Program-made: the position numbers and the translations under genes
The notes under the pieces: generated by a model
What the model saw: only the letters and a program-made list of their open reading frames with translations
Told to the model about the DNA's origin: nothing
The model's database searches: none
Virus record (IMG/VR): IMGVR_UViG_3300050120_000361
Location: 144,539 to 208,538 of that record
DNA: 64,000 bases
Reading direction: 5' to 3' (one strand)
Part shown: piece by piece, positions 1 through 64,000 of the stretch
How positions within the stretch are numbered: the first letter of the stretch is position 1
Layout: every line of letters begins with the position of its first letter

Positions 1-4
1 AAAC

Positions 5-589
5 TTGGCCATATGGAAGACGGGGCCTGCCGGCGCGCTTACGCCGAAGCTGCACGCGCTCAACAGGTTCCACGGGCCCTACCTGCCCTACCTGCGCAAG
101 CTCGACAATGAGCTTCAGTTCCAGTCTGAAGTTTCGACAAAGCCGCAGTCATCCATACTCAACATATGGGACCCGAACTTCGGAGGCTTGGGCGTGAGCG
201 CCACGGGCCTCTGGGCTGAGGTTGAGGGCAACGTGGTGAGTTCGCTGTTCTGCATGGACAAGACGCTCGTTGTCACGGAGGCGTTCGGCACCCAGTTCGA
301 TATGCGCCAGCTTCTCGGCACACTGATAACGATAGACGAGGCGATAATAGTGAACGACAACGCGGCGTATATAAGCAGGATAAACGCGAATGTGGACCAG
401 TACATAGTGTCTTCATACATCGATTGGCTGCTGCTCAACATGTACGGTCTCGGCACGGTAACCAATGAATTGGGCCAAAAGGTCGCCTTTACCGTGTCCA
501 CCACAAACGCGTATATAATAAACTTCCAACCGGCAAATACATACCAGACAAGGTTTAATATGCTGGTATTCAACTTCATAAGGAAATAA
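5..589 (+). CDS. hypothetical virion/baseplate-associated protein (probably 5'-truncated by window edge)
   Basis: Open frame from the window edge with phage-typical codon usage; ends 6 nt before the tail fibre gene. Confidence 0.6.
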   Translation: MAIWKTGPAGALTPKLHALNRFHGPYLPYLRKLDNELQFQSEVSTKPQSSILNIWDPNFGGLGVSATGLWAEVEGNVVSSLFCMDKTLVVTEAFGTQFDMRQLLGTLITIDEAIIVNDNAAYISRINANVDQYIVSSYIDWLLLNMYGLGTVTNELGQKVAFTVSTTNAYIINFQPANTYQTRFNMLVFNFIRK

Positions 590-595
590 CAGGAA

Positions 596-3500
596 ATGGG
601 ACAGAACATAGACACTCTCAAAAAGATAACGTACACCACAATGGACACGTTCCTCGAGGACCTTAACAGGAACTTCGCGGTAATACAGAATTCCCCATTG
701 TATAAGGGCGTTCCCGGACAGGGTGGTCCAGAAGGCGACGACGGTACCGCCGGCACGCGCGGCTCTTCCTTCATTTTCGTTTCACTTCAGTCCTTCCAGG
801 CGATATTCCCGAATGAGCTGCAGGCCGGAAGCGACATATCGCTGATATACCTGAACTCAAAGCTCGGAACGTTTGAGAACCAGCAGCTGCTGATGCAGGC
901 CCTCGGGGTTACGCAGCTCGTGGACAAGGACATCGTGGTGCTGACTAACACCGAGATGCTCTCGTACTCTTACGGGGCAAACACGTTTTCGGACACTGGA
1001 ATAGCCTTCAACCAGCAGACTTCCCTGGCGGCATCTATAGAGCAGGAGATTGAGACGTATGTGGCTTACTACGTGCAGAACAGTTCGGTAATCAACAGCA
1101 TAAAGAACATATTCTCCGATTTCCAGTCGCTTGGCAAGAACTACCCGGACACCAACAACACATTCACCACCACATCCATAACGGGCTCAACGGTGTACTC
1201 GCCGTACATACCCGGGTACAACAGCCAGATAGGCGTTCCGATAACTAACCACAAGTACTTCGGCTTCCAGGACAATGAGTTCCCTGTCAACAATGCAGGC
1301 ACTACTGTCTTCGGCTCGATAAAGCAGTACTACAACATGCTGATGGCAACCGTCTCAACGGACGGCAACAACACGCTGAACTCGGCATACGCTCCCGGCG
1401 TCAACAACATACCATCCGCCATATTCCTGCAGGACACCTACAACAACGGGCTGCTGGTCGGCTACAAGGGAAAGGCGAACCTGCGGAACTTCGGCTCCAT
1501 ATACAAGAATGAGGTAGACGAGTTCGTGATACAGTCGGACGCCGGCTCGCAGGACTCCGAGTACAGCAAGCTCCTGCTGCACGCAACCTACATGAAGTAC
1601 GCCAAGATCGTGTATTTCATGAACGACCTGCAGGTTAGCAGGGACCTGACGGTTGGGGGCGACCTGGACACCAAGGCGGTAAACACCGGAAAGTACACTG
1701 CTGGCGCCAGTTCCGGCAACAGCTTCAACAGCGGGGTTTCCGAATTCGGCGTACAGGAGAGCGGCTCGGTGAACAAGTCCGTAGCTACAACCGAGCAATG
1801 GCCCAACTACCCGAGCGCCGTCCTCGTGGCGGACAGCGTTGGCAACATACTGAAGAGCTACGGCATTGAGACAGCCGCTGAGAATGGGGCTGACCTCGTG
1901 GACCTGGCGCCAATAACCGTAATACCGAACAGCTCGCACAGCATACTGACTTCGAACTATTTCTCGTTCCTTGCCCAGAAGATAAACGCCGTTACGACCT
2001 ACGCCGCAAACAACTACTGGCGCAAGAACCAGTTCAATACCGGTGAAATATCGGACATTACGACATCGGATTCGCTGAACACCACCGGCAATACCAACCT
2101 CAGCGCGATGCTCACGCTCGTAAAGAATACGGGAATAGCTACGCTTACGGCCAACCAGTTCATTGACAATTCAGTGGCGAAGAAGTACGGCTTCTTCAAG
2201 GGAAACGTGTTCGTTACGGACGCTAACGGCAACCTGTCGCAGTCATACTTTTTGGACACCATCTACCCGCCAGACAGCGAGATAACCTCACCCGCCGACC
2301 TGCCGATATACTCCACGTCATCGCAGACGCTTATATCCACGTACCATTACGCGCACCTCGCGCAGAAGATAAACGCCAACAACAGCAATTTGGCCGCCAA
2401 CTACTGGTCCAAGGCTCAGTTCAGCACCTTCGCGATACCCAACCTGGCTCTCAGCGGCGACCTTTCCGCAAGGGGCAGCGTGGACTTCTCGCCGAACGGT
2501 GGCTCAAGCGTTTTCCACATAGACAATACCGCTGGCTCGATGACAATCGGCTCGACCACCTCACAGGTAGTTGTGCAGACGAACTCGTTAAAGCTGCAGC
2601 AGTTTCCAAGCAATGTGATAGTCACCGACGGTGCGGGAAACGTGGTGAACACCTACTCCATTGAGACCAACCAGTTCGCTTCGGGGGACCAGGCCGACGC
2701 CAACCCAATAACGGTGAACGTCACATCGGGCAGCAAGATACCCACTTCGGCCAATGTCGGATGGCTCGCCACAAAGCTCAACAATTTCATGGCGTGGGTT
2801 CAGGCCAATTACTGGAACAGGACCCAATTGTCCAATGGCTCCGTAAGCGACATAAGGGCGACCAACTCAATAAAATCCGACAACATACTCCAGGCGGGCA
2901 ACTCCTCGGACACTACGTTTTCCGCTAACGGTTCTACGGCCGTTCTTGGCAAGTCAAACGGCTCTACCACGATACGCGGCTCGGTCATAAACTTCGCCAA
3001 CCAGCCTTCAATAGTTCTGACAACAGACGCGTCAGGCAACCTCACGGGAAGCTACACCATTGAAACCGCAAAGCCTGTGTACACTTCTCAGTCGGACATT
3101 ACCAACAACTACTGGGCCACAGGAGCGAGCGCATTCGACACGGTTGCCTCATCTGCTGGCGGCGTTGTAACATCGGATATGTTCCTGTTCATAATGCGGA
3201 ACTTCAACTCCGTAAGGCAGCTCCTGTTCAACAGGCCGACCTATGCGGAGCTGAACAGCGTGCTGCCATCTGGTTCGATAATCATGTGGACTAACAAGAC
3301 CGGCTCGGTTCCATCCAACTTCACCATATGCGACGGCAGGGCCCTCGGCGGAAGCGGCGGCCTGATATTCACCGACAACCTGATAGACAAGTTCATTAAG
3401 GGCTCTCTTACCCCTGCGGTCGATGGCGGAAACGCGGGCCACCAACAGGTCCTTGTAACAGCCAACCTTGCGGCACACGGGCACAATGTGACAGTGGATG

Positions 3501-3787
3501 CGGGCGGCCTGCACACCCACAACGTAGAAGTAGGAGGAGGCCACACGCACACCCTGGCTCTTACGAGATCGCCGTACCACACATACGGTTCAGGGTCTGA
3601 CACGCCATACATATCTGGTCCTGGTGCTCAAGACATTCTTGGAACAAGCAACCAGGGAAGTCACAGCCACGTCATAGACTATGACGGAACCCATTCGCAC
3701 ACGGCCACAGCCGACGCCGCGGGAAGCGGCACAGCTTTCAGCGTGGAGCCACAGAGCTACACCGCCATATTCATCATGAAGAACTAA
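596..3787 (+). CDS. tail fibre protein with collar domain and HxH metal-binding tip
   Basis: N-terminal collagen-like GxxGxx run; repeated 'V.D..GN...Y.IET...NYW' units; collar motif 'LPSGSIIMW...PSNFTICDG'; AHGH/LHTH/GHTH/SHSH/THSH motifs; ends 'YTAIFIMKN'. Confidence 0.85.
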   Translation: MGQNIDTLKKITYTTMDTFLEDLNRNFAVIQNSPLYKGVPGQGGPEGDDGTAGTRGSSFIFVSLQSFQAIFPNELQAGSDISLIYLNSKLGTFENQQLLMQALGVTQLVDKDIVVLTNTEMLSYSYGANTFSDTGIAFNQQTSLAASIEQEIETYVAYYVQNSSVINSIKNIFSDFQSLGKNYPDTNNTFTTTSITGSTVYSPYIPGYNSQIGVPITNHKYFGFQDNEFPVNNAGTTVFGSIKQYYNMLMATVSTDGNNTLNSAYAPGVNNIPSAIFLQDTYNNGLLVGYKGKANLRNFGSIYKNEVDEFVIQSDAGSQDSEYSKLLLHATYMKYAKIVYFMNDLQVSRDLTVGGDLDTKAVNTGKYTAGASSGNSFNSGVSEFGVQESGSVNKSVATTEQWPNYPSAVLVADSVGNILKSYGIETAAENGADLVDLAPITVIPNSSHSILTSNYFSFLAQKINAVTTYAANNYWRKNQFNTGEISDITTSDSLNTTGNTNLSAMLTLVKNTGIATLTANQFIDNSVAKKYGFFKGNVFVTDANGNLSQSYFLDTIYPPDSEITSPADLPIYSTSSQTLISTYHYAHLAQKINANNSNLAANYWSKAQFSTFAIPNLALSGDLSARGSVDFSPNGGSSVFHIDNTAGSMTIGSTTSQVVVQTNSLKLQQFPSNVIVTDGAGNVVNTYSIETNQFASGDQADANPITVNVTSGSKIPTSANVGWLATKLNNFMAWVQANYWNRTQLSNGSVSDIRATNSIKSDNILQAGNSSDTTFSANGSTAVLGKSNGSTTIRGSVINFANQPSIVLTTDASGNLTGSYTIETAKPVYTSQSDITNNYWATGASAFDTVASSAGGVVTSDMFLFIMRNFNSVRQLLFNRPTYAELNSVLPSGSIIMWTNKTGSVPSNFTICDGRALGGSGGLIFTDNLIDKFIKGSLTPAVDGGNAGHQQVLVTANLAAHGHNVTVDAGGLHTHNVEVGGGHTHTLALTRSPYHTYGSGSDTPYISGPGAQDILGTSNQGSHSHVIDYDGTHSHTATADAAGSGTAFSVEPQSYTAIFIMKN

Positions 3788-3788
3788 T

Positions 3789-5573
3789 ATGTCAGAAAGC
3801 CAGGACATAGGGATATTTGAGGACGGCAACGACGGCTTCGCGAGCTATCAGGGAATGATTTTCTGGGAGAACGCGGTGCTGTACGTGGTCCAAAAATTCA
3901 CCAAATTCGACATTGACAAGCTTTCGCTTGCGGTAGACCAGCAGGACCTTTTCGACATAAAGGCTGCCTACTCCTACGACAACAGGAACTGGAGCGAGCC
4001 GAAGCCGCTTGATGATTGGCAGGCAGAGAACGAGTACCTGCAGGCCAATGCTGAGTATCCGGACCTGCAGTACGTTTGGATAAGCCTCTGGTTCATGAAG
4101 CGCGAGCCAAGCGACAGGGTTACGGACACGCTCTACATCAGGCAGAACACCGACAAGAACCTTTACATCTGCAGGGTTGCGGAAATATCATACAACGGTT
4201 CGTCTTTGGACTTCAACGACGAGGACGTGATACACGTGCGGCCGTTCCACAACGTAATAGACAGGTACCCCAAATGGAACTTCTACGACAACCAGCAGGT
4301 GAACATACGCAGGTGGAAGGACATGTGCAGGTCCACGTTGTACAGTCATGGGCACGTTGCCGTTTGGTTTAAGACGCTGCCGGTTGAGTCCGCCACGCAA
4401 AACACCTTCGCTAACCATGTGATGAGGAACGTGGTTTCTATTAAGAAGCTGTTGGTGATTTCACCGAACAACGAGATACCTTCAGAGAAGCAGGTCTACA
4501 CCGAGTGGGACATGCCTCTGATGGACGATTTCGTTATCCACGTGGTTGACGAGCTCTTCAAGAACGCGTTCGGAGAGGACACGGTTCCCCTCCAGAAGGA
4601 CTACCTGTACATACCAATGCTTGACAGGCTTTTCAAGGTGAGCAATGTGCAGCCCTCAGACAAGCGCTTCATGGGCAAGGTCGGTTGGTGGGAGTGTTAC
4701 CTAGCAAAATACGAGGAGGACGCCACTGTGGGCATGAAGCCCGGTCTCCGTGAGGAAATGGAGCAATTCGATGGTATGGACGAAGCTCTTGAAGGCTTCA
4801 ACGTCATTGAGGAGCTTGAGGACATGCGGGAAGATGCGGTGCTTGACGCCGAAAAGATCTCACACCTAACGGCTGATGAGAAGAAGGCCGTCAACCAGAA
4901 CTATTCTAACAAGCTAGTGGACAGCACCAATTTCGTTGACCTGAAGGACACTGAGAGCCAGCGCTCCCTTTACTCGAAGCGTCTCGACATAATTTCAGTA
5001 AACCCCGACGGCAATTCGCTCTTTCCGGTGACAATGTACAACTGCGCCGCGATAGGCTCAAGGGAGGTTGCGCTGACATACGACCTGAAGGACTACACGG
5101 CCACGAGCGGCAACAGGCTGACTGTCGGCGGGACTCTTTCATTCTCTTTTGATTTCGTTCTGCAGTCCAAATTCAACGGTGAACTGTTCGACCTGTCTCC
5201 CGCAATGACGCTCGTAATGTCGAGAGCGTGCAAGCTGTCCATAGTGCTAAACTCCACGCAGGTTACCCAAAAGGCGGACTATGCCTTCGTTGCCGGCGAG
5301 TACTACAAGATTGAACTGGATTGGACCAAGTCAATAAACCAACTGGCTCTCAGGATATTTCTGCTGGCTGACGGGGCAAAAACCATAGCCTATCAGAACA
5401 TATACATAGTGAATGGCGGACTCAATACCGACCCATTCGGCTCAACACCGCAGCAGCTGATAATGTACGGCGGAAACTGGCTGTGCGGGCAGACAAAACT
5501 CGACATCGACGAAAAATCGATAATAGCCGACGCGGTTAACCCGATACTTGTTCTGAACAAGTTCGGCCTATAA
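3789..5573 (+). CDS. neck/head-completion protein, T4 gp14-like core with extra domains
   Basis: 'DFVIHVVDELFKNAFGEDTVPLQKDYLYIPMLDRLFKVSNV' resembles the gp14 'P.EGDLIYFP....LFEI..V' motif; position before the sheath gene. Confidence 0.55.
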   Translation: MSESQDIGIFEDGNDGFASYQGMIFWENAVLYVVQKFTKFDIDKLSLAVDQQDLFDIKAAYSYDNRNWSEPKPLDDWQAENEYLQANAEYPDLQYVWISLWFMKREPSDRVTDTLYIRQNTDKNLYICRVAEISYNGSSLDFNDEDVIHVRPFHNVIDRYPKWNFYDNQQVNIRRWKDMCRSTLYSHGHVAVWFKTLPVESATQNTFANHVMRNVVSIKKLLVISPNNEIPSEKQVYTEWDMPLMDDFVIHVVDELFKNAFGEDTVPLQKDYLYIPMLDRLFKVSNVQPSDKRFMGKVGWWECYLAKYEEDATVGMKPGLREEMEQFDGMDEALEGFNVIEELEDMREDAVLDAEKISHLTADEKKAVNQNYSNKLVDSTNFVDLKDTESQRSLYSKRLDIISVNPDGNSLFPVTMYNCAAIGSREVALTYDLKDYTATSGNRLTVGGTLSFSFDFVLQSKFNGELFDLSPAMTLVMSRACKLSIVLNSTQVTQKADYAFVAGEYYKIELDWTKSINQLALRIFLLADGAKTIAYQNIYIVNGGLNTDPFGSTPQQLIMYGGNWLCGQTKLDIDEKSIIADAVNPILVLNKFGL

Positions 5574-5599
5574 CAAATACCATAACAGGATAACAAAGG

Positions 5600-6358
5600 A
5601 TGGAAAACAGCGAAGAAACATACCATCAGTATGAAGAAGAGGTAAACAGATACGCTCAGGAAAACCCCGAACCGGACGATGATTTGGATGACTTCGAGCA
5701 GATGGAGGACCCGGGAACGGACTACTTTGCTTCGATAGACGAGCTGCCCACGGACGATGATGTCCTGAAGCTTACGGAATACGACGGCAATCTGGGCCTT
5801 CAGCCCACTAACGGCGTTGTTGCCGAGTACCGCGACATCGACATAGAGAAGGTCGACAAGAAGCACGAGATACAGGCGAAAAACTTCGTAACGCGAGTGA
5901 CGAAGTTCATAATCGACTTCAAGGACGTAGAGCTTTCGGACAAGCACCAGCTGTACATCAAGGATGTGGCCAAGTTCCAGTTGGAGAACCTTGTCGACAT
6001 GATGTCGCTGGTATCGGTCAATAAGGAAATGCTGGCCAACATAGTGCGCAGAGTCAACAGCACACAGGCCGAGGACTACGCAATGATTGGCACATACAAC
6101 AACCTTGTGACGCTTCACCTCAAATTGATGAAGGAGCTCCAGAACAGCTACAAGTCGCTTCCGAGCGTGCTCAAGAAAATGCGCACAGAGGTGCTTTGTA
6201 ACCAGGAACTCGGTGACGCCACAGGACCGGAGCCCGGAGACGAGAAGGAGCCCATCACCGAGCAGTACGGAAGCCTGCAGTTCAACAACACTAAGCATCT
6301 GCTCAAGACATTGCGGGCGAAAAACGACGAGAAAACCGCCAATGCGCCTCAGCAATAG
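5600..6358 (+). CDS. helical protein, possible terminase small subunit (gp16-like)
   Basis: Acidic N-terminus, long amphipathic helices, position between neck and sheath genes; no decisive motif. Confidence 0.35.
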   Translation: MENSEETYHQYEEEVNRYAQENPEPDDDLDDFEQMEDPGTDYFASIDELPTDDDVLKLTEYDGNLGLQPTNGVVAEYRDIDIEKVDKKHEIQAKNFVTRVTKFIIDFKDVELSDKHQLYIKDVAKFQLENLVDMMSLVSVNKEMLANIVRRVNSTQAEDYAMIGTYNNLVTLHLKLMKELQNSYKSLPSVLKKMRTEVLCNQELGDATGPEPGDEKEPITEQYGSLQFNNTKHLLKTLRAKNDEKTANAPQQ

Positions 6359-6409
6359 ATAAAACAATAATAGTAAAAATATTCATAAACAAAAATAAAG
6401 CAAAAAATC

Positions 6410-9130
6410 ATGGACCCAAGGTTATTAGCAATTGCAGCCAAAGCTGCAGGAACTTACTTTATCGTGACGGACAATTCGCTTGTTCAAACGACTGCAGTAC
6501 CGCCTAACCTACGGATAATTTTTGTGAATGTACCGGCCGGTCCTGTTAATACGGTGGTGGTATTTCAGCAAGGAGACACCGCAGGCCTGGCCTCAATATT
6601 CGGAACCGCTTCCCGCACGCAGGAGAAGAAGGGCAACTACTCACTTAGGACGTGCAACGACGCGCTTGTCGGCGGACCGATAGGAGTGATAAACCTGCGC
6701 GTCTTCGCTTCAGAAGACCTTGTGGGAGTCGCCGGCATATCACCTAACAGCACCTTTTTGGAGGACAAGACCACGGCTTACGCCAACGTCTTCAACACCA
6801 ATGGCTTCTGGACGGCCCAGGCCAAAAACATAGCTCCGCTGATGTCCCGCGCCAACTACCTGAACTTCGCAAACGTCGGAGCTTCGAACGTCAGCATATT
6901 CGTCACCTCGGCAATACCGGCCAACTACCAGTCGCTTACCAGCCAGTACGGCAACACGCTTACGGCTATGAGCCTGAGCGTTGACGACTATCCTGGTTTG
7001 GACATGGGCATCAAGCTGGCCGACACATTCGTTGACGTTTACGTTTTCGCGAACACTTTCGACCCGCAGACGGTTTCAACCAACCGCTACTACGGCCAGC
7101 TGTTCAACAGCGACGGGAGCATCAACTACGAGAACCTCCCTGCCCTTTCGCTCATACCTGAGTCCGGCTTCATACGCACAATCACTGGCTCACTGCTGCC
7201 AAACCTCCTGAGCGAAAGCGCGGCCGATTTGTCAATAGACACGCTGATGAACACGCTGTACCCTCAAACGGGCGTGATAGCGCACATCAATGATGATTTG
7301 CTGGAAACCGATTTGACCGAGCCGCCCGTGCTCAACGTTAACGCCACGGACGTGTACAACGCCGACGGCACGCTTAACCAGCTCACAGGTTCGAGCATCA
7401 GCATACTGTCGCACATGTTCAAGGAAATCGACGGAATGCCTACGGTTGACCTGGATGAGGTTCACGACGCTGACGTTGTGGGCATGAACACCCACCTGTT
7501 GCTTTCGGTTACTGGCACTATCTTCCAGGACGGCCAGGAAAACGGGAACAAGATACTCTCAATCTACGAGCAGGGCACGCGCATTGGCGACGAGATCGTT
7601 TTCGAGGATTTGGACACCGAGGACACCAAAACGGTTGTCGTTACTGGCCTTTCCATCATTGAGCAGAACGTCGCTACGGACCCAATAACGCTTGCGGCCC
7701 TTGCCAAGACCGTACTCACTATACCACAGCCCACAGACACCATTTCAGTTGTGTTGGATTGGACGGCGGTTACGCACGCGGACACTTACAGCGTGTACCG
7801 CAAGAAATCTACCGACTCGGCTTGGGTACTCCTGCAGGGCGCGATTTCAGCGCTTACCTACACTGACACGACTGTTCAGCCTTCATTCACATACCAATAC
7901 TACGTGTTGGCAGTGAACGCCGCGGCGGCCTACGTGTCCAGCATATCAATAGCCAAGCAGATAACCACCATTGCGGTTAACGGCGACCCAACCACAATTG
8001 GCGCTTCAACTGCGTCCAACAACCAACCGGCCGACCTTCCAACAACAATAGCTGGAACAAAGACCTATTCGGTTGCCCTGCTTACCTGCTCTGGACCGGT
8101 TAACGCCGCGTCATACACCCGCAAGAAGCCATTCAAGACAATCGCCGGCATAGCCACCATGCCTTTCGGTCTTGTCGCTTACACGCCGCGTACGGCCCAA
8201 TTCACCGACGGCACCTCGGCCACCCAGTCCGCGATACTCGACGTGATGAACACGCCGGGACTCGTTAAGGGCATAGCCGCTCTCGGCACGGCGCGCTACG
8301 TAGTGGACGCTTTCAAGTCCTTCGTTGAAGGGAGCTACAAGTACCAGTACGGCCAGTTGGCGTACACGCTCGACGCTAAGAACACTTTCGTCCGTAACAT
8401 CATCAACGAGCCGTTCCTGCAGGACCTGCAGAAGTCCACCAACCCGCTGTTCTCGCAAGGGCCTGGCTTCCCATTCGACCCAAGCTACCTCGCGCAGGGC
8501 GGCAATCCGGACTTCTCCACAGTCCTGCTCTCCAAGTTCGGACAAGGCTCTGAGATGAGCTTCTTCTTCGGCTCCGGTAACGTTGACGCTAAGGGCAATG
8601 TGTCTCCGGTTGCGGGAATAGTGTCAAACGTGTTCATTAACAAGCAGTTCCCTTACGACGTTGCTGCCAATGCGAGCGGCTACCTGACAGGCATAACAGG
8701 CCTTGAGGACAGCCCCAACGGTTCCGACGACCGCCTGCCATATGAGCAGTTCCTCTGGAACCCGATAATAGCGCAGAAGGGAAGCTTCACGATATACGGC
8801 AACTTTACCGGCCAGAAAATCAACACCTCCCTTCAGGCCATACACAACTCTGAGCTGCTCGCCTACGTTAAGGGCACCCTGCTAGCGATGACCATTGACG
8901 ACCCGTTCAAGAAGGGCCTGTACAACGAGTACCTCGCAACGCAGACCGAGGTCAACACTTTCATCCAGAGCCTCGTGCTCGCGGGCGCGATACAGCCGAA
9001 CCCTATCGTGATATGCGACGCCACCAACAACACCGTTGACGTGTCAAAGGCTAAAATCAAGCTGATACACGTAGAGTACACCGGCGTTGACTGCCTTGAC
9101 AAGACTGTGTTTGATTTGAACCTGGACTAA
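6410..9130 (+). CDS. contractile tail sheath protein with inserted FN3-like domain
   Basis: C-terminal 'WNPII...FTIYGNFT...SLQAIHNSELL' and 'VICDATNNT..V' typical of gp18 sheaths; FN3-like 'VVLDW...YSVYR...YTDT...YQYYVLAVN' at about 7710-7960. Confidence 0.88.
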   Translation: MDPRLLAIAAKAAGTYFIVTDNSLVQTTAVPPNLRIIFVNVPAGPVNTVVVFQQGDTAGLASIFGTASRTQEKKGNYSLRTCNDALVGGPIGVINLRVFASEDLVGVAGISPNSTFLEDKTTAYANVFNTNGFWTAQAKNIAPLMSRANYLNFANVGASNVSIFVTSAIPANYQSLTSQYGNTLTAMSLSVDDYPGLDMGIKLADTFVDVYVFANTFDPQTVSTNRYYGQLFNSDGSINYENLPALSLIPESGFIRTITGSLLPNLLSESAADLSIDTLMNTLYPQTGVIAHINDDLLETDLTEPPVLNVNATDVYNADGTLNQLTGSSISILSHMFKEIDGMPTVDLDEVHDADVVGMNTHLLLSVTGTIFQDGQENGNKILSIYEQGTRIGDEIVFEDLDTEDTKTVVVTGLSIIEQNVATDPITLAALAKTVLTIPQPTDTISVVLDWTAVTHADTYSVYRKKSTDSAWVLLQGAISALTYTDTTVQPSFTYQYYVLAVNAAAAYVSSISIAKQITTIAVNGDPTTIGASTASNNQPADLPTTIAGTKTYSVALLTCSGPVNAASYTRKKPFKTIAGIATMPFGLVAYTPRTAQFTDGTSATQSAILDVMNTPGLVKGIAALGTARYVVDAFKSFVEGSYKYQYGQLAYTLDAKNTFVRNIINEPFLQDLQKSTNPLFSQGPGFPFDPSYLAQGGNPDFSTVLLSKFGQGSEMSFFFGSGNVDAKGNVSPVAGIVSNVFINKQFPYDVAANASGYLTGITGLEDSPNGSDDRLPYEQFLWNPIIAQKGSFTIYGNFTGQKINTSLQAIHNSELLAYVKGTLLAMTIDDPFKKGLYNEYLATQTEVNTFIQSLVLAGAIQPNPIVICDATNNTVDVSKAKIKLIHVEYTGVDCLDKTVFDLNLD

Positions 9131-9155
9131 CCGGGCGGACAAGGAAACAAAAAAC

Positions 9156-9184
9156 AGGGAAAACGGCGAAAATCCGTTTTCCCT
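9156..9184 (+). terminator. stem-loop after sheath gene
   Basis: AGGGAAAACGG-N7-CCGTTTTCCCT perfect 11-bp stem. Confidence 0.65.
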
Positions 9185-9213
9185 AAATAACTTACTTATA
9201 AAACAAATAGGAT

Positions 9214-10476
9214 ATGAGAAACTTTTCTGAGCAGGACCCGGAACAGCTTATGCGGACTGACAGAGACTCATCCATTGAGAGGATATGCGAGAGCACCGGC
9301 CTTCCTATGGAAAACGTCGAAAAGATGTACGAGTCCATGAAGGCCGAAAAACTATCCGACACTGCCATAGTTGAACATTTCGAAAAGGCCGCAAAGCCTA
9401 AGCAAATGGTGAGCTGCTCAGAGTTCTTCGGCTCTATGGTGGCCGGCATAAGCGGCGTCGAGGGAGACATGGACGACGTCAAGAGAACCGGCATAACCCG
9501 CGGAATACTCAGGGCGCTTGACGCGATGTCCACCGGCGTTGACGGCCAAATGCTCGACTCAACGGAAATGCTCGCAGTGGTCAAGGGGCTTATAGAGATT
9601 AAGGACCCAAAGGCCAAGGGACTGCTGTCGACCGACGAGGAGGACAAACTGCTCATAGAGCCAGTAAGGCACGACTTTTCAAAGCTGAACGAGGCCACGA
9701 CGCTTTCAATGCCTGAGGATGACGCCATGAATACAGTGGAACTGTTCGAGGGGCTTAAGCACATACTGGGCAAGAACACCCGCCGATGGGGAAACGCCTA
9801 CAGGCTCACGAACTCATACGAGGCGATAATGAACTACATAGACGAGCAGACCAAGCAGATACAGCTTGAGGCCTCGATAACGAGCGTGGACGACGGGTTC
9901 CACATCGAGCTCCTGAACGACCTTCTGACCGGCAACGTCAACCCCATATACAAGTCGATAAACGGGGTTAGGCAGCTGATACCGGACGGGCAGACGCTGC
10001 TGTTCGATATGATACTGCTGGTGAACTCTTTCATGCAGCAGAACGACTACGCACTGCAGTACATAAGCAGGCAGAACGTGCTCGAGTACAAGACGGCCGC
10101 AAGGAACCTTCTGGCATCAATCTCGTCCTCGCGCCACCGCAGCAAGATTGTCTATGACAGCATGCGCAAGAATAACTACGACGAGGGCTCCGCGGAAGGC
10201 TATGACAACAACTTAAAGTGCGGCGGCCCAAGCGGCTATGCAAGTCAGAACTTCCTTGAGGAGTACACTGGCAGCATAGACAGCGGAAAGCTGCAGAACT
10301 ACGGCTGGAACCTTCCGCTCAAGGCTGTTGTGGACATGCTGAACCTAAGCAAGTCGATGTCTACGGACTTCAACCTGAAGATACGCCCGCTAATACGCAA
10401 CTTCGTGACCAAGGCCTACGGGCTGACTGGGCGCGTAGAGCGCGCGAAGAGGGAAGTGGCAATGTTCAAGATATAG
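9214..10476 (+). CDS. hypothetical protein, probable head-internal protein
   Basis: 420 aa with ICES/MYES/LNEA/LFEG putative prohead-protease motifs in the N-terminal half. Confidence 0.6.
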   Translation: MRNFSEQDPEQLMRTDRDSSIERICESTGLPMENVEKMYESMKAEKLSDTAIVEHFEKAAKPKQMVSCSEFFGSMVAGISGVEGDMDDVKRTGITRGILRALDAMSTGVDGQMLDSTEMLAVVKGLIEIKDPKAKGLLSTDEEDKLLIEPVRHDFSKLNEATTLSMPEDDAMNTVELFEGLKHILGKNTRRWGNAYRLTNSYEAIMNYIDEQTKQIQLEASITSVDDGFHIELLNDLLTGNVNPIYKSINGVRQLIPDGQTLLFDMILLVNSFMQQNDYALQYISRQNVLEYKTAARNLLASISSSRHRSKIVYDSMRKNNYDEGSAEGYDNNLKCGGPSGYASQNFLEEYTGSIDSGKLQNYGWNLPLKAVVDMLNLSKSMSTDFNLKIRPLIRNFVTKAYGLTGRVERAKREVAMFKI

Positions 10477-10528
10477 CCAAGGCAATAGATAACAAACAGA
10501 AACAAGAACAATTTAAAAATCAAAAGAT

Positions 10529-11116
10529 ATGTCAAATTTGATTCAATTCCCGCACACCACTAATTCAACAGCGGCTGTGCAACGCTACGAGCCCGTTATC
10601 AGCAGCAACTACAATGCGCACTTCGTGCTCATGGGCAACCTGAAAACCAAGCTCGGAGACTACGGCTTCCTTTCGGAGTACATCAAGTCCGTTACGGGCC
10701 TGTTCGTTGAGAAGGCCGGCGGCTCAATCGAGGGCGGGTACAAATGGATAAAGTTCCGTTACGACTCAAACGAGAAGGAGACGGTGTACGATGTGGTGGT
10801 TCAGTTCCACAACTTCCTGGACACCAACTCACGTATGTTCGTGTACAACGCGATAGTGGCCTGGTCACGCTTCAAGTACAACCCACTCACCGGCGAGAAG
10901 ACGCTGAAGGCGGACTACGCCAACGCAGCCATCGTCGGCGAGAAGTTCAACCGCGACGGCACCCTGTACTGGAGAAGGACCGGCCTGAACTGCTTTCCAA
11001 TGTCGGAAATTGAGGACATGGCCATGGACTACGGCAACCACGAGGCCGGCGAATTGAGCTGCACCTTCTCAGTGGATTACGTGCAGGACATCACCAACGA
11101 CCCGCGCCTCGCGTAA
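10529..11116 (+). CDS. tail tube protein (gp19-like)
   Basis: 195 aa downstream of sheath; 'FNRDG...NCFP..I....MDY......CTFSVDY' matches the gp19-type pattern. Confidence 0.8.
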   Translation: MSNLIQFPHTTNSTAAVQRYEPVISSNYNAHFVLMGNLKTKLGDYGFLSEYIKSVTGLFVEKAGGSIEGGYKWIKFRYDSNEKETVYDVVVQFHNFLDTNSRMFVYNAIVAWSRFKYNPLTGEKTLKADYANAAIVGEKFNRDGTLYWRRTGLNCFPMSEIEDMAMDYGNHEAGELSCTFSVDYVQDITNDPRLA

Positions 11117-11125
11117 ACTTAAGGG

Positions 11126-11170
11126 ATTTGACATATCTTTCATTTGGTTTCAGTCTCTTGCCTGAAACCA
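11126..11170 (+). promoter_or_regulatory. 3'-UTR element complementary to the tube gene's own start region, followed by a stem-loop
   Basis: ATTTGACATATCTTT (11126-11140) is the exact reverse complement of AAAGATATGTCAAAT (10523-10537); hairpin TGGTTTCAG-N8-CTGAAACCA at 11145-11170. Confidence 0.65.
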
Positions 11171-11187
11171 TTAAACATATACGGTAA

Positions 11188-12864
11188 ATGGCAAAATTCG
11201 GCTACGACGACCACAACTCGTCATTGAATACAAACACTCTGAAGCTCTCGAACGTCTACACGAACTGGGGATACCTTTTCCTGAACGCGGATGAGGAGTG
11301 CCGGGCCCTGATGCAGGAGCTCGTTGACGAGGAGCACGGCGGCTTCGTGCTCGTCAAGCCCCAGGACTTCGCCCTGCACATGCTAGACCTGTTCTTCAAC
11401 CTGTCGCCTGAGATACAGCCGCTTTTCGACGGCTACGACGCCATGCAGATAGCAGGAATGGAGCAGGTCTACAGGACCAATCCAAAGTCTATGGTAATGC
11501 GCCTGGCCGATGACCTAAGGGAGAACGAGTTCAACGGTTCGGGTCAGCGGTTCGCGGCTAACATTTACCCAATGACGCCTGAGGGCTTCTCTCAATGGCC
11601 GTCCGACTGGGCTTTTCCAATATACGTTGACGACAACATGCCAGGCGAAAATGCCGTGCATATCATAAACGAGGTGATGGAGTCCTCAGACCCTGAAGAG
11701 TACGAGGAGTACTACTGCTACGGCGGAGACTTTTTCTACAAGCGCAAGGACAGTCCTAAGTACTGGATGGACGAGGACGACGAGGCAGACGTGTCATTCG
11801 ATACAATCGAGGAGATGAAGCAGTACATCAACAACGGAGGGTGGGAGGGCACCCATGCGCCCGAACCGACCCCAGAGGTAGAGGAGGTTGCGAGCGACGT
11901 GGACGAGCTGCCGGAAGGTGAAAATGAAAGCATTTGGAGTGAAAAGCGTAAAGCATTTATTAAGATAGCCCGGAATGGAGAACCTGGAGTTTGGGATGAC
12001 GATCTAAATGTTTTTGTATTGACCGAAGAGTCAAAAAATGATACTGAGCCTGTTACAGCGGGAATAGTTGACAAGGCCTCTGAGGCCCAGCCTGAAATAA
12101 ACTGGTCCGACACAAAGACGGGGATTTCCGAAAAGGAGGAGTACAGCGCTCTTGTCAAGAAATTGGCTTTCGCCCAGCACAAGCTCGCCAAAACCAAGAA
12201 TTCCTACCGCAAGCCTACTCTTGGAGCGCCGCGGAAGGCCCCTGTGAAAATGGAGCAGTGGAAGAAGGACGCTTTGAAGCGCCTTGAAGGAGAGGTGTCC
12301 AAGGCGCTTAAGGCCATAGACCGCTTTAAGTTCAATCACGCCGGTTTGCGTCAGGTCATGAGACAGCTAAACATACCAGCAGCCTCTTGGAACGGAAGCG
12401 GGATGGTCAAGGAATGGGGCAATTGGACACAAGGCTACAAAATAAATGATGGCGGATGGTCGCCTGAGAAGGTTGACCTTTACCAGATAGGCAAGGAAAA
12501 ATTCCTGAACCTTATAAAGACGCTTGAGGCCAAGGGCTTTGAAATCGACGTTGTAAGCGAACCGAGCAAGGCTATAAACGGAGACAGTGTGGCATACTTC
12601 ACCATAGAGCAGTACCATACTGATGAGGATTTGAAGGGAAACACAAAATTGAATGAGGACGCGCCTGTAAGCCCTTGGGCTTTGGCGGTCGGTCCAGCAG
12701 TAGTGCTTTCTGTAGTGGTAGCCTCAGTGATAAGAGAGTACAAGAAAGGCAAGGCTAAGGCAGAGGCTGGAGGCGTTAAGATGGACGGGGCCACCCGCAA
12801 GAAGGTGCTAGTCAACGCGCTTCAAAAGGCGATACTCGAGGTGCAGAAGGCGCACAACTCATAA
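11188..12864 (+). CDS. KLSN-domain family protein 1 (mosaic, C-terminal TM helix)
   Basis: 'LKLSNVYTNW...LFDGYD' N-domain; module shared with 12870 gene; hydrophobic 'PWALAVGPAVVLSVVVASVI'. Confidence 0.7.
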   Translation: MAKFGYDDHNSSLNTNTLKLSNVYTNWGYLFLNADEECRALMQELVDEEHGGFVLVKPQDFALHMLDLFFNLSPEIQPLFDGYDAMQIAGMEQVYRTNPKSMVMRLADDLRENEFNGSGQRFAANIYPMTPEGFSQWPSDWAFPIYVDDNMPGENAVHIINEVMESSDPEEYEEYYCYGGDFFYKRKDSPKYWMDEDDEADVSFDTIEEMKQYINNGGWEGTHAPEPTPEVEEVASDVDELPEGENESIWSEKRKAFIKIARNGEPGVWDDDLNVFVLTEESKNDTEPVTAGIVDKASEAQPEINWSDTKTGISEKEEYSALVKKLAFAQHKLAKTKNSYRKPTLGAPRKAPVKMEQWKKDALKRLEGEVSKALKAIDRFKFNHAGLRQVMRQLNIPAASWNGSGMVKEWGNWTQGYKINDGGWSPEKVDLYQIGKEKFLNLIKTLEAKGFEIDVVSEPSKAINGDSVAYFTIEQYHTDEDLKGNTKLNEDAPVSPWALAVGPAVVLSVVVASVIREYKKGKAKAEAGGVKMDGATRKKVLVNALQKAILEVQKAHNS

Positions 12865-12869
12865 GCATT

Positions 12870-13727
12870 ATGGAAAGACTCAAACTAAGTAATTTCTGGG
12901 AAGTATGGCCCGAGCTATGCGCCACAGAACCCAAGTTCAAGCCTTTTGAAATGCTCGCGAACGTGTTCTCGACTTCGGACGGCAGGGCGATGCGGGCACA
13001 GCCGAAGGAGTGCACGGACTACCTGATGCGCATGTTCTCGAACTCGCAGCTTTTCAGGGGAATGTTCGGCGGCTACACGGAGCGGGAGGCCGACACCATT
13101 GCCGCAATGGTCGCGGAGAACGGGGACGGCTTCAAAGCGCTTTCAGAAAGGCTCGCCAAAACCTATGAGGCATGGACCGCGCTGGACGGGCCCAAGCGCA
13201 CTACGGACGAGGACTTCAAGAAGTACCTGATACTGGTGAATGAAACCAATATGGCGCAGGAGGCTTTTGACAGGATTAACGCCAAGGCGACCAATGAAAA
13301 GCTTCGCAAGGACCACGTGTTCGCATCCAAGTGGCGAGCCGCAAGGGCCGAAATCAACAAGGCAGAACGCAAAACGCGCCAATTCATTCACAACACCCTG
13401 AACATCGTTAAAGGCGTAAGGTCATTAGGCCTGGAGGCATCCAAGTCGGAAACCACAGCCGTAAAGGGCTGGCACACAATTACCGACGGTTACTCTATAT
13501 CCGAGGGCGATATAGAGCTGTACGGCGGCACGGGCGTGGAGAAGTATTCGGCTATACTGGCCTGGCTTAAGTCCAACGGATACGAGATAGAGTCGACTGA
13601 AAAGCCGTGGCGCTCAGGCAAGGGCATGCGCGCCAACATAAGAGTTAAGCCATGGCACGACGAGGACGCGCTGAAGGAGCGGCACAGGAAAACCGCGGAG
13701 AACATTGACAGATACATAAACGGTTAA
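12870..13727 (+). CDS. KLSN-domain family protein 2
   Basis: 'LKLSNFWEVW...MFGGYT' N-domain. Confidence 0.7.
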   Translation: MERLKLSNFWEVWPELCATEPKFKPFEMLANVFSTSDGRAMRAQPKECTDYLMRMFSNSQLFRGMFGGYTEREADTIAAMVAENGDGFKALSERLAKTYEAWTALDGPKRTTDEDFKKYLILVNETNMAQEAFDRINAKATNEKLRKDHVFASKWRAARAEINKAERKTRQFIHNTLNIVKGVRSLGLEASKSETTAVKGWHTITDGYSISEGDIELYGGTGVEKYSAILAWLKSNGYEIESTEKPWRSGKGMRANIRVKPWHDEDALKERHRKTAENIDRYING

Positions 13728-13755
13728 GGAACACGATACAACCAAAAACACAACA

Positions 13756-15348
13756 ATGGCATTCAAACTTACCAACATATGGCAGCAGTGGTCCCAGTTC
13801 TGGGCGGCAGCCGAAAAGGAGGCGCCCACAGACTTCGAGAGACTTTCCAATTATTGGCAGCCTGACGGCACATACATGACCGAGGAGCCTAAGGAGGCTG
13901 TTGAGGGCCTGCTAAAGCTGCTCGCCGCGAGCGGAAGGCTCATAAACGTATTTGACGGCTACGACCAGAAGGAAAAGGGCGGAATACTCGGCGCCTGGGC
14001 TGTCGAGGCCAACAGGCCCAAATTCATTGACGCCATATGCAAGTCTTTCGCCGATTACGTCCATATTAAGGGCAAGTCAATAGTAGACTACAGCCACGCT
14101 TTCGCCAACGGGTTCGCAGACGATTACGCGCAGTTCCCTGAGAACGTTACAGAAACCACAACTGGAGCGGATGACGGGAAGCGGTGCTTCACCGTTACAG
14201 GTCTTCCAGGCCTGACCTTCGAATTCGAGCAGAATGGTGAGCTCATAACCATAGTAGATGAGGTCGGTGACGATTTGGGGGACGCCTACGACAATGAGCT
14301 ATTCAACACGATAGCCGCCCTGCGCAGGGCGGTACACCCAGAGGACAATGATACGGGGAACCCTGAACTACTTAAGGAACTGAACGCAATACACGCGCAG
14401 CAGAAGCCGGTTCCGGTTCCGCCAAGCGCCGTGCCTGACAAGTCGTCATCGGCCGATAAGGTTGCTGACTACCTAGGAACGGCAATGGCCAAGCACAAGA
14501 ACTGCTACTTCGCCAAAATGAGCAAAGGCGTTCCACTGCCGGAAAGTTCGAGAATACCGGAAAGGATGCTCAAATGGGCGCTGTCCTGCTCGCTCCCTGA
14601 AAAGGGGGTTGATGACTTCAAAAAGGCTCTTAAGGCTATGGCGATACCCGGACTGCGCGTCAGCAAGGGGCCTTCCCGCGGGAAGAACGCTCCGGCGTAC
14701 TACGTTGTTCAGTGCCCGATTGAGGAGACCAAGGTTGAGGCGAAGACCGACGTGATACACCTGGCGTCATACTCTGAGGGTTGGAGCAGCCTCGGCGAAC
14801 AGGACATTGAATACTTCATGGACATATGCAGCCAGTTCCTCGCCGCCCCGGACAAAACAACTTTCTGGGACAGCCTGCGCTTCCAGATAACCAAGCTATT
14901 GCCGGGCGACGCTGAGGACATTGACCAGGCAGACATTGGTGAACGCATGGCCACAGTGAAGACCCTGCTCCAGTACCTCAAGAAGGACCTGGCCTGGGAC
15001 AAGAAGAACACCCGCGAGTACAACTCCAGGGCCAAGGCGATAGCTGACGGCAGCAAGGCCATATCCAAAATATCCGATGATGACATAGAGTACTTGGGAG
15101 ACGCCGACAGGCCGATACTTGTCAAGATACTTACCGACTACCACCTCGGAAACCTCATAGGCAAGGTGAAGCCGAAGTCGAAAATAGTGATAGAGGCCCG
15201 CGACTACACCGAAACCGACAACTCAAACAACAGGTACACGTTCACCAAGACATACGTTGACGGCTACGTGTCAATAGACGGTTCGGAGACTGAATTCGAA
15301 AGAATACAGATTGGCTCGAGCGGCTTCGACCACTTCCCCGAGAGCTGA
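13756..15348 (+). CDS. KLSN-domain family protein 3
   Basis: 'FKLTNIWQQW...VFDGYDQKEKGGI' N-domain. Confidence 0.7.
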   Translation: MAFKLTNIWQQWSQFWAAAEKEAPTDFERLSNYWQPDGTYMTEEPKEAVEGLLKLLAASGRLINVFDGYDQKEKGGILGAWAVEANRPKFIDAICKSFADYVHIKGKSIVDYSHAFANGFADDYAQFPENVTETTTGADDGKRCFTVTGLPGLTFEFEQNGELITIVDEVGDDLGDAYDNELFNTIAALRRAVHPEDNDTGNPELLKELNAIHAQQKPVPVPPSAVPDKSSSADKVADYLGTAMAKHKNCYFAKMSKGVPLPESSRIPERMLKWALSCSLPEKGVDDFKKALKAMAIPGLRVSKGPSRGKNAPAYYVVQCPIEETKVEAKTDVIHLASYSEGWSSLGEQDIEYFMDICSQFLAAPDKTTFWDSLRFQITKLLPGDAEDIDQADIGERMATVKTLLQYLKKDLAWDKKNTREYNSRAKAIADGSKAISKISDDDIEYLGDADRPILVKILTDYHLGNLIGKVKPKSKIVIEARDYTETDNSNNRYTFTKTYVDGYVSIDGSETEFERIQIGSSGFDHFPES

Positions 15349-15409
15349 TAGCGGAAAAAACGCAAAAGACAAAAACGCATAGATAGTTCATTACGCCGAA
15401 CAGACGACA

Positions 15410-15820
15410 ATGGCGATAAGGATAAGAGACAAGACACAAAAACCCGTTGATGCTGGGGTTAGCAGAAAAGACGACCGCAATGGCCAGTCGCAACCCACCA
15501 AAGAAACCAACAAGGACGCACCTATTCCGGATGTCCGTAGCTTCAGAGAACAGGCCATACTGGTCATTAACACACTCGAGTCGGAGGGCATAGACCTGTA
15601 CGACAAAGCAAGAACTCCAGGAATGTATTTGAAAAGGAGGGGGACCGCAATGGTGCCTGACCAACTAATTCAGAAAATTCTATCTGGGAACGACGACCAA
15701 GCATCGACTTTGAACGCGAAGCAGCCAACATCAACGGGAAACAATAGCGAGGCAAAGGCCGGCGGAGAGCAACTCCCGCCCGGCCTTGTCGCATTTCTGA
15801 CAAAGAACAAGAAACCATAA
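15410..15820 (+). CDS. hypothetical protein
   Basis: 136-aa ORF with ATAGATA motif 25 nt upstream. Confidence 0.6.
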   Translation: MAIRIRDKTQKPVDAGVSRKDDRNGQSQPTKETNKDAPIPDVRSFREQAILVINTLESEGIDLYDKARTPGMYLKRRGTAMVPDQLIQKILSGNDDQASTLNAKQPTSTGNNSEAKAGGEQLPPGLVAFLTKNKKP

Positions 15821-15833
15821 ATAACAGCATAAC

Positions 15834-16835
15834 ATGTCAACAGAGAAAGACGAAATCAAGAAGCAAAAACTGGCCGAGCTCGAACAGCTTGAAAGCACCG
15901 CCAAAGGAACCGAACCGGAAGCAGCGCCAATCGAAACCGAGACTCAGCCCGAGGACGAGGACGACAACATAGTGCGCATGGACGCTCCAAAAATGATTGA
16001 CGGCTACCGCATACTCGCAAGGCCGAACATGCCATTCGGCGGCGCGCTGTACCCGCCGTCTTGGACCTTCGCCTACAAGTGCCCAATTTCCAAGCAGATC
16101 GCGAACTTCTCCACGCTCAACGAGCAGGACCAGCCCGCGATAGTGGCTGCCATCGAGGAACTGGTTAAGGCCTGCTTCGTGATACTGGACGAGAACAACG
16201 GACAGACAATAGACACTGGCGAACTGAACGACGGCGACAGGCTGTTCTTCTTCCTGCTCCTGCGCGAATTTTACCTGCACGACAAGCCCATCACGTACAC
16301 CACAATAAGCCAGAACTGGCAGGAGCCCGTACAGGTAGAGCTGCTCGCCTCCAGGCTGAAGTACAAGACACTCAGCGCCGGCCTTCTCGCGTGCTTTGAC
16401 GGCCGCATATTCACGATACCGGTTAACGAAGAGTCCGAGCCGATAGTGTTCCGCGTCCCTACTTTCAAGGCTTCTGGCAAGGTGTTCCGGCACATAGTCA
16501 AGGTGTACCGAGACAGCCAGAACGCGGACGAGACAGAGAGCAAGAAGATGCTTGACGACGAGTCGTTCAACAAGCAGTTCCTGCTGGTGGCGCCGTTCCT
16601 TTTCGTTACCGGCAACGAGACAATAGACGCCCTCAAGACCAAGTTCAAGAAGATACAGTACAATGAGGACCTACTCAACAGCTACCTCACGGTGATAAAC
16701 AAGCTCAAACTGGACAACATGGAGCGCATCGCCTACACGTACAAGGGCTCTGAGGAGGAGACCCTGATGCGATTTCCCGGAGGATGGAAGAACATGTTTA
16801 TCGATAACCAGGCTTTCGGAGGAATATTCGACTAA
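15834..16835 (+). CDS. baseplate hub/tail assembly chaperone (T4 gp26-like)
   Basis: 'GELNDGDRLFFFLLLRE' resembles the gp26-family 'L...D..Y.FL.LR' motif; 'IVFRVPT'. Confidence 0.65.
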   Translation: MSTEKDEIKKQKLAELEQLESTAKGTEPEAAPIETETQPEDEDDNIVRMDAPKMIDGYRILARPNMPFGGALYPPSWTFAYKCPISKQIANFSTLNEQDQPAIVAAIEELVKACFVILDENNGQTIDTGELNDGDRLFFFLLLREFYLHDKPITYTTISQNWQEPVQVELLASRLKYKTLSAGLLACFDGRIFTIPVNEESEPIVFRVPTFKASGKVFRHIVKVYRDSQNADETESKKMLDDESFNKQFLLVAPFLFVTGNETIDALKTKFKKIQYNEDLLNSYLTVINKLKLDNMERIAYTYKGSEEETLMRFPGGWKNMFIDNQAFGGIFD

Positions 16836-16836
16836 G

Positions 16837-17187
16837 ATATGGGGGCCGAAGGAGGAAAAGAAGACAGCATTCCCTACCTGGTCTGAACTCTACTCGGCGA
16901 GCAAAATCGACTGGAACAGCTACTACGAGTCGGCTATAATACTGTCCGTAAAGAGCCACAACAGCTTTGAGCAGATAGAGAACCTGGAGTTCTTTAAGTT
17001 CAATTTGCTGATGAAGTACCTGAATATATACATAGAGAACGAGAACAAACAGCAACAAAGCCCCGAAGACGCCGAAAACAAGAAGGACGAACTAATGCAG
17101 CAGTCCGCCAAGCACATGGCGGAAGCCAAGAAGAATATGCCGAAAGCGCCTAAGATGCCGACAATAAAAGCACCAAAACTGAAGTAA
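16837..17187 (+). CDS. gp51-like tail/baseplate assembly protein; start uncertain (non-canonical start or frameshift)
   Basis: Frame open from 16768; 'IDWNSYYESAIILSVKSHNSFEQIENLEFFKFNLLMKYLNIYIENENK' resembles T4-like gp51 'DL.NYY..NF.L..HHKYS..EIENM'; this similarity begins well upstream of the first TTG/ATG (17005/17011). Confidence 0.6.
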   Translation: MWGPKEEKKTAFPTWSELYSASKIDWNSYYESAIILSVKSHNSFEQIENLEFFKFNLLMKYLNIYIENENKQQQSPEDAENKKDELMQQSAKHMAEAKKNMPKAPKMPTIKAPKLK

Positions 17188-17197
17188 AAACACGGAA

Positions 17198-19027
17198 ATG
17201 AGCAGACTGAACAACCTCAACGAAGCGGTAATAGACACCACCAAATTCACAGGAAATGGCGGCGGTGACTTGAACATCAGACTCGCTAAGAAAGGCGCTG
17301 GAAAGTCCCTGCTTGACGACATTGAGGACGAGGACGCCGGCGCATTTGCGCCCCTTTTGCCTAACGACATTGTAGACACAAAGACAATAGCGCAGAGGCT
17401 CGCTGAAAAGAATGAGCAGTTGGCAGCCCAAACAGTTAAGGACACGAACAGGGCCGCCGAGCTTAAGGCGCTGATGCAGCTCAGGCAGAAGAAGCGCCCC
17501 GAGATAAGGCACCAGAAAACCGAGAAACAGGACCTGAACGCACAACTGCTCGACAGAACCGATGCCGAGGAAATGCAGCTGCAGCTGCAGAACAGGCAGT
17601 TGATACAGGACTACACCGAGGCAACCGGCAACCGGCTCCCTGAAGACACTGAAATGGTGGAGACCGTGGAGCAGATTGAGGAGGCGCTTGACGAGATACC
17701 GACAGGCGACAAGGAGGTCACGCTCGCGGACTTCGACATCGTTCCGACACCAATCCGCAAGGACAAGACGGGCTACACAAAGACCCTCGTAACCATAAAG
17801 AAGGGCTCCGTTCCACAGGAGATGAGCGCGCTCGCCACTGAGGTTAAGAAGCTGTCCAAGGGCGTGATAAGGCACCGCATAATGGACATGCGCACCATAG
17901 CGAACACCAACAAGACGCAGCTGCGCGGGTCTGATTTAAAGCTCGGCCTCGTGTCAATAAACTTCAAGCCCGACGGCGAGAGCCGCGTCAACAAGGGCAC
18001 CAGGTTCATAGTGTCCGTTCCGGAGGACTTCCAATCCTCACGGGACGTTGTCGTGTACATACAGGAAAGCCGCGACAAGACGATACTGGTCCTGAAAGGG
18101 AACACTTTCTCCAACTGGCCGACAATGCAGGAATTCCTTGCCGAGGCCATAGCGAATTACTACCAGTACGGGTTCGCTTCAACCAAGACCATGCTCAAAT
18201 CCAACGGCATAAGCAATCCGCTCCTTGCCGTGGTTAAGTCGGTTTCATCCTCTGGGAGATACACGGTCGAGCCGAAGACGGACGCCGAAGGGCGCATCGA
18301 GCAGCTAACCATAGAGAGCAAGGGCACTGACAACCAGTGGCTTCGCGTCGTGGTGCTCGAGGGGCAGCTTGCTGCGACATACAAGGTCAAGTGCCGTTCC
18401 GAGATTGACACCAATTGGTCAGTGGACATAAACAACCCAAAAGGGCATCCTCTCACCATACTGGACCTGAACGGGGACAAGTTCATAGGCATACTTGACA
18501 AGCTTTACGCGAAACAGGACTGGGGAATGGACTCTGGTGGAAGCAGGGAATACTACATGCTTGCCAAGCTGACCTACCGTGCGCTGAGGGACGCGTTCGT
18601 CAGGATGTGGACTATAGTGGATGAGCCGGAGACCAACGCAATAGGCCTGGTCATTGGCGGCACGCTTTCGCAGAAGGACACCGCAAAGGACATACCAGGC
18701 TCGTACGCCGCGGAGGGCATTATAGGCAAGACCAGCCATTTCGACTACTTCATACTGACCTACCTTGCGGTGCAGGAACTGGGCGGCGACAAGCGCAATC
18801 CGCAGGAGTACATCACCACGGACGAGTACCATGAAAAGTACAACATAGCCAACAGGGGCAGGTACCAGGACAGACCCGCTACCATTCTCAAGAAAGAGGG
18901 CGAAAAGCGCAACTACCACGCAAGGGTGTACAAGTTCCAGCTCGAATACGAAATAGCCGGCAGCAAGCACAAGCTTGTCAACAGCTCATTGGATGCCATA
19001 CTCGAAGAGAGCGGCCTGCTCAAATAA
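17198..19027 (+). CDS. hypothetical protein (likely virion-associated)
   Basis: 609-aa ORF; N-terminal LNEA motif and coiled coil. Confidence 0.65.
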   Translation: MSRLNNLNEAVIDTTKFTGNGGGDLNIRLAKKGAGKSLLDDIEDEDAGAFAPLLPNDIVDTKTIAQRLAEKNEQLAAQTVKDTNRAAELKALMQLRQKKRPEIRHQKTEKQDLNAQLLDRTDAEEMQLQLQNRQLIQDYTEATGNRLPEDTEMVETVEQIEEALDEIPTGDKEVTLADFDIVPTPIRKDKTGYTKTLVTIKKGSVPQEMSALATEVKKLSKGVIRHRIMDMRTIANTNKTQLRGSDLKLGLVSINFKPDGESRVNKGTRFIVSVPEDFQSSRDVVVYIQESRDKTILVLKGNTFSNWPTMQEFLAEAIANYYQYGFASTKTMLKSNGISNPLLAVVKSVSSSGRYTVEPKTDAEGRIEQLTIESKGTDNQWLRVVVLEGQLAATYKVKCRSEIDTNWSVDINNPKGHPLTILDLNGDKFIGILDKLYAKQDWGMDSGGSREYYMLAKLTYRALRDAFVRMWTIVDEPETNAIGLVIGGTLSQKDTAKDIPGSYAAEGIIGKTSHFDYFILTYLAVQELGGDKRNPQEYITTDEYHEKYNIANRGRYQDRPATILKKEGEKRNYHARVYKFQLEYEIAGSKHKLVNSSLDAILEESGLLK

Positions 19028-19037
19028 ACAAAATCAG

Positions 19038-19355
19038 ATGAAGATAGAGAACATATCCCAGGACCGTCAGACCAAACTGATGATGGCCATTGAGGCTAAC
19101 GCATCAAGCGTTAGGCGCAGAAACGTTTCCTATACGATATACTGCTATTCTGATTTCATGGGAGTAATAACCCTTACCGTGTCCGGCAAAAGAGGAAGCG
19201 TGACAAAGGCAATTGCTGTGAACTTTGACTTGCTGCTTGAGCGTTGGACTGTTTTCTCAGATGGCAAGAAGTACACGCTAGACCAGTTGTCCGAACTTCA
19301 GGCAATTATGAAGAGCATTGTGGCCAAGGAAACTACGAACGCGGGCAAGATATAG
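19038..19355 (+). CDS. hypothetical protein
   Basis: ATG after A-rich leader at 19038 preferred over the track's overlapping start at 18975. Confidence 0.6.
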   Translation: MKIENISQDRQTKLMMAIEANASSVRRRNVSYTIYCYSDFMGVITLTVSGKRGSVTKAIAVNFDLLLERWTVFSDGKKYTLDQLSELQAIMKSIVAKETTNAGKI

Positions 19356-19550
19356 CGGGTACGCCCCGCGTTTTGCCCCAAAAACGGCCAGTTTAATTAT
19401 GGAGAAAAAACGTTAACTCAGTAGAAGAATATATAGCTGTGTGGAAATAAACGAACCAAATCTGGTTAATTTTCCCACAAACCAATCGAAAATGAGGTAT
19501 TTGGGTCCTACGGTCAGCATAGAAGAAAATTTCAATCAAATCGGCACTTT

Positions 19551-22500
19551 ATGAAATCAGCCGCCCTTGAGCAACCAACGCAAGTAGACATGGGCTTCTC
19601 GTCCATGGTTAACATGCTTGCTCAAATGGGCAAGGAGGAGAGGCAGCAGAGCGGAGTGCTTGGTTCAATACTTGAACGCGCCACGGAAATCAAGGTTTCC
19701 GTAACGGATGCGTTCAAGTCTTTCTCATTCGACAGGACTCAAAAATTCAACGTTTACCAAAACATTCAGACAGCCCAGCACAAGACAAACAACTGGCTTG
19801 AGGCGCTCTTCATAGAATTGCTTTCGATACGCAAGCACGTCGTTGGCATAGAGTCCGGACAGGAGGGCATGAAGCCCAAGGCAGAAAAGATGCAGAGCGG
19901 CAGACCCCTCGACTACACCGAAACCTTCAAGAAATCAAACGACCATCTCTCGGCAATATCCGCAAACACCAAGTCAGCGCTCAAATTCCTTGAGGGAATA
20001 GCCAATGGCAAAAAGGTCGAGGCTCCCAAGGCCGGACACAAGGTTGGGGAGGAAGAGGATGAGGGCTTCCACGACACCAAAAAGAAGGTGAAGGGTTTCT
20101 TCAATGTGGCCGAGTTCGCCAAATCAATTGCGATACTGAACGCGAACATAACCAAGAAAATGATAAGCGGGCTCGGAGCGTTCGAAAAGGCCTACGCGAG
20201 CCTTCTGGAAATGCCTGAAAAGAAGATGAAGACATTCACTGATGGGACTACCAAGTTCGGTTCAGTAATGGAGAAACTCTCCAAACAGATAAAGCCCGCC
20301 GCGATAACAATAGGCGTGCTTTCCGCTGCGTTTGTAGCTTTGAGCCTGTCTGTGACCAATCCGATATTCATTGTCGGTATGGCAACAATAGGCCTGTTCG
20401 TCACGCTCGTAAAAAGGTACGGCGGCGACAAGGACGCGGACAGGGGAATGCTGAAATTCGCTGAAGGCATAGGGATACTAACGCTTGCAATGGGCCTGAT
20501 GCGCTTTGTGCAATGGGAGTCCGGTGCCAAGATGCTGGTATTCATTGCTGGACTCGGTCTGGCTATGAAGCTCTACATGAAACCCGCGGAGACTTCGGGA
20601 ATGTTCAAGTTCGCGATGGGTATAGGCATCCTTACGGTTGCCATGGCCCTGATGAATTTCGTGGACTGGTCCTCAGGGGCCAAGATGCTGATATTCATTG
20701 GCGGTCTCGGACTGGCTTTGCGGACCTTCAGCGGTTCCGGCGCGAACGGCGGGCTCGGCAAGCAGTTGCTAGCTTTCGGTGAGGGGCTCGGCATAATGGT
20801 TCTCGCGCTCGTTGCTTTCAACTACATAAACTTCACTTCGGTCCTGAAGATGATAACCTTCGTGGCGGGGCTCGGACTCGCCCTCAAGCTGTTCGGAGAA
20901 GACAAGGGCGGCCTAAAATCCCCACTGCTCTCGTTTGCGTTCGGCATTGGATTGATGGTTCTTGGGCTGCTCGCGTTCGCTGAGATACCGCTCACGGCCA
21001 TAATGAAGATGCTTACGTTCATTGGCCTATTGGGCCTTGAGCTCAAGCTTTTCTCCAACGGGGACGGCAAGTCGCCGATGCTTCAATTCGCAATGGGTTT
21101 GGGCATAATGGTTCTCGCCATGTATGCCATGAATGAGCTTCCGTGGGAGGCTCTCGGAAAGACTTTGCTGTTCCTGGGCGGTCTCGGACTGGTTATGAAG
21201 CTGTTCGAAGGCGGCTCGGGCGCCGATTTCCTTATGATGGCAGGCGGCATACTGGTAATAGCCGGAGCCCTTTGGGTCTTCAAGAAGATAGGCTGGACCA
21301 TGGCGGACGCCCTGATACTTGGCGGCACGATAACCATACTCGGAGTGATAGTGGCCGCTGCAGGAGCCCTAGCTGAGGTGATAGTCCCTGGAGCCATTTC
21401 AATGGTGGCTATGGGTGTTTCACTCGCGCTGTTCGCGCTCAGCCTGTGGGCAATATCCAAGCTTACGATAGACTACGAGTCTATAGCCAAATTCGGGGTG
21501 GCCGCTCTCGGCCTTACCACGATGATGGCCCTGATAGCTCCGCTAGCCGCTTTGGGCGCGATAGGCGCTGTCCTGTTCCTGCCGATAGCCGCCGCAGCCC
21601 TTCTGGGTGCCGGCTCACTTATGCTAATATCCAAAGTACGGAATTATGATACGAAAAACTTTGCAGACGCGGTATTCGACCTCACATGGGGCTTTACCAA
21701 AATTGCTCCATTCGCTGCTCTTGGTGTCATTGGGGCTACTCTTTTTCTACCAATTGCAGCAAGCGCTCTCCTTGGAGCGGCAGCGCTCAAAGCAATATCG
21801 CTACTCGCTTTCGACCAAAAGGCAATCACAGCCTACGGGGTTGGCGTCAACTCACTGATCGGAGCCCTGGACAACCTGGGCATAATACAGGTCACTCGGA
21901 CCGCGGCCAAGTCGGTGCTGCTGCTGCCAATATTCGCCGCGGCGACATTGGGAGCGCTCGCGCTTAAGGCAATGTCTGAAATGGACCTGAATGAGGGAAA
22001 GGTGAACCTGGCGGCCAAGCTAATAGACAGCTTCTCATCATCGATGATTTACACCATACTCAGGAACAAGGACAGGTTCGAGAAGGCGATGCCGGGAATA
22101 AACGCATTGGCCAAGCTTATGGGAATATCCTCGGACGTCGCCAAGGCGATAGGCATGATGGCCAACATGGAGTTCGTTGAGCATGGGGTCAGGAACGGGA
22201 AGCTGTACATCAAGTCCGTGCGCAAGCTGAACCCCGCGGACATGAAGCGGGTGGGGGAGAACCTGGCCGTAATGCTCCAATGCCTTATCGAGCCTTTGAC
22301 CATTCTCGGCTCTGACACGGCAACGTTCAACATAGGCGGCAGGAAGATAGCCAACCCGTTCAAGAACCCAAGCGCGCTAAAGGGGATAGACATGCTGTCC
22401 AGGGTTGGCGGTGCTTTCAAGCCATTAATGGACTCAATATCCGAGTACGCGAACCTGCCGCTCGCGTCAGACCCTAAGAAGCTTCAGCTGTTCACACAAA

Positions 22501-23165
22501 GTCTGATGTCGGTCATAAATACCATTATATGGGCGATAGACCGCGCGGCTACGATTAAGCAGGACATAGCTTCCAAGTCCATAACAACAATATCCAGGTT
22601 CGTAAGCTCAATGAAGGACCTTAACGTGGACAGGTTCAACGGCATAAACTCTGCGGTTGAGAAGTTCCTTGGCAACCTTGCGGATGACGTCAAGTGGAAG
22701 AAGATAGCCAGCAACATGAACATGCTCCAGCAGCAGTTCAAGGGTATAGCGTCCTCGATAAACTCCATAGACATGGGCAAGGCCACAATGTTCGAGAAGA
22801 ACGTGCGCAACCTGCTGGACAAGAACGCAGGCGAGAACCTCACCCTTGTGGTTCAGGAGCTCAAGGAGTTGTTCGGACTTGTTTCGGGGCAGTACAAGGC
22901 CCAGGCCGATGCTGCCCAGGCGCCAGCCAGAGACGACAAGAAGGACAATTCAATATCCTTCGGCTTCAACAACGGCCCACAGGACAAGAAGGCCGCTAAG
23001 GCCGTAGGGAAGCCCACTGAGCACGAGGAGATGACAGAGCTTATGAACCAAATAGGGATGGCGCTCGCGGCCATAGTTCAGCAGCTGACCGGCGTCAACG
23101 ACAAACTCGCTGGCAAGTTGAAGGTTGTGACCACAACTGGAACGGCCAACAGCTTTTTACCGTAA
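19551..23165 (+). CDS. tape measure protein
   Basis: 1204 aa, helical, central hydrophobic ~52-aa repeats ('M.KFA.G.GI...AM......W.S..KML.FI.GLGLA.K.F'); downstream of tube and chaperone genes. Confidence 0.8.
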   Translation: MKSAALEQPTQVDMGFSSMVNMLAQMGKEERQQSGVLGSILERATEIKVSVTDAFKSFSFDRTQKFNVYQNIQTAQHKTNNWLEALFIELLSIRKHVVGIESGQEGMKPKAEKMQSGRPLDYTETFKKSNDHLSAISANTKSALKFLEGIANGKKVEAPKAGHKVGEEEDEGFHDTKKKVKGFFNVAEFAKSIAILNANITKKMISGLGAFEKAYASLLEMPEKKMKTFTDGTTKFGSVMEKLSKQIKPAAITIGVLSAAFVALSLSVTNPIFIVGMATIGLFVTLVKRYGGDKDADRGMLKFAEGIGILTLAMGLMRFVQWESGAKMLVFIAGLGLAMKLYMKPAETSGMFKFAMGIGILTVAMALMNFVDWSSGAKMLIFIGGLGLALRTFSGSGANGGLGKQLLAFGEGLGIMVLALVAFNYINFTSVLKMITFVAGLGLALKLFGEDKGGLKSPLLSFAFGIGLMVLGLLAFAEIPLTAIMKMLTFIGLLGLELKLFSNGDGKSPMLQFAMGLGIMVLAMYAMNELPWEALGKTLLFLGGLGLVMKLFEGGSGADFLMMAGGILVIAGALWVFKKIGWTMADALILGGTITILGVIVAAAGALAEVIVPGAISMVAMGVSLALFALSLWAISKLTIDYESIAKFGVAALGLTTMMALIAPLAALGAIGAVLFLPIAAAALLGAGSLMLISKVRNYDTKNFADAVFDLTWGFTKIAPFAALGVIGATLFLPIAASALLGAAALKAISLLAFDQKAITAYGVGVNSLIGALDNLGIIQVTRTAAKSVLLLPIFAAATLGALALKAMSEMDLNEGKVNLAAKLIDSFSSSMIYTILRNKDRFEKAMPGINALAKLMGISSDVAKAIGMMANMEFVEHGVRNGKLYIKSVRKLNPADMKRVGENLAVMLQCLIEPLTILGSDTATFNIGGRKIANPFKNPSALKGIDMLSRVGGAFKPLMDSISEYANLPLASDPKKLQLFTQSLMSVINTIIWAIDRAATIKQDIASKSITTISRFVSSMKDLNVDRFNGINSAVEKFLGNLADDVKWKKIASNMNMLQQQFKGIASSINSIDMGKATMFEKNVRNLLDKNAGENLTLVVQELKELFGLVSGQYKAQADAAQAPARDDKKDNSISFGFNNGPQDKKAAKAVGKPTEHEEMTELMNQIGMALAAIVQQLTGVNDKLAGKLKVVTTTGTANSFLP

Positions 23166-23177
23166 CACTGTCGCGGG

Positions 23178-23420
23178 GTAAATACAATCAAGGGTATCGC
23201 AAAATGCCAATATATCAAGTTAAAATGAACAAAGCCATGTAAGCATGACGTACCTTGCCACAAGCGAATAGCAGTCAGTTGTAGCTACCTGTTGCATATC
23301 GTATTTGGGCATAAGTTCGAGGAATAGAGACGGCCTGTAAGCCATTGAACCTGGGAACGAGAAGTCATCATTGGAGTGCGTGCATTACTGCAGTTATTAA
23401 CAATTTAACCCATTAACCAA
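23178..23420 (+). ncRNA. candidate structured RNA / long 5' leader
   Basis: One of the longest + strand gaps; starts at a GTAAATA promoter-like motif; several nested stems (GGTAT/ATGCC, CATG/CATG, GCAGTCAG/CTGTTGC, GTTCGA/TTGAAC, GGC/GCC). Confidence 0.35.
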
Positions 23421-24914
23421 ATGGCAATTACAAGAAAAGACTACGTCCTCAAAGTGACGGAGCAAATGGCCGAGAACGCTAAGGCGGTTCTTTCCGGACA
23501 CGGACTGAAATCGCAGTTCATCAACCTTATTAGCAAGCGCCCGGACATCATCGCCAAATTGGCCGTGTTGGCCTGGTCATCAAAGACCGCGTCTAAAGGC
23601 GGCAAGGCTCTTCAGAAGAAGAACAACTTCAAAATCACGGCTTACGCCAACTTCGCGAACTTCAACTTCGGCGCGCGCCAGGACGTTGAAAAATTCATGG
23701 AGAAACTCACGCCGGCCGACCAGGCTTCATTCAGCAATGATGAGAACATTTTGACCATTCTCGCAATGGGCGACACCCCTGTGGGCATTGATTTGGAGGC
23801 GGACATCGTTAACGGCAAATCCGTTGCGCTGCCTTTCGCCAAGTCTGTTATGAAACAGTACAAATTCGGTACTGGGGCTTACATCGTGGTTATGTTCGGC
23901 GACTCTTGGCTCCAGCCAAAAGAGGAGAAAACGGCGAAATCAAAAGCAAAGGTTAACAGCCGCCTACAGGCCCGCCGTTCACCCGCCAAGGTTCGCGCCG
24001 AACTCGTTAGCAAGGCGAACGCCAAAAAGGCCGATTTGAAGAGCGATGCCATCAAATTGAAGAACGCCGCCGCCAAGCACGAAGGCGCCCTGCAGCAGTT
24101 CAACAACCTCGCGGCAACTGTTGGCGCTCCTGAAGGCGCCTCAGCAAAAGAGGCATTGGCAGCAATCAAGGCCTACAACACGACAAACAAGAAATTGATT
24201 GCCGGTCTGAGCTCTGACAATCTTCGCCAATACAACAAGGCTGCACGCCTCTACATGGGCGGCGAGAAAGCGAAAGCCAATTCGATACTTGCGAAAATCG
24301 GCATTCCCGAGCTTACTGACCTGGTTCGCGGCGGAAACAACGTAAGCACAGACAAAATCGTTGCTGCCCGCAAGAAGGCATTGACCGCCAAAATCAAGGA
24401 AATTAGCGCCGCAAATGAGGAGCTGCTTGTTAAGGTTGCTGAGTCAACCAACAGCAAGTACAAGGCGGACACCAACTTCAAGATCCGTGCCAATGTGGCA
24501 AAGATTAAGGAGCTTCGCGCGCGCATTGCATCTTTCAGCGAATTGACAACAATCGGCGCCGTTAAGAACAAGGCTTCATTGCTCTCTAAGGCGAACGCGC
24601 TTATTGCTGCTAATTTGAAGGCCGGACAGTCTGTGCAGGCAGCGCTGCAGAACGCGCTTTCTAAACTTCCGGTTGACGACGACACTAAGGAGCAGATACG
24701 CCAGCAGGTCATTGAGGGCGTTGCCCAGCAAGTGCCCATGCAGTACGCGGTCCAGCAGGCGATACAGAACGTTGACCTACAGGCCGACGATGAGGTGGAA
24801 GCGGCCGAGGAGGAAATGGAAGATGATTTGGGATTGGATGACGATCTTGAACTGTCTGACGACACCTCACTGGCAGGCAGCAAGTCTATTCAGGACATTC
24901 TTGCAAACCTCTAA
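23421..24914 (+). CDS. Lys/Ala-rich basic protein with acidic C-tail, probably highly expressed (putative nucleic-acid binding)
   Basis: Capsid-like codon bias (ATC/ATT, CGC rather than ATA/AGG); tail 'EEEMEDDLGLDDDL...IQDILANL'. Confidence 0.7.
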   Translation: MAITRKDYVLKVTEQMAENAKAVLSGHGLKSQFINLISKRPDIIAKLAVLAWSSKTASKGGKALQKKNNFKITAYANFANFNFGARQDVEKFMEKLTPADQASFSNDENILTILAMGDTPVGIDLEADIVNGKSVALPFAKSVMKQYKFGTGAYIVVMFGDSWLQPKEEKTAKSKAKVNSRLQARRSPAKVRAELVSKANAKKADLKSDAIKLKNAAAKHEGALQQFNNLAATVGAPEGASAKEALAAIKAYNTTNKKLIAGLSSDNLRQYNKAARLYMGGEKAKANSILAKIGIPELTDLVRGGNNVSTDKIVAARKKALTAKIKEISAANEELLVKVAESTNSKYKADTNFKIRANVAKIKELRARIASFSELTTIGAVKNKASLLSKANALIAANLKAGQSVQAALQNALSKLPVDDDTKEQIRQQVIEGVAQQVPMQYAVQQAIQNVDLQADDEVEAAEEEMEDDLGLDDDLELSDDTSLAGSKSIQDILANL

Positions 24915-24944
24915 CGGCATTAAATTGGTTTAGTTTAATTAGTT

Positions 24945-24992
24945 CCAGCATTCAGAATGCCCCGTCGCCGAAAGGTGTCGGGGCTTTGCTGG
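24945..24992 (+). terminator. long GAAA-tetraloop stem-loop
   Basis: CCAGCA..GCCCCGTCGCC-GAAA-GGTGTCGGGGC..TGCTGG; no classical U-tract. Confidence 0.55.
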
Positions 24993-25009
24993 TAAAAAGC
25001 GGTTTCTAA

Positions 25010-25861
25010 ATGGCGATAAAACTTAGCAATGTATGGGAAAACCTCGACTCGTTAATAATGTGGATGGTCGACGATGCGCAGAAGGCCCGGTACAAAAAGA
25101 TATATGATACCAAGACCGGTAAGCTGCTCATAAGCGAGATAGACTTTCTGAAGACAGTTTGTCAGGACTTCGTTGATGTTGTAACCTTCAGGTTCCTGTT
25201 CGACTACCCAACGAACGTTAAGAAGGGAATACTTGAAGCCATAAGGTCTGACATGGACCTTGTGGTTAACAAGCTAATGGTTGACCTGTACGGCCAGCTG
25301 AACGTGCACGACGTTAAGTTCCAGGGCGCCGATGAGGTTGAGGACATTGAAAGGTACCGTGAGCTTGACGGGCGCATAAGCGCCAACAGTTCCGCGCAGG
25401 AGGACATGCGGTGGATTAGGGATTGGGTCTTCGCCAGCATGGACGAAACCGACAAGCCCGACATAAACGCGCTTGAGGCCATTTACCGCAAATGGCTAAG
25501 AGTGACCGGGTACAGCAACGACTACGCCATGGTATCGCCCGGCGAAATGCTGCTTGAGCTCGAGCAGGCCAATGAGCCCATAGTGTCGCTTCAGGACCAG
25601 GTAGAGCGCGCCGTCAACAAGAGCCAGGAAAAGTACAAGTGGCTTGAGGAGCAGATACCGCAGCTTAACGGATACACTGACGCGGAGGCCCTGTGGCTCA
25701 TGCAGCTAAAGGGTGAAATGTCCCAGGCCAACGAGGCCGAGCGGCGCGAACTTGACAGGATATGGGGCGCTTTCCTCGAAGATACGGACTACGTAAATAC
25801 AGCACAGAACCTGAGCATTGACGAGCTAATCGCCGTGCTCTCAACCAACGAAAAACAATGA
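25010..25861 (+). CDS. KLSN-domain family protein 4
   Basis: 'IKLSNVWENL...FLFDYPTNVKKGI'. Confidence 0.7.
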   Translation: MAIKLSNVWENLDSLIMWMVDDAQKARYKKIYDTKTGKLLISEIDFLKTVCQDFVDVVTFRFLFDYPTNVKKGILEAIRSDMDLVVNKLMVDLYGQLNVHDVKFQGADEVEDIERYRELDGRISANSSAQEDMRWIRDWVFASMDETDKPDINALEAIYRKWLRVTGYSNDYAMVSPGEMLLELEQANEPIVSLQDQVERAVNKSQEKYKWLEEQIPQLNGYTDAEALWLMQLKGEMSQANEAERRELDRIWGAFLEDTDYVNTAQNLSIDELIAVLSTNEKQ

Positions 25862-26526
25862 GCTTACAGCCAGGAACATCATCCCTTACGGCGCCGCAGC
25901 CGCAGGTTGCCCAATTGGAGCTAACCTTCGCGGGCCCGCTCGTAAAGGACTCGTACGTTTCCACCAAGAACGACCTCCCAAACCTTCCAGTGGCCACGAG
26001 CTATGAGCAGAAGATGGTATGGGTGAAGGCCGATAAGTCATGGTACTACATATCGAGCGGCGACGGTTCGCTGCTATCGCACTGGACGCTTCTCGTTGGC
26101 AGGATGACCATAGAGGCTTACGACCCCGCAAACTCCCAGGGGTATGCGGCGGGCGACACCGTATACCAGAACGGAATAATCTACAAGGCCGTACAGGACG
26201 CGCCGCAGGGCATTGCCCCGCAGAACGGCGCATACTGGCTGATAATAGCGGGCGACGGCGTGGCGTACCGCTTCGTGTTCCAGAACGTGTCGTCCTTCGC
26301 CGTGGTTACGCCCGTAAAGAACCCGCTGTTCGAGACTATAATAGGCGACATACAGATGTCCGGTTCAGACTTCGTGATAGGCGACGACGGAATGGTGGAG
26401 ATACTCAACCAGGAGATAGTGCAGGCATTCGTGCAGAAGGACGACTCTGAAACCGGAAAGTACAACGTGTACTTCGAGACTAACGGAACGCCATTCGCTA
26501 TGAGCGGCGCCATCAATGTGAAATAA
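25858..26526 (+). CDS. virion protein with CBM5/12-like carbohydrate-binding module
   Basis: 'YAAGDTVYQNGIIYKA...APQNGAYW' is a typical CBM5/12-like pattern; N-domain similar to that of the 28347 gene. Confidence 0.6.
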   Translation: MSLQPGTSSLTAPQPQVAQLELTFAGPLVKDSYVSTKNDLPNLPVATSYEQKMVWVKADKSWYYISSGDGSLLSHWTLLVGRMTIEAYDPANSQGYAAGDTVYQNGIIYKAVQDAPQGIAPQNGAYWLIIAGDGVAYRFVFQNVSSFAVVTPVKNPLFETIIGDIQMSGSDFVIGDDGMVEILNQEIVQAFVQKDDSETGKYNVYFETNGTPFAMSGAINVK

Positions 26527-26601
26527 TACGGCACGTCCTAACATTGCCGCTGTTTCAGGATATAGATAACATCGATAACACACCAATAACAGATAGATGA
26601 C

Positions 26602-27312
26602 ATGGGCGTAAAAGCACAACCACCACAGACGGGCACTCTCAAACTCTCCAATATATGGCAGAACCTCAGGCAGCTGATAACAGCGGCCAAGAAGACCGAT
26701 GTCAAGATGCACTTAAAGCTGCTTGACGGCGCCACGTTCGATAACATGAAGCGTCCCGAGTACCAGGCATTCGTGCTGAATACCGCGATTGACCTTTTCA
26801 TGCTCAGGCCGGGACTGTTCGGATACACGCTGAACGAGATTGAGATTGTCACCGCTGGCGTAAGGGCCAACAGGCCCAAAACAGTTGCCGACATGAAGCG
26901 AAGGCTCGACGGCCAGTACAACGACAATGGGGTGTTCTTCGGCGAGCAGCCGAAGTTCACGTGGAGGCGCGGCCCAAGGATAGCCGACCAGTCAGCGAGC
27001 TTTCCGCCCGAGCGCAGGCCGTACAACTGCTACATAGAGAGCCTGCCCGGATACCACTTCACCAAGGACGGCTTCATAGGCGGGTTGTTAAACCACGGCT
27101 GGGGCTTCACGAACGTGGGGAACGAGTGGTACAGCTCCATAGACGCATCGCCAAAGAGCATATCGTTCGCCAGGATGTTCGAGTTCGGTGACGACAAGGA
27201 AGCCCGGAAGAACTTTGAAAAGCTCTTCGTGAGCATAATATACGGCTGGAAGTTCCCAGAGTTCAGGGAACAGATAATGGCCAAAAAATCACTAATATCA
27301 TTGAAACTGTAA
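26602..27312 (+). CDS. KLSN-domain family protein 5
   Basis: 'LKLSNIWQNL...GLFGYTLNE...ANRPK'; TATAGATA upstream. Confidence 0.7.
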   Translation: MGVKAQPPQTGTLKLSNIWQNLRQLITAAKKTDVKMHLKLLDGATFDNMKRPEYQAFVLNTAIDLFMLRPGLFGYTLNEIEIVTAGVRANRPKTVADMKRRLDGQYNDNGVFFGEQPKFTWRRGPRIADQSASFPPERRPYNCYIESLPGYHFTKDGFIGGLLNHGWGFTNVGNEWYSSIDASPKSISFARMFEFGDDKEARKNFEKLFVSIIYGWKFPEFREQIMAKKSLISLKL

Positions 27313-27316
27313 GGAT

Positions 27317-28342
27317 ATGAATTTAAGGAAATGGCTCCACGGCTTTAACATGATGGGCAACAAAATATCCAATGTGACTGTGGACGAGCCGACAATAGCC
27401 GCCCACCCCGTACCATTGGACTACCTGCAGGAGTCCCAGAACTACGACACTGCAGCGGCTATTGCACAGGGCGACTCGCCAGTTATGCCTTGGGCTAAGG
27501 GTCTTGGAAACCAGAGCCTTAAACCGCTTCTCGACAAGGTGCTGTTTCCCGTGGTGAACCCGGTATGGACCGAGCCGGTGTTCACGAGCGTTAAGCTTAC
27601 GGTTCTCGGCGAGTACTACACGCAATCGGACAAGCACCTTCTGATGACCTCGGTACAGAAGAGCATGCGCCTGGACTACACCATGGCCGTGAACGACAGG
27701 GTGTCGGGCGTTGTTGCGGTCCTCGTGGTCACAAAGGTTGGTGGCGCGCAGCAGTCATTCAACAGTACGACAACCAGCGACAGTAACGGAACGGTGAACT
27801 TCACGTTCGATTTCGAGAACATTCAGTCCATAGCGCTTACTAAGGTATGGCAGGCTTCATCCGCCGTGAAGAACGACAACTACGGGAACCCGTACAAGCC
27901 AGTGGAGTACAACTCTCCGTACACGTTGAGCTATGACGTCTGGGAGCTGATACAGGACAGGAATGTAGTAACGCCTCCGGTCATATACCTGAACATAGGC
28001 AACTCCGAGACAGGCTACGATACCGGCCTGTCATCGACCACGAACTACACCGACCTGCTATCATGGGCCAAGGACAAGCGCTTCTTCCTGCAGCCCGGAG
28101 ACTCCAACGCCTACACCATACTGATACCCACCGCCCTCCTGTCGAGCACGAAGCTTTACGGCATATTCAACGGGGAGAACATAGAGATAGGCGACGACAT
28201 GCTGGTGCCGGCGGCAAGCGGCCTGAAGACATTGACACTGAGCTACTTCGGCGCCCAAGTCCCATACACGGTATGCACGCTGGACTTTGGCTACTTCGCG
28301 GCGCAGACAAACCTTGACTTTCAATTCGTAGCATTAGGATAA
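27317..28342 (+). CDS. putative tail/fibre structural protein
   Basis: Beta-rich T/S/V composition; 'MMGNKISNV..P....HPV...Y' resembles fibre N-terminal motifs. Confidence 0.55.
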   Translation: MNLRKWLHGFNMMGNKISNVTVDEPTIAAHPVPLDYLQESQNYDTAAAIAQGDSPVMPWAKGLGNQSLKPLLDKVLFPVVNPVWTEPVFTSVKLTVLGEYYTQSDKHLLMTSVQKSMRLDYTMAVNDRVSGVVAVLVVTKVGGAQQSFNSTTTSDSNGTVNFTFDFENIQSIALTKVWQASSAVKNDNYGNPYKPVEYNSPYTLSYDVWELIQDRNVVTPPVIYLNIGNSETGYDTGLSSTTNYTDLLSWAKDKRFFLQPGDSNAYTILIPTALLSSTKLYGIFNGENIEIGDDMLVPAASGLKTLTLSYFGAQVPYTVCTLDFGYFAAQTNLDFQFVALG

Positions 28343-28346
28343 GACA

Positions 28347-29171
28347 ATGATAAAGAAGCAGACCAGAATAGTGTTCAGCAATATAAGGCTGAACCAGAAC
28401 AGGCCATACGACGACAGGGAGACAATCTCAAGCCTTGCAAACATAGCCACGGAGCTCCCGCTCGCAGAGAGGTATTCAGGACTGATGTTTTGGGTTACGG
28501 ACATATCGCAGCTATATTGGTTCGAGGCGGATGTCACAACACCCGTTAACTTCTTCGCATCGGCGACCTCCACGGTAATACTCGAAGTCACCCAGTCCGA
28601 CCAGGACTATTCGGGACTGGTTGCCGCCCTGAACTCAACGGGTCCGGAGACCGGAACAGTAATAAACGTTTACCCACTCGGCGTTGCCTTCGCCTTTGAC
28701 GGCACGAACTGGCAGTACGCCTACGGCACCTACACCGCCGACACCGATGCTGAAATACTAACGGTGCCTTCAGCGCTGCTTAGGCCTAACACCCGCGCCG
28801 TTTCCGGGGGAGCCGCCAAGGTTATAAACGACGCTCTCGGAATAAGCCCCATAGTGACCGTTACGGGCTCCGTTCCAGGCTCCTTCAACAGCGGTTACTA
28901 TCTGGTAAACGGCTCGCTTTACAGGGCAGTCGGAGGCTCCATATACCGCATAAACAACAAGACCTACATAAACGGCGCGTTTTCGGCGGGTGCCGGTATA
29001 ACGAATATTGCCCATAACCTCAACACACCCTATGTTCGCGGGATTATGTGGATAAGTACACTAAATGAACTCGTGCCGATTTCCCTGAAGTACGTGGACG
29101 CGAACACGTCCGCTCTCGACACGAGGGTAGCCGTTTCAGGCGTGACAGTAATAATTTTCGCGGAAAACTAA
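28347..29171 (+). CDS. putative virion structural protein
   Basis: 'PYDDRETI..L......RYSGLMFWV' N-domain; C-terminal 'IAHNLNT..V' motif common in phage tail/collar proteins. Confidence 0.55.
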   Translation: MIKKQTRIVFSNIRLNQNRPYDDRETISSLANIATELPLAERYSGLMFWVTDISQLYWFEADVTTPVNFFASATSTVILEVTQSDQDYSGLVAALNSTGPETGTVINVYPLGVAFAFDGTNWQYAYGTYTADTDAEILTVPSALLRPNTRAVSGGAAKVINDALGISPIVTVTGSVPGSFNSGYYLVNGSLYRAVGGSIYRINNKTYINGAFSAGAGITNIAHNLNTPYVRGIMWISTLNELVPISLKYVDANTSALDTRVAVSGVTVIIFAEN

Positions 29172-29187
29172 CTTAAAAACAGAAGCC

Positions 29188-29328
29188 ATGAGCAACGAAG
29201 AAAACAAAAACCAGCCGGAAGAGAAAGAAGAGATTGTGTCCCTCAACGAGGACAGCAAGTCCCACCAGCACGACGCAGCCTCCTACGAGAAGCTGATGAA
29301 TGAGCAGAAAGCCGAGCAGGCTAAATAA
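29188..29328 (+). CDS. small acidic protein, 46 aa (not in ORF track)
   Basis: MSNEENKNQPEEKEEIVSLNEDSKSHQHDAASYEKLMNEQKAEQAK; A-rich leader, followed by a terminator; LNED/MNEQ motifs. Confidence 0.6.
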   Translation: MSNEENKNQPEEKEEIVSLNEDSKSHQHDAASYEKLMNEQKAEQAK

Positions 29329-29354
29329 GGCAAACCCACCCCAATAAATCCAGG

Positions 29355-29382
29355 AAGGCGCCGCAGTGATGCGTCGCCTTTT
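29355..29382 (+). terminator. rho-independent terminator
   Basis: AAGGCG.CCGCA-GTGA-TGCG.TCGCCTT followed by TT. Confidence 0.55.
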
Positions 29383-29403
29383 GATGGTTAAAAACACCGC
29401 TGA

Positions 29404-30936
29404 ATGCTGATAGACTACACCCAAAAGAAGGATAGCATTGAAATCTCCTACGTCAATGAGGCTAAGAACATTGTGGTGGAGAACCTCCCGCTCAAGAAGG
29501 GCTATTACAGGTACGTGGCCTGTGAGGATTGGGACAGGGACAGGATTGAGGGGCTTCGCTCATTCAAGGCTAACAGCGCCATAAAGAGGGAGCCGGCCAA
29601 GTACTTCCAGAACCACAACATAAACGAGTTCTTCACAAGGGACCTGCGCGACGACTACCCAGAGGTGTACGAGCGCACCTCGCAGCTGAACGTTCCGAAC
29701 CCGTACTCGGTCGACATAGAGACGGAGATAACCGACAAGTACGGGTACTCCACGCCGGAACGGGCCGAAAACCGCATACTGTCCATAGCCATAACCGACA
29801 TCAACCTTAACTCCATACTCTTCATACTCAAGAACCCGAACCAGCCGACATTCGGCGAAAGCGACAGGCTTGAGATAAGGGGGGTTATAATGAACGCGCT
29901 CGGCGCGAGCTTCGCCAACAAGTACGACTACGAGTTCGACATTAGGGTGTTCGACACGGAGGGGGAGATGCTCAGCGTATTCGCGGAGTGCGTCAACAAG
30001 TACTTCCACAGCATGATAGGCTGGAACATTGAGCTTTTCGATTGGGTTTGGATAATCAACAGGATGGAGAAGAACGGAATAGACCTGCGCAAGATGTCGC
30101 CAACCTTTAGGAAGATAACCAAGCGCTTCAAGCGCAAGGACGGAACAGAGGTGAAGGTAGACTTTCCGGCGCACAGGCCGGTCATAGACTATATGGACCA
30201 GTTCAAGGGAAGTCTCATCTACAACAACCTCGGCTCCTACTCGCTGGACTTCGTTTCAGAGCTGATACTCAAGCTGAAGAAGGTGATGTACGACGGCAAC
30301 CTGCGCAAGCTGTACAACGAGCAGTACAACAGGTTCTGCGGTTACGCCTTCATGGACACCATACTCGTTATGCTGAACCACAAGGCCACCAACCTATACA
30401 ACGTGGACTTCTTCGAGTCTTACTTCAACAACATACCGTACGCGAAGATAAGCCAGAACGCCATATCCGAAGCACTCGTTTACAATGAGCTGCGCCCAGA
30501 GGGGATATTCCTTCTCTCGTCCGAATTCAATACGCCAGTGAAGCGCAAGTACAAGGGCGGTTACGTGAAGACGCCTACAAAGAAGCAGATACTCGCCGGG
30601 GCGGGGCTCGACTTCAGCGGGCTCTACCCGAACAGCATGATTTCCATGTACCTGTCCCCGGACGGAAAGGTGGACTCCATAGAGATAGACGAGGACACGT
30701 GGGAGCCGCTCAACGACCGAGAGATGCAGAAGTGGCTGAAGTACAAGGAAATGGGCTACACGCTGACTCCAATGGGCAGGATATACGACGGCACCACCGA
30801 CAAGCTCTTCGTGCGCATTGAGAAGAAGCTCATAGCCCAGCGCAAGATATTCAAGGGGCACGCCGAGGACATCTACCTGAACATAACTCCCAAGCTCGAG
30901 AAGCTCATAGCCAAGAAGAAATTGGAACTCGCATAA
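29404..30936 (+). CDS. DNA polymerase family B, N-terminal subunit (3'-5' exonuclease + motif A)
   Basis: ExoI 'SVDIETE', ExoII 'GWNIELFDW', ExoIII 'YAFMDT', 'YKGGYVK', motif A 'DFSGLYPNSM'; ends after the first fingers helix. Confidence 0.92.
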   Translation: MLIDYTQKKDSIEISYVNEAKNIVVENLPLKKGYYRYVACEDWDRDRIEGLRSFKANSAIKREPAKYFQNHNINEFFTRDLRDDYPEVYERTSQLNVPNPYSVDIETEITDKYGYSTPERAENRILSIAITDINLNSILFILKNPNQPTFGESDRLEIRGVIMNALGASFANKYDYEFDIRVFDTEGEMLSVFAECVNKYFHSMIGWNIELFDWVWIINRMEKNGIDLRKMSPTFRKITKRFKRKDGTEVKVDFPAHRPVIDYMDQFKGSLIYNNLGSYSLDFVSELILKLKKVMYDGNLRKLYNEQYNRFCGYAFMDTILVMLNHKATNLYNVDFFESYFNNIPYAKISQNAISEALVYNELRPEGIFLLSSEFNTPVKRKYKGGYVKTPTKKQILAGAGLDFSGLYPNSMISMYLSPDGKVDSIEIDEDTWEPLNDREMQKWLKYKEMGYTLTPMGRIYDGTTDKLFVRIEKKLIAQRKIFKGHAEDIYLNITPKLEKLIAKKKLELA

Positions 30937-30975
30937 ACAAACAAATCATTCAAACCATAAAAGCAAAAATTCATC

Positions 30976-31839
30976 ATGTCACAGGAACAGACAACACCAG
31001 AACAAACAGCAGGAGCGCAGCCAGCGGCTCCGGAACAGACATCAAACATCCAGGAAAGCGTAGACAAGACCTTCCAGCAAATGGGCGCAGTTACCGACGA
31101 CGTGCTCGGCACGGCGGAGGCCGACATAGCGTCGCAGAACCAACAGCCTCCTGCGCCGGAACCAGCCGCAGAGAATGCCGCTGCGGAACCAACGCCTGAG
31201 CCAGCTTCGGAAACTATAACTGAGCCTGCTCCTGAGCCAGCACCGGAAACTATAACTGAGCCTGCGCCTGCACCGGAACCAGCGCCTGAAACTATAACTG
31301 AGCCTGCGCCTGAAACTATAACTGAGCCAGCGCCTGAAACTATAACTGAGCCTGCGCCTGAGCCTGAAACCCAGCCAGGTGATGACGCAAACGACTTAGG
31401 CGGAGACAATTCGGGTAATGAAGCCGGTGAAGACGTTGATGCCGACACCGACCCGGGCAGTTCAAATACGGCCGCTCCTGAAACCAACCTTCCGCCCGCC
31501 ACAACAGGAGACGAAGATGAAGACCAAACCCGAGACGAAAGCCTTATCGAGCGCGCAGAGGATTGGGTTGAGGACAAGTTCGAAAAGCTTAAGGAGGAAG
31601 GCGAGGAGTTCTACGCGAAGGTTAAGGCAATCGTGGAAGAAAACCACTTCTTCTCTAATCTGTCATGCGGCGCCTGGTTCAAGAAGGCAGAGATAACCGT
31701 TGAGGACCTTCTCGGCTTCCACAAGGAATTCTCAGCCGAGGGCGCGCAGAACGAGAACCATCAAATACTCCTTGACACAATAGCTACCAAAGCCCCTGCG
31801 CCTGACGCCGAGACTGAAGAGGACGACGCCACCAAATAA
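30976..31839 (+). CDS. acidic Pro/Glu/Ala/Thr-rich repeat protein
   Basis: PAPETITE repeats; predicted largely disordered. Confidence 0.75.
   Translation: MSQEQTTPEQTAGAQPAAPEQTSNIQESVDKTFQQMGAVTDDVLGTAEADIASQNQQPPAPEPAAENAAAEPTPEPASETITEPAPEPAPETITEPAPAPEPAPETITEPAPETITEPAPETITEPAPEPETQPGDDANDLGGDNSGNEAGEDVDADTDPGSSNTAAPETNLPPATTGDEDEDQTRDESLIERAEDWVEDKFEKLKEEGEEFYAKVKAIVEENHFFSNLSCGAWFKKAEITVEDLLGFHKEFSAEGAQNENHQILLDTIATKAPAPDAETEEDDATK
31195..31370 (+). repeat. coding tandem repeat (core GAAACTATAACTGAGCC, five copies)
   Basis: Repeated units of 24-42 bp encoding (PAPE)nTITE. Confidence 0.85.
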
Positions 31840-31863
31840 CATTCACCACCATACAATAACCTT

Positions 31864-31896
31864 ACAAGGCGCGGGCAGGTACCGCGCCTTGTTTTT
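31864..31896 (+). terminator. rho-independent terminator
   Basis: ACAAGGCGCGG-N7-CCGCGCCTTGT followed by TTTT. Confidence 0.8.
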
Positions 31897-31927
31897 CCAA
31901 AGAACAGTGTAAACGTACCGCAACCGT

Positions 31928-32905
31928 ATGGATAACAATAACATAATAATAAAGAACTTCAACCTCTCGCAATTCTCAAGGCTTCTCAACCAGTCCCTGC
32001 AGGTTACAAACCAGATAATGATGGAGTTCCGCGACGGCCTTCTCAAGTCCTGCTCGTTCTCTTCAACCAAGTCATTCGTCAAGCTTTGGACCATACCCAT
32101 GGAGACGCTGATAGTGGTGGACGAGGCCCAGAAGGAGATGTTCGACGTTGAGGCCGCCAAGCGTGAATTCGCCGAACTGAACTTCAACTTCTACATACTC
32201 AAGGGGGACCTTTTCAAGAAGTTCATAAGCGTGCACAATCAGGAGAACGTTGACATAGAGTTCACGATAGCAATAGTGGAGGGCAAGAAGCAGGCGAGCT
32301 CCCTGACAATATCGGGAAAGAGCGAGCAGGGCTCGGCGCTTAAGACTACTTTCATCCTGACCACGGAGGAGCTAATACTAAACAAGGTGTCCGACTATCA
32401 GTCGATACTCCAGCAGTGCTCCCCAGACCCCGACATGATGGAGATAATGTTCGTTGACGAGCAGATACAGGAGATAAAGGGCCTCATACGCAAGCTGCAC
32501 AAATCGGTGAGCGACAACTCCAAGTACCTAACATTCACTGTGGACCACAAGTGCATTCGCGTAAATGACAAGGTTTTCAATGTGGAGTACCCGCTAAACA
32601 AGGAAATGATTGAGAAGAACACCATTAAGGGCAAGCTGCTCAGGGAGGGTGAGACTCTTTCATTCAATATACTGAAGGGCGACTTCATCATAACAGGCGA
32701 CCACACCTTCAACTTCTTCACATCCCACGACAGCGAGAAGGTAATAATACTCGGCAAGTACGGCAAGGCGATAATCCTGTGCCTGACAACAAAGGTCAGC
32801 GAGACACGCGACAGTTTGTCCTCCGCATCCGACGACATGCTCGGCGATTTGGACCTGAACGAGTACGGCTTCGATATACTCGAGGACAACCAGAGCTACG
32901 CCTGA
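31928..32905 (+). CDS. probable DNA sliding clamp (gp45/PCNA-like)
   Basis: Two-repeat beta-alpha-beta pattern, about 300 aa, acidic tail, located between the two polymerase halves. Confidence 0.5.
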   Translation: MDNNNIIIKNFNLSQFSRLLNQSLQVTNQIMMEFRDGLLKSCSFSSTKSFVKLWTIPMETLIVVDEAQKEMFDVEAAKREFAELNFNFYILKGDLFKKFISVHNQENVDIEFTIAIVEGKKQASSLTISGKSEQGSALKTTFILTTEELILNKVSDYQSILQQCSPDPDMMEIMFVDEQIQEIKGLIRKLHKSVSDNSKYLTFTVDHKCIRVNDKVFNVEYPLNKEMIEKNTIKGKLLREGETLSFNILKGDFIITGDHTFNFFTSHDSEKVIILGKYGKAIILCLTTKVSETRDSLSSASDDMLGDLDLNEYGFDILEDNQSYA

Positions 32906-32947
32906 TAGGGCTGGCGGATAACACTGATAACAACACAATAATGGAAA

Positions 32948-34219
32948 ATGTCGCAAAACCAATTCTCACAAAGATACCTTGAACTCAAAAAACTCACAGA
33001 TGATGATGAATACCTCGACAGGCTGAGCGTTGACGAGCTTACCAAACTGTTGGCCGAAACGGAGGCCACCAGACAAGAGTACAAGAACTTGGAGCTTATA
33101 GTGAAGCGTGACGCGAACTCGCTCTACGGCACTGCGGCTTCCATATACTTCTCCTTGGGTGACTTCGACCTGGCAGAGGACATCACAACGGTTGGGAGCT
33201 GGCACTACACCCGCCTTGTGGACAGGGCCATAAACAACTTCTTCAAGGCCTGGGGCGAAGAGGAGCTCGCGAAGGTTCAGGAATTCTACCCGCAGGTAAG
33301 CGAGCTTAAGAGGTTCACCCAATACGTGCCTGACAGCGTGAACGACATATGCGTCTACGGCGACACGGACTCGAGGTACATGGACATAGGCATGGTTTAC
33401 CAGCTTATGGGTATTGAGCTCCCCAGGTACGATGCCGAAGGCGACAGGGAACTTTCGGATTTTGTGCTGTTCCTGATGGATAATTTCATAAACGCCCTGA
33501 TAAAGAAAACCATAGGCGACGACATAGATAAGCGGAACGGAAATCCGGGCTATTTGAAGATGACGCACGAACGTACCACGAGAAAGGGCGTTTTCCAGGC
33601 CAAAAAGAAATACGTGCTCGCTGACATATACAAGGACGGTAAGTTCCTTGACAAGCCGACCCTTAAGGAGGTTGGCGTCGAGCTGCGTAAGGGCGAGCTC
33701 AATGGAAGAATAAAGAAAATCATACGCACATTAATTGAGAAGTTCATGCTCAAGGGCTATGATGTGGTCATGCTCCGCAACGAAACGGTGAAGATAATCG
33801 ACTACATCAAGATGCGCAAGGAGAAGGACTGCATCTACAGGATAACGGCTGTCAGCGGCCTGCAGGGCGTAGTCAAAAACGAGAAGAACGTTTGGGTGTG
33901 CCCGAACAAGAGCCATTTCCAGATTAAGGTGGCCCTCTCCTGGTACAACTTCGTAGAGAAGAACAACCTGTGGGACGAGTACAAGCCGCCTTTCGAGGGC
34001 CAGAAGATGAACTTCTACTACGGCAGGGACGCGCAGGTGATAGCTGTTCCGGACGATATAGACATAACTAAGGTTCCTTTCCTGCCCGAACCGGACTGGA
34101 ACCTAATGCTAAACGCGATTTTAATCAAACCGCTCCTAAGATACATATACGAGGACAAAAAAGTGTCCGTGGAGGACATAGAGAATTTCCTACTCAACAT
34201 AAAGCAATTGAAATTTTAA
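32948..34219 (+). CDS. DNA polymerase family B, C-terminal subunit (motifs B, C, thumb)
   Basis: Motif B 'KRDANSLYG', motif C 'YGDTDS', 'KKKY', 'VGVELRKGE'. Confidence 0.92.
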   Translation: MSQNQFSQRYLELKKLTDDDEYLDRLSVDELTKLLAETEATRQEYKNLELIVKRDANSLYGTAASIYFSLGDFDLAEDITTVGSWHYTRLVDRAINNFFKAWGEEELAKVQEFYPQVSELKRFTQYVPDSVNDICVYGDTDSRYMDIGMVYQLMGIELPRYDAEGDRELSDFVLFLMDNFINALIKKTIGDDIDKRNGNPGYLKMTHERTTRKGVFQAKKKYVLADIYKDGKFLDKPTLKEVGVELRKGELNGRIKKIIRTLIEKFMLKGYDVVMLRNETVKIIDYIKMRKEKDCIYRITAVSGLQGVVKNEKNVWVCPNKSHFQIKVALSWYNFVEKNNLWDEYKPPFEGQKMNFYYGRDAQVIAVPDDIDITKVPFLPEPDWNLMLNAILIKPLLRYIYEDKKVSVEDIENFLLNIKQLKF

Positions 34220-34231
34220 GAAACAACATAA

Positions 34232-36052
34232 ATGAAACAGAACCTTAATACCGCTTTTTTGGGCCCAAACAGCTATCCTGCAGTGGTAGGCTCAATTTAC
34301 GACGCTCTTAACGAGGCCGTATGCGACACCACAGCAGGAAACGAATTGGTCAGAGAGGCCATTCAGAAAATGAATGAGTCCACTACCCCGGTATTGGACC
34401 TTAAGGATTTCACAACAAACGCCGAAAAGGTAGCACCGAACGACACCAAGCTAATGGACGTAATCGACTTCGCCCGCAAGCAGGTGAAGGGGGGAGACCT
34501 GAACTGCCTGATAAACATAGCCAAGGAGGAGCACATCCAGGAGCAGAGCCGCACCGGCATGCCAACCCCGGAGGCTACAATAAAGAACTGGGAAGAGATA
34601 ATGAACAAGCCATCGAGCGTAATCGAGGAGGGCATAAAGAACGGCCTGTTCAAGGGCCTTGACTCCAAGCTTTACATGGAGCTTGAGAACATAATCTCCG
34701 AAGACGGAAAGAACAAGTCGAAGAACAAGGTGGTAGCCCCGCAGGACCACCACGAAGGCAACGTGCTGAACGAGTCCGCCACGCTGCTGTCACCTACCGG
34801 CAATATAGCAATATACGCCCCAATTGGCGTTAGGATGGAGGACCCCAAAAACAACAGAATACTGATGCTTACTGAGAACGCCGTGCTCACGTACGACCGC
34901 GAGAATGAGACGTTCTTCTCCCTGAACGAGAGTGAGTACAAGGACCTTAACATCCCTGACCGCCACCGCAGGCTGATGACCGCCCTGCAGACTCTTCCGT
35001 TCGACGCCGAGAAGCAGGTGTTCTCGCTTAACGAGTCATGGGATTTCGGCCTGTCCCTCAACGACAACGGAGGAGTGGTACTTTCAAGGAACGGCAAGTC
35101 AACTGAGATGAAAAGCGAGGATGTTCCAAACTTCCTAATGGAGTCCATAGACATATACGCCGGAGAGAACAGCAACAAGAAATTCGACAGGGTGCGCTTC
35201 GCCGCGGATGCGGACAATTTCGTAATGCTAATGGAAAACCACGACAGGCTGCAGCGCCTTGACAAGCTCCGCACCATACGCAACCTCGAGGACGGCAAGT
35301 ACATCATGGTTGACACCCGCACCGAAATGGTCCCAGTGTTCATAACCTCCTCAGAGGGTCCGAAACTGTTCGAGTCGTACGAGGAGCTTACGCGCGAGGG
35401 CATGTCTGTGCTTAACGAGTCCGTTGAGGCGATATTCACGCCGCACCTTCAGCGAGAGCACGCGTTCTACAAGAACCAAAAGGAAATCATACGCACCCTG
35501 AACGAGTCGCAGCACGAGATAAACCACCTGATAAAGAAGACCACCAAGCTCCGCGACATGGCCGATGAGGACAGTCCGGCTATGGACCTCCTGAACGAGC
35601 AGGACGCCAAGCTGCGCGGCGGACTTGAAAAGAATATGAAGGCCCTTGACCGCGTGGTGAACATGGCCACCCCATACGGGATGTCGCTTAACGAGGCCGT
35701 GCAGTCAATAACCGTTACCGACTTTTCAGAGTACATTTCCACCACTCCGCTCACTCCCATAAAGGACGTGCTGACTGGGACAAAAATAGCGGAATTCGTT
35801 GCACGTCTGGGCAACACCGGAATGGTGCACGCGCTCGTGTCCGACGACATGAGCAACTACCTGCTGTGCTACCAGGACGCGAACACCGCGAATTGGGTAA
35901 TAGACCTTTGGACGCCAATAGACGGCTATTCAGAGGAGTTCCAACAGAACAACTTCGCCGGCAGGGAAGAGGCATTGGGCTACGTTGAGAACATAAGCGA
36001 AGGAGTCGCAGCGGCGCTCAAGTCCGAACAGGCCCTCGCCAAAGCGGCTTAG
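34232..36052 (+). CDS. probable prohead core/internal protein with many LNES-type motifs
   Basis: About 11 (L/M)-x-E-(S/A/Q) motifs dispersed over 606 aa. Confidence 0.6.
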   Translation: MKQNLNTAFLGPNSYPAVVGSIYDALNEAVCDTTAGNELVREAIQKMNESTTPVLDLKDFTTNAEKVAPNDTKLMDVIDFARKQVKGGDLNCLINIAKEEHIQEQSRTGMPTPEATIKNWEEIMNKPSSVIEEGIKNGLFKGLDSKLYMELENIISEDGKNKSKNKVVAPQDHHEGNVLNESATLLSPTGNIAIYAPIGVRMEDPKNNRILMLTENAVLTYDRENETFFSLNESEYKDLNIPDRHRRLMTALQTLPFDAEKQVFSLNESWDFGLSLNDNGGVVLSRNGKSTEMKSEDVPNFLMESIDIYAGENSNKKFDRVRFAADADNFVMLMENHDRLQRLDKLRTIRNLEDGKYIMVDTRTEMVPVFITSSEGPKLFESYEELTREGMSVLNESVEAIFTPHLQREHAFYKNQKEIIRTLNESQHEINHLIKKTTKLRDMADEDSPAMDLLNEQDAKLRGGLEKNMKALDRVVNMATPYGMSLNEAVQSITVTDFSEYISTTPLTPIKDVLTGTKIAEFVARLGNTGMVHALVSDDMSNYLLCYQDANTANWVIDLWTPIDGYSEEFQQNNFAGREEALGYVENISEGVAAALKSEQALAKAA

Positions 36053-36100
36053 GATTTTACACAAGAGGCCTTAGGGTCCGATAACAGATGATGACCAGAG

Positions 36101-36466
36101 ATGCCCCCTAAACCCGCAAAATCCAAGTCAAAATACTACATACCACCAGAGGAATTCCATGCAGAGTACAGGCTCTCCCAGGAAAAGGGAGAGCCCACGC
36201 GGAAACTGCTTCTGATGTTCGAAAAGATCGCCAAGCGGTACTCTACCAAGTTCAAGTGCGTAAACAAGCTAGACACGGACAGCTGCGTAAACTACGCGCT
36301 TACGGAGGCCTGGCTGAAGTGGGACAAGTACGACGAGACGCGCTCGAAGAACATATTCTCATTCTTCACGGAAGTTATAAGCAACGACCTCGCGTACCAC
36401 CACAACAAGATTACCAAGTACAAGGACCATATAAGCATTGACGTGCTTTTCGCAAACCACCAGTAA
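36101..36466 (+). CDS. late-transcription sigma factor, T4 gp55-like
   Basis: 'YYIPPEEF...MFEKIAKRYSTKF...WDKYDETRSKNIFSFFTEVISN' parallels gp55 'HYVNNKEL...IAEGLS.RF...NFDETKYKNPHAYITQ'. Confidence 0.75.
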   Translation: MPPKPAKSKSKYYIPPEEFHAEYRLSQEKGEPTRKLLLMFEKIAKRYSTKFKCVNKLDTDSCVNYALTEAWLKWDKYDETRSKNIFSFFTEVISNDLAYHHNKITKYKDHISIDVLFANHQ

Positions 36467-36478
36467 TACTGACACGCA

Positions 36479-37129
36479 ATGATGCTCAACCCGGCCACCG
36501 ACAAGTTTTTGTTGGAATTCTCGTCCGACTTCTTCCCGACCTCGCTAACGCAGAAGTACGACAACTACATGTTCCACATGAACGGTCCTGTCAAGTACCT
36601 GCAGGCGCACATCATGGAGACCATCCAGAGCGTGAACATACCCGGATGGAACGTGCAGACCACGGAGACTAAGGGGCTGAACAACCTACGCAACGTCCCT
36701 GGGGCCGGCATGGGGAACAGGCCTGGGCAGTTCCCATCCAATACGGTTAATAGAACCTTTGCGGGTTCGGCTCCGATAAACGAGATCGTGGACGGCAACA
36801 TTGTGAACATCACCTTCAGGAACTCCATACTCAATTGGATGTACCTGTGGGAATGCCTCAGGGGCTACTACGACAGGACGCGTTCGCTTAACGAGTTCAG
36901 GATAACAATGACTATAATGGACGCTGCCGAGATACCGCTGCTTCAGTTCATTTTCTCCGACTGCTTCGTGGCTGTGATGCCCGGTCTCGAGTTCTCCTTC
37001 GCGCAGTCCTTCCGCGAGGCCAAGACCATAGACGCCGGCTTCATCTTCAACAAGATTGACGTGAACTTCATGATACCCGGCTTCAAGCTGTCAAACGCCC
37101 AGTACCCAATCAACCAGCCGCAGCAATGA
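36479..37129 (+). CDS. tail-tube-fold protein (gp3/gp54-like tail completion/initiator)
   Basis: 'IQSVNIPG', 'ITFRNS..NW..LWE', 'FIFSDCF..MPGLEF' tube-fold pattern. Confidence 0.6.
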   Translation: MMLNPATDKFLLEFSSDFFPTSLTQKYDNYMFHMNGPVKYLQAHIMETIQSVNIPGWNVQTTETKGLNNLRNVPGAGMGNRPGQFPSNTVNRTFAGSAPINEIVDGNIVNITFRNSILNWMYLWECLRGYYDRTRSLNEFRITMTIMDAAEIPLLQFIFSDCFVAVMPGLEFSFAQSFREAKTIDAGFIFNKIDVNFMIPGFKLSNAQYPINQPQQ

Positions 37130-37572
37130 CCAATCAGACGTACATGGACATTGAGAACATGTTCATCGATAACATTGAGGACGTTCCAATCATAGACATT
37201 GTCAGGTACTCTCCGGACATGCCAATGGACGCGCTGATGTACAGGTACTACGGGGGCAACCCGATAGACGCGAACGGAGTTGACCAGACAATGCAGTACC
37301 TGCCGCTAGTCCTAACCTTCAACAACAGGCCGGACATTTCAAGGATAAACTACGGGGACCTGATAAAGTTCCCGGACATTGCGGCTCTCATAGTCTCGAT
37401 ACTTACGCTGGACCTTGAGACCTCGCTTCCCGGCGTGGTGACCACGCAGCAGAACGCCGCGGTCACCCAAAACAGGACAAGCTCTGGAAACTCCACCACG
37501 GCCATGCCTAAGATAGGCGTCACGCTTCCGCAGGTTAACTACGACCAGACCACAGGCATAATAACATTCTAA
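37126..37572 (+). CDS. baseplate wedge protein, gp53/LysM-like
   Basis: 'MDALMYRYYG...VLTFNN.PDISRINYGDLIKFPD' LysM-like pattern. Confidence 0.65.
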   Translation: MTNQTYMDIENMFIDNIEDVPIIDIVRYSPDMPMDALMYRYYGGNPIDANGVDQTMQYLPLVLTFNNRPDISRINYGDLIKFPDIAALIVSILTLDLETSLPGVVTTQQNAAVTQNRTSSGNSTTAMPKIGVTLPQVNYDQTTGIITF

Positions 37573-37578
37573 CCGGAA

Positions 37579-38772
37579 ATGGCGATAATAGTAAAACCGA
37601 CCATAGCCGTTGGAAACATACAGATACAAGCGGACCCAAACGCCGCCGAGTCTGTGCAGAACATTCTCGACAATTGGGGCGCAAGCATGCCTGTTGTCAA
37701 GATAAATGATTATCCGCTCGCCGCCGGCGAGCTTTTATCGTTTAGGCTGGACGTCAAGTTCGGCACCATACCGTCCTTCGGCATGGAGGTGTACGACTCG
37801 AACTACACGGTGCGGAAGGCGCTCAATGACACCATAATAGATACGGGCGTTGTGTTCATTGGGTACAGGAACTGGTACATCAAATTCAACGCTCTTTTCA
37901 CGGTTTCGGTTTCTGACGCCGGGGACACCAACATAAACATTGACGGCATCGTGTGGGCGCCCGCGCTTCACGACAATTTCCAGGCGGGCTACACCAACAG
38001 GACCGTTCAGGACATACTCGCCGACATTTGCGGCAGAACCGGAACTGGCCTGTTTACGGTCAACGGCCCAAAGCTGTCGCAATCGCTGGATAACTGCCTT
38101 AATGCGAGCTGGAAGGGACTGAATTTCCTGAACTTCGTAGTCAACAAGTACACCAATTGCCTTTGGGCAATGGACCCAATGTACACGTTCCACGTGGTGG
38201 ATTGGGAGCAGCTCCAGAGCCAGCCTCTTGACCAGTACACTCTCGGCGAAAAGGGCGCTATTGTTCCGGCAACGGACATGGTGCTCACCACGCACCTCTG
38301 GCCGGACGACACGGACTCTGGAAAGCTGATGGTAAAGTGGTTCACGATAAACACCAATTTCGGCAAGGCTAACATAGACACGCCGCTTTCCATGGCCACG
38401 TACTTTGAGGGAGGGCAGAACGGAACGGACGAGGTAGACGAGGACACCACGGACCAGTTCGGCACATCGGCGGCGAAGGCCAACTCGTTCTACGGCTTCA
38501 AGGCGCAGCACCACCCGTTCCACAATGAAATGGCCGCCAAGCTGATAGCTGGTAAGAGCATAACCTGCGAGATGGAGAACATAATATACGAGATAACGCC
38601 GTTCTCTCAGGTGAATTTTGAGGCTTGGCTGCCGCAAAGGAACGACACACCTACGGTGATGGACACCGAGAACTCGGGGCGCAAGACCGTTATAGGCTAC
38701 GCGTTCCACTTCAACAGGAAAACCGACACTACGCTGTATCCGATAGTGCGCCAGACAATTGATTTGGTCTGA
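37579..38772 (+). CDS. baseplate hub protein (gp27/GpD-like)
   Basis: 'TVQDILADICGRTG.G' hub-family motif; position after the gp53-like gene. Confidence 0.55.
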   Translation: MAIIVKPTIAVGNIQIQADPNAAESVQNILDNWGASMPVVKINDYPLAAGELLSFRLDVKFGTIPSFGMEVYDSNYTVRKALNDTIIDTGVVFIGYRNWYIKFNALFTVSVSDAGDTNINIDGIVWAPALHDNFQAGYTNRTVQDILADICGRTGTGLFTVNGPKLSQSLDNCLNASWKGLNFLNFVVNKYTNCLWAMDPMYTFHVVDWEQLQSQPLDQYTLGEKGAIVPATDMVLTTHLWPDDTDSGKLMVKWFTINTNFGKANIDTPLSMATYFEGGQNGTDEVDEDTTDQFGTSAAKANSFYGFKAQHHPFHNEMAAKLIAGKSITCEMENIIYEITPFSQVNFEAWLPQRNDTPTVMDTENSGRKTVIGYAFHFNRKTDTTLYPIVRQTIDLV

Positions 38773-38831
38773 CGGGACAGGAAAACAACAATATACCGTA
38801 AGCGGTAAATATACTTAATAAGAATTTCAAC

Positions 38832-39977
38832 ATGGAACAGAACCTACTATTGGTAATTGAGGGCTATAATCAGGTAATCGCCTCTTTCAAGAACAGAACG
38901 GACGTGCTTAACGGGCTTGCTTTGGCTTGGACCGGCGGCAATGACCGAGCATTGCCCGAGAACACGCCAGTAGGAATTGGCGACGGGCTCGGAACCACCG
39001 GCTACTGCGTGTCAGCGTCAGAATGCCTGCTCAACGACGAGATATTCAAAATGTACCTTGAGTTCCGCAAGGCCAAGGCCAAGCTCATATCCATCGACAT
39101 CAAGGAACAGTACTACGGGTACTGCTACAACGGCTCGCAGAACAAGTGGCATACGGCCATACTCGTAGAGGAAAGCGGCATAAACCTGATTGTGGACGTA
39201 ACGTGCAGGCAGTTCGGCGACCAGTTCATAGACAAGGACGTTTGGGACTTCCCTTCATGGGAATTGGCGCTCCGCAGCCCCAACTGCAAACACGCCATAA
39301 GCGACAGGATTGACTATCCGGGCGGAATAGTGCCGATACACAAGGCCGCTTCAAGGGTTTCAGACCTCGACAGGATAGACCTGCTTGACGCCATGCACGA
39401 CATAACCAACATAGACTCTGATGACCGCCAGGTGCTTTCCGGGTTCCTTCTCGGCAAAATGGGCGTGCTTAACGCGCGCATGCTGGTTGGCAACATAACG
39501 GTTGAGGACTACCGGTACATAGACAACTTGGGCAAGCTGCTGCAGAAGATGCCCTTCGACACCATAAACGAGGGCTATTCGGTGCTTTCCTTCGAGACCA
39601 AGGCCGCCGCCAAGGCGTGGCTTAAGCTGTTCCTTGAGGGCCGCGGCAAGCTGCCGACCTACATTCTCGTTTCGCAGTCGGTTGAGGCCTCTTGCCAGCT
39701 GAACGGCTACGACGAGTGGGACGTTAACATCGCTTACAAGTCGGCCGCCAGCGCGAATAGGACCTATTTGGTGTTCCGCTTCGGCGAGCTCTACGGCATC
39801 AAAACGGCTTGGCTCAGGAACTCAAAAATACTCGTCCCTTTCGGCATACAGCTGCCTTTCAAGCCTGAAAACATAATGAACGGAGGCGCCGCCATAGACG
39901 GCAACAAGCGGGCGGATGGAACCCTCGACCGCGAGACGAACGCGATATTCGTGACACTGGAGAACAAGACTTATTAG
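38832..39977 (+). CDS. putative papain-fold Cys-His-Asp enzyme
   Basis: 'GYCVSAS...KWHTAILV...IVDVTCRQFG'. Confidence 0.5.
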   Translation: MEQNLLLVIEGYNQVIASFKNRTDVLNGLALAWTGGNDRALPENTPVGIGDGLGTTGYCVSASECLLNDEIFKMYLEFRKAKAKLISIDIKEQYYGYCYNGSQNKWHTAILVEESGINLIVDVTCRQFGDQFIDKDVWDFPSWELALRSPNCKHAISDRIDYPGGIVPIHKAASRVSDLDRIDLLDAMHDITNIDSDDRQVLSGFLLGKMGVLNARMLVGNITVEDYRYIDNLGKLLQKMPFDTINEGYSVLSFETKAAAKAWLKLFLEGRGKLPTYILVSQSVEASCQLNGYDEWDVNIAYKSAASANRTYLVFRFGELYGIKTAWLRNSKILVPFGIQLPFKPENIMNGGAAIDGNKRADGTLDRETNAIFVTLENKTY

Positions 39978-39980
39978 GGC

Positions 39981-40472
39981 ATGGATAGGAGGATATTGCG
40001 AAGACTGTCCAATGTCCATAAGTCTAAACCACAGCAGAAGACAAGGGGCTTTGTGACAGGCGACTTCGCCAAATTCAATCCAAAGAAGTATGTCGGGCAA
40101 TTGCCAATAACCTACCGTTCAAGCTACGAGCTCGCTTTCATGTTCAAGATGGAAGCCAACAGCAATGTTAAGGCTTGGGCTGCTGAACAGGTGATAATAC
40201 CATACCTTCTAAAGGAAAAGCGGGGAAACGAATTCGTTGACGTCAGACACAACTACATAACGGACGCCACCGTTTGGCTGATTAACGATGAAAAGTACAT
40301 CTGCGAGATAAAGCCGCTGGCGTTCACGCCGCTCAACGAGTCGCAGCTGCGGAACAGCTACGTGCACTACAAGAACGGACAGAAATGGAAATACGCCATG
40401 CTTTGGTGCAAACAGAACGGCTACACCTTCAAGCTAATAACTGAAGAGACGCTGAAAACCAAAATATTCTAA
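39981..40472 (+). CDS. head completion nuclease, T4 gp4-like (TnsA-like fold)
   Basis: 'NPKKYVG...ITYRSSYE...W..E...IPY...HNYITD...EIKP...N..KW..A..WC'. Confidence 0.9.
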   Translation: MDRRILRRLSNVHKSKPQQKTRGFVTGDFAKFNPKKYVGQLPITYRSSYELAFMFKMEANSNVKAWAAEQVIIPYLLKEKRGNEFVDVRHNYITDATVWLINDEKYICEIKPLAFTPLNESQLRNSYVHYKNGQKWKYAMLWCKQNGYTFKLITEETLKTKIF

Positions 40473-40494
40473 CAACCACAACAATCATAATTAT

Positions 40495-41025
40495 ATGAAA
40501 ATAGCCAAAAAATCAGGAAATGTCGTACTGACCCACCTGACGCAGAATGAGGTTTACGGACTGCTTAAGTGCCAGATACCAATTCACCTTATATTCATGG
40601 ACCTTAACGGCACCTTCGTGCAGGAGAAGACCATGAGCCTTTCAGACAGGTTGTTCGATGGCGTTCAAAAGATACTCGTCAACGAAGAGGAGTGGGAGTA
40701 CAAGGCGCTTATCGCGGAAATAGGCCAGGTAATGCACTCGGGCCTGAGCCTCGGAGTGATGCTGACAATACAGGACTTCAAGGACCACGAACCGCTCATA
40801 TCCATTGTTGGCTCATTGAAGCAAGACGTGGTCAATTCCGCAGTGCGCATAGAGTACGGCAAGGAGGTGTTCTGCGTGACCAACAGGCCGTTCGCCAACG
40901 GAGACTCCGATAAACTTTTTTATTACGCGGGCAACGACAGCATACTCGCCTTTGTCGAGGAGGGGCCTGTGCTCATAACCGACAACGTGCACGTCACTTC
41001 CGTTCAGGACGTGCTGTGCGATTAG
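40495..41025 (+). CDS. hypothetical protein
   Basis: ORF in operon with A-rich leader. Confidence 0.6.
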   Translation: MKIAKKSGNVVLTHLTQNEVYGLLKCQIPIHLIFMDLNGTFVQEKTMSLSDRLFDGVQKILVNEEEWEYKALIAEIGQVMHSGLSLGVMLTIQDFKDHEPLISIVGSLKQDVVNSAVRIEYGKEVFCVTNRPFANGDSDKLFYYAGNDSILAFVEEGPVLITDNVHVTSVQDVLCD

Positions 41026-41062
41026 TCAATTATTTTAAGGAAACAAACAAAAACATACGGAA

Positions 41063-41479
41063 ATGAACAAGAAGAACATCAGCGAGCTGGAGGTAATGGT
41101 CCAGCTGGGCATACCAACCGGCCCGACAAACCCGACAACCCCGAAGGCGAACCAGATAGACGGCGTGAACCGCGCCTACCTGTTCTACAACAAGACCCTG
41201 GGAGGTCTGCAGATTTGGAACGGCACGGCATGGGTTAGCTTCGCGGGAACCGTAACTTCGGGAAACACGGTGAAGGCCGTGAAGTCAACAACCGCTGCCG
41301 ACGGAACCGCAACGGCGTTCGCGTTCCCGGACAACATACTCGCGGGTACCGAGGAGATTTATGTCGCGGGCCTATTGAAGGACCGCACAACGGACTACGC
41401 GGTTGCCACCAACACAGTGACATTCACTGTGGCTCCGACAAACGGCCAAAAAGTGCTCGGGAGCTACCAGAAGGCGTAA
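41063..41479 (+). CDS. small virion protein with beta-sandwich decoration repeat
   Basis: 'ADGTATAFAF...IYVAGLL....DY....VTFTVAPTNGQKV..SY' repeat type common in phage virion proteins. Confidence 0.6.
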   Translation: MNKKNISELEVMVQLGIPTGPTNPTTPKANQIDGVNRAYLFYNKTLGGLQIWNGTAWVSFAGTVTSGNTVKAVKSTTAADGTATAFAFPDNILAGTEEIYVAGLLKDRTTDYAVATNTVTFTVAPTNGQKVLGSYQKA

Positions 41480-41495
41480 TCACAAAATATAGCTG

Positions 41496-42323
41496 GTGCG
41501 TTCCAAAAAGAAACCAATAACGCTTGAGGAATACATCAAGCAGCAGGCCAAAAAGGAAAAGGCTGGAAAGGCCGCAGGGACAAGGGCGGACTTCTTCAAG
41601 GAGAAGTACGCCCAATCCATTAAAGACGCGAGCGGCAACGAAAACCTTGAGAAGCTCATCGATGACTACGACATCAAGGTCGGAAAGTACTCGTTGCGCA
41701 CGAAGATAAGGAACAACCCATGGGTGAAGGCGGGCAGGCCCGCGTCCAAGGCCCTTGAGTGGCTCTTCAAAACGGTGTTCAAGAACCCGGAAACCTACAG
41801 GTACAAGCAGAACCTGCTCGCACAGGGGCAATTGTTCTTCTTCGAGTACAAGAACCCTAAGTACAAGAACACTGCCAAGCTACCCTGGTTTGACAAGTAC
41901 CCTCTGGTGCTTTCGCTCGGTCCGGTTGTGACCAAGCTCGGGGTCAGGAACATAGGCTTCAACCTCCACCTGCTTCCGCCAAAGGTGCGCATAGTCGTGC
42001 TGTGCCACATATTCGAACTCTACAAGCGCTTCTACAGGTACCAGATATTCTACAAGAAGCAGGGCGCCGTGCAGATAAAGTACCAGTACATCATAAAGTC
42101 ACTGGACAAGTTCGGCGCGGGCTTCGCGGTAAGGATGTACATCCCTGCGCGTCAGAACGTAATCGTTGTCTTTCCCTTCAGGGAGTGGCACAAGGCCATA
42201 TTCCTGCCGAGTCGCGGTTACGATTCGATAAAGGCCGCCAAGCTTATACAGCTTTGGCTGAAGTACGTTAGGGCCCGCAAGTTCAGCACGAGTCCGAACA
42301 TCAACTGGAACACTAACATATAG
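41496..42323 (+). CDS. DNA end protector protein, T4 gp2-like
   Basis: 'LFFFEY..PKYK...LPWFDKYPLV...GFNLHLLPPK.R...W.KAIFLP'. Confidence 0.88.
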   Translation: MRSKKKPITLEEYIKQQAKKEKAGKAAGTRADFFKEKYAQSIKDASGNENLEKLIDDYDIKVGKYSLRTKIRNNPWVKAGRPASKALEWLFKTVFKNPETYRYKQNLLAQGQLFFFEYKNPKYKNTAKLPWFDKYPLVLSLGPVVTKLGVRNIGFNLHLLPPKVRIVVLCHIFELYKRFYRYQIFYKKQGAVQIKYQYIIKSLDKFGAGFAVRMYIPARQNVIVVFPFREWHKAIFLPSRGYDSIKAAKLIQLWLKYVRARKFSTSPNINWNTNI

Positions 42324-42335
42324 CAAAGACAATTC

Positions 42336-42980
42336 ATGGACAAACCATACCAAGACAAGATTAAGTGCTTCCTTCTCGTACCGAACGGGGTTGAGGTGCG
42401 CTCGCTTCGCAGATACGCGTCTCTTCCAGAGGGTCAACAGTGCCCACTGAACCCAGGCAAGTACAGCTACCACAACAGCCATGTACAGGTCGGGGTCTGC
42501 AGATGCGACGGCGACAAGTGGCGGCTCGGCCCGCGCGACAAGTACGACGCGATGTGGCCCACCCACTGCGAATGCGGCTTCGAGTACACGGACTCCAACA
42601 GCAACAAGCAGCTTTTCACTGATGAGGTCTACGTATCAGTAGACAGGCCTGGCGAGGAGTTCTCCATTAAGGCGGCACCAGTTGGTGCTATGTGGGAGGT
42701 TCCGTGGTATCATGACCTTAAGGACATGTGCGGCCCTGACGGCATGGCGTACATAGTGGTAACCCCGGGCGGTCAATGGCACATAGACGGCAGGGCGAGC
42801 AATTGCGGTTCCCCATTGGACAGCATCCACAAATGCTGGGTGCGCCACGGCACCGCGCCAAACCTCACCGTAGACAAGAACGGCTTGACATGCAGTGCCG
42901 GGGCTGGTTCGATACAGGCAGGTGATTACCATGGATTTCTGAAAAACGGGCACTTAGTGACCAACTTAAGTTTGGTATAA
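42336..42980 (+). CDS. Cys/His-rich protein with DUF6527-like C-terminus
   Basis: 'HKCW.RHG..PNLTV...SIQ.GDYHGFLKNGHL'; additional HCEC motif. Confidence 0.5.
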   Translation: MDKPYQDKIKCFLLVPNGVEVRSLRRYASLPEGQQCPLNPGKYSYHNSHVQVGVCRCDGDKWRLGPRDKYDAMWPTHCECGFEYTDSNSNKQLFTDEVYVSVDRPGEEFSIKAAPVGAMWEVPWYHDLKDMCGPDGMAYIVVTPGGQWHIDGRASNCGSPLDSIHKCWVRHGTAPNLTVDKNGLTCSAGAGSIQAGDYHGFLKNGHLVTNLSLV

Positions 42981-42998
42981 CGCGCAGGATACGAAAGT

Positions 42999-43352
42999 AT
43001 GGGCAATTCAAGCAATAGCGCAGTAAACGCCAACAACGGGAACCAGATAGTATATCCTTCGACAATACCGAAGAATATAGTGCCTGCCATAGACAATGTT
43101 GTGCGGTTCGCCGCGTACACCGACCTGGAGCAGCAGATGTTCTACGCGCTTAGGCAGGGGTTTCTCGTAATGATGCCATACGTGGACGCTGACAACAAGA
43201 CCTACGAGCTCATAGCGATACAGCAGGCCGAACTCATAGCCTTCACCATTGTGGACTCATGGCCTACCGCGCTTAAGATAATACAGGTGGAGGACGACGG
43301 AACGGTCAACAATTCCACAAGCAACATACTCACAACCAAGACAAACAACTAA
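42999..43352 (+). CDS. hypothetical protein
   Basis: 117-aa ORF in operon. Confidence 0.6.
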   Translation: MGNSSNSAVNANNGNQIVYPSTIPKNIVPAIDNVVRFAAYTDLEQQMFYALRQGFLVMMPYVDADNKTYELIAIQQAELIAFTIVDSWPTALKIIQVEDDGTVNNSTSNILTTKTNN

Positions 43353-43355
43353 CAG

Positions 43356-43502
43356 ATGAAGAAAGTGCAGCTCTTCTTTTCCAGGCTTTTTCCAAAAATG
43401 ATACTCGGCAACAAGGTTGTGGCAACGATAGTCCACAACACCGGCATACGCTTTGGGCAGATGAAGGAAGAAGTTGACATTTTAACGAATACCGACATAT
43501 AA
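43356..43502 (+). CDS. small hypothetical protein, 48 aa (not in ORF track)
   Basis: MKKVQLFFSRLFPKMILGNKVVATIVHNTGIRFGQMKEEVDILTNTDI fills the gap between neighbours. Confidence 0.45.
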   Translation: MKKVQLFFSRLFPKMILGNKVVATIVHNTGIRFGQMKEEVDILTNTDI

Positions 43503-43508
43503 TAGATA
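43474..43508 (+). promoter_or_regulatory. sigma70-consensus promoter overlapping a late-type motif
   Basis: TTGACA (43474-79)-N18-TATAAT (43498-503); ATAGATA at 43502-508. Confidence 0.45.
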
Positions 43509-43512
43509 ACAG

Positions 43513-44454
43513 ATGGCCAAGGGAAACAATATCGGAAAGCCGAGCATAGAGTACATGGAAAGACACCTGGTCGAAACGGCTTTGGTGTGTTCCCGTACGG
43601 TGTCCGAGCTGAAGACAGCCGGCATAGTGCAGAAAACCAAGTTCTTCGAGACCGCGAGCCATTACACGCTCGGGCTGACCAAGCTCTTTGAGGCCATAAC
43701 CGGTGTAAGGTTCGACGGAAAGTTCCAGTCTGACGTTCCTACAGTCAAGGACTTCAGGGGGAACCGATACGCTTACTTTGGAAAGGTGCTTACTATGCTT
43801 AACGAGCATGATGAGCTGCAGTCCGAGAGCATGCAGATGCTGAACGAGTCAATAGTCAACTTCGGAGAGAAAACCAACAGGTACGATTTCCAGGCCTTCA
43901 AGGATGAACTGGCGGACTGCATCAAGGAATTGGAGTCGGTTGACGACTTCGCTCGGCTCGACACGGTTCCGCAGGAGATAATGAAGATCAAGCTGCTTGC
44001 CCGCAAGCCGATGTACGTTTACGGGTTTGACGTTGTGAACAGCCCGGTCCTTCGCCAGGAGCTGAAGGAGAAGATGCGGATTGACATCGAACAGGCCTTT
44101 GCTATACTTTGGGATAGGACCAACAAACAGCTACTGTTCCCTTTCAAGTCAAGACTCATAGCGTACGACGTTGCGGGAAACAGGCTCGGAGACTTCAACG
44201 AGGTGAACGCCGACAGGGTAGCCGACGACTTCACAGGCGAAAAACTTCAGGTCAGGTCTGTAACCAAAATGGATCTCGCGAACTACAAGGACATCATAGC
44301 CCATGAGAACAACGGCAATTTCGTGACTCTTTGGACCAACGTGCCGATGCTCGGGTTCAAGTACACAGACAACCTCTACGGTGACGCAGCAAGGGCCGAG
44401 TGGCTCAAGAAGAACGGGGTGCTCAAGGGCGGCAACATGCTGGTTAAATCGTAA
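43513..44454 (+). CDS. hypothetical protein (LFEA/LNEH/LNES motifs; possible head protein)
   Basis: 313-aa ORF. Confidence 0.6.
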   Translation: MAKGNNIGKPSIEYMERHLVETALVCSRTVSELKTAGIVQKTKFFETASHYTLGLTKLFEAITGVRFDGKFQSDVPTVKDFRGNRYAYFGKVLTMLNEHDELQSESMQMLNESIVNFGEKTNRYDFQAFKDELADCIKELESVDDFARLDTVPQEIMKIKLLARKPMYVYGFDVVNSPVLRQELKEKMRIDIEQAFAILWDRTNKQLLFPFKSRLIAYDVAGNRLGDFNEVNADRVADDFTGEKLQVRSVTKMDLANYKDIIAHENNGNFVTLWTNVPMLGFKYTDNLYGDAARAEWLKKNGVLKGGNMLVKS

Positions 44455-44471
44455 AATAATATAACAAATAA

Positions 44472-45107
44472 ATGAACAATAGACCAAACCTTATACCTAA
44501 TATTTTCGAAAGAGGATATAGAGGAGATGGTAAGTATTTGACAAGAAATGGTGCTAAAGATACCAAAGAATATAAGACTTGGTATGGAATGCTTGAGCGG
44601 TGTTATAGCGGAAATAAGCAAAAAAGTTCACCAACATATATAGGTTGTAAGGTATGCGATGAATGGCTTAATTTTCAGGTATTTGCTGAATGGTACAACA
44701 GTCAACCATATTCACACAAACAGGACATTAAATTCGACCTTGATAAGGATTTGCTTATTGATGGTAATAAAATATATTCACCAGAAACCTGTATTTTAAT
44801 ACCATCTATAATAAACATGCAATTTGCAAATATCGGTAAAGGTATTCATTTACCCGGAGCCAATTGGTTGCCTGACAGGAATAAATTTATGGCGCGTGGC
44901 CCAAGAATTGAAGATGGAAAACAGTCTACTCTTGGATATTTTTCCTTAGAAGAGGAAGCACACAAAGCCTACATAAATGCTAAAGAAAATTATATTCAAA
45001 AGCTTGCTGAATTATATTCCAATGTTCTTGATATTCGTATTTATCAAAAATTATCAAATTATAGTTTCAATTTAGATTTGTACAGCAAATCCAATTTTAT
45101 TAACTAA
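44472..45107 (+). mobile_element. free-standing HNH homing endonuclease gene with AP2-like C-terminus
   Basis: Abruptly AT-rich; 'YKTWYGMLERCY...VCDEWLNFQVFAEW...LDKDLL..GNKIYSPETC..IP..IN', 'LGYFSLEEEAH.AY..AK'. Confidence 0.88.
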
Positions 45108-45197
45108 TTTAGGAGGAACCAAACTATCAAACTCACCATTGGAGTAAGCCTCCTATCCACAAGAAACGTAGAGAAGGGCCTCAGTAAGAAGATACTG

Positions 45198-46838
45198 ATG
45201 GCCAACACCTCCGACAAGGTGAACACGCACAAGCTCGGCAAGGGCGTGCCTTCTGACCCTATATACTTCTCCAACTCCAGTAGGGCGCAGTACTTCAACA
45301 ACGACATACGCTACCGCAGCAATTACGGGTACTCCCCGCTCACATCTATAGACGGGCGTAACGCCCTTCTGCTCTTCGCGGAGAACACTGAGATAAAGAA
45401 GGCCGTGAAGGCCATATGCAACGAGCTCATAGTCGCGTCTTTGCGCGACAAGAAATACGCCCTGTACCCGGTGATAAATCTCACCAACGTACTTGAGGAA
45501 AAGCTAGATACCGCCAAGGCTATCCAGTCCTACCTTGACGAAATATTCTATCCTAAGCTTTACCAGATGGTAGGCTTCAAAAAGGATGGATTGATGGAGA
45601 TTTGCAAGGAGTTTTTGATAACTGGCAAATGGGCTGGTGAGATTGTTTACGACTCGCTCAAGAACCCCAAGGAGATTGTCAACATAGTGCCGATTGACCC
45701 ATCCACCCTGCAGAAGTTCAAGCAGGACAACTACGTGTACTACGTACAAAGGCCCATGGGCGACAGCGTGCGCGAGCGGATACTGCATGAGAATCAGGTG
45801 ATACTCGTGGAATGGAACAAGTTCGATTTCGGCTACATCTCATACGTTGACCAGCTGCGCAGGCCGTTCAATATAATGCGCTCCATGCAGACCGCCAAGA
45901 TACTCTGGTTTGCCGTTAAGTCTCAGGTCCGCATGCACATCAAATTGAACCTCGGAGACGTTTCGCGCCAGGACGCCATACAGAAGCTGAGCGTGGCCAA
46001 GAACGACTACACCAACACCTTTGACTTCAATGACGAGGACGGTACGGTTAAGTTCAACGGGGAGCCGAACTCTTCAGGCTATCAGGAGTTCTTCACAGCT
46101 GAGACCGCCGCCTCAGGCTCACCAGAGATTGAGGAGATAAACACCCAGGGCCCGGATTTGACAGAGGTCGACTCGCTCCAGTACTGGGAAAAATCCTACT
46201 GGAAAGAGACCGAGATACCATTCGACCGCATAGACCCGAACAGCTCCGAGGTATTCAACTTTGTGGACGTCACGAACATGCGCAAAATCGAGATAAACTT
46301 CAGCAAGTTCGTGACCGGCATACGCAAGATGCTTCAGGAGATAATTCTCAAGCCGATACTAATACAGCTGACTATCAAAGAAATTGAGATAGGCATAGAC
46401 TTGAACCTGCTCGACAGCATACTAATCGAGTGGGTGGCCTTCAATGAGTACGACAAGCTCGCCGAGACCGAGCTTCTGCAGAAGAAGGTCGAAATGGTCA
46501 CGGCTCTCGCGCAGTTCGGCGTTCAGACCGACGCTTCAGGCGTAGAGAGGAACTACCTGCCACTCAGCTGGCTTGTCGACAACTACCTGGACTTCACCCC
46601 TGAGCAGAAGGTTGCCATGGAGGTCGCGCGCAGGCAGGAGGCCATAGCGCTTGGCTTCACAGACAAGGACGGAAACCCAATACCTCACGGGGACGACGCG
46701 CCGGACGAGAGCGACGACGGCGGCGGCGGCGAAATGGACATGAACGAGGACCCTGACGATGACGGCCTGGCGGACGAGGACGAAGACGAGAGCGCCGAGG
46801 ACATAGCCGGCGTTGACGACGATGGATTTAACGCTTGA
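45198..46838 (+). CDS. portal protein (T4 gp20-like)
   Basis: 'EIKKAV..I.NE.IV', 'ISYVD.L.RPFN.MR.M', 'IPFDR', 'EI.FSKFV..IR', 'F.EY.KL.E.ELL.KK'; acidic tail. Confidence 0.9.
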   Translation: MANTSDKVNTHKLGKGVPSDPIYFSNSSRAQYFNNDIRYRSNYGYSPLTSIDGRNALLLFAENTEIKKAVKAICNELIVASLRDKKYALYPVINLTNVLEEKLDTAKAIQSYLDEIFYPKLYQMVGFKKDGLMEICKEFLITGKWAGEIVYDSLKNPKEIVNIVPIDPSTLQKFKQDNYVYYVQRPMGDSVRERILHENQVILVEWNKFDFGYISYVDQLRRPFNIMRSMQTAKILWFAVKSQVRMHIKLNLGDVSRQDAIQKLSVAKNDYTNTFDFNDEDGTVKFNGEPNSSGYQEFFTAETAASGSPEIEEINTQGPDLTEVDSLQYWEKSYWKETEIPFDRIDPNSSEVFNFVDVTNMRKIEINFSKFVTGIRKMLQEIILKPILIQLTIKEIEIGIDLNLLDSILIEWVAFNEYDKLAETELLQKKVEMVTALAQFGVQTDASGVERNYLPLSWLVDNYLDFTPEQKVAMEVARRQEAIALGFTDKDGNPIPHGDDAPDESDDGGGGEMDMNEDPDDDGLADEDEDESAEDIAGVDDDGFNA

Positions 46839-46854
46839 TGATAACAACCTGAAA

Positions 46855-47073
46855 ATGCTCGAATACCTTTGGTTCCTGCTCGTGGGCGTGCTGATAGGAG
46901 GGTGCGCCATAGGCTTCACGCTCGCCGTGCTTCACAAGGAGCTGTGGCAGTGGTGCTGCAGAAGGGCAGTAAGGATACTCAGGAGGCGGAACAGGAAAAT
47001 AGCCGACCTAACGCTCGCCAATAGGAAATTGGCGAAAGAAAACAACAAATTGAAAAAGAACCTCCCTATATAA
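46855..47073 (+). CDS. small membrane protein (N-terminal TM helix + basic coiled coil)
   Basis: 'YLWFLLVGVLIGGCAIGFTLAVL'; ATG 46855 chosen to avoid overlap with the portal gene. Confidence 0.55.
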   Translation: MLEYLWFLLVGVLIGGCAIGFTLAVLHKELWQWCCRRAVRILRRRNRKIADLTLANRKLAKENNKLKKNLPI

Positions 47074-47076
47074 ATA
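47069..47076 (+). promoter_or_regulatory. T4-type late promoter TATAAATA
   Basis: Exact T4 late consensus 26 nt upstream of the protease ATG. Confidence 0.7.
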
Positions 47077-47102
47077 CCCAATACAGGATAAAACAGAATA
47101 GT

Positions 47103-48791
47103 ATGTCAGCACAACCACAATCAAACATAGACCAGCTTCACGAGGCGGTAGAGGAACGCAATTTCCTGTACCTCGAAACTGCGGACAGCCCGCTTTCCAG
47201 GGTGGATAATGCAGACATACTTAAGAACATCATCGACCCCACCACGGGACAGCCCTATGAGGGCGGAATTGTGATGGAGGGCGAGTTCGCCAGTCTCGGC
47301 GTTCTCAACAACAATAACCGCATCTACACTGAAAAGGAGTACATTGAGCTCGTTGAGGTAATCAAGAAGAAGATACACTCCAAAAAGGGCGTTTACGGCG
47401 AGCTTGAGCACCCTAAGGGTTACGCTACCGACTACAACAATGTAAGCCATAAGATACTTGACATTTGGTACGACCCAATGAAGAAGAAAGTCTTCGGGGT
47501 GATACTGATACTCAAGACGCCAAAAGGCCTTATAGCCCAGGAGATTGTCAAATCCGGCGGCACGCTGGGCATTTCGGCCCGAGCCGGCGGCAAGGAGACC
47601 AAGAACCATGACGGAACCATTACGGCAGTAATCCGCATGATGGTAACTTTCGACATCGTATACCATCCAGGCTTCACGACTGCAGAGCAGGAGTATACGA
47701 CCCTTAACGAGAACCATGCAATTGACGCGAAGTCCAAGACATTCACCATATACGAGACAAACCTCGGCAAACTGGACGAGCTCTACGAGTCGTACATAGC
47801 CGAGGAGGACCGCAGCATGAACTTCATACAGTGGGTCGACCACAACAAGCTGTTCGAAAGCGCCGGGCCCCACATAGACACCCAACAGGAAATCGGTGAG
47901 CAGAAGCTGCAGACCGGTGAGACAAACAACCAGCAGCAGGTTGAGCAGCAGCTAAGCGACGCTGTTGACCAGCAACTGAACGAAAGCCAGGTGCGCCTGA
48001 ACGAGAGCCAGGGCAAGTTCTACGAGGAAATGCAGAACGCTCAGCTGAGCCTTGGACGCAAGATGCGTTCAACCGCTAAGCAGCAGAAGCTGAACGAGGC
48101 TCAGAAGATAAACGCGGCGAAGGCTGTAGGCAGGTACAAGAAGCAGGGAAACTCGCTGTACGACGGCTCCGCAGGCTTCGCGCAGCCGACCGGAGGCATA
48201 TCAGGAGTGGACACAATGTCGCAGTCTCAGGACAATCCTGACGAGGCCTACGACCCTTACGGCCTGGCCGAGGGGGATATGAGTGAGGATTTCGGTTCGG
48301 TAACGGACAATGACGGCCTGATGGAAACTGAGGGAGACGGCTACGGAACGCCTGACGAGGAGGACATGAAGGGCTTCATGGAAGAGCAGGACGACCTTTC
48401 CGAAAACGGAGAGGACGCAAGTCCGGACCCTGACATGCTCGGACTGCTGTACGAGGACAATGAGTATGGATTGGAGCCAGATTTCGAGTCCCTCATGCAG
48501 AACGGCGAGAACGGAGACAATATCGGATTGTATCAGGAGATACAGCAAAAGACCCAGGAACGACAGAAAATGTACGAGCGCCAGTTCGATACGGCCCAGC
48601 GCAAGAAGCTGGCCAAAGAGGGCAAGGCGCTTCCTGACGGCTCATTCCCAATAGTCAACAAGGAGGATTTGAAGAACGCCATCGTTACGCACGGGCTCGC
48701 AAAGAACAAGAGGCTCGCCAAGGCATGGATAATGTCCAGGGCGGCTGCGCTGGGTCAGGGCGGACTTTTGCCCAAGTCGTGGAAAGAATAA
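47103..48791 (+). CDS. prohead core protease (T4 gp21-like) with long acidic extension and C-terminal 'ALPDGSFPI' domain
   Basis: 'N.NNRIY', 'YGELEHP', 'VSHKI', 'TPKG.I', 'GISARAGG' (catalytic Ser region), 'TFDIV..PGF'. Confidence 0.9.
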   Translation: MSAQPQSNIDQLHEAVEERNFLYLETADSPLSRVDNADILKNIIDPTTGQPYEGGIVMEGEFASLGVLNNNNRIYTEKEYIELVEVIKKKIHSKKGVYGELEHPKGYATDYNNVSHKILDIWYDPMKKKVFGVILILKTPKGLIAQEIVKSGGTLGISARAGGKETKNHDGTITAVIRMMVTFDIVYHPGFTTAEQEYTTLNENHAIDAKSKTFTIYETNLGKLDELYESYIAEEDRSMNFIQWVDHNKLFESAGPHIDTQQEIGEQKLQTGETNNQQQVEQQLSDAVDQQLNESQVRLNESQGKFYEEMQNAQLSLGRKMRSTAKQQKLNEAQKINAAKAVGRYKKQGNSLYDGSAGFAQPTGGISGVDTMSQSQDNPDEAYDPYGLAEGDMSEDFGSVTDNDGLMETEGDGYGTPDEEDMKGFMEEQDDLSENGEDASPDPDMLGLLYEDNEYGLEPDFESLMQNGENGDNIGLYQEIQQKTQERQKMYERQFDTAQRKKLAKEGKALPDGSFPIVNKEDLKNAIVTHGLAKNKRLAKAWIMSRAAALGQGGLLPKSWKE

Positions 48792-48875
48792 ATAGAACAG
48801 AAACCCCAGTAAAACGCCTCGCGAACGCGCGGCGGCAATCAACATAATTAACAAAATACTTTAAACGAAAATTTT

Positions 48876-50291
48876 ATGACCGGAATGGTAAACTATCTCC
48901 TTGGCAGCATCGACGCTACCGAAAGGGAGATGAGAGCGCAGGAGGCTGAAATTGATAATGACGACTTAGATATGGATAATCTCGATGAGTCAGAGCAATT
49001 CCCTCTTGACGACGACAACAAGAACTTATCACAGGACAGTGATGAGGACCTTCTGAATTACAACCCGCTTCTCGAAGACGATGAGGACTTAGACCTTGAT
49101 TTGGACGTTGACGCTGACGACCTCGGCATCGATGACGATGATTTGGGCCTTGAGGACGATGACCTCGGCTTGGACGGGGACGATGATTTGGACCTTGACG
49201 ATGACGGCTCGCTTGACATCGACATGGACGGCGACGACCTTGGCTTTGACGACCTGGACGAAGATGAGGGTTGGGACGACCTGGACCTTGGCATAGACGA
49301 GAACACGGACTTCTCTCAGTTGACTGAAGGCGATGACGTTGACGATGAGGACTTCGGCTTTGAGCAGGACCCTGCGGTCCCTAATGACAGTGACCTTGAT
49401 GATGACCAGCTCTTTGAGGCTGAGCAGCAGAAAGAGCACGACCAGCAGATGAAGCAGCAGCAGGCGCAGCAGCAAAAGCAGAAAAAGAACCTTCAGCAGA
49501 AGCACCAGCAGGAGCAGAAGGATTTGAAAGAGGCCCAGCAGAAGCAGCAGAAGCAAGCCCAGGAAAAGAAATGGCCGGCCGATAAGCAAAAGCAGTTGAA
49601 GCAGCAGCAGCAGCAGAAGCAGCAGGAGCTAAACCAGCAGCAAAAAGCCGAACAGCAGAAGCAGCAACAGAACCAGCAGAAAAAGCAGGAGCAGTTGAAG
49701 CAGCAGCAAGAAGCCGAAAAGGCCGAGCAAAAGCAAAAGCCCGAGGAGGCCAAGCAGCAGCAGCTTAAGCAGGCTCAGCAGCAGAAAAAGCAGCAGAAAG
49801 AGCAGCAGGAGCTTAAGCAGCAGCAGGCCAAGGAGCAGCAGGAGCAGAAAGCCCAGCAGGAAAAGCAAAAGCAGAACCTTCAGCAAAAGCACCAAAAGGA
49901 GCAGCAGGAGCTTAAGCAGCAGCAGCAAGCCCAGCAAAAGAAGGAACAGCAAAAACCGGCCGCGCAGCAGAAGCAGCAGCAACTGAAGCAACAGCAGCAG
50001 AAGCAGCAGCAGGAGCTTAAGCAGAAGCAGGAAGCCGAGCAGAAGAAGCAGCAGCAAAACCAGCAGAAGAAGCAGCAACAGCTGAAAGAAGCTCAGGACG
50101 CCCAGCAGAAGGAGCAGAAAACCCAGCAGGAAGCCGAAACTAAGAAGCAGGACACTGAGAAGCAGAAGGCCCAAAAGGCCCAGGACAAACAGAAACAGGA
50201 GCAGCTTAAGCAGCAACAGCAAAAACAGCAGGAAAAGCAGCAGCAGCTCAATGAGTCTGTTCGCGAGAAGTACCTGAATGGCCTGATTTAG
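48876..50291 (+). CDS. probable prohead scaffold/core protein (Asp/Leu-rich N-half, Gln/Lys-rich C-half)
   Basis: Between protease and capsid genes (gp22 position); LFEA and LNES motifs flank the Q/K block. Confidence 0.65.
   Translation: MTGMVNYLLGSIDATEREMRAQEAEIDNDDLDMDNLDESEQFPLDDDNKNLSQDSDEDLLNYNPLLEDDEDLDLDLDVDADDLGIDDDDLGLEDDDLGLDGDDDLDLDDDGSLDIDMDGDDLGFDDLDEDEGWDDLDLGIDENTDFSQLTEGDDVDDEDFGFEQDPAVPNDSDLDDDQLFEAEQQKEHDQQMKQQQAQQQKQKKNLQQKHQQEQKDLKEAQQKQQKQAQEKKWPADKQKQLKQQQQQKQQELNQQQKAEQQKQQQNQQKKQEQLKQQQEAEKAEQKQKPEEAKQQQLKQAQQQKKQQKEQQELKQQQAKEQQEQKAQQEKQKQNLQQKHQKEQQELKQQQQAQQKKEQQKPAAQQKQQQLKQQQQKQQQELKQKQEAEQKKQQQNQQKKQQQLKEAQDAQQKEQKTQQEAETKKQDTEKQKAQKAQDKQKQEQLKQQQQKQQEKQQQLNESVREKYLNGLI
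49415..50250 (+). repeat. low-complexity CAG/AAG coding repeat with internal ~130-aa duplication
   Basis: 'KQK.NLQQKHQ.EQ..LK' and 'QQQNQQKKQ.QLK' each occur twice. Confidence 0.8.
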
Positions 50292-50367
50292 GTTCGGACC
50301 GCAGCTGACCCCAGCAACGGAAAAGACTTAACAGAAATTATCAACCAAAAATACAAAATCTAACGAT

Positions 50368-52242
50368 ATGTTTAATACTAAAGTTACCAACGAGCCTATC
50401 TACAAACACACTCAGTTGGACCCACGCTTAGTGGAGAAAATCACACCGCTCATGGAGAGCGCGTTCGGCGCTGACCTGAACAACTACGAGGACGGCAAGG
50501 ACCCCCGCAGAAAGGTTATCCGCGACGAGAAGATCAAATTCCTTTCAGAGCAGTACGCAAACCGCGTGCGTATAGCAAACGTGATGGGCGTTCACCCATT
50601 GAATGAAGACGCGAACATCTTCGGCGCCATCCCTAACATGAACAAATTGTTCGAAAGCGTTGACAGCCCGGGAAGCATCATCGGTATGGGCGAGGTTCGC
50701 AACGCGGACAACGGAAACCAATACAATGGCGGTTACTGGAACCCTGCTTACAAGGCTGGTTCAGGCGACATCCCGTCATACGTGTTCGGTCTTCAGGCCC
50801 ACATCGCGATGTACTGTATAGGTTTCGACCTGCTGCCTACCATCTCGGTTGACACGCCTAAGGTTATGGTGTCATTCGTTGATACCGTTTACGGTGGCGG
50901 TACTTTTGATGACGCTGAGAACATGCCTTCTTTCATCGAGATTTCGAACTCCATATTCACTTCGGCCCTCATCGACACCACAGCCAAATTGAAACGCGCC
51001 ACCTCTGTGGTTACTTTCCGCGCCGCCGCTGGCGCTGGCGCTTTGGCGATGCAGTGTCTGTTCATGCTGAAAAGCACCGTTAAGCCTGCCATCACTGTAC
51101 AGGTTATATCTACCGGTACTTTGGACGGCTCGAACGTTTACACCGCTGACAACGCAAACTCGGTTGCCACCATCATCAGCACTATCAATGCCGCCGCCGC
51201 CGGTGTCGCTAAGTTCCAATACCTTAACCCATCTGACGGCACTACGGTTGTTCCGGTTTCATTGACCGCCGCGTCTACCGTTGTTGGTTATGCGTCTGCA
51301 ACTCGTACTAACATCGCTGAAGCTGTTTCAAACAACAACAGCCTTGGCGGCATGTCACGTGCTCAGCAGGAAAAAGGCCCGGTTAACAAGTTGAACGTTA
51401 TCGCCATGGACAAGCAATTGGAAATGGTTGGTATCGAAATCGAGGCCGACACCTCCAACATCCAGATCAAGGATATGGCGGCAATGGGCATCAACGTTAT
51501 CGCGCGTCTCTACAACGGTGTTCAAAACGCCTTGGTTCAAACCCTTGACGAGGTTATCCTTACCCACCTTTACCGTATGGGCGTGCAGCACATGTACAAC
51601 ACTTACCTGGCTAATGGAACGAACTACTCACTGTACATCGGAGCGCCTTCAAACGCTAACATCGCATTCAGCGCTGTTAACAGCGGCAACTTCGTCTACA
51701 ACGACATGCTCGGCGTTGACCAGAGAACTGCCATGGGCAATATCGTTAACTCGATACAGTCTTCGGGCTATGAGAACCAGATGACGCACAACGACCGCCT
51801 ATTGGCTCGTATCCTGTTGGTTGCTGAGTTCGTTGGCCAGAACAACCGTATCGCTCCGCCGGATTGGTTGGTGCTTTCGGGCGGTCTTGCCGCTGCTATC
51901 AAGAAGCACAGCAAGTACATCCAGTCACCTGTCGCCAACACGTTGAGCTCGGCCCCAGAGCTTCACTACTCGGGCACGTTGTTTGAGACCATGAGCGTTT
52001 ACAAGACGCCGCGTATCGACTTCAATGACCCGCGTATCCTGATGGGCCGCCGCGGCAATGACACCGACCCTGGTTCTAAGTTCCTGGCGTATGACTTGGC
52101 CGCGAGCCGTCAGACCCTGAACCCGGACACCATGGCTGAGAAAATCAGAGTGTGGTCACGTTTCGCCATCGCGGACATCGGCTTCTACCCTGAACTGAAT
52201 TATGCGACCGTGGTAGTTCAAAATGACTACAATTGGGCATAA
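50368..52242 (+). CDS. major capsid protein (T4 gp23-like)
   Basis: Follows portal-protease-scaffold; strong codon bias; 'IGFDLLP', 'QIKDMAAMGIN', 'TM.EKI..WSRFA'; N-terminal LMES/LNED/LFES motifs; terminator follows. Confidence 0.9.
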   Translation: MFNTKVTNEPIYKHTQLDPRLVEKITPLMESAFGADLNNYEDGKDPRRKVIRDEKIKFLSEQYANRVRIANVMGVHPLNEDANIFGAIPNMNKLFESVDSPGSIIGMGEVRNADNGNQYNGGYWNPAYKAGSGDIPSYVFGLQAHIAMYCIGFDLLPTISVDTPKVMVSFVDTVYGGGTFDDAENMPSFIEISNSIFTSALIDTTAKLKRATSVVTFRAAAGAGALAMQCLFMLKSTVKPAITVQVISTGTLDGSNVYTADNANSVATIISTINAAAAGVAKFQYLNPSDGTTVVPVSLTAASTVVGYASATRTNIAEAVSNNNSLGGMSRAQQEKGPVNKLNVIAMDKQLEMVGIEIEADTSNIQIKDMAAMGINVIARLYNGVQNALVQTLDEVILTHLYRMGVQHMYNTYLANGTNYSLYIGAPSNANIAFSAVNSGNFVYNDMLGVDQRTAMGNIVNSIQSSGYENQMTHNDRLLARILLVAEFVGQNNRIAPPDWLVLSGGLAAAIKKHSKYIQSPVANTLSSAPELHYSGTLFETMSVYKTPRIDFNDPRILMGRRGNDTDPGSKFLAYDLAASRQTLNPDTMAEKIRVWSRFAIADIGFYPELNYATVVVQNDYNWA

Positions 52243-52263
52243 GTTGTTATTGATTAAGTTAAT

Positions 52264-52297
52264 GAAACCCAACATCGTAAAGTGTTGGGTTTCTTTC
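52264..52297 (+). terminator. rho-independent terminator after capsid gene
   Basis: GAAACCCAACA-N8-TGTTGGGTTTC followed by TTTC. Confidence 0.85.
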
Positions 52298-52322
52298 TAT
52301 TATTGAATTTAGAATTTGGGTA

Positions 52323-52349
52323 CATATCATACAAAACAAATATGATATG
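52323..52349 (+). promoter_or_regulatory. hairpin sequestering the HNH start codon
   Basis: CATATCATA-N9-TATGATATG, 9-bp perfect stem including ATG 52347. Confidence 0.6.
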
Positions 52350-53291
52350 GGACAAGTAAAAAACAGGATTGGAGAAAAATTCACGACAAGTAAAGGACTT
52401 GAAATAGAGATTGTTGAATATATTGGAGCTTCTAATGTTACGGTAAAATTTCTAAAAGATGGTGCAATAAGGACAGGTGTTTATATGACATCTATAAGAA
52501 ATGGAAACGTTCAGCATCCAAACAGAGTAGTACTTAAGAACCCTTTACGAGGAGTGAACAGATTAGGTGAAAAATGGAAAAGCAATGAAGGTAGTGAATT
52601 TGAAATAATCGAATATTTAGCTGCGGCCAATTGCACCATAAAATTTGAAGATGGAACAATTGTCAAAAACCAGCAATATGTAAACATTTCAAGTGGAAAA
52701 ATTTCAAATCCGAATCTGATATTAAAATCAGTTTATGGTGTGGGTTTCAATACAGGTGAAATACATTATCCATCTAATGATAATCCAATATATGCTTGTT
52801 GGCATGCAATGCTGCAAAGGTGCTATTCAGGAATATCTCAATTTTCACCAGCTTATGATAATTGTAGTGTAATTGAAGAATGGCAAAACTTGCAGAATTT
52901 CGCTAAATGGTATATAATAAATTATATTGATAAATATCAACTTGATAAGGATATTCTCATAAAAGGTAATAAAATTTATGGTCCAGATACTTGTTGTTTT
53001 GTGCCGCAAGATATAAATAAACTATTTACAAAAGTAAATAGCGCAAGAGGTCCATGGCCTATTGGTGTATCGCTTTATCCTAAAAATGGTATAAACAAGT
53101 ACGGTGCTTCGGCAAATAGGGATGGACAGCCAAGAACAATTGGATATTATGCAACGCCTGAAGAGGCTTTTGAAAAATACAAGGAAGCCAAGGAAGCATA
53201 TATAAAGGAAGTTGCAAACAGATGGAAAAATCATATTTCCGATAATGTATACCAAGCTCTGATGAGATACGAAGTCGAAATAACCGACTGA
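52347..53291 (+). mobile_element. free-standing HNH homing endonuclease gene (duplicated N-terminal repeats, AP2-like C-terminus)
   Basis: AT-rich; two 'R.GEK..S..G...EI.EY..A.N.T.KF.DG' repeats; 'WHAMLQRCY...EEWQNLQNFAKW...LDKDIL.KGNKIYGPDTCCFVP'. Confidence 0.88.
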
Positions 53292-53315
53292 TAACTGAAA
53301 TAACACCCGATAACC

Positions 53316-53693
53316 ATGTCCGCGATAACCCTTTCCCAGCAGGACACCCTTAAGCTGCTCGCTGCGGCCAGGAAGCTCTTCTGGTGGCGTAGGCGCGGCA
53401 CGTTCACCACAAAGTCCGAAGAGCGCTGCCTCTCGTGCAAGTGCGTGATATACGTTTCCTTCAAGCAGTTCGACAACGCGTCCGTTTTCTGCGATGACCC
53501 GCTGTGCAGGGCCAAGGCCAACCGCTCATCGATAGTGCAGTCCCAGTACATGCGAACCATAAAGGAGAGGCAGCTCAAGCTGATGGAGTCCGCTACCATG
53601 AAGATAATGGGCGAAATAACCGAAGGCATTGAGGAGTACAAGGAGGTTGCGGCGGGCCAAGTGGGGAAAACCGCCGCCGCAGGGCCCGCGTAG
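53316..53693 (+). CDS. small Cys-rich protein (possible Zn ribbon)
   Basis: 'CLSCKC...FCDDPLC'. Confidence 0.55.
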   Translation: MSAITLSQQDTLKLLAAARKLFWWRRRGTFTTKSEERCLSCKCVIYVSFKQFDNASVFCDDPLCRAKANRSSIVQSQYMRTIKERQLKLMESATMKIMGEITEGIEEYKEVAAGQVGKTAAAGPA

Positions 53694-53723
53694 ATATATC
53701 GGATAACTTTAAAATAACATACA

Positions 53724-54185
53724 ATGACAGAAGAAGAGCGCCCCGCCGTTACAGAGGCAAAGTCCAGGGAAATATTCAGGGACTACTCAGGCAAGATAAG
53801 CGAGAAGTTCCTTACCCAATGGGACATCGAGTCCGCGACCATACAGGACATAAACAACATGGTTGTGCTGATGAACTGGTGCTTCTGCCTGAAGAACAAC
53901 TTCTTCAGCAAGGAGTTCAACAGGCGCATACTGCGCAGCATAAGCGTGGCATACAACACCATAAAGTCCAATATACTCCTGAATTCGGAGGAGTGCACGG
54001 GGCTGTTCCACGGGGTCTCCATCGAGGGCCTGAAGACGCTAAAGTTCATACTAAACCAGTACACGGCCATATATGGGAGCATATCGGCCGACGGATACCA
54101 TAACGAATTATGTTCAAAGGTCTCAGAAGACTCGGTAGCGCGCTGCTGCGCCCTTATAAAGGCGGAGATAGCGTCAAAAGGCTAA
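53724..54185 (+). CDS. hypothetical protein
   Basis: 153-aa ORF; GTAGATA upstream. Confidence 0.6.
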   Translation: MTEEERPAVTEAKSREIFRDYSGKISEKFLTQWDIESATIQDINNMVVLMNWCFCLKNNFFSKEFNRRILRSISVAYNTIKSNILLNSEECTGLFHGVSIEGLKTLKFILNQYTAIYGSISADGYHNELCSKVSEDSVARCCALIKAEIASKG

Positions 54186-54235
54186 GTGAGGCTTTTACCG
54201 ACAATAACACGAATAACAAGTATAACTCAGAAAAA

Positions 54236-55249
54236 ATGTCAGAACAGGAAGAACCGGTGGTGCTCATAGTGGCGGGCCACTACAGGATGAAGTCGCACGG
54301 CGGCGAGGAGAGCAAGGAGATAGTCAGGGTTCTCGGGCCCTCGCCAAACCGCAAGGGCCATTGGAAGACTATGGAGGGCCGCGACATGTCGGAGTACGAA
54401 CTGATTGAGAACTGGGAGCCTCTCGTGACAGCGGTGAACCAGAACCAGCCAACCACAAACAGGCTGATGATGGGGCTGCTTCCTATAGCGGACGCTGAGA
54501 GACTCGCGCGCGGCGAAGCAGCAAATGTTGAGCCTGAAATAGAGGAAGAGCACGTCCTACCGGTAATAAGGACTCAATCGCAGCCAATTTATCCAGTTCT
54601 TGATGAAAGCAGATTTCTTGACATGGTGAAAGAACCCGATGGAAACAAAAAGCATAAGCTGACTATTGAAGAAAACGCACCGCATGCGCAGCAGCTACCA
54701 CAAACAATCGAGAACTCATTCATAGCCTCAATATTCAAGAAGCTCATTGAGACCACCAGCGATGACATCGAGCCGATAACCGTTACTTTCGAGCTTCCGC
54801 TGCCGTTCGACGTCGAAAGGCTTAAGGAGTCCATGTCCCTATTGGACCTTGACGCCAATGAGGTGGTTAAGCACGTGGTGGACAGGCTTCTCCAGAAGAG
54901 CAGGATTAACAACGCGATAAGCGCGAACCTGCACCAACTCCTGACTGAGCCTAAAAGGGGCAAAAGCGCCAAGCAGTTGCTGAATGAGCTGCGGCAGGAA
55001 AAGCCAAAAGAGCGCGAAATACCTTACGTTCCGATGGAGGACAGGACCCTTTTGGGGCCAATGGGAATTGACGCCAAGGCAGTGCTTGACAGGAATATGG
55101 AGGCTGAAATGCCCAAACCACTGACAGAAGAGCCCATTCAGCAGGCAATAGACGAAACGCTTGAAATTACTGACATAACCGAAATATCAGAGGAGATTTC
55201 CACTCTCGAGCAGAAGACTGCCCAGATACTCAAGAAATACATAGGCTGA
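54236..55249 (+). CDS. hypothetical protein
   Basis: ATG 54236 after A-rich leader preferred over the overlapping start at 54110. Confidence 0.6.
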   Translation: MSEQEEPVVLIVAGHYRMKSHGGEESKEIVRVLGPSPNRKGHWKTMEGRDMSEYELIENWEPLVTAVNQNQPTTNRLMMGLLPIADAERLARGEAANVEPEIEEEHVLPVIRTQSQPIYPVLDESRFLDMVKEPDGNKKHKLTIEENAPHAQQLPQTIENSFIASIFKKLIETTSDDIEPITVTFELPLPFDVERLKESMSLLDLDANEVVKHVVDRLLQKSRINNAISANLHQLLTEPKRGKSAKQLLNELRQEKPKEREIPYVPMEDRTLLGPMGIDAKAVLDRNMEAEMPKPLTEEPIQQAIDETLEITDITEISEEISTLEQKTAQILKKYIG

Positions 55250-55770
55250 TGCTGAGCGACAAGGATTTGGCCGCCGAGAGGAGCGCGGACAGGGGCTTCG
55301 GCTACGTGAACGACACGTACATAAACCTGTACAGGGACGACAATCCGATACTGGAGGAGGGCGACGAGTGCTGGTTCCTGTTCAATTCAGCGGACAACTA
55401 CCACATAATGTGCATAGGGCGCGGAACCGTTGTAAGGGACTGGTTCACTGACGGCCTCAACAAGCTGTACTGCATCAGGCTCGATGAGGTGTGCGAGACC
55501 CCGGCCTTCTGCGCCAGGTACGTGTGGGGCAGGGAGTACTTCATGGTTAACCGCCCAGACGACAAGGAAAAGAAGATACCCAGGCTGTACCACATAACTG
55601 AGAACACTTCAGAGGCGTTCCTCGCCGAGAACTTCTTCAAGGTGGAGTGCTTTTTCGTGCGGAAGACGGTCGAGGCCGTGCTGAAGCTGCGCAGGGAGTA
55701 CACCATAACCGTGTACGAGGACACGCGGCGCATGATGGCTGAAATGGAGGAAATCATAACCAACGAATAG
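55249..55770 (+). CDS. hypothetical protein
   Basis: Translationally coupled (TGATG overlap). Confidence 0.6.
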   Translation: MLSDKDLAAERSADRGFGYVNDTYINLYRDDNPILEEGDECWFLFNSADNYHIMCIGRGTVVRDWFTDGLNKLYCIRLDEVCETPAFCARYVWGREYFMVNRPDDKEKKIPRLYHITENTSEAFLAENFFKVECFFVRKTVEAVLKLRREYTITVYEDTRRMMAEMEEIITNE

Positions 55771-55781
55771 AATAGATAGGT

Positions 55782-57371
55782 ATGGCAAAGACAAGAGCGG
55801 ACAACGTCGAACAGGTGCCCTACGTCAAATCGACTGGGAACATAGCGGTGCCGAAGGGCGCGAACAAGGACCTGATAAACAAGGGGGACGTTTACGGGTC
55901 CCTTGCTAACAAGCTGCACCTGATAAAACTGGCCAACAATTACCCGGCCGCAGACACGGACTACAACAAGAACAATGACGAGCGCTTCGTGCCGAAGACG
56001 TTCACCGACCTGTGCCGCTCATCCGATGAGAACAAGGGCGCCGTGCAGTACGAGATTGACGACTTCCTGTACACCAAGAACCTCGGCTTCCCGATAAACA
56101 AGATGGTCACGCTGCGCCGGTTCCCTTACCCGTGCACGGACAACATATACGACAAGTTCAACCAGGCAGAGCCCGATATAGCGAGGATGGTCACGTACTT
56201 CGACCAGGACGTAAACAAGCTTGAGGACCTGCTGGCGTTCTCCTACAGCATGAAGTGGAAGGAGCTGACCGCGGACATGGAGCAGGGGAGCGCCATAGGC
56301 CCGCAGTCCGGGTTCACCGGCTGGATGGCCAAGACCATGGCGATAATAGACCCTTCTCTTTCGTCTCAGACCCTGAAGGGCGAGAACGCCATGAACTACG
56401 ACCCCAAGCACGACCAAAACAAGGTTTTCGGGCCGGTCGACTCTCTGAACATGACGCACATACGCGACGTGGGCCTGGAGTTCAACAAGGAATTCGACGT
56501 CACCTTCGAGTACGAGATGCGCTCAATAGGCGGCAGGACCGGCGAGTTCGCTTTCAAGGACATCATCGCCAACGTGCTCGCGGTCACATACAACAACGCC
56601 AAGTTCTGGCCCGGCTCGCGGTACTGGGTGGGCGAGCGCCCTTCCAAGTTCCTTGAGAAGTTCCGGTTCCTAAGCCCCGAGACGACCGACGACTTCCTGA
56701 CAAAGGGCTACGGGGAGCTGAAGAGCGCCCTCTCCGGCTTCAAGAACGGCGGTACGGCCATTGAGGCTCTAAAGTCCGCCATGCAGTCCGGACTCAACTT
56801 CGCGCTCGGCAAGCTCCTGGACAAGGTTGGGCGTCCATCCATACTGGTAATGAACTCGCTGCTCAGCGGCGAGCCCGTTGGCGGATGGCACCTAATGATA
56901 GGCAATCCGGACAACCCCATAATGTGCATAGGCAACCTCATATGCACCGGGACCGACATCAGCTTCCCGACCGACGCGCTCGGGTACGGCGACTTCCCAA
57001 CCAAGCTGATGGTAAAGGTGAAGCTCAAGCCCGGAATGCCCAAGGACAAGGCCGGCATTGAGACGATGTTCAATATGGGCAAGCAGCGGATATACTACAA
57101 CCCGCTCACGGTCAGCAAGCAGACCAACAGCACCAAAATAGCGACACACTCGCGCAAGTTCATGGGCTTTGACGACGCCTCAATAAAGGAGACCCTAAAG
57201 GAGACCTTCGACTTCGTTGCGCAGGACGTGCAGGTGGTTACGGACACGGTCGTGAACGGCGTGCAGTCACTTAGCGCTGCCGTGAGCATACCGCAACAGG
57301 ACAACAACACGGCGAACTACGACACCGCCGCCTCCAATGCGGTTCCACTCGGCTTCGGAAATGTGGCGTAA
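55782..57371 (+). CDS. probable baseplate tail-tube cap-like protein (gp48-type)
   Basis: 'R..GLEF.KEF.VTFEYE.R', 'IGNP.NPIM.IGNLIC....I.F...FPT.L.V.V.L' tube-fold pattern. Confidence 0.45.
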   Translation: MAKTRADNVEQVPYVKSTGNIAVPKGANKDLINKGDVYGSLANKLHLIKLANNYPAADTDYNKNNDERFVPKTFTDLCRSSDENKGAVQYEIDDFLYTKNLGFPINKMVTLRRFPYPCTDNIYDKFNQAEPDIARMVTYFDQDVNKLEDLLAFSYSMKWKELTADMEQGSAIGPQSGFTGWMAKTMAIIDPSLSSQTLKGENAMNYDPKHDQNKVFGPVDSLNMTHIRDVGLEFNKEFDVTFEYEMRSIGGRTGEFAFKDIIANVLAVTYNNAKFWPGSRYWVGERPSKFLEKFRFLSPETTDDFLTKGYGELKSALSGFKNGGTAIEALKSAMQSGLNFALGKLLDKVGRPSILVMNSLLSGEPVGGWHLMIGNPDNPIMCIGNLICTGTDISFPTDALGYGDFPTKLMVKVKLKPGMPKDKAGIETMFNMGKQRIYYNPLTVSKQTNSTKIATHSRKFMGFDDASIKETLKETFDFVAQDVQVVTDTVVNGVQSLSAAVSIPQQDNNTANYDTAASNAVPLGFGNVA

Positions 57372-57398
57372 TAGATACAGGACAGTACAGTAAAGGCA

Positions 57399-57536
57399 TT
57401 CATTTCAGGATTGGCAAGAAGCAATCCTATTGCAACATTTTCAAATAAATTGCATATTAAGCGGATTTTTGCCTATATTACAGTATAATAAATAAATGCT
57501 AACTAACACTTAAAAACAAACCAATCCTGAAATGAA
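57399..57536 (+). promoter_or_regulatory. 16-bp inverted repeat pairing with the sigma start codon, with a competing local hairpin
   Basis: TTCATTTCAGGATTGG (57399-414) / CCAATCCTGAAATGAA (57521-536, ATG at 57532); alternative AGGATTG/CAATCCT (57407-428). Confidence 0.7.
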
Positions 57537-59523
57537 CAACGTACCAACCCTGGAAGAGGAGCTCGCCCGGTCCGAAGCAAAAGAGGCCGCGGTGGCCCTG
57601 AGAAACAAGAAGAAAGACGAAGACGCCAAGGAAGCAGCTCGAGGCAAGCTGGACCCTGACCGAACGTCCGCAGACAGGCTCATGAGCGACGCCAACTCCA
57701 AGCTCAACTACTACATGAAGAAGGCGCCACAGTTCCAGATACTGCAAAGCCAGATAGAGACCATTAAGGCCGAGCGCGAACAGTACAAAAAGAGCGGCAA
57801 CAAGGAGGGGTTGGACAAATGCGAAACACTGCTTCTGGAACTATCGGAAAAGAGAACGCGCATACGCAGCATCTTCAAGACGGGCAACGACAGCGGCAAC
57901 GAGAAGAAGCGCGAGGAGCTCTATGAGAAGTTCAAGAACTCCGAAGAGCTTCAGGGACTGCTAAAGGAGCAGAAGGACCTCGTGGAGGAAATCAAGTCGA
58001 AGACACCCAACATCCTCGCGGCGCGCGTGACGCAGTTCCGCAAGGACATCGAGCTCCACAACGGAGTGGCCGGCACGGCAATAGAGGACCTTGACACGAT
58101 ACTGGACAGCAACAAGAAGCTCGTCATAGCCTCTGAGCTTGAGCAGGACTACTACGACTACTGCGGAAAGATAGGCGAGATAATCGACTGCCACGCCGGT
58201 GAGGTCATGGAGATGAACGCGAACAAGATACTTCAGGAGCTCAAGCGCGTTCTCGAGGACACCCAGCACCTCAAGGACAAGCTTTCGGAGAACAAGATGA
58301 AGGTGGCGTCCGTCCGCGAGAACATCGCTCAGGGAACGAACTTAACAGACCTGGTATTCGAGATATTCGATTTCGCCTCCCCAGACGAGGAGGGCGACGC
58401 TCCCCGCGAGATAATAGCATCAGCCAACATCCCGTTGGTAAAGTCAATCTGCTACAACCTGTGCAGCAAGCTCGGACAGCAGTCAAAGATGCCCGACGCG
58501 ATAAGCTACGGCCTGCTGGGGCTCACCGTGGCAATCAACAAATGGTATTCTATCCAGAAGATGTCTGACAGCGCCCTGTCATTCAAGGGGTTCGCGAACT
58601 CCTACATAGCGGGAGCGGTGCAGAGGGGCCTCCTTGAGCTTAAGGGGTCCGGCACCATTTCGGGGTCCAGCCTCGCGACAATGGACACCATGAACAAGAA
58701 GAAAATCGAGAACTTCGTCAAATACAACCCCGAGTTCGAGGACATGGACAAGAAGATACTGTCCGACATGCTCGCGGGCTACGACGACACCGTGCAGCCA
58801 TTGAACATGGTTTCAGAGTCCGACTACACCGCCACAGTTGGAGGCGAGGACGGCGACGGCGCGGACATCTGGGCTTCCGCGATAAAGGACAGCATGAAGG
58901 TAGACGACCACGTGGAGGCCAAGATCGAGTACGAGCGCCTTCTGTCTTCCATAAGCGAACTGCTCAACATGTTCGCCACCAAGAAGGATGCCAAGACCGG
59001 CATAAAATCGATAACCCAAAAGAAGCTTTTCGACAAGTACGACCGCAAACTGTTCATGATGTACTTCGGACTGGAGTACAAGCGCCAGAAGGTAGGCGTC
59101 ACCCCGGGCTCGGAAGCAAACAACGCGTACACCCAGGCCGAAATGGGCGAGGAGCTCGCGGCGATGTACGCCGCGGACGGCATACAGAAGACGTTCTCAC
59201 AGGCGTCCCTTTCAGGCAAGGACGGACGCATAGCGGTACTGCTGAACAAGATAAAGTGGGCCGTTCTCGAAAACCCAAAAATGAAGGCAGGCTTCGAGTT
59301 CCTTTACCACTACTGGAAGGACAACGGCGCCAAACTGAACGAATTCAGCAACAGCCGCGAGGAGATAGGGATGAAGCTGGACCGCGACGAGCTGCGCCAG
59401 ATATACCATGACAACGGCTCAGAGCTGAACAGGCAGCTCAGTGACGGCAAGCGACTGAGCGACGTGTTCGAGATTTCAAAGGACAACCCGCTGGACAAGG
59501 ACATCGCCGGACTGTTCAGGTAG
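57532..59523 (+). CDS. phage-encoded RpoD/sigma70-like factor with long coiled-coil N-terminus
   Basis: Region 2-like 'IIASANIPLVKSIC...DAISYGLLGLTVAINKW...SFKGFANSYI.GAVQR'; region 4-like 'DRKLFMMYFGL...YTQAEMGEEL'. Confidence 0.75.
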   Translation: MNNVPTLEEELARSEAKEAAVALRNKKKDEDAKEAARGKLDPDRTSADRLMSDANSKLNYYMKKAPQFQILQSQIETIKAEREQYKKSGNKEGLDKCETLLLELSEKRTRIRSIFKTGNDSGNEKKREELYEKFKNSEELQGLLKEQKDLVEEIKSKTPNILAARVTQFRKDIELHNGVAGTAIEDLDTILDSNKKLVIASELEQDYYDYCGKIGEIIDCHAGEVMEMNANKILQELKRVLEDTQHLKDKLSENKMKVASVRENIAQGTNLTDLVFEIFDFASPDEEGDAPREIIASANIPLVKSICYNLCSKLGQQSKMPDAISYGLLGLTVAINKWYSIQKMSDSALSFKGFANSYIAGAVQRGLLELKGSGTISGSSLATMDTMNKKKIENFVKYNPEFEDMDKKILSDMLAGYDDTVQPLNMVSESDYTATVGGEDGDGADIWASAIKDSMKVDDHVEAKIEYERLLSSISELLNMFATKKDAKTGIKSITQKKLFDKYDRKLFMMYFGLEYKRQKVGVTPGSEANNAYTQAEMGEELAAMYAADGIQKTFSQASLSGKDGRIAVLLNKIKWAVLENPKMKAGFEFLYHYWKDNGAKLNEFSNSREEIGMKLDRDELRQIYHDNGSELNRQLSDGKRLSDVFEISKDNPLDKDIAGLFR

Positions 59524-59544
59524 GAAAAAACGCACAATACAGGA

Positions 59545-59580
59545 CAGGGGTCGTTGGGTATATAAGCCTAACGGCCCCTG
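59545..59580 (+). terminator. stem-loop after sigma gene
   Basis: CAGGGGTCGTTGGG-TATATAAG-CCTAACGGCCCCTG (with G-U pairs). Confidence 0.55.
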
Positions 59581-59602
59581 ACCAATTTAACACGAACAAG
59601 AC

Positions 59603-60244
59603 ATGAATATAAGGAAATACGAAGAGCACCAGGACACGCAACTCTTTGAGAGCGAGGACTTCTCGCACCTGACCGAAAAGGATTTGAAGGACTTCCTTAA
59701 GAACTTCCCGGACAATGCGACATCATGGAAGGACGCTACCGGCGAGCCTGGCGAGATGCGCAAGTGGCTCTGCGAGACATTGGAGCTGGATTACAAGCCG
59801 ACACCCAACAGCAGCCCGTCCGTCCTGAACAAGGCCAATAAGAAGGGCATCATGGACATGTTCCCCAAGCTGGACGCTCAGCAGAAGAAGAACTTTTTCG
59901 AGCAGTACGGCCACTGGATGGAGGCTCCTCTCTTCGAGAGCGACGCGTCAATGGACAACCACGAAGAGGCCGCCATAGAGGACGTGCTTGACACCAAGGG
60001 CAAGCAGTTCGACTTCGAGAACGGCGCCGCCATGGCCAACCTGCTCTCAAGCGTGGACACGCAGTTCGGCCTGTTGTGGCATGACGCAAAGACACAGGAC
60101 TGGCCCGGATTTGTTGCGTCAGTGCGCGAGTTCCTCAGGACCGCGGAGATAGACATGACAGGGGCCGACGAGGCCGCCCTCGAGCTGCACTACAACAAGT
60201 ACAACTGGCGCGCGAAGCTTGCCAAACAGAAGCTGAAAAACTAA
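59603..60244 (+). CDS. hypothetical protein, probable head-internal (two LFES motifs)
   Basis: 'MNIRKYEE....LFES' start reminiscent of T4 internal-protein targeting N-termini. Confidence 0.55.
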   Translation: MNIRKYEEHQDTQLFESEDFSHLTEKDLKDFLKNFPDNATSWKDATGEPGEMRKWLCETLELDYKPTPNSSPSVLNKANKKGIMDMFPKLDAQQKKNFFEQYGHWMEAPLFESDASMDNHEEAAIEDVLDTKGKQFDFENGAAMANLLSSVDTQFGLLWHDAKTQDWPGFVASVREFLRTAEIDMTGADEAALELHYNKYNWRAKLAKQKLKN

Positions 60245-60245
60245 C

Positions 60246-60764
60246 ATGAGCAACGTAACAGTACCGCCAAAGACCCCCGAGGAAATCGAGGAGTTCCTCG
60301 AGCTTCCGGACATCACGGTAAACCCCTCGAAGAGCGCGCAGGCGTTCAAGACCAACCTGCTGCTGTTCGACGGCAATTTCACCGGCATAGTGGTGTTCCT
60401 GAACAACCTCACGTCATTCGTGAAGTACTTCTACACCCTGATAGACCTGTCCGCAATAGTGCAGCAGGTGATAGACGCGCTTGGCTCGAGCAAGGACACC
60501 ATACCGATACTGACCACTTCCAACATAGGGACCTTCACGCTGACCAACATCGGACAGAACATCTACAAGCTGATGCGCACGGACGCATACACGCTCGTGC
60601 TGACCAGGACAAACCAGCCGACATGGGACACCTCGAAGCTGATGTGCCAGGTCAAGCAGATTGACGGCACCTTCGTGTACCCGGTGATAAGGACGGCAAA
60701 CAACAACGTGACGATAAGCTTCGCGGACGCGATAGCCACAAACTACAACATATACCTACTGTAA
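60246..60764 (+). CDS. putative virion structural protein
   Basis: Beta-rich C-terminus 'YPVI...NNNVTISF......YNIYLL'. Confidence 0.5.
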   Translation: MSNVTVPPKTPEEIEEFLELPDITVNPSKSAQAFKTNLLLFDGNFTGIVVFLNNLTSFVKYFYTLIDLSAIVQQVIDALGSSKDTIPILTTSNIGTFTLTNIGQNIYKLMRTDAYTLVLTRTNQPTWDTSKLMCQVKQIDGTFVYPVIRTANNNVTISFADAIATNYNIYLL

Positions 60765-60775
60765 AAACAGAAATA

Positions 60776-61744
60776 ATGGAAAGTAACCAAGACCCAACAG
60801 TAATTAAACTTCTTCGGCGCTTAAGGTCGAATATACTCGTTGGAACCGAAAAGCACGGAACCGCCGCGAGAATATTCTTTGACGGGTGGGACCAGAAGGC
60901 AGCGTTTTCGCTGGCTGCCGACAGAAAGGATTACCTGACTTGCCTTTCTCTGCTTCTGATGCAGTTCGCAAGCAATCCAGGAATGGACATAACCAGCCTG
61001 TTCAACACTGATATTCAGGAACTTGCTGAGGCGTGCGGACACGTTGGTGTTCTGTACGATGTTACCGGCAAAAGGATGATAGCGCGCGTAATGTACGAAC
61101 CAGACTGCTTTGAACCGGGCAATCAGCCAAGCGGTCAGTGCGATAAGTTCGATTTGACCGGGTCAGTAACCACAAGCTGGTTCGGCGGGGCGGTGAACCC
61201 GAACGCAGAGGAACTGGAATACGAAGTGGGACAGAAATTCCACAACAATAGCAACGACAAAGAACTCGAAATACTTGAAATCAACGGTATTGACGACTAC
61301 GGTATAGGAACTGTTGGTGAGCCGAAGAACATCAAGACTTTTGGTTGGATGTCGGAAGAGGAGCTTCAACAGTGGGTGCGCCGCGGGGTGTACTCTCCAA
61401 TAACGGATGATGAGACTGAAGATGAAGGTCTGGACGGTTCCATTGAAGACAGGGGACCCGAGGCCAACGCAACACCTGCGGACTACGTATTCCTGTGCAA
61501 CGGATGGAACGTCAATGTGACGAAATCAACGCTTTTAAGGAACACCAAAAAGAAAATGTATTGGGACTTTACAGCATACGACGGACCGAACAGGACCATT
61601 GAAGGTACCGTAATAACCGAAGAGAATGTGCACAGTGGGGATTGGGAAATCGAGGATATTGACTTCAACTACGAGGATGAGCAACTGATATTGAACGCTG
61701 ATGGCGATATGTGGGAAACATTCGCCACTGGAATGGAACTGTAA
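60776..61744 (+). CDS. acidic hypothetical protein, possible divergent KLSN-family member
   Basis: 'RLRSNI...IFFDGWDQK' vs 'VFDGYDQK' in the 13756 gene. Confidence 0.55.
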   Translation: MESNQDPTVIKLLRRLRSNILVGTEKHGTAARIFFDGWDQKAAFSLAADRKDYLTCLSLLLMQFASNPGMDITSLFNTDIQELAEACGHVGVLYDVTGKRMIARVMYEPDCFEPGNQPSGQCDKFDLTGSVTTSWFGGAVNPNAEELEYEVGQKFHNNSNDKELEILEINGIDDYGIGTVGEPKNIKTFGWMSEEELQQWVRRGVYSPITDDETEDEGLDGSIEDRGPEANATPADYVFLCNGWNVNVTKSTLLRNTKKKMYWDFTAYDGPNRTIEGTVITEENVHSGDWEIEDIDFNYEDEQLILNADGDMWETFATGMEL

Positions 61745-61772
61745 AGATATTGATAAATGATGGTAATGATTA

Positions 61773-61802
61773 AAGGCCTGAAGCGAATTCGCTTCAGGCC
61801 TT
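61773..61802. terminator. perfect 30-bp palindrome at the convergence of the + and - gene blocks (probable bidirectional terminator)
   Basis: AAGGCCTGAAGCGAATTCGCTTCAGGCCTT. Confidence 0.75.
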
Positions 61803-61813
61803 ACTTGTTTTAC

Positions 61814-62083
61814 TTATCTGTCAACAAATGACCTGTTGACCCTTTCGAGCTGGAGTATTCTGAAGAGAATGTGGAAATCCCAAGTGGTCTTGTTTGCCCA
61901 GTCGTTCCTGTTGCTTAGCCCCAAAAGCGCCCTTGACTTGCCGTAGGATATGCTTGTTGTCCTGCTTATTCTCAGCGTTTCAATCTTAAGCAACCATATG
62001 CCTTCCGCTCTGAATGAAACGGAAAGCAGTGAAATCTTTGACAGGACGAGTCTGTACTGATGCTTCGGGTACCTACTGCTCAT
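61814..62083 (-). CDS. small hypothetical protein
   Basis: Part of a tightly packed minus-strand run. Confidence 0.45.
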   Translation of the reverse strand: MSSRYPKHQYRLVLSKISLLSVSFRAEGIWLLKIETLRISRTTSISYGKSRALLGLSNRNDWANKTTWDFHILFRILQLERVNRSFVDR

Positions 62084-62369
62084 GGAGGTAAAGGTTGATT
62101 ATCCTGACAATCATTATCACATCAGCAACATAAGCCTTGTCTTCGAATATCTGAAACATTTCGTTGCACATGTTTTCAAGCTCATCTTCGGTCCAAGTGC
62201 CCGCTGGACGCATTTCCTGGGTTTCCGTCCTGTGCTTCATGTGCCTCATGCCCTCGTAAACAGAGGCTACGGCTACAGCCAAATCAGCAGAGTCATTAAG
62301 CTCTTTAGATAAGTGGTCGCCAAGCAGACGTAGCTCCCGTTTCGGTGTGCCGTCGGCCATACTACTCAT
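62073..62369 (-). CDS. small hypothetical protein
   Basis: Overlapping run of minus-strand ORFs. Confidence 0.55.
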   Translation of the reverse strand: MSSMADGTPKRELRLLGDHLSKELNDSADLAVAVASVYEGMRHMKHRTETQEMRPAGTWTEDELENMCNEMFQIFEDKAYVADVIMIVRIINLYLHEQ

Positions 62370-62706
62370 CGCTACCGCCCTCCCCGTCTCTGCCGCTCGC
62401 GTCGCCCAATTGCATAAGCGCCTGGTGCAGCTTCGAGTTATGTATGGCGAATGAGTATATGTCCACGCCTATCACCTCCGACCCGTACTGCGAGAAGAAG
62501 GCGAAGGACTGCTTCATCAGAGTGTTGTATTGACCGCAGTCCTCATCGCTGAACGACTGCTCGCCTGTTTCGTTGTTTACGTAGTTCTCGAACCTCTCGT
62601 CGGGGTGCCAAGACACCATAGCGGTTTCCTCGAGCCACACGAAGAACTCCCGAATGTCCTCGAGGGTCATAATCTGTGTTTTGGCGAATTTCTGTTGTAT
62701 GTTCAT
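62362..62706 (-). CDS. small acidic hypothetical protein
   Basis: 'I.TLEDIREFF.WL....WHPDE.FENYVN'; A-rich leader. Confidence 0.65.
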   Translation of the reverse strand: MNIQQKFAKTQIMTLEDIREFFVWLEETAMVSWHPDERFENYVNNETGEQSFSDEDCGQYNTLMKQSFAFFSQYGSEVIGVDIYSFAIHNSKLHQALMQLGDASGRDGEGGSDE

Positions 62707-62724
62707 GTCTTTAGATTTGTTTAA

Positions 62725-63060
62725 CTATTGGTTGACGCACTCCCACTGCTTCATTATGCCATGGCAGTCGTAGTGGAGTATGGCGTTAATGGAAATAGGC
62801 TCGCGCCTGTCCTCAGTTCCGTTTCCGCTGTAGAAGACCACTGACATGCCACCGCCGAACCTACCGCGAACCCTGAACGGTTCCTCGTATTTGGCCCATT
62901 CCCTGTCAAGCAGTTCCATGAGGCGCATGGTCTCCGCGAACGTCAGCCATGGAACCACCGCCTCCTCTGACGGGTCGTGGTAGCCCCTGAACTGCGAAGC
63001 CTCCATGTCATCCCAATAGAATTGGTTTGGGCGCAGTTTTTTCAATTTTTCATTGTCCAT
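62725..63060 (-). CDS. small hypothetical protein
   Basis: 111-aa ORF with A-rich leader. Confidence 0.6.
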   Translation of the reverse strand: MDNEKLKKLRPNQFYWDDMEASQFRGYHDPSEEAVVPWLTFAETMRLMELLDREWAKYEEPFRVRGRFGGGMSVVFYSGNGTEDRREPISINAILHYDCHGIMKQWECVNQ

Positions 63061-63064
63061 TTGC

Positions 63065-63150
63065 TGATTGATTAATTCGTTTGTTTCTCAACTCGAAAAG
63101 GGCCGAACGCTTTCGCGAAGGCCCTAATCTTCAGAAACAAACCGCAATCA
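63065..63150 (-). promoter_or_regulatory. extended nested stem-loop (terminator-like core with GAAA loop) whose outer arms pair with the 63060 leader
   Basis: TGATTG/CAATCA, GTTTGTTTCT/AGAAACAAAC, AGGGCC/GGCCCT, CGC-GAAA-GCG. Confidence 0.55.
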
Positions 63151-63186
63151 TGAAATCGCGTGTCTTAATAAAATGAACTGTTATGG

Positions 63187-63504
63187 TTATCCAGCGGCCT
63201 GCGCCGTTATAGGCTTTCGCTTCCTGCTCGGCTTAACCCCCGCTATCGGTTCCTTGAGGCACTCTATGAAGTCCTCTACCTTCAGCATCAGCGCGACGCC
63301 CTCTTCCGATACCCTTACGTAGTTCTCGAAAAGTATCAGCTTAGGGTGCTCTATGGTTATCAGCCTGGCTCCTATCATGTCAAGGAAAGGCCTTTCGCCA
63401 ATGCGCTGCGAAACCTCGAATACTGTAGGGTATCCGTACCGCTGGTTCCTCTTCACCATTTCATACACTTCTATGAAGTTGGCGAGCTCTATCGGTCCCA
63501 TCAC
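63187..63504 (-). CDS. small hypothetical protein
   Basis: ORF coupled to upstream gene. Confidence 0.55.
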   Translation of the reverse strand: MMGPIELANFIEVYEMVKRNQRYGYPTVFEVSQRIGERPFLDMIGARLITIEHPKLILFENYVRVSEEGVALMLKVEDFIECLKEPIAGVKPSRKRKPITAQAAG

Positions 63505-63812
63505 TTTTCCTTAATCAGGGCCATTACATCGAATACGGTTTCAATGCCCTTCCACAGCATTCTCAATTCTCCCTTAGCTCCAGGCAGTACCGCGAACATC
63601 TTGTCGGTGTCTATCAATTCGTTAACGAGCGCCTCGTCGTGCAGGTTTATGAATTCCCCGTACGACGGGAGCGGTGCCGAACTGTTTTCCGACTGGTCGG
63701 TCCAGTCGGAAAGCGCGAGAAGTATCGCGAGCTTCTGCTTCCTGTTTCCTTCCATGGCTATTTGTACTTGAAGTTGTGGAAATTGTCCGCTATGTTGGTC
63801 AGCAGCCTGCAC
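63501..63812 (-). CDS. small hypothetical protein (true start possibly about 63755)
   Basis: ORF in minus-strand run. Confidence 0.5.
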   Translation of the reverse strand: MQAADQHSGQFPQLQVQIAMEGNRKQKLAILLALSDWTDQSENSSAPLPSYGEFINLHDEALVNELIDTDKMFAVLPGAKGELRMLWKGIETVFDVMALIKEK

Positions 63813-64000
63813 AGCATCTCGCCCTGGTGGGTTGGGGCCACGCGACTTTCATCATTGGATGTCAGCATGCCCTTTTCCTGCAGGTATACTATCGCTTCCG
63901 AGGTGTGCAGCATCTCCATGTCGGCTTGCGTGAACTTCTCCTTTGTTCCGTTCCAGTGCTGCCATATCGCCAAAAGGCATATAAGCTTTGTCGTTTCCAT
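63758..64000 (-). CDS. small hypothetical protein
   Basis: ORF reaching the window edge. Confidence 0.5.
   Translation of the reverse strand: METTKLICLLAIWQHWNGTKEKFTQADMEMLHTSEAIVYLQEKGMLTSNDESRVAPTHQGEMLCRLLTNIADNFHNFKYK

What the first reader, a model, noticed from the sequence alone, without database searches (positions are those of the whole stretch)
10523..11170. Tail-tube mRNA end-to-end fold-back: 3'UTR is the exact complement of its own start region
Seen: 10 nt after the tube stop codon, ATTTGACATATCTTT (11126-40) perfectly complements AAAGATATGTCAAAT (10523-37, spanning ATG 10529), extendable by two G-U pairs. A 9-bp hairpin follows and an ATAGATA motif sits at 10485. A 15-bp match placed exactly on the AUG about 600 nt away is unlikely by chance. 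Established analogy: fold-back inhibition in hok and other type I toxin mRNAs. Inference: full-length tube mRNA closes on itself so that translation is limited to nascent or processed transcripts, possibly setting tube stoichiometry or preventing polytube formation. I know of no such mechanism for a phage structural gene.
Basis: partly seen in the sequence, partly recalled or inferred. Interest (0 to 1): 0.8.

Follow-up and report, generated by a model that had tools for sequence, protein, structure and literature searches.

The report
Tail-tube mRNA pairs start with tail
In this peat jumbo phage the untranslated stretch just after the tail-tube gene is an exact complement of the gene's own start codon region. 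A related phage keeps the same pairing with a different sequence. It therefore looks like a selected RNA fold-back that masks the start site, a device known from a few bacterial mRNAs but which I could not find reported for a phage structural gene.

Summary
Window 10523-10537 and 11126-11140 are a perfect 15-nt inverted repeat. It is extendable by two G-U pairs, spans the ATG at 10529, and its 3' arm starts 10 nt after the stop. A 9-bp hairpin follows (11145-11170).

- **Chance:** it is not chance. Shuffled 3'UTRs reach 14 nt or more in 1 of 40,000 trials. Of 28 genes with a usable 3' intergenic region, only this one pairs with its own start (z -5.8).
- **Gene identity:** the gene encodes a tail-tube fold.
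- **Comparative evidence:** one of the five closest relatives (L064, 84% identical protein) has its own start-to-3'UTR helix of 7+2+11 bp. It is built from different nucleotides, begins 2 nt after its stop, and is also followed by a hairpin. Four other close relatives and about 40 distant ones lack it.
- **Second mask:** a 16-nt perfect mask covers the ATG of a sigma-factor-like gene at 57532.
- **Inversion:** contigs from four peat runs show no inversion; no RNA run was listed.

Best reading: a cis RNA fold-back (icaR/hok-like in operation, a member of neither) that closes the completed mRNA over its start site. The effect on translation is inferred, not shown. I rate it a new variant of a known kind.

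The parts
10485..10491 (+). ATAGATA motif, probable promoter element 44 nt upstream of the tube ATG
   Evidence: The window has 9 copies on + and 0 on -. Seven are intergenic or lie at a gene end, 10-161 nt upstream of a start, including the sheath gene 6410, the tube gene 10529 and gene 57532. A promoter role is inferred.
10513..10519 (+). TTAAAAA box just upstream of the 5' arm
   Evidence: There are 4 copies on + and 0 on -. Three lie 16-22 nt before an annotated ATG (tube, 29404, 57532). A similar box sits before the tube ATG in many relatives. Its function is unknown.
10523..10539 (+). 5' arm of the fold-back: start region from -6 to +11, including ATG 10529-10531
   Evidence: It forms 15 Watson-Crick pairs plus 2 G-U pairs with 11124-11140.
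10529..11116 (+). Tail tube protein gene (195 aa)
   Evidence: It matches phrog_32623 and has 227 homologues. The AlphaFold2 model (pLDDT 72) matches the tail tube proteins of Klebsiella phage KP1 and T4 gp19, with Foldseek E values from 1e-5 to 1e-3. It lies two genes after the tail sheath gene 6410-9130 (phrog_34521).
11124..11140 (+). 3' arm of the fold-back (anti-start sequence) in the 3' untranslated region
   Evidence: Duplex energy is about -20 to -23 kcal/mol.
11145..11170 (+). Stem-loop (9-bp stem, no T-run after it), probable 3'-end or stabiliser hairpin
   Evidence: Relatives also carry a hairpin after the tube stop. The simple terminator scan did not call it, because it has no T-run.
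11170..11180 (+). Second, weaker anti-start-like segment ATTAAACATAT after the hairpin
   Evidence: It is an 11-nt perfect complement of 50366-50376, the start region of gene 50368 (phrog_28442, putative capsid gene). A match of this length to one of 51 start regions has about a 0.06 chance, so it may be coincidence.

Best explanation
This is a cis-acting RNA fold-back.

**Proposed mechanism.**
- The tube gene appears to be its own expression unit: an ATAGATA motif upstream, the gene, and a hairpin downstream.
- While the 588-nt coding region is being transcribed, the start region is open and ribosomes can load.
- Once the first 25 nt of the 3'UTR emerge, 11124-11140 can zip onto 10523-10539. 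The 17-bp helix is worth about -20 kcal/mol and buries the AUG and positions -6 to +11.
- This phage's leaders almost never carry a Shine-Dalgarno sequence. Initiation should therefore depend strongly on an unstructured start region, and a helix this stable should shut the completed mRNA.
- The helix begins 8-10 nt past the stop, so terminating ribosomes need not open it.
- The net effect would be a per-transcript limit or timer on tube synthesis. Reopening might come from 3' trimming or a nuclease.

**Shown versus inferred.**
- Shown: the complementarity, its statistical excess, its uniqueness among genes, its presence in predicted folds, and its recurrence with a different sequence in a relative.
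- Inferred: that both arms are on one RNA, that the helix forms in vivo, and that it lowers translation.
For: - The arms are perfectly complementary and placed on the ATG.
- Chance is excluded. Cognate matches are 15 and 16 nt against 9 or less for 56 other genes and 13 or less in 3192 non-cognate pairs. Shuffles give about 7e-6. z is -5.8 and unique among 28 genes.
- The helix is in both the MFE and centroid folds of 10478-11180.
- Predicted AUG accessibility falls from 0.84-0.98 to 0.00 when the 3'UTR is added.
- Relative L064/L065 (tube protein 83.6% identical) pairs AAAGATT (-7..-1), UC, and GCAAGCGCAGT (+7..+17) with a 3'UTR segment that starts 2 nt after its stop and is followed by a hairpin.
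  - Duplex energy is -29 kcal/mol, stronger than all 90 non-cognate combinations.
  - The longest perfect block is 11 nt (3 of 20,000 shuffles). The 11+7 collinear blocks were reached by 0 of 20,000 shuffles.
  - The helix is in both the MFE and centroid folds.
- At start positions +7 to +11 both partners differ between the two phages while pairing is kept.
- Only 5 of 58 leaders carry a Shine-Dalgarno-like core.
- Start-site masking by perfect helices recurs in this phage and its family: the 57399/57521 helix here, and the L008 and L035 hairpins.
- Experimental precedent for 3'UTR-to-start-region pairing that blocks initiation: icaR (PMC3868564).
Against: - There is no transcript data. No RNA run was listed, so the 5' and 3' ends are unknown.
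- The hairpin lacks a T-run and may not terminate transcription.
- The feature is absent from L053, L054, L055 and L066 in the same subclade, and from about 40 more distant relatives. It is dispensable or recently evolved, and only two sequences carry it.
- In L064 the AUG itself sits in a 3-nt internal loop, and the ORF-only fold already pairs it. The on/off logic is therefore not obviously the same in the two phages.
- Restricting translation of a protein needed in hundreds of copies per virion is counter-intuitive.
- Fold predictions for 700-nt RNAs are unreliable.
Confidence: 0.55

Rival explanations
1. The same RNA helix forms, but its main role is mRNA fate rather than a brake on translation. 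One option is that joining the two ends protects a heavily used late mRNA from end-dependent nucleases, as proposed for B. subtilis hbs. The other is that it creates a double-stranded RNase III site that processes or destroys the mRNA, as with icaR or lambda sib retroregulation.
For: - The helix sits directly next to a 3' stem-loop, and both ends of the presumed short transcript are involved.
- In L064 the AUG stays in an internal loop.
- Precedents: the hbs 5'/3'-UTR interaction (PMC5737220) and icaR RNase III cleavage (PMC3868564).
Against: - Protecting the ends does not require covering the start codon. Yet in both phages the helix is centred on the start region, -7 to +11/+17.
- 17 bp is short for a canonical RNase III site (own knowledge).
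- No data exist on RNA ends or half-life.
Confidence: 0.15
2. The anti-start sequence acts in trans. The 3' end of the tube mRNA (anti-start seed plus hairpin) would be released or act as a 3'UTR-derived small RNA. It would then pair with the start regions of other tube mRNA molecules, and possibly of gene 50368, giving dose-dependent negative feedback.
For: - The layout of stop, single-stranded seed, then stem-loop resembles 3'UTR-derived sRNAs (the resemblance is own knowledge).
- A second anti-start-like segment, 11170-11180, matches the start region of gene 50368 over 11 nt.
- The left arm of the 57399/57521 pair also lies just after a stop codon and overlaps a local hairpin.
Against: - The 11-nt match is within chance at about 0.06.
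- Rfam found nothing in the window.
- No RNA data exist.
- Intramolecular pairing is kinetically favoured if both arms are on one RNA (inference).
Confidence: 0.12
3. It is a DNA-level inverted repeat. The arms could be sites for inversion of the tube gene, paired operator sites for DNA looping, or a relic of a rearrangement or template switch that copied the start region in inverted orientation.
For: - The arms flank the whole gene.
- The region downstream of the tube gene is a mosaic junction with different genes in different relatives.
- Perfect identity without mismatches fits a recent copying event.
Against: - Contigs from four peat runs lie on 9200-12900 with no other letters and no joints, so no inverted form was seen. 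This test is weak, because contigs drop rare variants.
- Flipping the tube gene would be lethal and leaves only a 21-codon ORF (sequence).
- The two perfect repeats in the window share no sequence, so two different proteins would be needed.
- A recombinase or operator site would not be expected to change in step with the N-terminal codons as it does in L064. The L064 helix is also interrupted by an asymmetric loop, which is RNA-like.
- Both window repeats cover an ATG.
Confidence: 0.08
4. It is a chance match in AT-rich intergenic DNA with no function.
For: - Intergenic leaders are A-rich, which raises the match probability.
- The scan looked at many windows.
- Most relatives lack it.
Against: - The probability is about 7e-6 per gene and about 4e-4 per window.
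- A second 16-nt case lies on another ATG in the same window.
- The independent helix in L064 was reached by 0 of 20,000 shuffles, i.e. below 5e-5.
- A -20 kcal/mol helix on a start site cannot be phenotypically silent (established dependence of initiation on start-region structure; own knowledge).
Confidence: 0.05

Closest known systems
icaR mRNA of Staphylococcus aureus (5'-3' UTR base pairing; PMC3868564)
   Same: A motif in the 3'UTR pairs with the ribosome-binding region of the same mRNA. In icaR this blocks the initiation complex and creates an RNase III substrate. It is the closest described mechanism.
   Different: - icaR pairs with the Shine-Dalgarno sequence through a short UCCCCUG motif in a long (over 300 nt) 3'UTR of a bacterial regulator gene.
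- Here there is no Shine-Dalgarno sequence, the AUG itself is covered by a 15-17 bp perfect helix, and the 3'UTR is about 55-70 nt.
- Here the gene is a phage structural late gene.
- Nothing has been tested experimentally here.
hok mRNA fold-back inhibition (hok/sok type I toxin-antitoxin; own knowledge of the Gerdes laboratory work)
   Same: The full-length mRNA is closed by pairing of its 5' and 3' ends and is translationally inert. Translation needs nascent or 3'-processed RNA.
   Different: - hok encodes a toxin.
- The hok fold-back pairs the extreme 5' end rather than the start codon.
- hok has a leader ORF (mok), an antisense RNA (Sok) and defined tac/ucb/dcb elements.
- None of these is evident here. 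The protein has a tail-tube fold.
Phage T4 genes e, soc, 49 and I-TevI: start-region sequestration in early read-through transcripts (review PMC3014915)
   Same: A phage mRNA start region is buried in an intramolecular helix to control when the gene is translated.
   Different: - In T4 the masking strand lies upstream, with a late promoter between the arms, so late transcripts escape.
- In the tube gene the masking strand is 588 nt downstream, after the stop codon, so every complete transcript carries it.
- The second mask in this window (57399/57521) does have the T4-like layout.
B. subtilis hbs mRNA 5'/3'-UTR interaction (PMC5737220)
   Same: The 5' and 3' untranslated regions of one highly expressed mRNA interact.
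   Different: In hbs the interaction affects RNase Y access and stability rather than covering the start codon.
RNA phage long-distance interactions (MS2/Qbeta; own knowledge)
   Same: Long-range RNA pairing over hundreds of nucleotides gates a phage start site. Kinetic folding lets only nascent chains be translated, as for the MS2 maturation gene.
   Different: Those are genomic RNAs of ssRNA phages, and the partner lies upstream or within another coding region. They are not the 3'UTR of a dsDNA phage late mRNA.

Membership tests
icaR-type 5'-3' UTR interacting mRNAs | A 3'UTR segment is complementary to the ribosome-binding region of the same gene | tested here: met
   15 Watson-Crick plus 2 G-U pairs, 10523-10539 with 11124-11140.
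icaR-type 5'-3' UTR interacting mRNAs | The target is the Shine-Dalgarno sequence | tested here: not met
   There is no Shine-Dalgarno sequence upstream of the tube ATG, and only 5 of 58 genes have such a core. The helix covers the AUG and positions -6 to +11 instead.
icaR-type 5'-3' UTR interacting mRNAs | Both segments are present on one transcript (mapped 5' and 3' ends) | not testable with these tools
   No RNA run was listed. Promoter and 3' end are inferred from the ATAGATA motif and the hairpin only.
icaR-type 5'-3' UTR interacting mRNAs | Pairing blocks the initiation complex and gives RNase III cleavage | not testable with these tools
   This needs toeprinting and RNase III assays.
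hok-type fold-back inhibition (type I toxin-antitoxin) | The gene encodes a small membrane toxin controlled by an antisense RNA | tested here: not met
   The product is a 195-aa protein with a tail-tube fold. Rfam found nothing, including hok/sok families, at gathering score.
hok-type fold-back inhibition (type I toxin-antitoxin) | 5'/3' pairing closes the full-length mRNA, and 3' processing activates it | tested here: inconclusive
   Closure is predicted. Processing cannot be tested.
T4-type start-region sequestration (e, soc, 49, I-TevI) | The start codon region lies in an intramolecular helix | tested here: met
T4-type start-region sequestration (e, soc, 49, I-TevI) | The masking strand lies upstream, with a late promoter between the arms | tested here: not met
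   The masking strand is downstream of the stop codon. The layout is met only by the sibling helix 57399/57521, which encloses the conserved element GCCTATATTACA.
Invertible DNA segments (invertons) | Both orientations are present in sequence data | tested here: inconclusive
   Contigs of 4 runs show only the window orientation and no joints. Contigs drop rare variants, and raw reads were not available.
Invertible DNA segments (invertons) | A site-specific recombinase is encoded nearby, with a shared repeat consensus | tested here: not met
   No recombinase family appeared among the neighbouring proteins scanned; not all window proteins were scanned. The two perfect repeats in the window share no consensus.
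Contractile-tail tube proteins | Tube fold, and a gene position next to the sheath gene | tested here: met
   Foldseek matches to the KP1 tube, T4 gp19 (5w5f) and other injection-system tubes, E values 1e-5 to 1e-3. The sheath gene lies at 6410-9130. A minor tube-like paralogue cannot be excluded.

The most novel reading that the evidence does not exclude
Phages of this family, whose mRNAs lack Shine-Dalgarno sequences, would use long perfect helices on start codons as a general, fast-evolving regulatory device. In the tube gene the device would have taken a closed-loop form. The 3'UTR clamps the start site of the completed mRNA, giving each transcript a fixed translation budget. Alternatively, it could place the terminating ribosome beside the start codon for re-use. 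The clamp would be kept across lineages by co-variation with the N-terminal codons. This would be the first 3'UTR-to-start-codon autoregulatory loop in a virus structural gene.
Probability: 0.3. Interest if true: 0.75.

Novelty: new variant of a known kind. Interest (0 to 1): 0.62.

Why it matters
- **Rarity.** Regulation by bacterial and phage 3'UTRs is poorly explored, and pairing of a 3'UTR with its own start region rests on very few cases (icaR, hok).
- **Scope.** A natural example in a phage late structural gene, supported by co-variation in a second phage, would extend the mechanism to viruses. It would also extend it to hosts that initiate translation without a Shine-Dalgarno sequence, where start-region structure should matter most.
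- **Testability.** It yields a small model of about 680 nt for asking how a highly expressed virion protein can be dosed or timed per transcript.
- **Annotation.** Searching for complements of start regions is a cheap way to find post-transcriptional control in uncultured phage genomes.

Tried and rejected
- **DNA similarity to deposited phages:** no match for 9000-13000.
- **Rfam at gathering score:** nothing in the window.
- **Sigma-70 promoter and intrinsic-terminator scans:** nothing at either arm. The 3' hairpin is not called because it lacks a T-run, and the TTGACA inside the 3' arm has no -10 partner.
- **The 15-mer as a dispersed motif:** rejected. Only the two arms and one 3-mismatch hit at 50362 were found.
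- **Family-wide conservation:** about 40 non-redundant relatives have no comparable complement of their tube start region, so this is not a family-wide feature.
- **Relic of the start of the extra 139-aa gene that follows the tube gene in L053:** that gene begins AAGATATGTCAA, but it has no homologue in the window. Met-Ser starts in that context are common here. The idea is unsupported but not excluded.
- **Inversion of the tube gene:** no joints in contigs of 4 runs.
- **RNA evidence:** no RNA run was listed.
- **Walking further along the 208-kb contig:** 19 kb were added, with no further long-range perfect repeat of 15 nt or more. The one 14-nt pair lies inside a 3040-aa gene and fits chance. 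Walking then stopped at that gene.
- **Energy-only comparison across genes using coding flanks:** too noisy to be useful.
- **L034 and L066:** their duplexes are weak (p about 0.02-0.05). The L034 duplex lies mostly in the coding region, at +1 to +30, rather than over the whole start region. The L066 duplex uses the terminator U-run against the A-rich leader. Neither was counted.
- **Alignment of the 3'UTRs across the subclade:** no usable homology.

Full report
**1. What is in the sequence**

The window is the last 64 kb of a 208.5-kb viral contig from a peat metagenome, IMGVR_UViG_3300050120_000361.
- All of the 58 called genes of 50 aa or more lie on the + strand.
- Coding GC is 0.52-0.56.
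- Leaders are A-rich, and only 5 of 58 carry a Shine-Dalgarno-like core.

The finding's coordinates are exact.
- AAAGATATGTCAAAT (10523-10537) and ATTTGACATATCTTT (11126-11140) are perfectly complementary, with 588 nt between them.
- The left arm holds the ATG (10529) of a 195-aa ORF that ends at 11116.
- The right arm begins at the 10th nt after the stop.
- Two G-U pairs (10538-39 with 11124-25) extend the helix to 17 bp.
- A 9-bp stem-loop follows at 11145-11170.
- ATAGATA sits at 10485.

**2. The gene**

- The ORF matches phrog_32623, of unknown function. It has no Pfam hit and has 227 homologues.
- An AlphaFold2 model built from 30 homologues has pLDDT 72. Foldseek matches it to tail tube proteins: Klebsiella phage KP1, T4 gp19 (5w5f), and the tubes of other contractile injection systems.
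- The tail sheath gene lies two genes upstream (6410-9130, phrog_34521).
- "Tail tube" is therefore supported, although a minor tube-like paralogue is not excluded.

**3. Is it chance?**

It is not.
- In the whole window, and in 19 kb of extra contig, there are only two long-range perfect inverted repeats of 15 nt or more. One is this pair. The other is 57399-57414 with 57521-57536 (16 nt, 106 nt apart). Both cover a start codon.
- I took each gene's start region (-15..+15) and searched its own transcript region, from 200 nt upstream to 100 nt past the stop. The longest perfect complement is 15 for the tube gene, 16 for gene 57532, and 9 or less for the other 56 genes. In 3192 non-cognate pairs the maximum is 13.
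- 40,000 shuffles of the 71-nt 3' intergenic region reached 14 once, with a tail falling about 3.8-fold per nt. That extrapolates to about 7e-6 for 15.
- By duplex energy against its true 3' intergenic region the tube gene has z -5.8. The other 27 testable genes lie above -1.5.
- The 15-mer is not a dispersed motif.

**4. Predicted RNA behaviour**

- The helix appears in both the minimum-energy and centroid structures of 10478-11180.
- Its duplex energy is about -20 kcal/mol.
- I assumed a transcript start at 10498, that is, shortly after the ATAGATA motif. Without the 3'UTR, the predicted unpaired probabilities of A, U and G of the start codon are 0.98, 0.89 and 0.84. With the 3'UTR they are 0.00.
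- In the nascent 5' part only a weak 7-bp A-U hairpin forms, and it displays the AUG in its loop.

**5. Comparative evidence**

*Distant relatives.* Fifty-six further loci with tube homologues (59-86% identity) were fetched. About 40 of them were non-redundant and usable. None of these has a comparable complement of its start region. The feature is therefore not family-wide.

*The close subclade.* It has six members: the window, L053, L054, L055, L064 and L066 (tree). One relative, L064, stands out. It is identical to L065 from a second sample.
- Its gene was called short. The true start is at L064:979, and the protein is 83.6% identical to the window's.
- Its 3'UTR, beginning 2 nt after the stop, pairs with its own start region in three blocks: AAAGATT (-7..-1) with AATCTTT, UC with GA, and GCAAGCGCAGT (+7..+17) with ACTGCGCTTGC. 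A terminator-like hairpin follows.
- The duplex is worth -29 kcal/mol, stronger than all 90 non-cognate combinations.
- The 11-nt block was reached by 3 of 20,000 shuffles. The collinear 11+7 blocks were reached by 0 of 20,000.
- The helix is in the MFE and centroid folds of L064:945-1640.

*Co-variation.* The -6..-1 part (AAAGAT with ATCTTT) is shared with the window. The coding part differs: Ser-Asn-Leu in the window against Ser-Ala-Ser-Ala-Val in L064. The 3'UTR follows that difference. At start positions +7 to +11 both partners differ between the two phages and still pair.

This is the strongest argument that pairing itself is selected. A recombinase or operator site has no reason to track N-terminal codons.

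*Relatives without it.* L053, L054, L055 and L066 show no significant pairing.
- L053 and L055 carry an extra 75-77-aa gene in front of the tube gene.
- L053 has only 24 nt after the tube stop.
- So the feature was either lost there or gained twice.

**6. Context that supports an RNA-level reading**

*The sibling helix (57399/57521).*
- It buries the ATG of a 663-aa gene. The middle of that protein resembles region 2 of FliA/WhiG sigma factors. The matches are weak but consistent, and JGI names one homologue a sigma subunit.
- Its left arm lies 28 nt after the preceding stop and overlaps a local 7-bp hairpin.
- Between the arms lies GCCTATATTACA. This element is conserved in three relatives (near-identical in L061) and unique in the window.
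- That is the layout of the T4 e/soc/49/I-TevI masks (PMC3014915).
- The relatives conserve the start region but have an ordinary terminator hairpin where the window has the anti-start arm.

*Masks in relatives.* In L008 and L035, 15-bp perfect local hairpins directly after the tube gene bury the ATG of the next gene.

*Upstream motifs.*
- ATAGATA occurs 9 times on + and never on -, mostly 10-55 nt before gene starts. It precedes the sheath gene, the tube gene and the sigma-like gene. It is probably a promoter element.
- A TTAAAAA box lies 16-22 nt before the ATG of the tube gene, gene 29404 and the sigma-like gene.

**7. DNA-level alternatives**

- Contigs of four peat runs cover 9200-12900 with no differences and no joints. 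No inverted form was seen, but contigs cannot show rare variants.
- Inversion would replace the tube ORF by a 21-codon ORF.
- The two repeats in the window share no consensus.
- The relic hypothesis has no support: the 139-aa gene of L053 has no homologue in the window.

**8. Mechanism**

The most likely mechanism is a cis fold-back that closes the completed tube mRNA over its start site.
- Ribosomes load co-transcriptionally.
- Once the 3'UTR is made, the helix competes with 30S binding.
- The helix starts 8-10 nt beyond the stop, so it need not be unwound by terminating ribosomes. This rests on my own knowledge of the ribosome footprint.
- In a system without a Shine-Dalgarno sequence a -20 kcal/mol helix on the AUG should be strongly inhibitory. 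This rests on the established dependence of initiation on start-region structure, again my own knowledge.

What the phage gains is not shown. It could be a per-transcript budget, timing with later activation by 3' processing, mRNA stabilisation, an RNase III site, or ribosome re-use. In L064 the AUG lies in a 3-nt internal loop, and the helix abuts the stop codon. Terminating ribosomes would open it there, so the detailed logic may differ between the two phages.

**9. Comparison with known systems**

- In operation this is closest to icaR, where 3'UTR pairing with the ribosome-binding site blocks initiation and creates an RNase III site (PMC3868564). It also resembles hok fold-back inhibition and the hbs 5'/3' interaction (PMC5737220).
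- It is a member of none of these. There is no Shine-Dalgarno target, no toxin, no antisense RNA and no upstream masking strand.
- A full-text search for a comparable phage late-gene case returned nothing. The library is incomplete, so this is absence of evidence only.

**10. Verdict**

- The functional inference remains untested.
- This is a new variant of a known kind.

Noticed in passing
window 57399-57414 and 57521-57536 (gene 57532-59523): A second perfect start-site mask. A 16-nt inverted repeat, 106 nt apart, buries the ATG of a 663-aa sigma-factor-like gene. Duplex energy is -25 kcal/mol, and the helix is in both the MFE and centroid folds. The left arm lies 28 nt after the previous stop and overlaps a local 7-bp hairpin (57408-14/57422-28). 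The layout is like the T4 e/soc masks. Relatives L058, L059 and L061 conserve the start region but lack the anti-start arm.
   Followed up: partly
window 57471-57482: GCCTATATTACA lies between the two arms. It is conserved upstream of the sigma-like gene in L058 and L059, near-identical in L061, and unique in the window. It is a candidate promoter.
   Followed up: partly
window 6355, 10485, 15379, 26562, 43502, 55772, 57371: The ATAGATA motif has 9 copies on + and none on -. Seven are intergenic or at gene ends, 10-161 nt before a start. It is a probable promoter element of this phage.
   Followed up: partly
window 10513, 29173, 29388, 57510: The TTAAAAA box has 4 copies on + and none on -. 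Three lie 16-22 nt before an annotated ATG (tube, 29404, 57532), and the fourth (29173) has an ATG 15 nt downstream. Both masked genes have it 3-4 nt before the masked arm. A similar box precedes the tube ATG in many relatives.
   Followed up: no
window 11170-11180 and 50366-50376: ATTAAACATAT after the tube hairpin is an 11-nt perfect complement of the start region of gene 50368-52242 (phrog_28442, probably the major capsid gene by position). The start regions of that gene and the tube gene are alike in 12 of 15 positions. The chance of such a match is about 0.06.
   Followed up: partly
window 44472-45107 and 52347-53291: Two ORFs have GC 0.32-0.34 in a genome of 0.52-0.56. The first has a weak AP2-domain hit (E 0.0013), as in some homing endonucleases. 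They are probably recently acquired mobile genes, one beside the portal gene and one beside the capsid-like gene.
   Followed up: partly
L008:3116-3130/3149-3163 and L035:3091-3105/3117-3131: In two relatives a 15-bp perfect hairpin directly after the tube gene buries the ATG of the next gene. In L035 it competes with a 7-bp terminator-like hairpin.
   Followed up: partly
L018:3398-3412 and 4403-4417 (gene 3411-4382): Another start region (-13..+2) has a 15-nt perfect complement 21 nt after its own stop. The sequence is A/T only in a very AT-rich genome. About 0.1 such cases are expected among the 208 genes scanned.
   Followed up: no
window 61773-61802: A 30-nt perfect palindrome (15-bp arms, no loop) lies after gene 60776-61744. 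It is probably a terminator.
   Followed up: no
whole window: Only 5 of 58 genes have a Shine-Dalgarno-like core, and leaders are 44% A. This suggests a host that initiates without Shine-Dalgarno pairing, such as Bacteroidota. The host was not determined.
   Followed up: no
L054 / L070 (JASLEG010000377.1): A 7-kb contig carrying sheath and tube genes of this phage family is binned in a MAG labelled Burkholderia sp. This is probably a binning artefact, not host evidence.
   Followed up: no

What the first reader, a model, noticed from the sequence alone, without database searches (positions are those of the whole stretch)
11117..63186. Recurrent 'stop codon - anti-start tract - hairpin' architecture
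Seen: several transcript ends carry a U/G-rich tract, often containing CAT, that reads as the reverse complement of this phage's A/C-rich leaders plus ATG, directly before a stem-loop: 11126-50, 24915-44 (reverse complement AACTAATTAAACTAAACCAATTTAATGCC; 8-bp TTAAATTG/CAATTTAA match to its own gene's leader), 52243-63, 57399-414 and, on the minus strand, 63132-55 (reads CAGAAACAAACCGCAATCATGAAA on +). Other ends (9131, 29329, 31840) lack it. Inference: a possible family of 3'UTR-derived anti-initiation RNAs. With no Shine-Dalgarno pairing, leader accessibility would be the main lever on translation.
Basis: partly seen in the sequence, partly recalled or inferred. Interest (0 to 1): 0.7.

Follow-up and report, generated by a model that had tools for sequence, protein, structure and literature searches.

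The report
Start-codon-masking inverted repeats in phage
Two of the five tracts are exact inverted copies of a nearby start codon on the same transcript, so they probably silence that gene by folding back on it, while the proposed family of free-acting anti-start RNAs is not supported.

Summary
The window is the last 64 kb of a 208.5-kb circularly assembled jumbo myovirus from peat metagenomes. Its leaders are A-rich and lack Shine-Dalgarno motifs. The five tracts exist at the stated coordinates, but they are not one class.

- **w57399-57414:** a perfect 16-nt inverted copy of the start region of the next gene (w57521-57536), which is a probable sigma factor. A promoter-like box conserved in six of the seven relatives read (weaker in the seventh, L024) lies between the two arms.
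- **w11126-11140:** a perfect 15-nt inverted copy of the start region of its own gene, the tail tube gene, 588 nt upstream.
- Both helices are predicted to form with probability near 1 and cut start-site accessibility to 0.21. Both are extreme outliers among 87 gene ends (z -7.9 and -6.65). Neither occurs in the 23 related loci read.
- **w63132-55:** the outer arm of an extended terminator stem, and an inverted copy of an early-gene leader module.
- **w24915-44 and w52243-63:** no complementarity beyond chance.

Start regions carry no excess of antisense matches genome-wide. CAT is not enriched after stop codons, and T+G content of the spacers forms a continuum.

Best reading is cis start-codon sequestration, like T4 gene e or hok fold-back, arisen recently in this lineage. 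Function is untested because no RNA run was listed.

The parts
10523..10537 (+). 5' arm AAAGATATGTCAAAT; covers the ATG (w10529) of the tail tube gene
   Evidence: Perfect 15-nt inverted repeat with w11126-11140. Only one ATG candidate for this start.
10529..11116 (+). Tail tube protein gene (195 aa)
   Evidence: AlphaFold model pTM 0.69. Foldseek top hits are phage and contractile-injection-system tail tubes, E 4e-6. phrog_32623. More than 200 homologues.
11126..11140 (+). 3' arm ATTTGACATATCTTT, starting 10 nt after the tube stop codon; anti-start tract against its own gene
   Evidence: Duplex -19.7 to -21.9 kcal/mol. z -6.65 against shuffles, 0 of 200 shuffles as good. Pair probabilities about 1.0 in the 721-nt fold. 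Start region unpaired probability 0.52 without the arm and 0.21 with it. Absent from 16 related loci.
11146..11169 (+). 8-bp hairpin GGTTTCAG/CTGAAACC with no U-tract after it
   Evidence: fold; sequence.
24915..24944 (+). T-rich spacer after gene w23421-24914; not a significant anti-start tract
   Evidence: 8-nt match to own leader reached by 46 of 1000 shuffles. Relative L025 keeps the leader but not the tract. No effect on accessibility of the w25010 start.
24945..24992 (+). Terminator-like hairpin (CCCCGTCGCC/GGTGTCGGGG inside CCAGCA/TGCTGG)
   Evidence: fold, -36.1 kcal/mol, z -2.7.
52243..52263 (+). AT-rich spacer at the 5' edge of a low-GC island carrying an HNH endonuclease gene; no start complement
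   Evidence: GC 0.425 in w52001-54000. z -0.14 (own start) and -1.13 (next start). No accessibility effect.
52264..52293 (+). 12-bp terminator hairpin followed by a T-run
52323..52349 (+). Local 9-bp hairpin CATATCATA/TATGATATG that holds the HNH start codon (w52347)
   Evidence: Start region unpaired probability 0.44 with the hairpin's 5' arm and 0.80 without it. HNH families, E 4e-65.
57399..57414 (+). 5' arm TTCATTTCAGGATTGG, 27 nt after the stop of gene w55782-57371; anti-start tract against the next gene
   Evidence: Perfect 16-nt inverted repeat, loop 106 nt. Duplex -25.1 kcal/mol, z -7.9. Single outlier among 228 genes, next best 10 nt. Absent from 7 related loci.
57407..57428 (+). Local hairpin AGGATTG/CAATCCT that shares its 5' arm with the anti-start tract; no U-tract follows
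   Evidence: Best stem-loop found in this spacer, about -9.5 kcal/mol; the scan places it slightly differently from these by-eye coordinates. Mutually exclusive with the 16-bp helix by sequence.
57438..57481 (+). Promoter-like box between the arms: TTTTCAAATAAAT ... TTGCCTATATTAC
   Evidence: Nucleotide blocks conserved in all five relatives aligned (58-73% protein identity), C-TATATT invariant. A sixth, L019, has an intergenic region identical to L018. The seventh, L024 (47%), keeps only a weaker CATCTATATTAG form. The box is unique in the genome.
57521..57536 (+). 3' arm CCAATCCTGAAATGAA; leader plus ATG of gene w57532
   Evidence: The leader AAAYCAATCC..GAAATG is conserved in relatives. Unpaired probability 0.81 for a transcript starting after the box and 0.21 for a read-through transcript.
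57532..59523 (+). Probable divergent sigma-70-family factor (663 aa)
   Evidence: Atlas feature hits to phage sigma clusters, 0.94. Family profile hits FliA region 2, E 4.4e-4. Foldseek hits are almost all sigma chains of RNA polymerase holoenzymes, prob up to 0.96. Pfam reaches E 0.025 in only 3 of 25 members.
63132..63155 (-). Tract UUUCAUGAUUGCGGUUUGUUUCUG; its GUUUGUUUCU pairs with AGAAACAAAC (w63079-63088 on the minus strand) in the next gene's leader, around the terminator hairpin
   Evidence: MFE -44.1 kcal/mol, z -4.9 for w63045-63190(-). Tract against leader -16.1 kcal/mol, z -2.2; against start codon regions not significant. No accessibility effect. The + strand reads as an early leader module.
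63100..63124 (-). Terminator hairpin GGGCC..GGCCC followed by UUUUCG on the minus strand

Best explanation
The five tracts are heterogeneous. Two are cis-acting anti-start sequences: exact inverted copies of a start-codon region on the same transcript.

**(a) Sigma-factor locus.** w57399-57414 lies upstream of a promoter-like box conserved in six of the seven relatives read, and pairs over 16 bp with the leader and AUG of the next gene, a probable sigma factor.
- Transcripts reading through from the upstream gene carry both arms, so their start site is closed.
- Transcripts starting at the gene's own promoter lack the 5' arm, so their start site is open.
- Eight free nucleotides of the arm (UUCAUUUC) could act as a toehold to displace the small local hairpin that shares the rest of the arm.

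**(b) Tail tube locus.** w11126-11140 sits 10 nt after the tail-tube stop codon and pairs over 15 bp with the tube gene's own start. Once the cistron is fully transcribed, the mRNA can fold back and limit further initiation.

**The rest.** The third tract (w63132-55) is the outer arm of an extended terminator stem and a reversed copy of an early leader module. The last two are ordinary T-rich spacers, one at the edge of a homing-endonuclease island.

**Shown:** the repeats, their positions, their statistical rarity, the predicted pairing, and their absence from relatives.
**Inferred:** that transcripts span both arms, that the box is a promoter, and that pairing lowers translation.
For: - **Perfect repeats at start codons.** Repeats of 16 and 15 nt each have one arm on an annotated start and the other 10-27 nt after a stop.
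- **Rarity.** Block-shuffled genomes give 0.37 such repeats of at least 15 nt per genome. An arm covers a start in about 3% of positions, which is my arithmetic from 229 starts in 208.5 kb.
- **Outliers.** z -7.9 and -6.65 among 87 gene ends whose z distribution is otherwise null, mean about 0 and sd about 1.1.
- **Predicted pairing.** Pair probabilities are near 1. Accessibility drops 0.81 to 0.21 (sigma-factor gene) and 0.52 to 0.21 (tube gene).
- **Promoter-like box.** It lies between the arms, is conserved in six of seven relatives (a weaker form in L024), and is unique in the genome.
- **Structure-sensitive initiation.** Leaders are SD-less and A-rich, and structure tunes initiation in Bacteroidia (PMC6847099).
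- **Precedent.** T4 genes e, soc, 49 and I-TevI are silenced in long transcripts by a helix over the start site and released by a late promoter inside it (PMC3014915). hok mRNA is locked by a long-distance 5'-3' (tac/fbi) stem (PMC9841398).
- **Sequence confirmed** in three independent metagenome assemblies.
Against: - Neither arm is found in any of 23 related loci, at 47-86% protein identity. That leaves no covariation and no sign of long-term selection.
- About 95 kb of relatives' DNA holds no comparable repeat on a genuine start.
- Perfect identity with no mismatch also fits a very recent, possibly neutral, inverted duplication.
- By count alone, two repeats of at least 15 nt is only p about 0.05. 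The significance rests on their positions.
- No RNA run was listed, so transcript boundaries, read-through and the promoter are unverified.
- Repressing a highly needed tail tube gene is not an obvious benefit.
- Ribosome traffic may keep a 588-nt-range helix from forming.
Confidence: 0.5

Rival explanations
1. Neutral footprints of recent DNA events. The 15- and 16-nt inverted copies arose by template switching or illegitimate recombination in variable intergenic spots and have no regulatory role. The RNA pairing is a side effect.
For: The arms are perfect and lineage-specific. All 23 related loci lack them. The regions downstream of the tube gene and upstream of the box are variable among relatives. 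The genome also holds reversed copies of leader modules elsewhere. This recalls the promoter/stem-loop cassettes that mediate shuffling in T4-type phages (PMC2839356).
Against: Two independent events both copied exactly a start-codon region and both landed just after a stop codon on the same strand within 600 nt. Under random placement this is very unlikely, since about 3% of positions put an arm on a start. Once present, a 15-16-bp helix over an SD-less start can hardly be without effect (PMC6847099).
Confidence: 0.28
2. RNA processing or stability elements. The long-range duplexes are cut by a double-strand-specific RNase, or they protect the ends. They would excise or stabilise the tube cistron and separate the sigma-factor message from the upstream one.
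For: The duplexes flank a whole cistron (tube) or an intercistronic region. The 5'-3' closed form of hok mRNA is described as strongly stabilised (PMC9841398). From my own knowledge, rRNA and some phage mRNAs are processed at long-range stems.
Against: 15-16 bp is short for RNase III substrates (own knowledge). There are no data on RNA ends. The helices are centred on the AUG, which a processing site does not need. They are not conserved.
Confidence: 0.1
3. The tracts are seeds of stable 3'UTR-derived small RNAs that pair in trans with many A/C-rich leaders and block initiation.
For: The tracts are T/G-rich and lie before stem-loops. A processed fragment carrying w11126-11140 or w57399-57414 could in principle also act on its partner in trans. 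The reverse complement of w63132-55 resembles the early leader family.
Against: No preference for start regions over coding-sequence controls or shuffles. No excess of antisense matches at starts. The anti-leader motif is not recurrent in 3' regions. CAT is not enriched. The tracts are not conserved. No Rfam family matches. The only strong partners lie on the same transcript.
Confidence: 0.06
4. Starts on the opposite strand. The reversed leader-plus-ATG copies drive small antisense ORFs: 21 codons from w11134 and 28 codons from w57403.
For: On the minus strand both copies have an A-rich upstream context and an ATG followed by a short open frame.
Against: The ORFs are 21 and 28 codons and overlap the 3' ends of sense genes. 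They have no homologues to test and lie antisense to a long unidirectional gene block.
Confidence: 0.04

Closest known systems
T4 genes e (lysozyme), soc, 49 and I-TevI: start site hidden in a helix in long early transcripts, released in transcripts from a late promoter inside the helix region (PMC3014915)
   Same: At w57399/w57521 an upstream sequence pairs with the initiation region of the next gene. A promoter-like element lies downstream of the 5' arm, so only read-through RNA would be silenced.
   Different: - The helix is centred on the AUG and an SD-less leader, not on a Shine-Dalgarno site.
- The loop is 106 nt rather than a compact hairpin.
- The promoter is unverified.
- The helix is not conserved in relatives, whereas T4-type phages share theirs.
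- The regulated gene is a probable sigma factor.
[quoted passage not shown]
   Same: At w10523/w11126 a 3'UTR element just after the stop codon pairs with the 5' initiation region of the same cistron across the whole ORF.
   Different: - The gene is a tail tube protein, not a toxin.
- There is no antisense partner RNA.
- In hok, the Shine-Dalgarno site is hidden indirectly through rearrangements. Here the AUG itself is in the helix.
- No evidence of 3' processing.
Hairpins over the start sites of free-standing homing endonuclease genes (Aeh1 mobE, T4 segB; PMC3014915)
   Same: The HNH gene at w52347 has its AUG in a local 9-bp hairpin.
   Different: This is a separate local hairpin (w52323-52349).
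PeSL promoter/stem-loop cassettes of T4-type phages (PMC2839356, PMC4122927)
   Same: Repeated 'hairpin + leader + ATG' modules flank small early genes on both strands. One reversed copy gives the w63132-55 tract.
   Different: Only three or four copies were seen. No promoter was identified in them and no evidence of shuffling was gathered. The resemblance is a lead, not a test.
3'UTR-derived trans-acting small RNAs of enterobacteria (recalled from memory: CpxQ, SroC, DapZ)
   Same: Position after a stop codon and before a terminator hairpin.
   Different: No multi-target seed, no conservation and no RNA evidence.

Membership tests
T4 gene e-type start-site sequestration | The initiation region (start codon, with or without SD) is base-paired in the longer transcript | tested here: met
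   In silico only. 16-bp perfect helix; unpaired probability 0.21 in read-through RNA.
T4 gene e-type start-site sequestration | A promoter lies downstream of the 5' arm, so the short transcript lacks it and is translatable | tested here: inconclusive
   A conserved, genome-unique box lies between the arms. Accessibility is 0.81 for RNA starting after it. No transcription start data. The box does not match sigma-70 or Bacteroidetes consensus by eye.
T4 gene e-type start-site sequestration | The structure is shared by related phages | tested here: not met
   Seven related loci keep the leader and a form of the box (weakest in L024) but lack the 5' arm.
T4 gene e-type start-site sequestration | Measured difference in translation between long and short transcripts | not testable with these tools
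   Needs reporters or ribosome profiling.
hok-type fold-back inhibition (tac/fbi) | A 3' end element pairs with the 5' end of the same mRNA over a long distance | tested here: met
   In silico. 15 nt, 588 nt apart, pair probability about 1.
hok-type fold-back inhibition (tac/fbi) | 3' processing removes the inhibitory element and activates translation | not testable with these tools
   No RNA run listed.
hok-type fold-back inhibition (tac/fbi) | Part of a type I toxin-antitoxin locus with an antisense RNA | tested here: not met
   The gene has a tail tube fold. No Rfam antitoxin RNA in the window.
Trans-acting 3'UTR-derived small RNA | Seed complementarity to several targets at start sites, beyond chance | tested here: not met
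Trans-acting 3'UTR-derived small RNA | Seed conserved in relatives | tested here: not met
Trans-acting 3'UTR-derived small RNA | A stable small RNA accumulates from the 3' end | not testable with these tools
   No RNA run was listed.
Intrinsic terminator | GC-rich hairpin directly followed by a U-tract | tested here: inconclusive
   Met at w52264-52293, w63100-63124(-) and, weakly, w24945-24992. Not met at w11146-11169 or w57407-57428. Whether U-tracts are required in this host is unknown.

The most novel reading that the evidence does not exclude
An SD-less jumbo phage times or caps translation with start-codon-centred 'anti-AUG' sequences placed in the preceding 3'UTR. One makes the tail tube mRNA close on itself after it is fully transcribed, a self-limiting message. 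The other makes a phage sigma factor translatable only from its private promoter. Both would have been invented recently by inverted copying of the start region. That would show how such switches are born.
Probability: 0.2. Interest if true: 0.6.

Novelty: new variant of a known kind. Interest (0 to 1): 0.35.

Why it matters
Bacteroidia-type translation ignores Shine-Dalgarno pairing, so structure around the AUG is the main intrinsic control. Almost nothing is known about how phages of such hosts exploit this.

If the two helices work, they are clean, minimal examples of start-codon masking in such a system. One gates a phage sigma factor by transcript origin. The other folds a structural mRNA back on its own start.

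Their absence from relatives would also catch a regulatory helix at birth. The practical lesson for the scan is that T/G-rich post-stop tracts are mostly noise. Exact inverted copies of nearby start regions can be found by a simple genome-wide test.

Tried and rejected
- **Trans targeting.** RNAduplex of each tract against 228 start regions, 523 coding-sequence controls and 30 shuffles found no preference except the two cis partners (the first attempt, timed out).
- **Antisense 12-mers to starts against internal ATGs.** No excess.
- **Anti-leader motif TGTTATY in 3' regions.** Only 2 copies.
- **Relatives for covariation.**
  - Single-protein scans of viral contigs found nothing.
  - A megablast of w23000-33000 against the phage collection found nothing.
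  - A tblastn of the w57532 protein against phages found nothing.
  - The tube protein found only distant PAU and Tenacibaculum jumbo phages.
  - A profile scan gave 12 loci, and exact look-ups gave 12 more that were used in the tests. None carried the arms.
  - Two closest contigs had no retrievable DNA.
  - A DNA pattern scan of metagenome contigs returned one unrelated coding hit.
- **RNA evidence.** No RNA run was listed. The DNA runs show only identical sequence, plus one low-coverage relative whose letters could not be read.
- **The box TTGCCTATATTAC as a repeated phage promoter.** It is unique in the genome.
- **Sigma-70 promoter and terminator consensus scan of w1-20000.** No more hits than shuffles.
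- **Rfam.** No family in the window. No tRNAs.
- **Accessibility tests for the starts at w25010, w11188, w52347 and w63060.** The tracts change nothing.
- **Small antisense ORFs.** Only 21 and 28 codons.
- **Pfam and PHROG scans of neighbouring genes.** Mostly empty.

Full report
**Context.** The window is bases 144539-208538 of a single 208,538-bp contig.
- The contig ends overlap by 127 nt, so the assembly is circular.
- GC is 0.53, and about half the genome is transcribed leftward and half rightward.
- The window carries a tail sheath gene and a gene with a tail tube fold. Distant relatives are the jumbo phages PAU and Tenacibaculum pT24/PTm1.
- The DNA comes from peat metagenomes.
- Upstream regions of 186 genes are A-rich (up to 0.55 at -14 to -11) and G-poor. 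AGGAG occurs in 6 of 186. This is the Bacteroidia pattern, in which initiation is tuned by mRNA structure and a few upstream adenines (PMC6847099). The host is therefore probably a Bacteroidota member. That is an inference.

**Checking the observation.**
- Most rightward intergenic regions are A/C-rich, so these tracts do catch the eye.
- Over all stop-to-hairpin spacers in the genome, however, T+G runs continuously from 0.15 to 0.75.
- CAT is present in 31 of 88 post-stop spacers against 30.5 +/- 4.2 in shuffles.

**What stands out: two exact inverted repeats on start codons.**

A search for the longest exact complement between each start region and its upstream 240 nt gave 5-8 nt for nearly all 228 genes. 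It gave 16 nt for gene w57532.

A genome-wide inverted-repeat scan then showed two long-range perfect repeats of at least 15 nt:

| 5' arm | 3' arm | Length | Loop | Position |
|---|---|---|---|---|
| w57399-57414 | w57521-57536 | 16 nt | 106 nt | 5' arm 27 nt after a stop; 3' arm on the start of the next gene |
| w10523-10537 | w11126-11140 | 15 nt | 588 nt | 5' arm on the tail tube start; 3' arm 10 nt after the tube stop |

- In both, one arm is centred on an annotated ATG and the other sits shortly after a stop codon on the same strand.
- Sixty block-shuffled genomes give on average 0.37 repeats of at least 15 nt and 0.17 of at least 16 nt at loop 31-3000. Five percent of shuffles have two or more. 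The count alone is therefore marginal.
- The placement is what is improbable. An arm contains a start ATG at about 1.4% of positions, by my arithmetic.
- In an energy-based scan of 87 gene ends against their own and the next start region, the z-scores are null-like. The exceptions are these two (-7.9 and -6.65) and two sites outside the window.
- One of those outside sites, at genome 8455/8563, is another long-range stem over a start codon. It is built from a repeated CCGGTGCGC motif.

**Predicted behaviour.**
- **Tail tube locus.** In the 721-nt fold around the tube gene, the 15-bp helix has pair probabilities of about 1. It lowers the mean unpaired probability of the start region from 0.52 to 0.21.
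- **Sigma-factor locus.** For gene w57532 the value is 0.81 for RNA beginning after the promoter-like box and 0.21 for RNA coming from upstream.
- **Local hairpin.** The 5' arm at w57399 overlaps a small local hairpin (w57407-57428, about -9.5 kcal/mol). The 16-bp helix (-25.1 kcal/mol) excludes that hairpin. Eight nucleotides of the arm remain free as a possible toehold, which is an inference.
- **The other three tracts** change nothing in the accessibility of the neighbouring starts.

**Relatives.**
- **Tail tube gene.** The tube protein has more than 200 homologues. Sixteen loci at 63-86% identity were read, and none has a complement of its start after the stop. The genes downstream of it vary.
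- **Gene w57532.**
  - The gene has 28 homologues, and seven loci at 47-73% identity were read.
  - Six keep the intergenic block TTTTCAAATAAAT ... TGCCTATATTA; L024 keeps only a weaker form of the box.
  - All seven keep the A-rich leader. Six keep its AAAYCAATCC..GAAATG form and L024 ends differently.
  - None has the 5' arm.
  - The box is unique in this genome.
  - The conserved box is good evidence for a private regulatory region, probably a promoter. The anti-start arm is a recent addition of this lineage.
- **Tract w24915-44.** The one relative read keeps the leader but has an ordinary terminator and no complement.
- **Sequence support.** Contigs from three peat runs are identical across both repeats, so these are not assembly artefacts.

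**The trans hypothesis.**
- The tracts do not bind start regions better than coding controls or shuffled tracts, apart from their cis partner.
- Start codons carry no more antisense 12-mers elsewhere in the genome than internal ATGs do.
- The reverse complement of the strong leader motif RATAACA is nearly absent from 3' regions.
- No Rfam family matches, and no RNA run was listed.

**The other three tracts.**
- **w63132-55 (minus strand).**
  - Its GUUUGUUUCU pairs with AGAAACAAAC in the leader of the next gene, around a canonical terminator hairpin.
  - Tract against leader gives z -2.2; against start codon regions the result is not significant.
  - On the + strand the same DNA reads hairpin + AGAAACAAAC + ATCATGAAA. 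That module precedes early genes at genome 2114(-) and 5185(-) and recurs reversed at 2758(+).
  - It recalls the PeSL cassettes of T4-type phages (PMC2839356).
- **w52243-63.** It is the AT-rich edge of a low-GC island with an HNH endonuclease gene. That gene's start sits in its own 9-bp hairpin, as described for other phage homing endonucleases (PMC3014915).
- **w24915-44.** It has only a chance-level 8-mer.

**Interpretation.**
- The best-supported reading is cis start-codon sequestration.
- The sigma-factor locus follows the logic of T4 genes e, soc, 49 and I-TevI (PMC3014915). Read-through RNA is silent and promoter-proximal RNA is active.
- The identification of w57532 as a sigma-70-family factor rests on four weak but concordant lines.
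- The tube locus resembles the 5'-3' fold-back of hok mRNA (PMC9841398), without the toxin context.
- The main rival is that both repeats are neutral products of recent inverted duplication. Their perfection and their absence from relatives fit that reading. Their precise placement does not.
- I put the functional cis reading at about 0.5, the neutral reading at about 0.3, and the trans family at about 0.06.

**Verdict.** The kind of mechanism is known. The SD-less, AUG-centred form, and the fold-back of a 3'UTR onto its own start in a structural gene, are variants worth a modest follow-up.

Noticed in passing
window-wide, e.g. w5589, w26565-26585, w32917-32926, w36080, w43505: The motif RATAACA, often in tandem 9-10 nt apart, lies within 60 nt upstream of a same-strand start in 39 of its 70 genome copies. 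It could be a translation-enhancing leader element or a phage promoter piece.
   Followed up: partly
w57532-59523 and w57438-57481: A 663-aa protein with weak but concordant sigma-70-family signals. It is preceded by an intergenic box that is conserved at the nucleotide level in relatives of 58-73% protein identity (weaker at 47%) and is unique in this genome.
   Followed up: partly
w52243-53700: A low-GC island (0.425) with an HNH homing-endonuclease gene. Its start codon sits in a local 9-bp hairpin (w52323-52349). It is probably a mobile insertion after gene w50368-52242.
   Followed up: partly
genome 5700-8700 (outside the window): The motif CCGGTGCGC and its complement recur on both strands. 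One copy right after a stop codon forms a long-range stem over the start at genome 8563 (z -5.1). It may be an operator-like repeat or a third cis anti-start element.
   Followed up: partly
genome 2114-2139(-), 2758(+), 5185-5209(-); w63090-63155(+): Repeated 'hairpin + AAGAAACRAAAC + ATCATGA' modules lie before small early genes. Some are reversed and followed only by tiny ORFs. They resemble the shuffling cassettes of T4-type phages (PMC2839356).
   Followed up: partly
w61773-61802: A perfect 15+15-nt palindrome AAGGCCTGAAGCGAA|TTCGCTTCAGGCCTT lies between the convergent rightward and leftward gene blocks. It is a likely bidirectional terminator.
   Followed up: no
w23166-23420: An unusually long (255 nt) intergenic region lies before gene w23421-24914. 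Its last part, TTAACAATTTAA, is conserved in a relative of 71% protein identity.
   Followed up: no
w57235-57405, run X1: A low-coverage relative in the source sample matches at about 83-86% identity. It has 151 unrelated letters in place of w57235-57405, so homology resumes inside the anti-start arm. Its letters could not be read.
   Followed up: no
contig ends (genome 1-127 and 208412-208538; w63874-64000): The first 127 nt repeat exactly at the contig end. This is the signature of a circular assembly at k=127, not a proven terminal repeat.
   Followed up: yes
w9155-9185, w59545-59582: Strong hairpins after rightward genes have an A-run before the stem and no U-run after it. On the + strand they are not canonical intrinsic terminators.
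   Followed up: no

What the first reader, a model, noticed from the sequence alone, without database searches (positions are those of the whole stretch)
23166..24992. Structured ~250-nt leader on an apparently highly expressed basic protein with a gp32-like acidic tail
Seen: an unusually long gap in a compact genome, starting at GTAAATA and containing several stems. The following 497-aa protein is Lys/Ala-rich, has capsid-like codon bias, ends 'DDDL...IQDILANL', and is closed by a long GAAA hairpin. Established: T4 gp32 has a similar acidic tail and autoregulates through a structured leader, but I see no sequence similarity to gp32. Inference: an abundant nucleoid- or RNA-binding protein with a cis-regulatory RNA, or a ribonucleoprotein pair.
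Basis: partly seen in the sequence, partly recalled or inferred. Interest (0 to 1): 0.6.

Follow-up and report, generated by a model that had tools for sequence, protein, structure and literature searches.

The report
New structured leader RNA, phage gene
The long gap before this highly expressed orphan gene of an uncultured T4-like jumbo phage from peat holds a folded RNA of about 140 nt that about 20 distant relatives keep; it is laid out like phage T4's self-regulating gene 32 leader, yet neither the RNA nor the protein matches any described family.

Summary
There is a 255-nt gap (5th longest of 228; median 22 nt), then a 497-aa Lys/Ala-rich ORF with capsid-like codon use and an acidic tail, then a strong GAAA hairpin.

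The leader is real and conserved. Every homologous locus that reaches the upstream gene (25 metagenomic contigs; protein identity down to 30%) keeps a 123-255-nt gap. About 20 share one RNA architecture: an outer helix, a 5-bp helix P1, and a three-way junction with near-invariant GUAC / RAG / GAGAA strands. One arm is capped by a self-complementary (palindromic) loop and the other is a variable hairpin. A 40-52-nt A/U-rich tract of UUAA(C)-type repeats follows, up to the AUG. Covariation is strong: 88-90% of cells paired against 57-59% in shuffles, and P1 is 99% paired. The motif is single-copy in the genome, has no Rfam match and holds no conserved small ORF.

The protein has no Pfam, PHROG, NCBIfam, PDB or fold match and no OB fold, so it is not a gp32 homologue. 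Its C-terminal tip (IQDILANL) does resemble T4 gp32's (LDDLLNDL) and that of the phage's own SSB candidate.

Best reading: a new cis-acting operator for feedback translational control, analogous to T4 gene 32. Binding is inferred, not shown.

The parts
23178..23184 (+). GTAAATA, a late-promoter-like motif (T4 late consensus TATAAATA); the putative start of the roughly 230-nt leader
   Evidence: [G/T]TAAATA lies 27-40 nt before several other ORFs of this genome, including TATAAATA before the prohead protease gene. TATAAATA-like motifs precede the RNA domain in most homologous loci. Function is inferred.
23235..23374 (+). Conserved structured RNA domain: helices P0 and P1 closing a three-way junction
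   Evidence: Covariance model R2 hits 23235-23378 at 57.9 bits. It is the only hit in the 208-kb genome. The same topology appears in 19 constrained folds. Covariation is shown.
23235..23249 (+). 5' strands of P0 (CCAUG, 23235-23239) and P1 (AUGAC, 23245-23249), separated by the internal loop UAAGC
   Evidence: They pair with 23369-23374 (CAUUGG) and 23364-23368 (GUCAU). P1 is 98.8-98.9% paired across loci and all 5 of its pairs show changes on both sides.
23250..23253 (+). Junction strand J1/2, GUAC, near-invariant
   Evidence: These columns are invariant in alignment A8.
23256..23311 (+). Long arm. P2 pairs 23256-23259 with 23308-23311; P3 pairs 23261-23267 with 23299-23307; P4 pairs 23271-23278 with 23289-23295
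   Evidence: P2 covaries, with 84-87% of cells paired and all 5 pairs changed on both sides. P3 and P4 come from constrained folds.
23279..23288 (+). Apical loop UUGUAGCUAC holding the 8-nt self-complementary sequence GUAGCUAC (23281-23288)
   Evidence: 12 of 14 non-redundant loops hold a perfect palindrome of 6 nt or more, in 9 different sequences, against 1.9 loops expected from shuffles.
23312..23363 (+). J2/5 (UAAG), the variable hairpin arm P5, and junction strand J5/1, GAGAA (23359-23363)
   Evidence: P5 is a hairpin in 18 of 19 folded loci, with unrelated sequences and often a GNRA loop. G, A, A, A of GAGAA are invariant.
23379..23420 (+). A/U-rich linker up to the AUG. It ends in three 8-nt units, UUAACAAU UUAACCCA UUAACCAA (23397-23420). 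ACUGCAGU (23387-23394) and GUUAUUAAC (23393-23401) occupy the position of the UUGUACAA / UUGUUAACAA element of relatives
   Evidence: The distance from P1 to the AUG is 30-52 nt in all 21 loci, 40-52 nt in 19 of them. Three TTAAC within 37 nt occurs only here in the 208-kb genome. The last 35 nt of the linker is 71-91% A+U in all loci.
23421..24914 (+). ORF of 497 aa (P0001). It has an N-terminal alpha/beta domain (1-165), a basic helical domain (about 170-452), an acidic disordered tail (453-489) and a conserved C-terminal helix, SIQDILANL
   Evidence: The family has 88 cluster representatives, all metagenomic.
24945..24992 (+). Terminator-like hairpin with a GAAA tetraloop (core 24960-24983)
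   Evidence: z = -3.66. All but one of the 21 homologous loci have a strong hairpin right after the gene, most with a U-run; L029 has only a weaker one set further downstream.

Best explanation
The gap is the 5' untranslated leader of a monocistronic, probably late and highly expressed mRNA. It carries a previously undescribed cis-acting RNA element.

Shown: a domain of about 140 nt folds into a closing helix (P0/P1) and a three-way junction with near-invariant junction strands (GUAC, RAG, GAGAA). One arm ends in a self-complementary loop; the other is a variable hairpin. At a fixed distance, 40-52 nt in 19 of 21 loci, an A/U-rich tract of UUAA(C)-type repeats runs into the start codon.

Inferred: the element is a translational operator. 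When the encoded basic protein is in excess over its normal ligand, it recognises the folded domain and spreads or docks over the adjacent A/U-rich tract. This blocks 30S binding at the AUG, so the protein limits its own synthesis. The logic is that of T4 gene 32, where a pseudoknot nucleation site sits next to UUAAA repeats. The acidic tail with its gp32-like tip would modulate nucleic-acid binding and recruit partners. The palindromic loop may let two leaders pair, or may present a symmetric site to a dimeric protein.
For: The gap is kept (123-255 nt) in all 25 homologous loci that reach the upstream gene. The RNA topology recurs in 19 constrained folds. On a MAFFT-only alignment, 88.4% of cells are paired against 57.3% in shuffles, 0 of 500 shuffles reach the observed value, and sliding the partners gives 33-54%. 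On the model-fitted alignment the figures are 90.3% against 58.8%. P1 was also found by RNAalifold on a plain alignment and P2 likewise. 17 G-U cells make the + strand fit better, 90.3% against 85.2%. The model finds loci outside its seed (L020 at E 6e-7, L022 at 0.005). It finds nothing else in 185-204 kb of related DNA at E of 0.01 or less, or in the rest of the genome at E of 1 or less. The spacing to the AUG is constrained and the linker is A/U-rich with UUAA repeats. There is no conserved ORF in the leader. A terminator hairpin is conserved after the gene. The tail tip IQDILANL compares with T4 gp32's LDDLLNDL. The T4 operator layout is taken from PMC535899.
Against: No experiment or RNA-seq shows that the leader is transcribed or bound; no RNA run holds this phage. 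The whole leader is not thermodynamically more stable than shuffles (z = +1.76). Predicted pairing of the linker (0.45) is only modestly below that of the domain (0.59). The protein shows no recognisable RNA- or DNA-binding fold; the best structural Z is 4.3. UUAA-rich tracts are expected by chance in the AT-rich relatives, so the repeat argument rests mainly on the GC-richer loci. The most distant homologue examined (L031, 30% identity) has a shorter leader of 123 nt without the recognisable motif. Promoter identity is by motif only.
Confidence: 0.42

Rival explanations
1. The domain is a cis-acting mRNA stabiliser and/or translation enhancer with no feedback by the product. A stable structure at the 5' end protects the late mRNA from 5'-end-dependent decay. 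The A/U-rich repeats recruit ribosomal protein S1 and the 30S subunit in a host that lacks Shine-Dalgarno use.
For: The structured domain starts within a few to about 25 nt of the promoter-like motif in most loci. No Shine-Dalgarno sequence precedes the AUG, and the linker is 71-91% A+U. The gene looks highly expressed. The major capsid protein's relatives are phages of Bacteroidota and Sphingomonas.
Against: Simple hairpins suffice for protection. Near-invariant junction nucleotides, a loop that stays palindromic while its sequence changes and strict 1:1 linkage to one gene family point to a specific ligand. Other putative late genes of this genome have leaders of only 27-40 nt.
Confidence: 0.25
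2. The leader, or a processed piece of it, is a functional RNA in its own right. It homodimerises through the palindromic apical loop by a kissing or extended duplex and assembles with the downstream-encoded protein into a ribonucleoprotein. This would be loosely comparable to the retroviral DIS or to phi29 pRNA.
For: 12 of 14 loops hold palindromes of 6-10 nt in 9 different sequences, and the centre tetramers are also self-complementary. A second self-complementary element (AAUUGUACAAUU, AUUGUUAACAAU, UUAAUCGAUUAA) lies in the linker. There is a three-way-junction core. RNA and gene always co-occur.
Against: No terminator or processing signal lies between the RNA and the ORF. The spacing to the AUG is constrained, which an independent RNA would not need. 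In the window itself the second element is not a perfect palindrome at the homologous position. Dimerisation is untested.
Confidence: 0.15
3. The domain is a riboswitch or a self-cleaving ribozyme of a new class, sensing a metabolite or cutting the leader.
For: A three-way junction with highly conserved unpaired junction nucleotides and variable peripheral helices is typical of such RNAs.
Against: No Rfam family matches, even at E up to 10 on the leader. The junction strands do not fit the hammerhead core, judging by my own knowledge of its CUGAUGA/GAAA consensus. No expression platform, either a terminator or sequestration of the AUG, is conserved. Metabolite control would be unusual for a late structural-module phage gene.
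Confidence: 0.08
4. The conserved palindromes act at the DNA level, as an operator for a dimeric DNA-binding protein, a replication origin or a cruciform, and the RNA fold is incidental.
For: Perfect, spacer-less palindromes are the usual form of sites for dimeric DNA-binding proteins. P4 plus its loop is an almost continuous inverted repeat.
Against: The long-range helices P0, P1 and P2, about 50-130 nt apart, covary and include G-U pairs that read as A-C mismatches on the other strand. The UUGUACAA element occurs essentially only here within each locus, so it is not a general promoter or operator. The elements lie 60-200 nt downstream of the promoter-like motif.
Confidence: 0.07

Closest known systems
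Phage T4 gene 32 translational operator and gp32 (autogenous repression)
   Same: Both have a two-part leader: a folded 5' element followed by an A/U-rich tract of more than 40 nt, little structured, with UUAA(A)-type repeats that reaches the start codon (PMC535899). Both genes are stand-alone and strongly expressed. Both products have an acidic C-terminal tail with the tip pattern hydrophobic-x-D-[IL]-L-x-x-L at the C-terminus: LDDLLNDL against IQDILANL.
   Different: The RNA here is a three-way-junction domain of about 140 nt, not a 28-nt H-type pseudoknot. The protein has no OB fold or zinc site and no sequence similarity. The phage has a separate gp32-like SSB candidate. Binding is not shown.
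Ribosomal-protein leaders and other autogenous operators (L1, S8, S15, T4 gp43, RegA; P22 scaffolding protein feedback) - from established knowledge
   Same: A structured RNA sits directly upstream of the gene whose abundant product must be matched to a ligand or an assembly. RNA and gene are linked 1:1.
   Different: No mimicry target is known here. The protein family is an orphan and the RNA matches no Rfam leader family.
Retroviral dimerisation initiation site (HIV-1 DIS; GCGCGC or GUGCAC loops) - from established knowledge
   Same: The apical hairpin loop carries a self-complementary 6-8-mer whose sequence varies between lineages while staying palindromic.
   Different: Here the element sits inside a three-way-junction domain of a phage mRNA leader. 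No evidence of dimerisation or packaging exists, and at 8 of 10 loop nucleotides the palindrome is long for a simple kissing complex.
phi29 prohead RNA (pRNA) - from established knowledge
   Same: A phage-encoded RNA with a three-way-junction core and loops suited to intermolecular pairing.
   Different: pRNA is a separate early transcript that forms rings through two different complementary loops and binds the connector. Here the RNA is continuous with an ORF, has one self-complementary loop and does not match the pRNA Rfam family.

Membership tests
T4 gp32 / PF08804 single-stranded DNA-binding protein | Sequence match to the gp32 family | tested here: not met
   No Pfam, PHROG or NCBIfam hit for the ORF. 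PF08804 finds nothing in the genome. No PDB sequence hit.
T4 gp32 / PF08804 single-stranded DNA-binding protein | OB-fold core with a zinc-binding subdomain | tested here: not met
   The AlphaFold models (pLDDT 84 for the whole protein, 94.7 for the N-domain) show an alpha/beta N-domain plus helical bundles with no OB barrel. Fold searches give no SSB.
T4 gp32 / PF08804 single-stranded DNA-binding protein | Acidic C-terminal tail with a hydrophobic tip used for partner binding | tested here: met
   The tail has charge -16 and ends IQDILANL. T4 gp32 ends LDDLLNDL. The tip is conserved across the family. Partner binding itself was not tested.
T4 gene 32-type autogenous translational operator | Folded 5' nucleation element followed by an unstructured A/U-rich repeat tract that covers the ribosome-binding site | tested here: met
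   The structured domain ends 40-52 nt before the AUG in 19 of 21 loci. The linker is 71-91% A+U with UUAA(C) repeats. The layout is as described for T4 and RB69 in PMC535899.
T4 gene 32-type autogenous translational operator | The folded element is an H-type pseudoknot | tested here: not met
   The covariation-supported fold is a three-way junction. A candidate GUAC:GUAC pseudoknot is not conserved in the GC-rich group.
T4 gene 32-type autogenous translational operator | The gene product binds the leader and represses its own translation | not testable with these tools
   This needs EMSA, toeprinting or reporter assays.
Any Rfam 15 family (riboswitches, ribozymes, leaders, pRNA, phage RNAs) | Covariance-model match at the gathering score | tested here: not met
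   No hit in the window. On the leader at E up to 10 there is only a chance snoRNA match on the other strand. No hit in 16 related loci.
Kissing-loop / DIS-type RNA dimerisation element | Self-complementary sequence exposed in an apical hairpin loop and kept palindromic through sequence change | tested here: met
   12 of 14 loops against 1.9 expected, with 9 distinct palindromes.
Kissing-loop / DIS-type RNA dimerisation element | The RNA forms homodimers through that loop | not testable with these tools
   This needs native gels or SEC with loop mutants.
Rho-independent terminator (downstream hairpin) | GC-rich stem-loop followed by a U-run | tested here: inconclusive
   The window has a strong stem (z = -3.66) but only a UUU run, and it failed the simple scan. 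Most homologous loci have a canonical hairpin plus U-run at the same place.

The most novel reading that the evidence does not exclude
The leader is more than a passive operator. It is a new class of self-associating phage RNA whose palindromic apical loop, and perhaps the palindromic UUGUACAA-type element, pair two or more copies. This builds a ribonucleoprotein with the abundant basic protein encoded next to it, a late-infection RNA-protein assembly with its own function. That function might be organising or condensing DNA or recruiting replisome and packaging factors through the gp32-like tail, with translational feedback as a by-product.
Probability: 0.15. Interest if true: 0.85.

Novelty: new variant of a known kind. 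Interest (0 to 1): 0.62.

Why it matters
If the reading is right, this is a second, independently evolved case of the gene 32 solution: a folded nucleation site plus an A/U-repeat tract controlling an abundant tailed nucleic-acid-binding protein. It is built from an unrelated RNA fold and an unrelated protein fold.

It also provides three usable things:
- a well-supported new RNA motif (about 20 diverse examples, strong covariation) for Rfam-type curation;
- a handle on an orphan protein family of 88 clusters that appears to be among the most expressed genes of a clade of uncultured PAU/Tenacibaculum-like jumbo phages;
- a natural example of a hairpin loop that stays palindromic while its sequence changes, which is directly testable for RNA dimerisation.

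The shared C-terminal tip on the target, the SSB candidate and the FEN-like nuclease points to a docking hub in these phages' DNA metabolism.

Tried and rejected
- **Thermodynamic support for the leader.** The MFE is no better than shuffles (z = +1.76), so the case rests on covariation only.
- **Known RNA families.** Rfam gave nothing at gathering score or at E up to 10.
- **Protein identity.** There were no hits from Pfam, PHROGs or NCBIfam, PDB sequences, tblastn against 50,697 phage genomes, Foldseek PDB on the full model and the N-domain, VIA-align wide (best Z 4.3), BFVD or the ESM Atlas. Weak, repeated papain-like and methylase-C-domain rows (Z 2.5-4.3) were not taken as evidence, and the family has no conserved Cys or His.
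- **Small ORF in the leader.** Rejected. No ORF is shared; AUGUAA or AUGUGA start-stop sits in the 5' loop in only some loci, 8 of 20 by eye.
- **Second palindrome as a general promoter or operator.** Rejected. In most loci it occurs only in the leader, and in the others the extra copies are few.
- **GUAC (J1/2) pairing with UUGUACAA as a pseudoknot.** Rejected. The GC-rich group has UUGUUAACAA instead.
- **Downstream ORFs (222, 341 and 274 aa) as a T4-like 45/44/62 clamp and loader set.** Rejected. They have no Walker A motif and their sequences look beta-rich and fibre-like.
- **First covariance model.** R1, built from AT-rich loci only, missed the GC-richer loci and was replaced by R2.
- **Cultured relatives.** PAU and PTm1 lack the protein family and the synteny.
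- **Expression data.** Only peat and soil DNA runs hold the sequence.
- **Complex prediction.** Not run, because no specific partner could be named.
- **Third covariance model.** Not built. P4 and P5 were judged from per-sequence constrained folds instead.
Full report
**Setting.** The window is the last 64 kb of a complete 208,538-bp virus genome with direct terminal repeats. The DNA occurs in peat metagenomes, and no RNA run holds it.

The window carries these recognisable genes:
- a T4-type portal (45198-46838);
- an S77 prohead protease;
- a tail sheath (6410-9130);
- neck and tail proteins;
- a family-B DNA polymerase split into two ORFs.

The major capsid protein (50368-52242) is 32% identical to gp156 of Sphingomonas phage PAU. 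It is more distantly related to Tenacibaculum, Chryseobacterium and Lak phages. This is therefore an uncultured, very divergent T4-like jumbo phage. The target gene sits between the tail module and the polymerase region.

**The observation.** All points check out.
- The gap 23166-23420 is 255 nt, the 5th longest of 228 gaps, against a median of 22 nt.
- GTAAATA lies at 23178-23184.
- The ORF 23421-24914 encodes 497 aa, with about twice the genome's share of Lys and Ala. It has a +23.5 middle region and a -16 tail, and ends ...SIQDILANL.
- Scored for similarity to capsid and sheath codon use, it ranks 5th of 229 ORFs.
- Downstream, a hairpin with a GAAA loop (24945-24992) is far more stable than shuffles, z = -3.66.

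**Relatives.** The word search found five homologues. The family scans left the protein open, so I ran the exhaustive profile search. It found 88 cluster representatives, nearly all 420-530 aa and all unnamed. I fetched DNA for 32 loci.

In each of the 25 loci that reach the upstream gene, the gene follows a large ORF of roughly 1,100-1,270 aa where that ORF is complete. The gap between them is 123-255 nt. All but one of the 21 loci examined have a strong hairpin right after the gene, usually with a U-run. Most leaders begin with a TATAAATA-like motif, the T4 late-promoter consensus.

In this genome, [G/T]TAAATA lies 27-40 nt before several other ORFs, including the prohead protease gene. The unit is therefore promoter-like motif, long leader, ORF, terminator. 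The leader is exceptional among the putative late genes. The promoter assignment is an inference from the motif.

**The RNA.** Plain alignment of the leaders showed conserved blocks. RNAalifold on MAFFT alignments picked out a 5-bp long-range helix, P1, in which every pair has compensatory changes. It also found a second helix, P2.

I forced only P1 and kept the conserved junction strands and the loop palindrome unpaired. All 19 folded loci then gave the same topology:
- an outer helix P0;
- a 5'-side internal loop, often UGUAAG;
- P1;
- junction strand GUAC;
- an arm made of P2, P3 and P4 with an apical loop;
- junction strand RAG;
- a variable hairpin P5, often with a GNRA loop;
- junction strand GAGAA;
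- the 3' strands of P1 and P0.

A covariance model built from 16 loci (R2) recovers all seed loci. It also recovers four loci outside the seed: L010 and L012, which are near-copies of seeds, L020 (E 6e-7) and L022 (E 0.005). At E of 0.01 or less it finds nothing else in 185-204 kb of related DNA or in the rest of this genome.

Pair counts support the structure:
- On the MAFFT-only alignment, 88.4% of cells are paired against 57.3% in shuffles (0 of 500 shuffles reach the observed value), and sliding the partners gives 33-54%.
- On the model-fitted alignment the figures are 90.3% against 58.8%, with P1 98.9% paired.
- All 13 pairs tested show changes on both sides.
- 17 G-U cells make the + strand fit better than the - strand, 90.3% against 85.2%.

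The shuffle control does not correct for relatedness. The slide control and the number of distinct pair types per column (up to six) make a phylogenetic artefact unlikely. P3, P4 and P5 rest on per-sequence folds only.

The whole leader is not thermodynamically unusual (z = +1.76). No Rfam family matches. No ORF is conserved in the leader. The most distant locus examined (L031, 30% protein identity) has a 123-nt leader with hairpins but no recognisable motif. L029 keeps the architecture with altered junction strands.

**Two unusual features.**

First, the P4 apical loop is self-complementary. I found GUAGCUAC here, and GUCGCGAC, GACGCGUC, AACGCGUU, GUUGCAAC, ACUUGCAAGU, GUCGAC, UGUCGACA and UACCGGUA elsewhere. 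That is 12 of 14 non-redundant loops with a palindrome of 6 nt or more, against 1.9 expected. Even the central tetramers stay palindromic, which a simple hairpin does not require. This suggests pairing in trans or a symmetric ligand.

Second, the domain is followed by an A/U-rich linker running to the AUG. The distance from P1 to the AUG is 40-52 nt in 19 of 21 loci, with 30 and 35 nt in the other two. The last 35 nt of the linker are 71-91% A+U even in the loci with about 50% GC.

In the window the linker ends in three abutting 8-nt units, UUAACAAU UUAACCCA UUAACCAA, directly before the AUG. This is the only cluster of three TTAAC in the genome. Relatives show similar UUAA/UAAA units with a period of about 8 nt. 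These start with a conserved element, UUGUACAA(UU) or UUGUUAACAA(U), that is often a perfect 10-12-nt palindrome. In most loci it occurs only in the leader.

**The protein.** AlphaFold gives a confident model (pLDDT 84; N-domain alone 94.7) with four parts:
- an alpha/beta domain (1-165);
- a long basic helical region;
- a disordered acidic segment;
- a short terminal helix.

No sequence or fold search gave a significant match. It is not a gp32 homologue and has no OB fold.

A better SSB candidate exists, a 426-aa ORF at genome 95479-96759. It lies next to the helicase, as the annotated SSB does in Tenacibaculum phage PTm1, and is weakly similar to that SSB (E 7e-4).

The tail tip is nevertheless conserved across the family as [IL]-x-[DE]-[IL]-[IL]-x-x-[LI] at the C-terminus. 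T4 gp32 ends LDDLLNDL. Three further ORFs of this phage end with a similar tip:
- the SSB candidate (VEDILNS);
- a FEN/RNase H-like 5'-3' exonuclease (FIDDILNA);
- a 176-aa ORF (VQDVLCD).

This points to a common docking partner in DNA metabolism.

**Mechanism.** The T4 gene 32 operator has two parts: a folded 5' element that nucleates gp32, and an adjacent tract of more than 40 nt, little structured, with UUAAA/UAAA repeats. This tract contains the ribosome-binding site, and gp32 spreads over it cooperatively (PMC535899; review PMC3014915, seen in the listing but not read).

The leader here has the same two-part plan, a constrained spacing to the AUG, and a product with a basic body and a gp32-type tail. 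I therefore favour autogenous translational repression (0.42). Every binding step is inferred.

The rivals are:
- a pure stabiliser or translation enhancer (0.25);
- a self-associating RNA that forms an RNP with the protein (0.15);
- a new riboswitch or ribozyme (0.08);
- DNA-level palindromic sites (0.07).

That the leader is a genuine, conserved, structured RNA element specific to this gene I hold at about 0.9.

Noticed in passing
window 24888-24911; genome G000:C1:95479-96759 (-) and 81729-83036 (-); window 40495-41025 and 31928-32905: Four of 229 ORFs end with the tip [DEQ]-D-[IV]-L-x-x. They are the target (IQDILANL), a gp32-like SSB candidate (VEDILNS), a FEN/T4-RNase-H-like 5'-3' exonuclease (FIDDILNA) and a 176-aa ORF (VQDVLCD). 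A 325-aa ORF between the polymerase halves has GFDILEDN near its end. T4 gp32 ends LDDLLNDL. This looks like a shared short docking motif for one hub protein.
   Followed up: partly
genome G000:C1:95479-96759 (-), outside the window: A 426-aa ORF lies next to the helicase, in the same position as the annotated SSB of Tenacibaculum phage PTm1, and is weakly similar to it (22% identity over 197 columns, E 7e-4). A relative (L038) has IKFLPN, close to the IRFLPS of T4 gp32. It is probably the phage's true SSB, although Pfam's gp32 model does not see it.
   Followed up: partly
window 29404-30936 and 32948-34219: The family-B DNA polymerase is split into an exonuclease-half ORF and a polymerase-half ORF, with two ORFs between them. 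One is a very acidic 287-aa protein with EPAPE/TITEPAPE repeats (30976-31839). The other is a 325-aa protein whose N-terminal sequence style recalls a sliding clamp (31928-32905).
   Followed up: no
window 52347-53291: An HNH homing-endonuclease-like ORF lies in a low-GC island (GC 0.37 against about 0.52) directly after the major capsid gene. It is probably a mobile insertion.
   Followed up: no
window 23237-23242 and the homologous position in L010, L013, L014, L016, L018, L019, L022: The conserved 5' internal loop reads AUGUAA or AUGUGA, a minimal start-stop ORF, in about 8 of 20 loci but not in the rest. It is probably structural rather than translated.
   Followed up: partly
window 23166-23234: The window's leader has about 50 nt between the GTAAATA motif and the conserved domain that the relatives lack. 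Their domains start within a few to about 25 nt of the promoter-like motif. Its role is unknown.
   Followed up: no
window 24735-24770 (residues 439-450): The motif PMQYAVQQAIQN, just before the acidic tail, is the most conserved stretch of the whole protein family: P-M-Q-Y-A-V-Q-Q-A-x-Q-N is invariant down to 37% identity. Its function is unknown.
   Followed up: no
window 19551-23165 and homologous loci: The upstream neighbour is always a large ORF, about 1,100-1,270 aa where complete. Its C-terminal third is weakly similar to PAU gp97 and to a PTm1 protein annotated 'ubiquitin-like proteins'. Synteny with the target is conserved in the uncultured clade but not in PAU or PTm1, which lack the target family.
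   Followed up: partly
genome-wide, e.g. window 47069, 38805; G000 122311, 124853: [G/T]TAAATA motifs lie 27-40 nt upstream of several ORFs, including a 3,041-aa giant ORF and the prohead protease gene. This is consistent with a T4-like late promoter in a phage where no gp55 homologue was looked for.
   Followed up: partly
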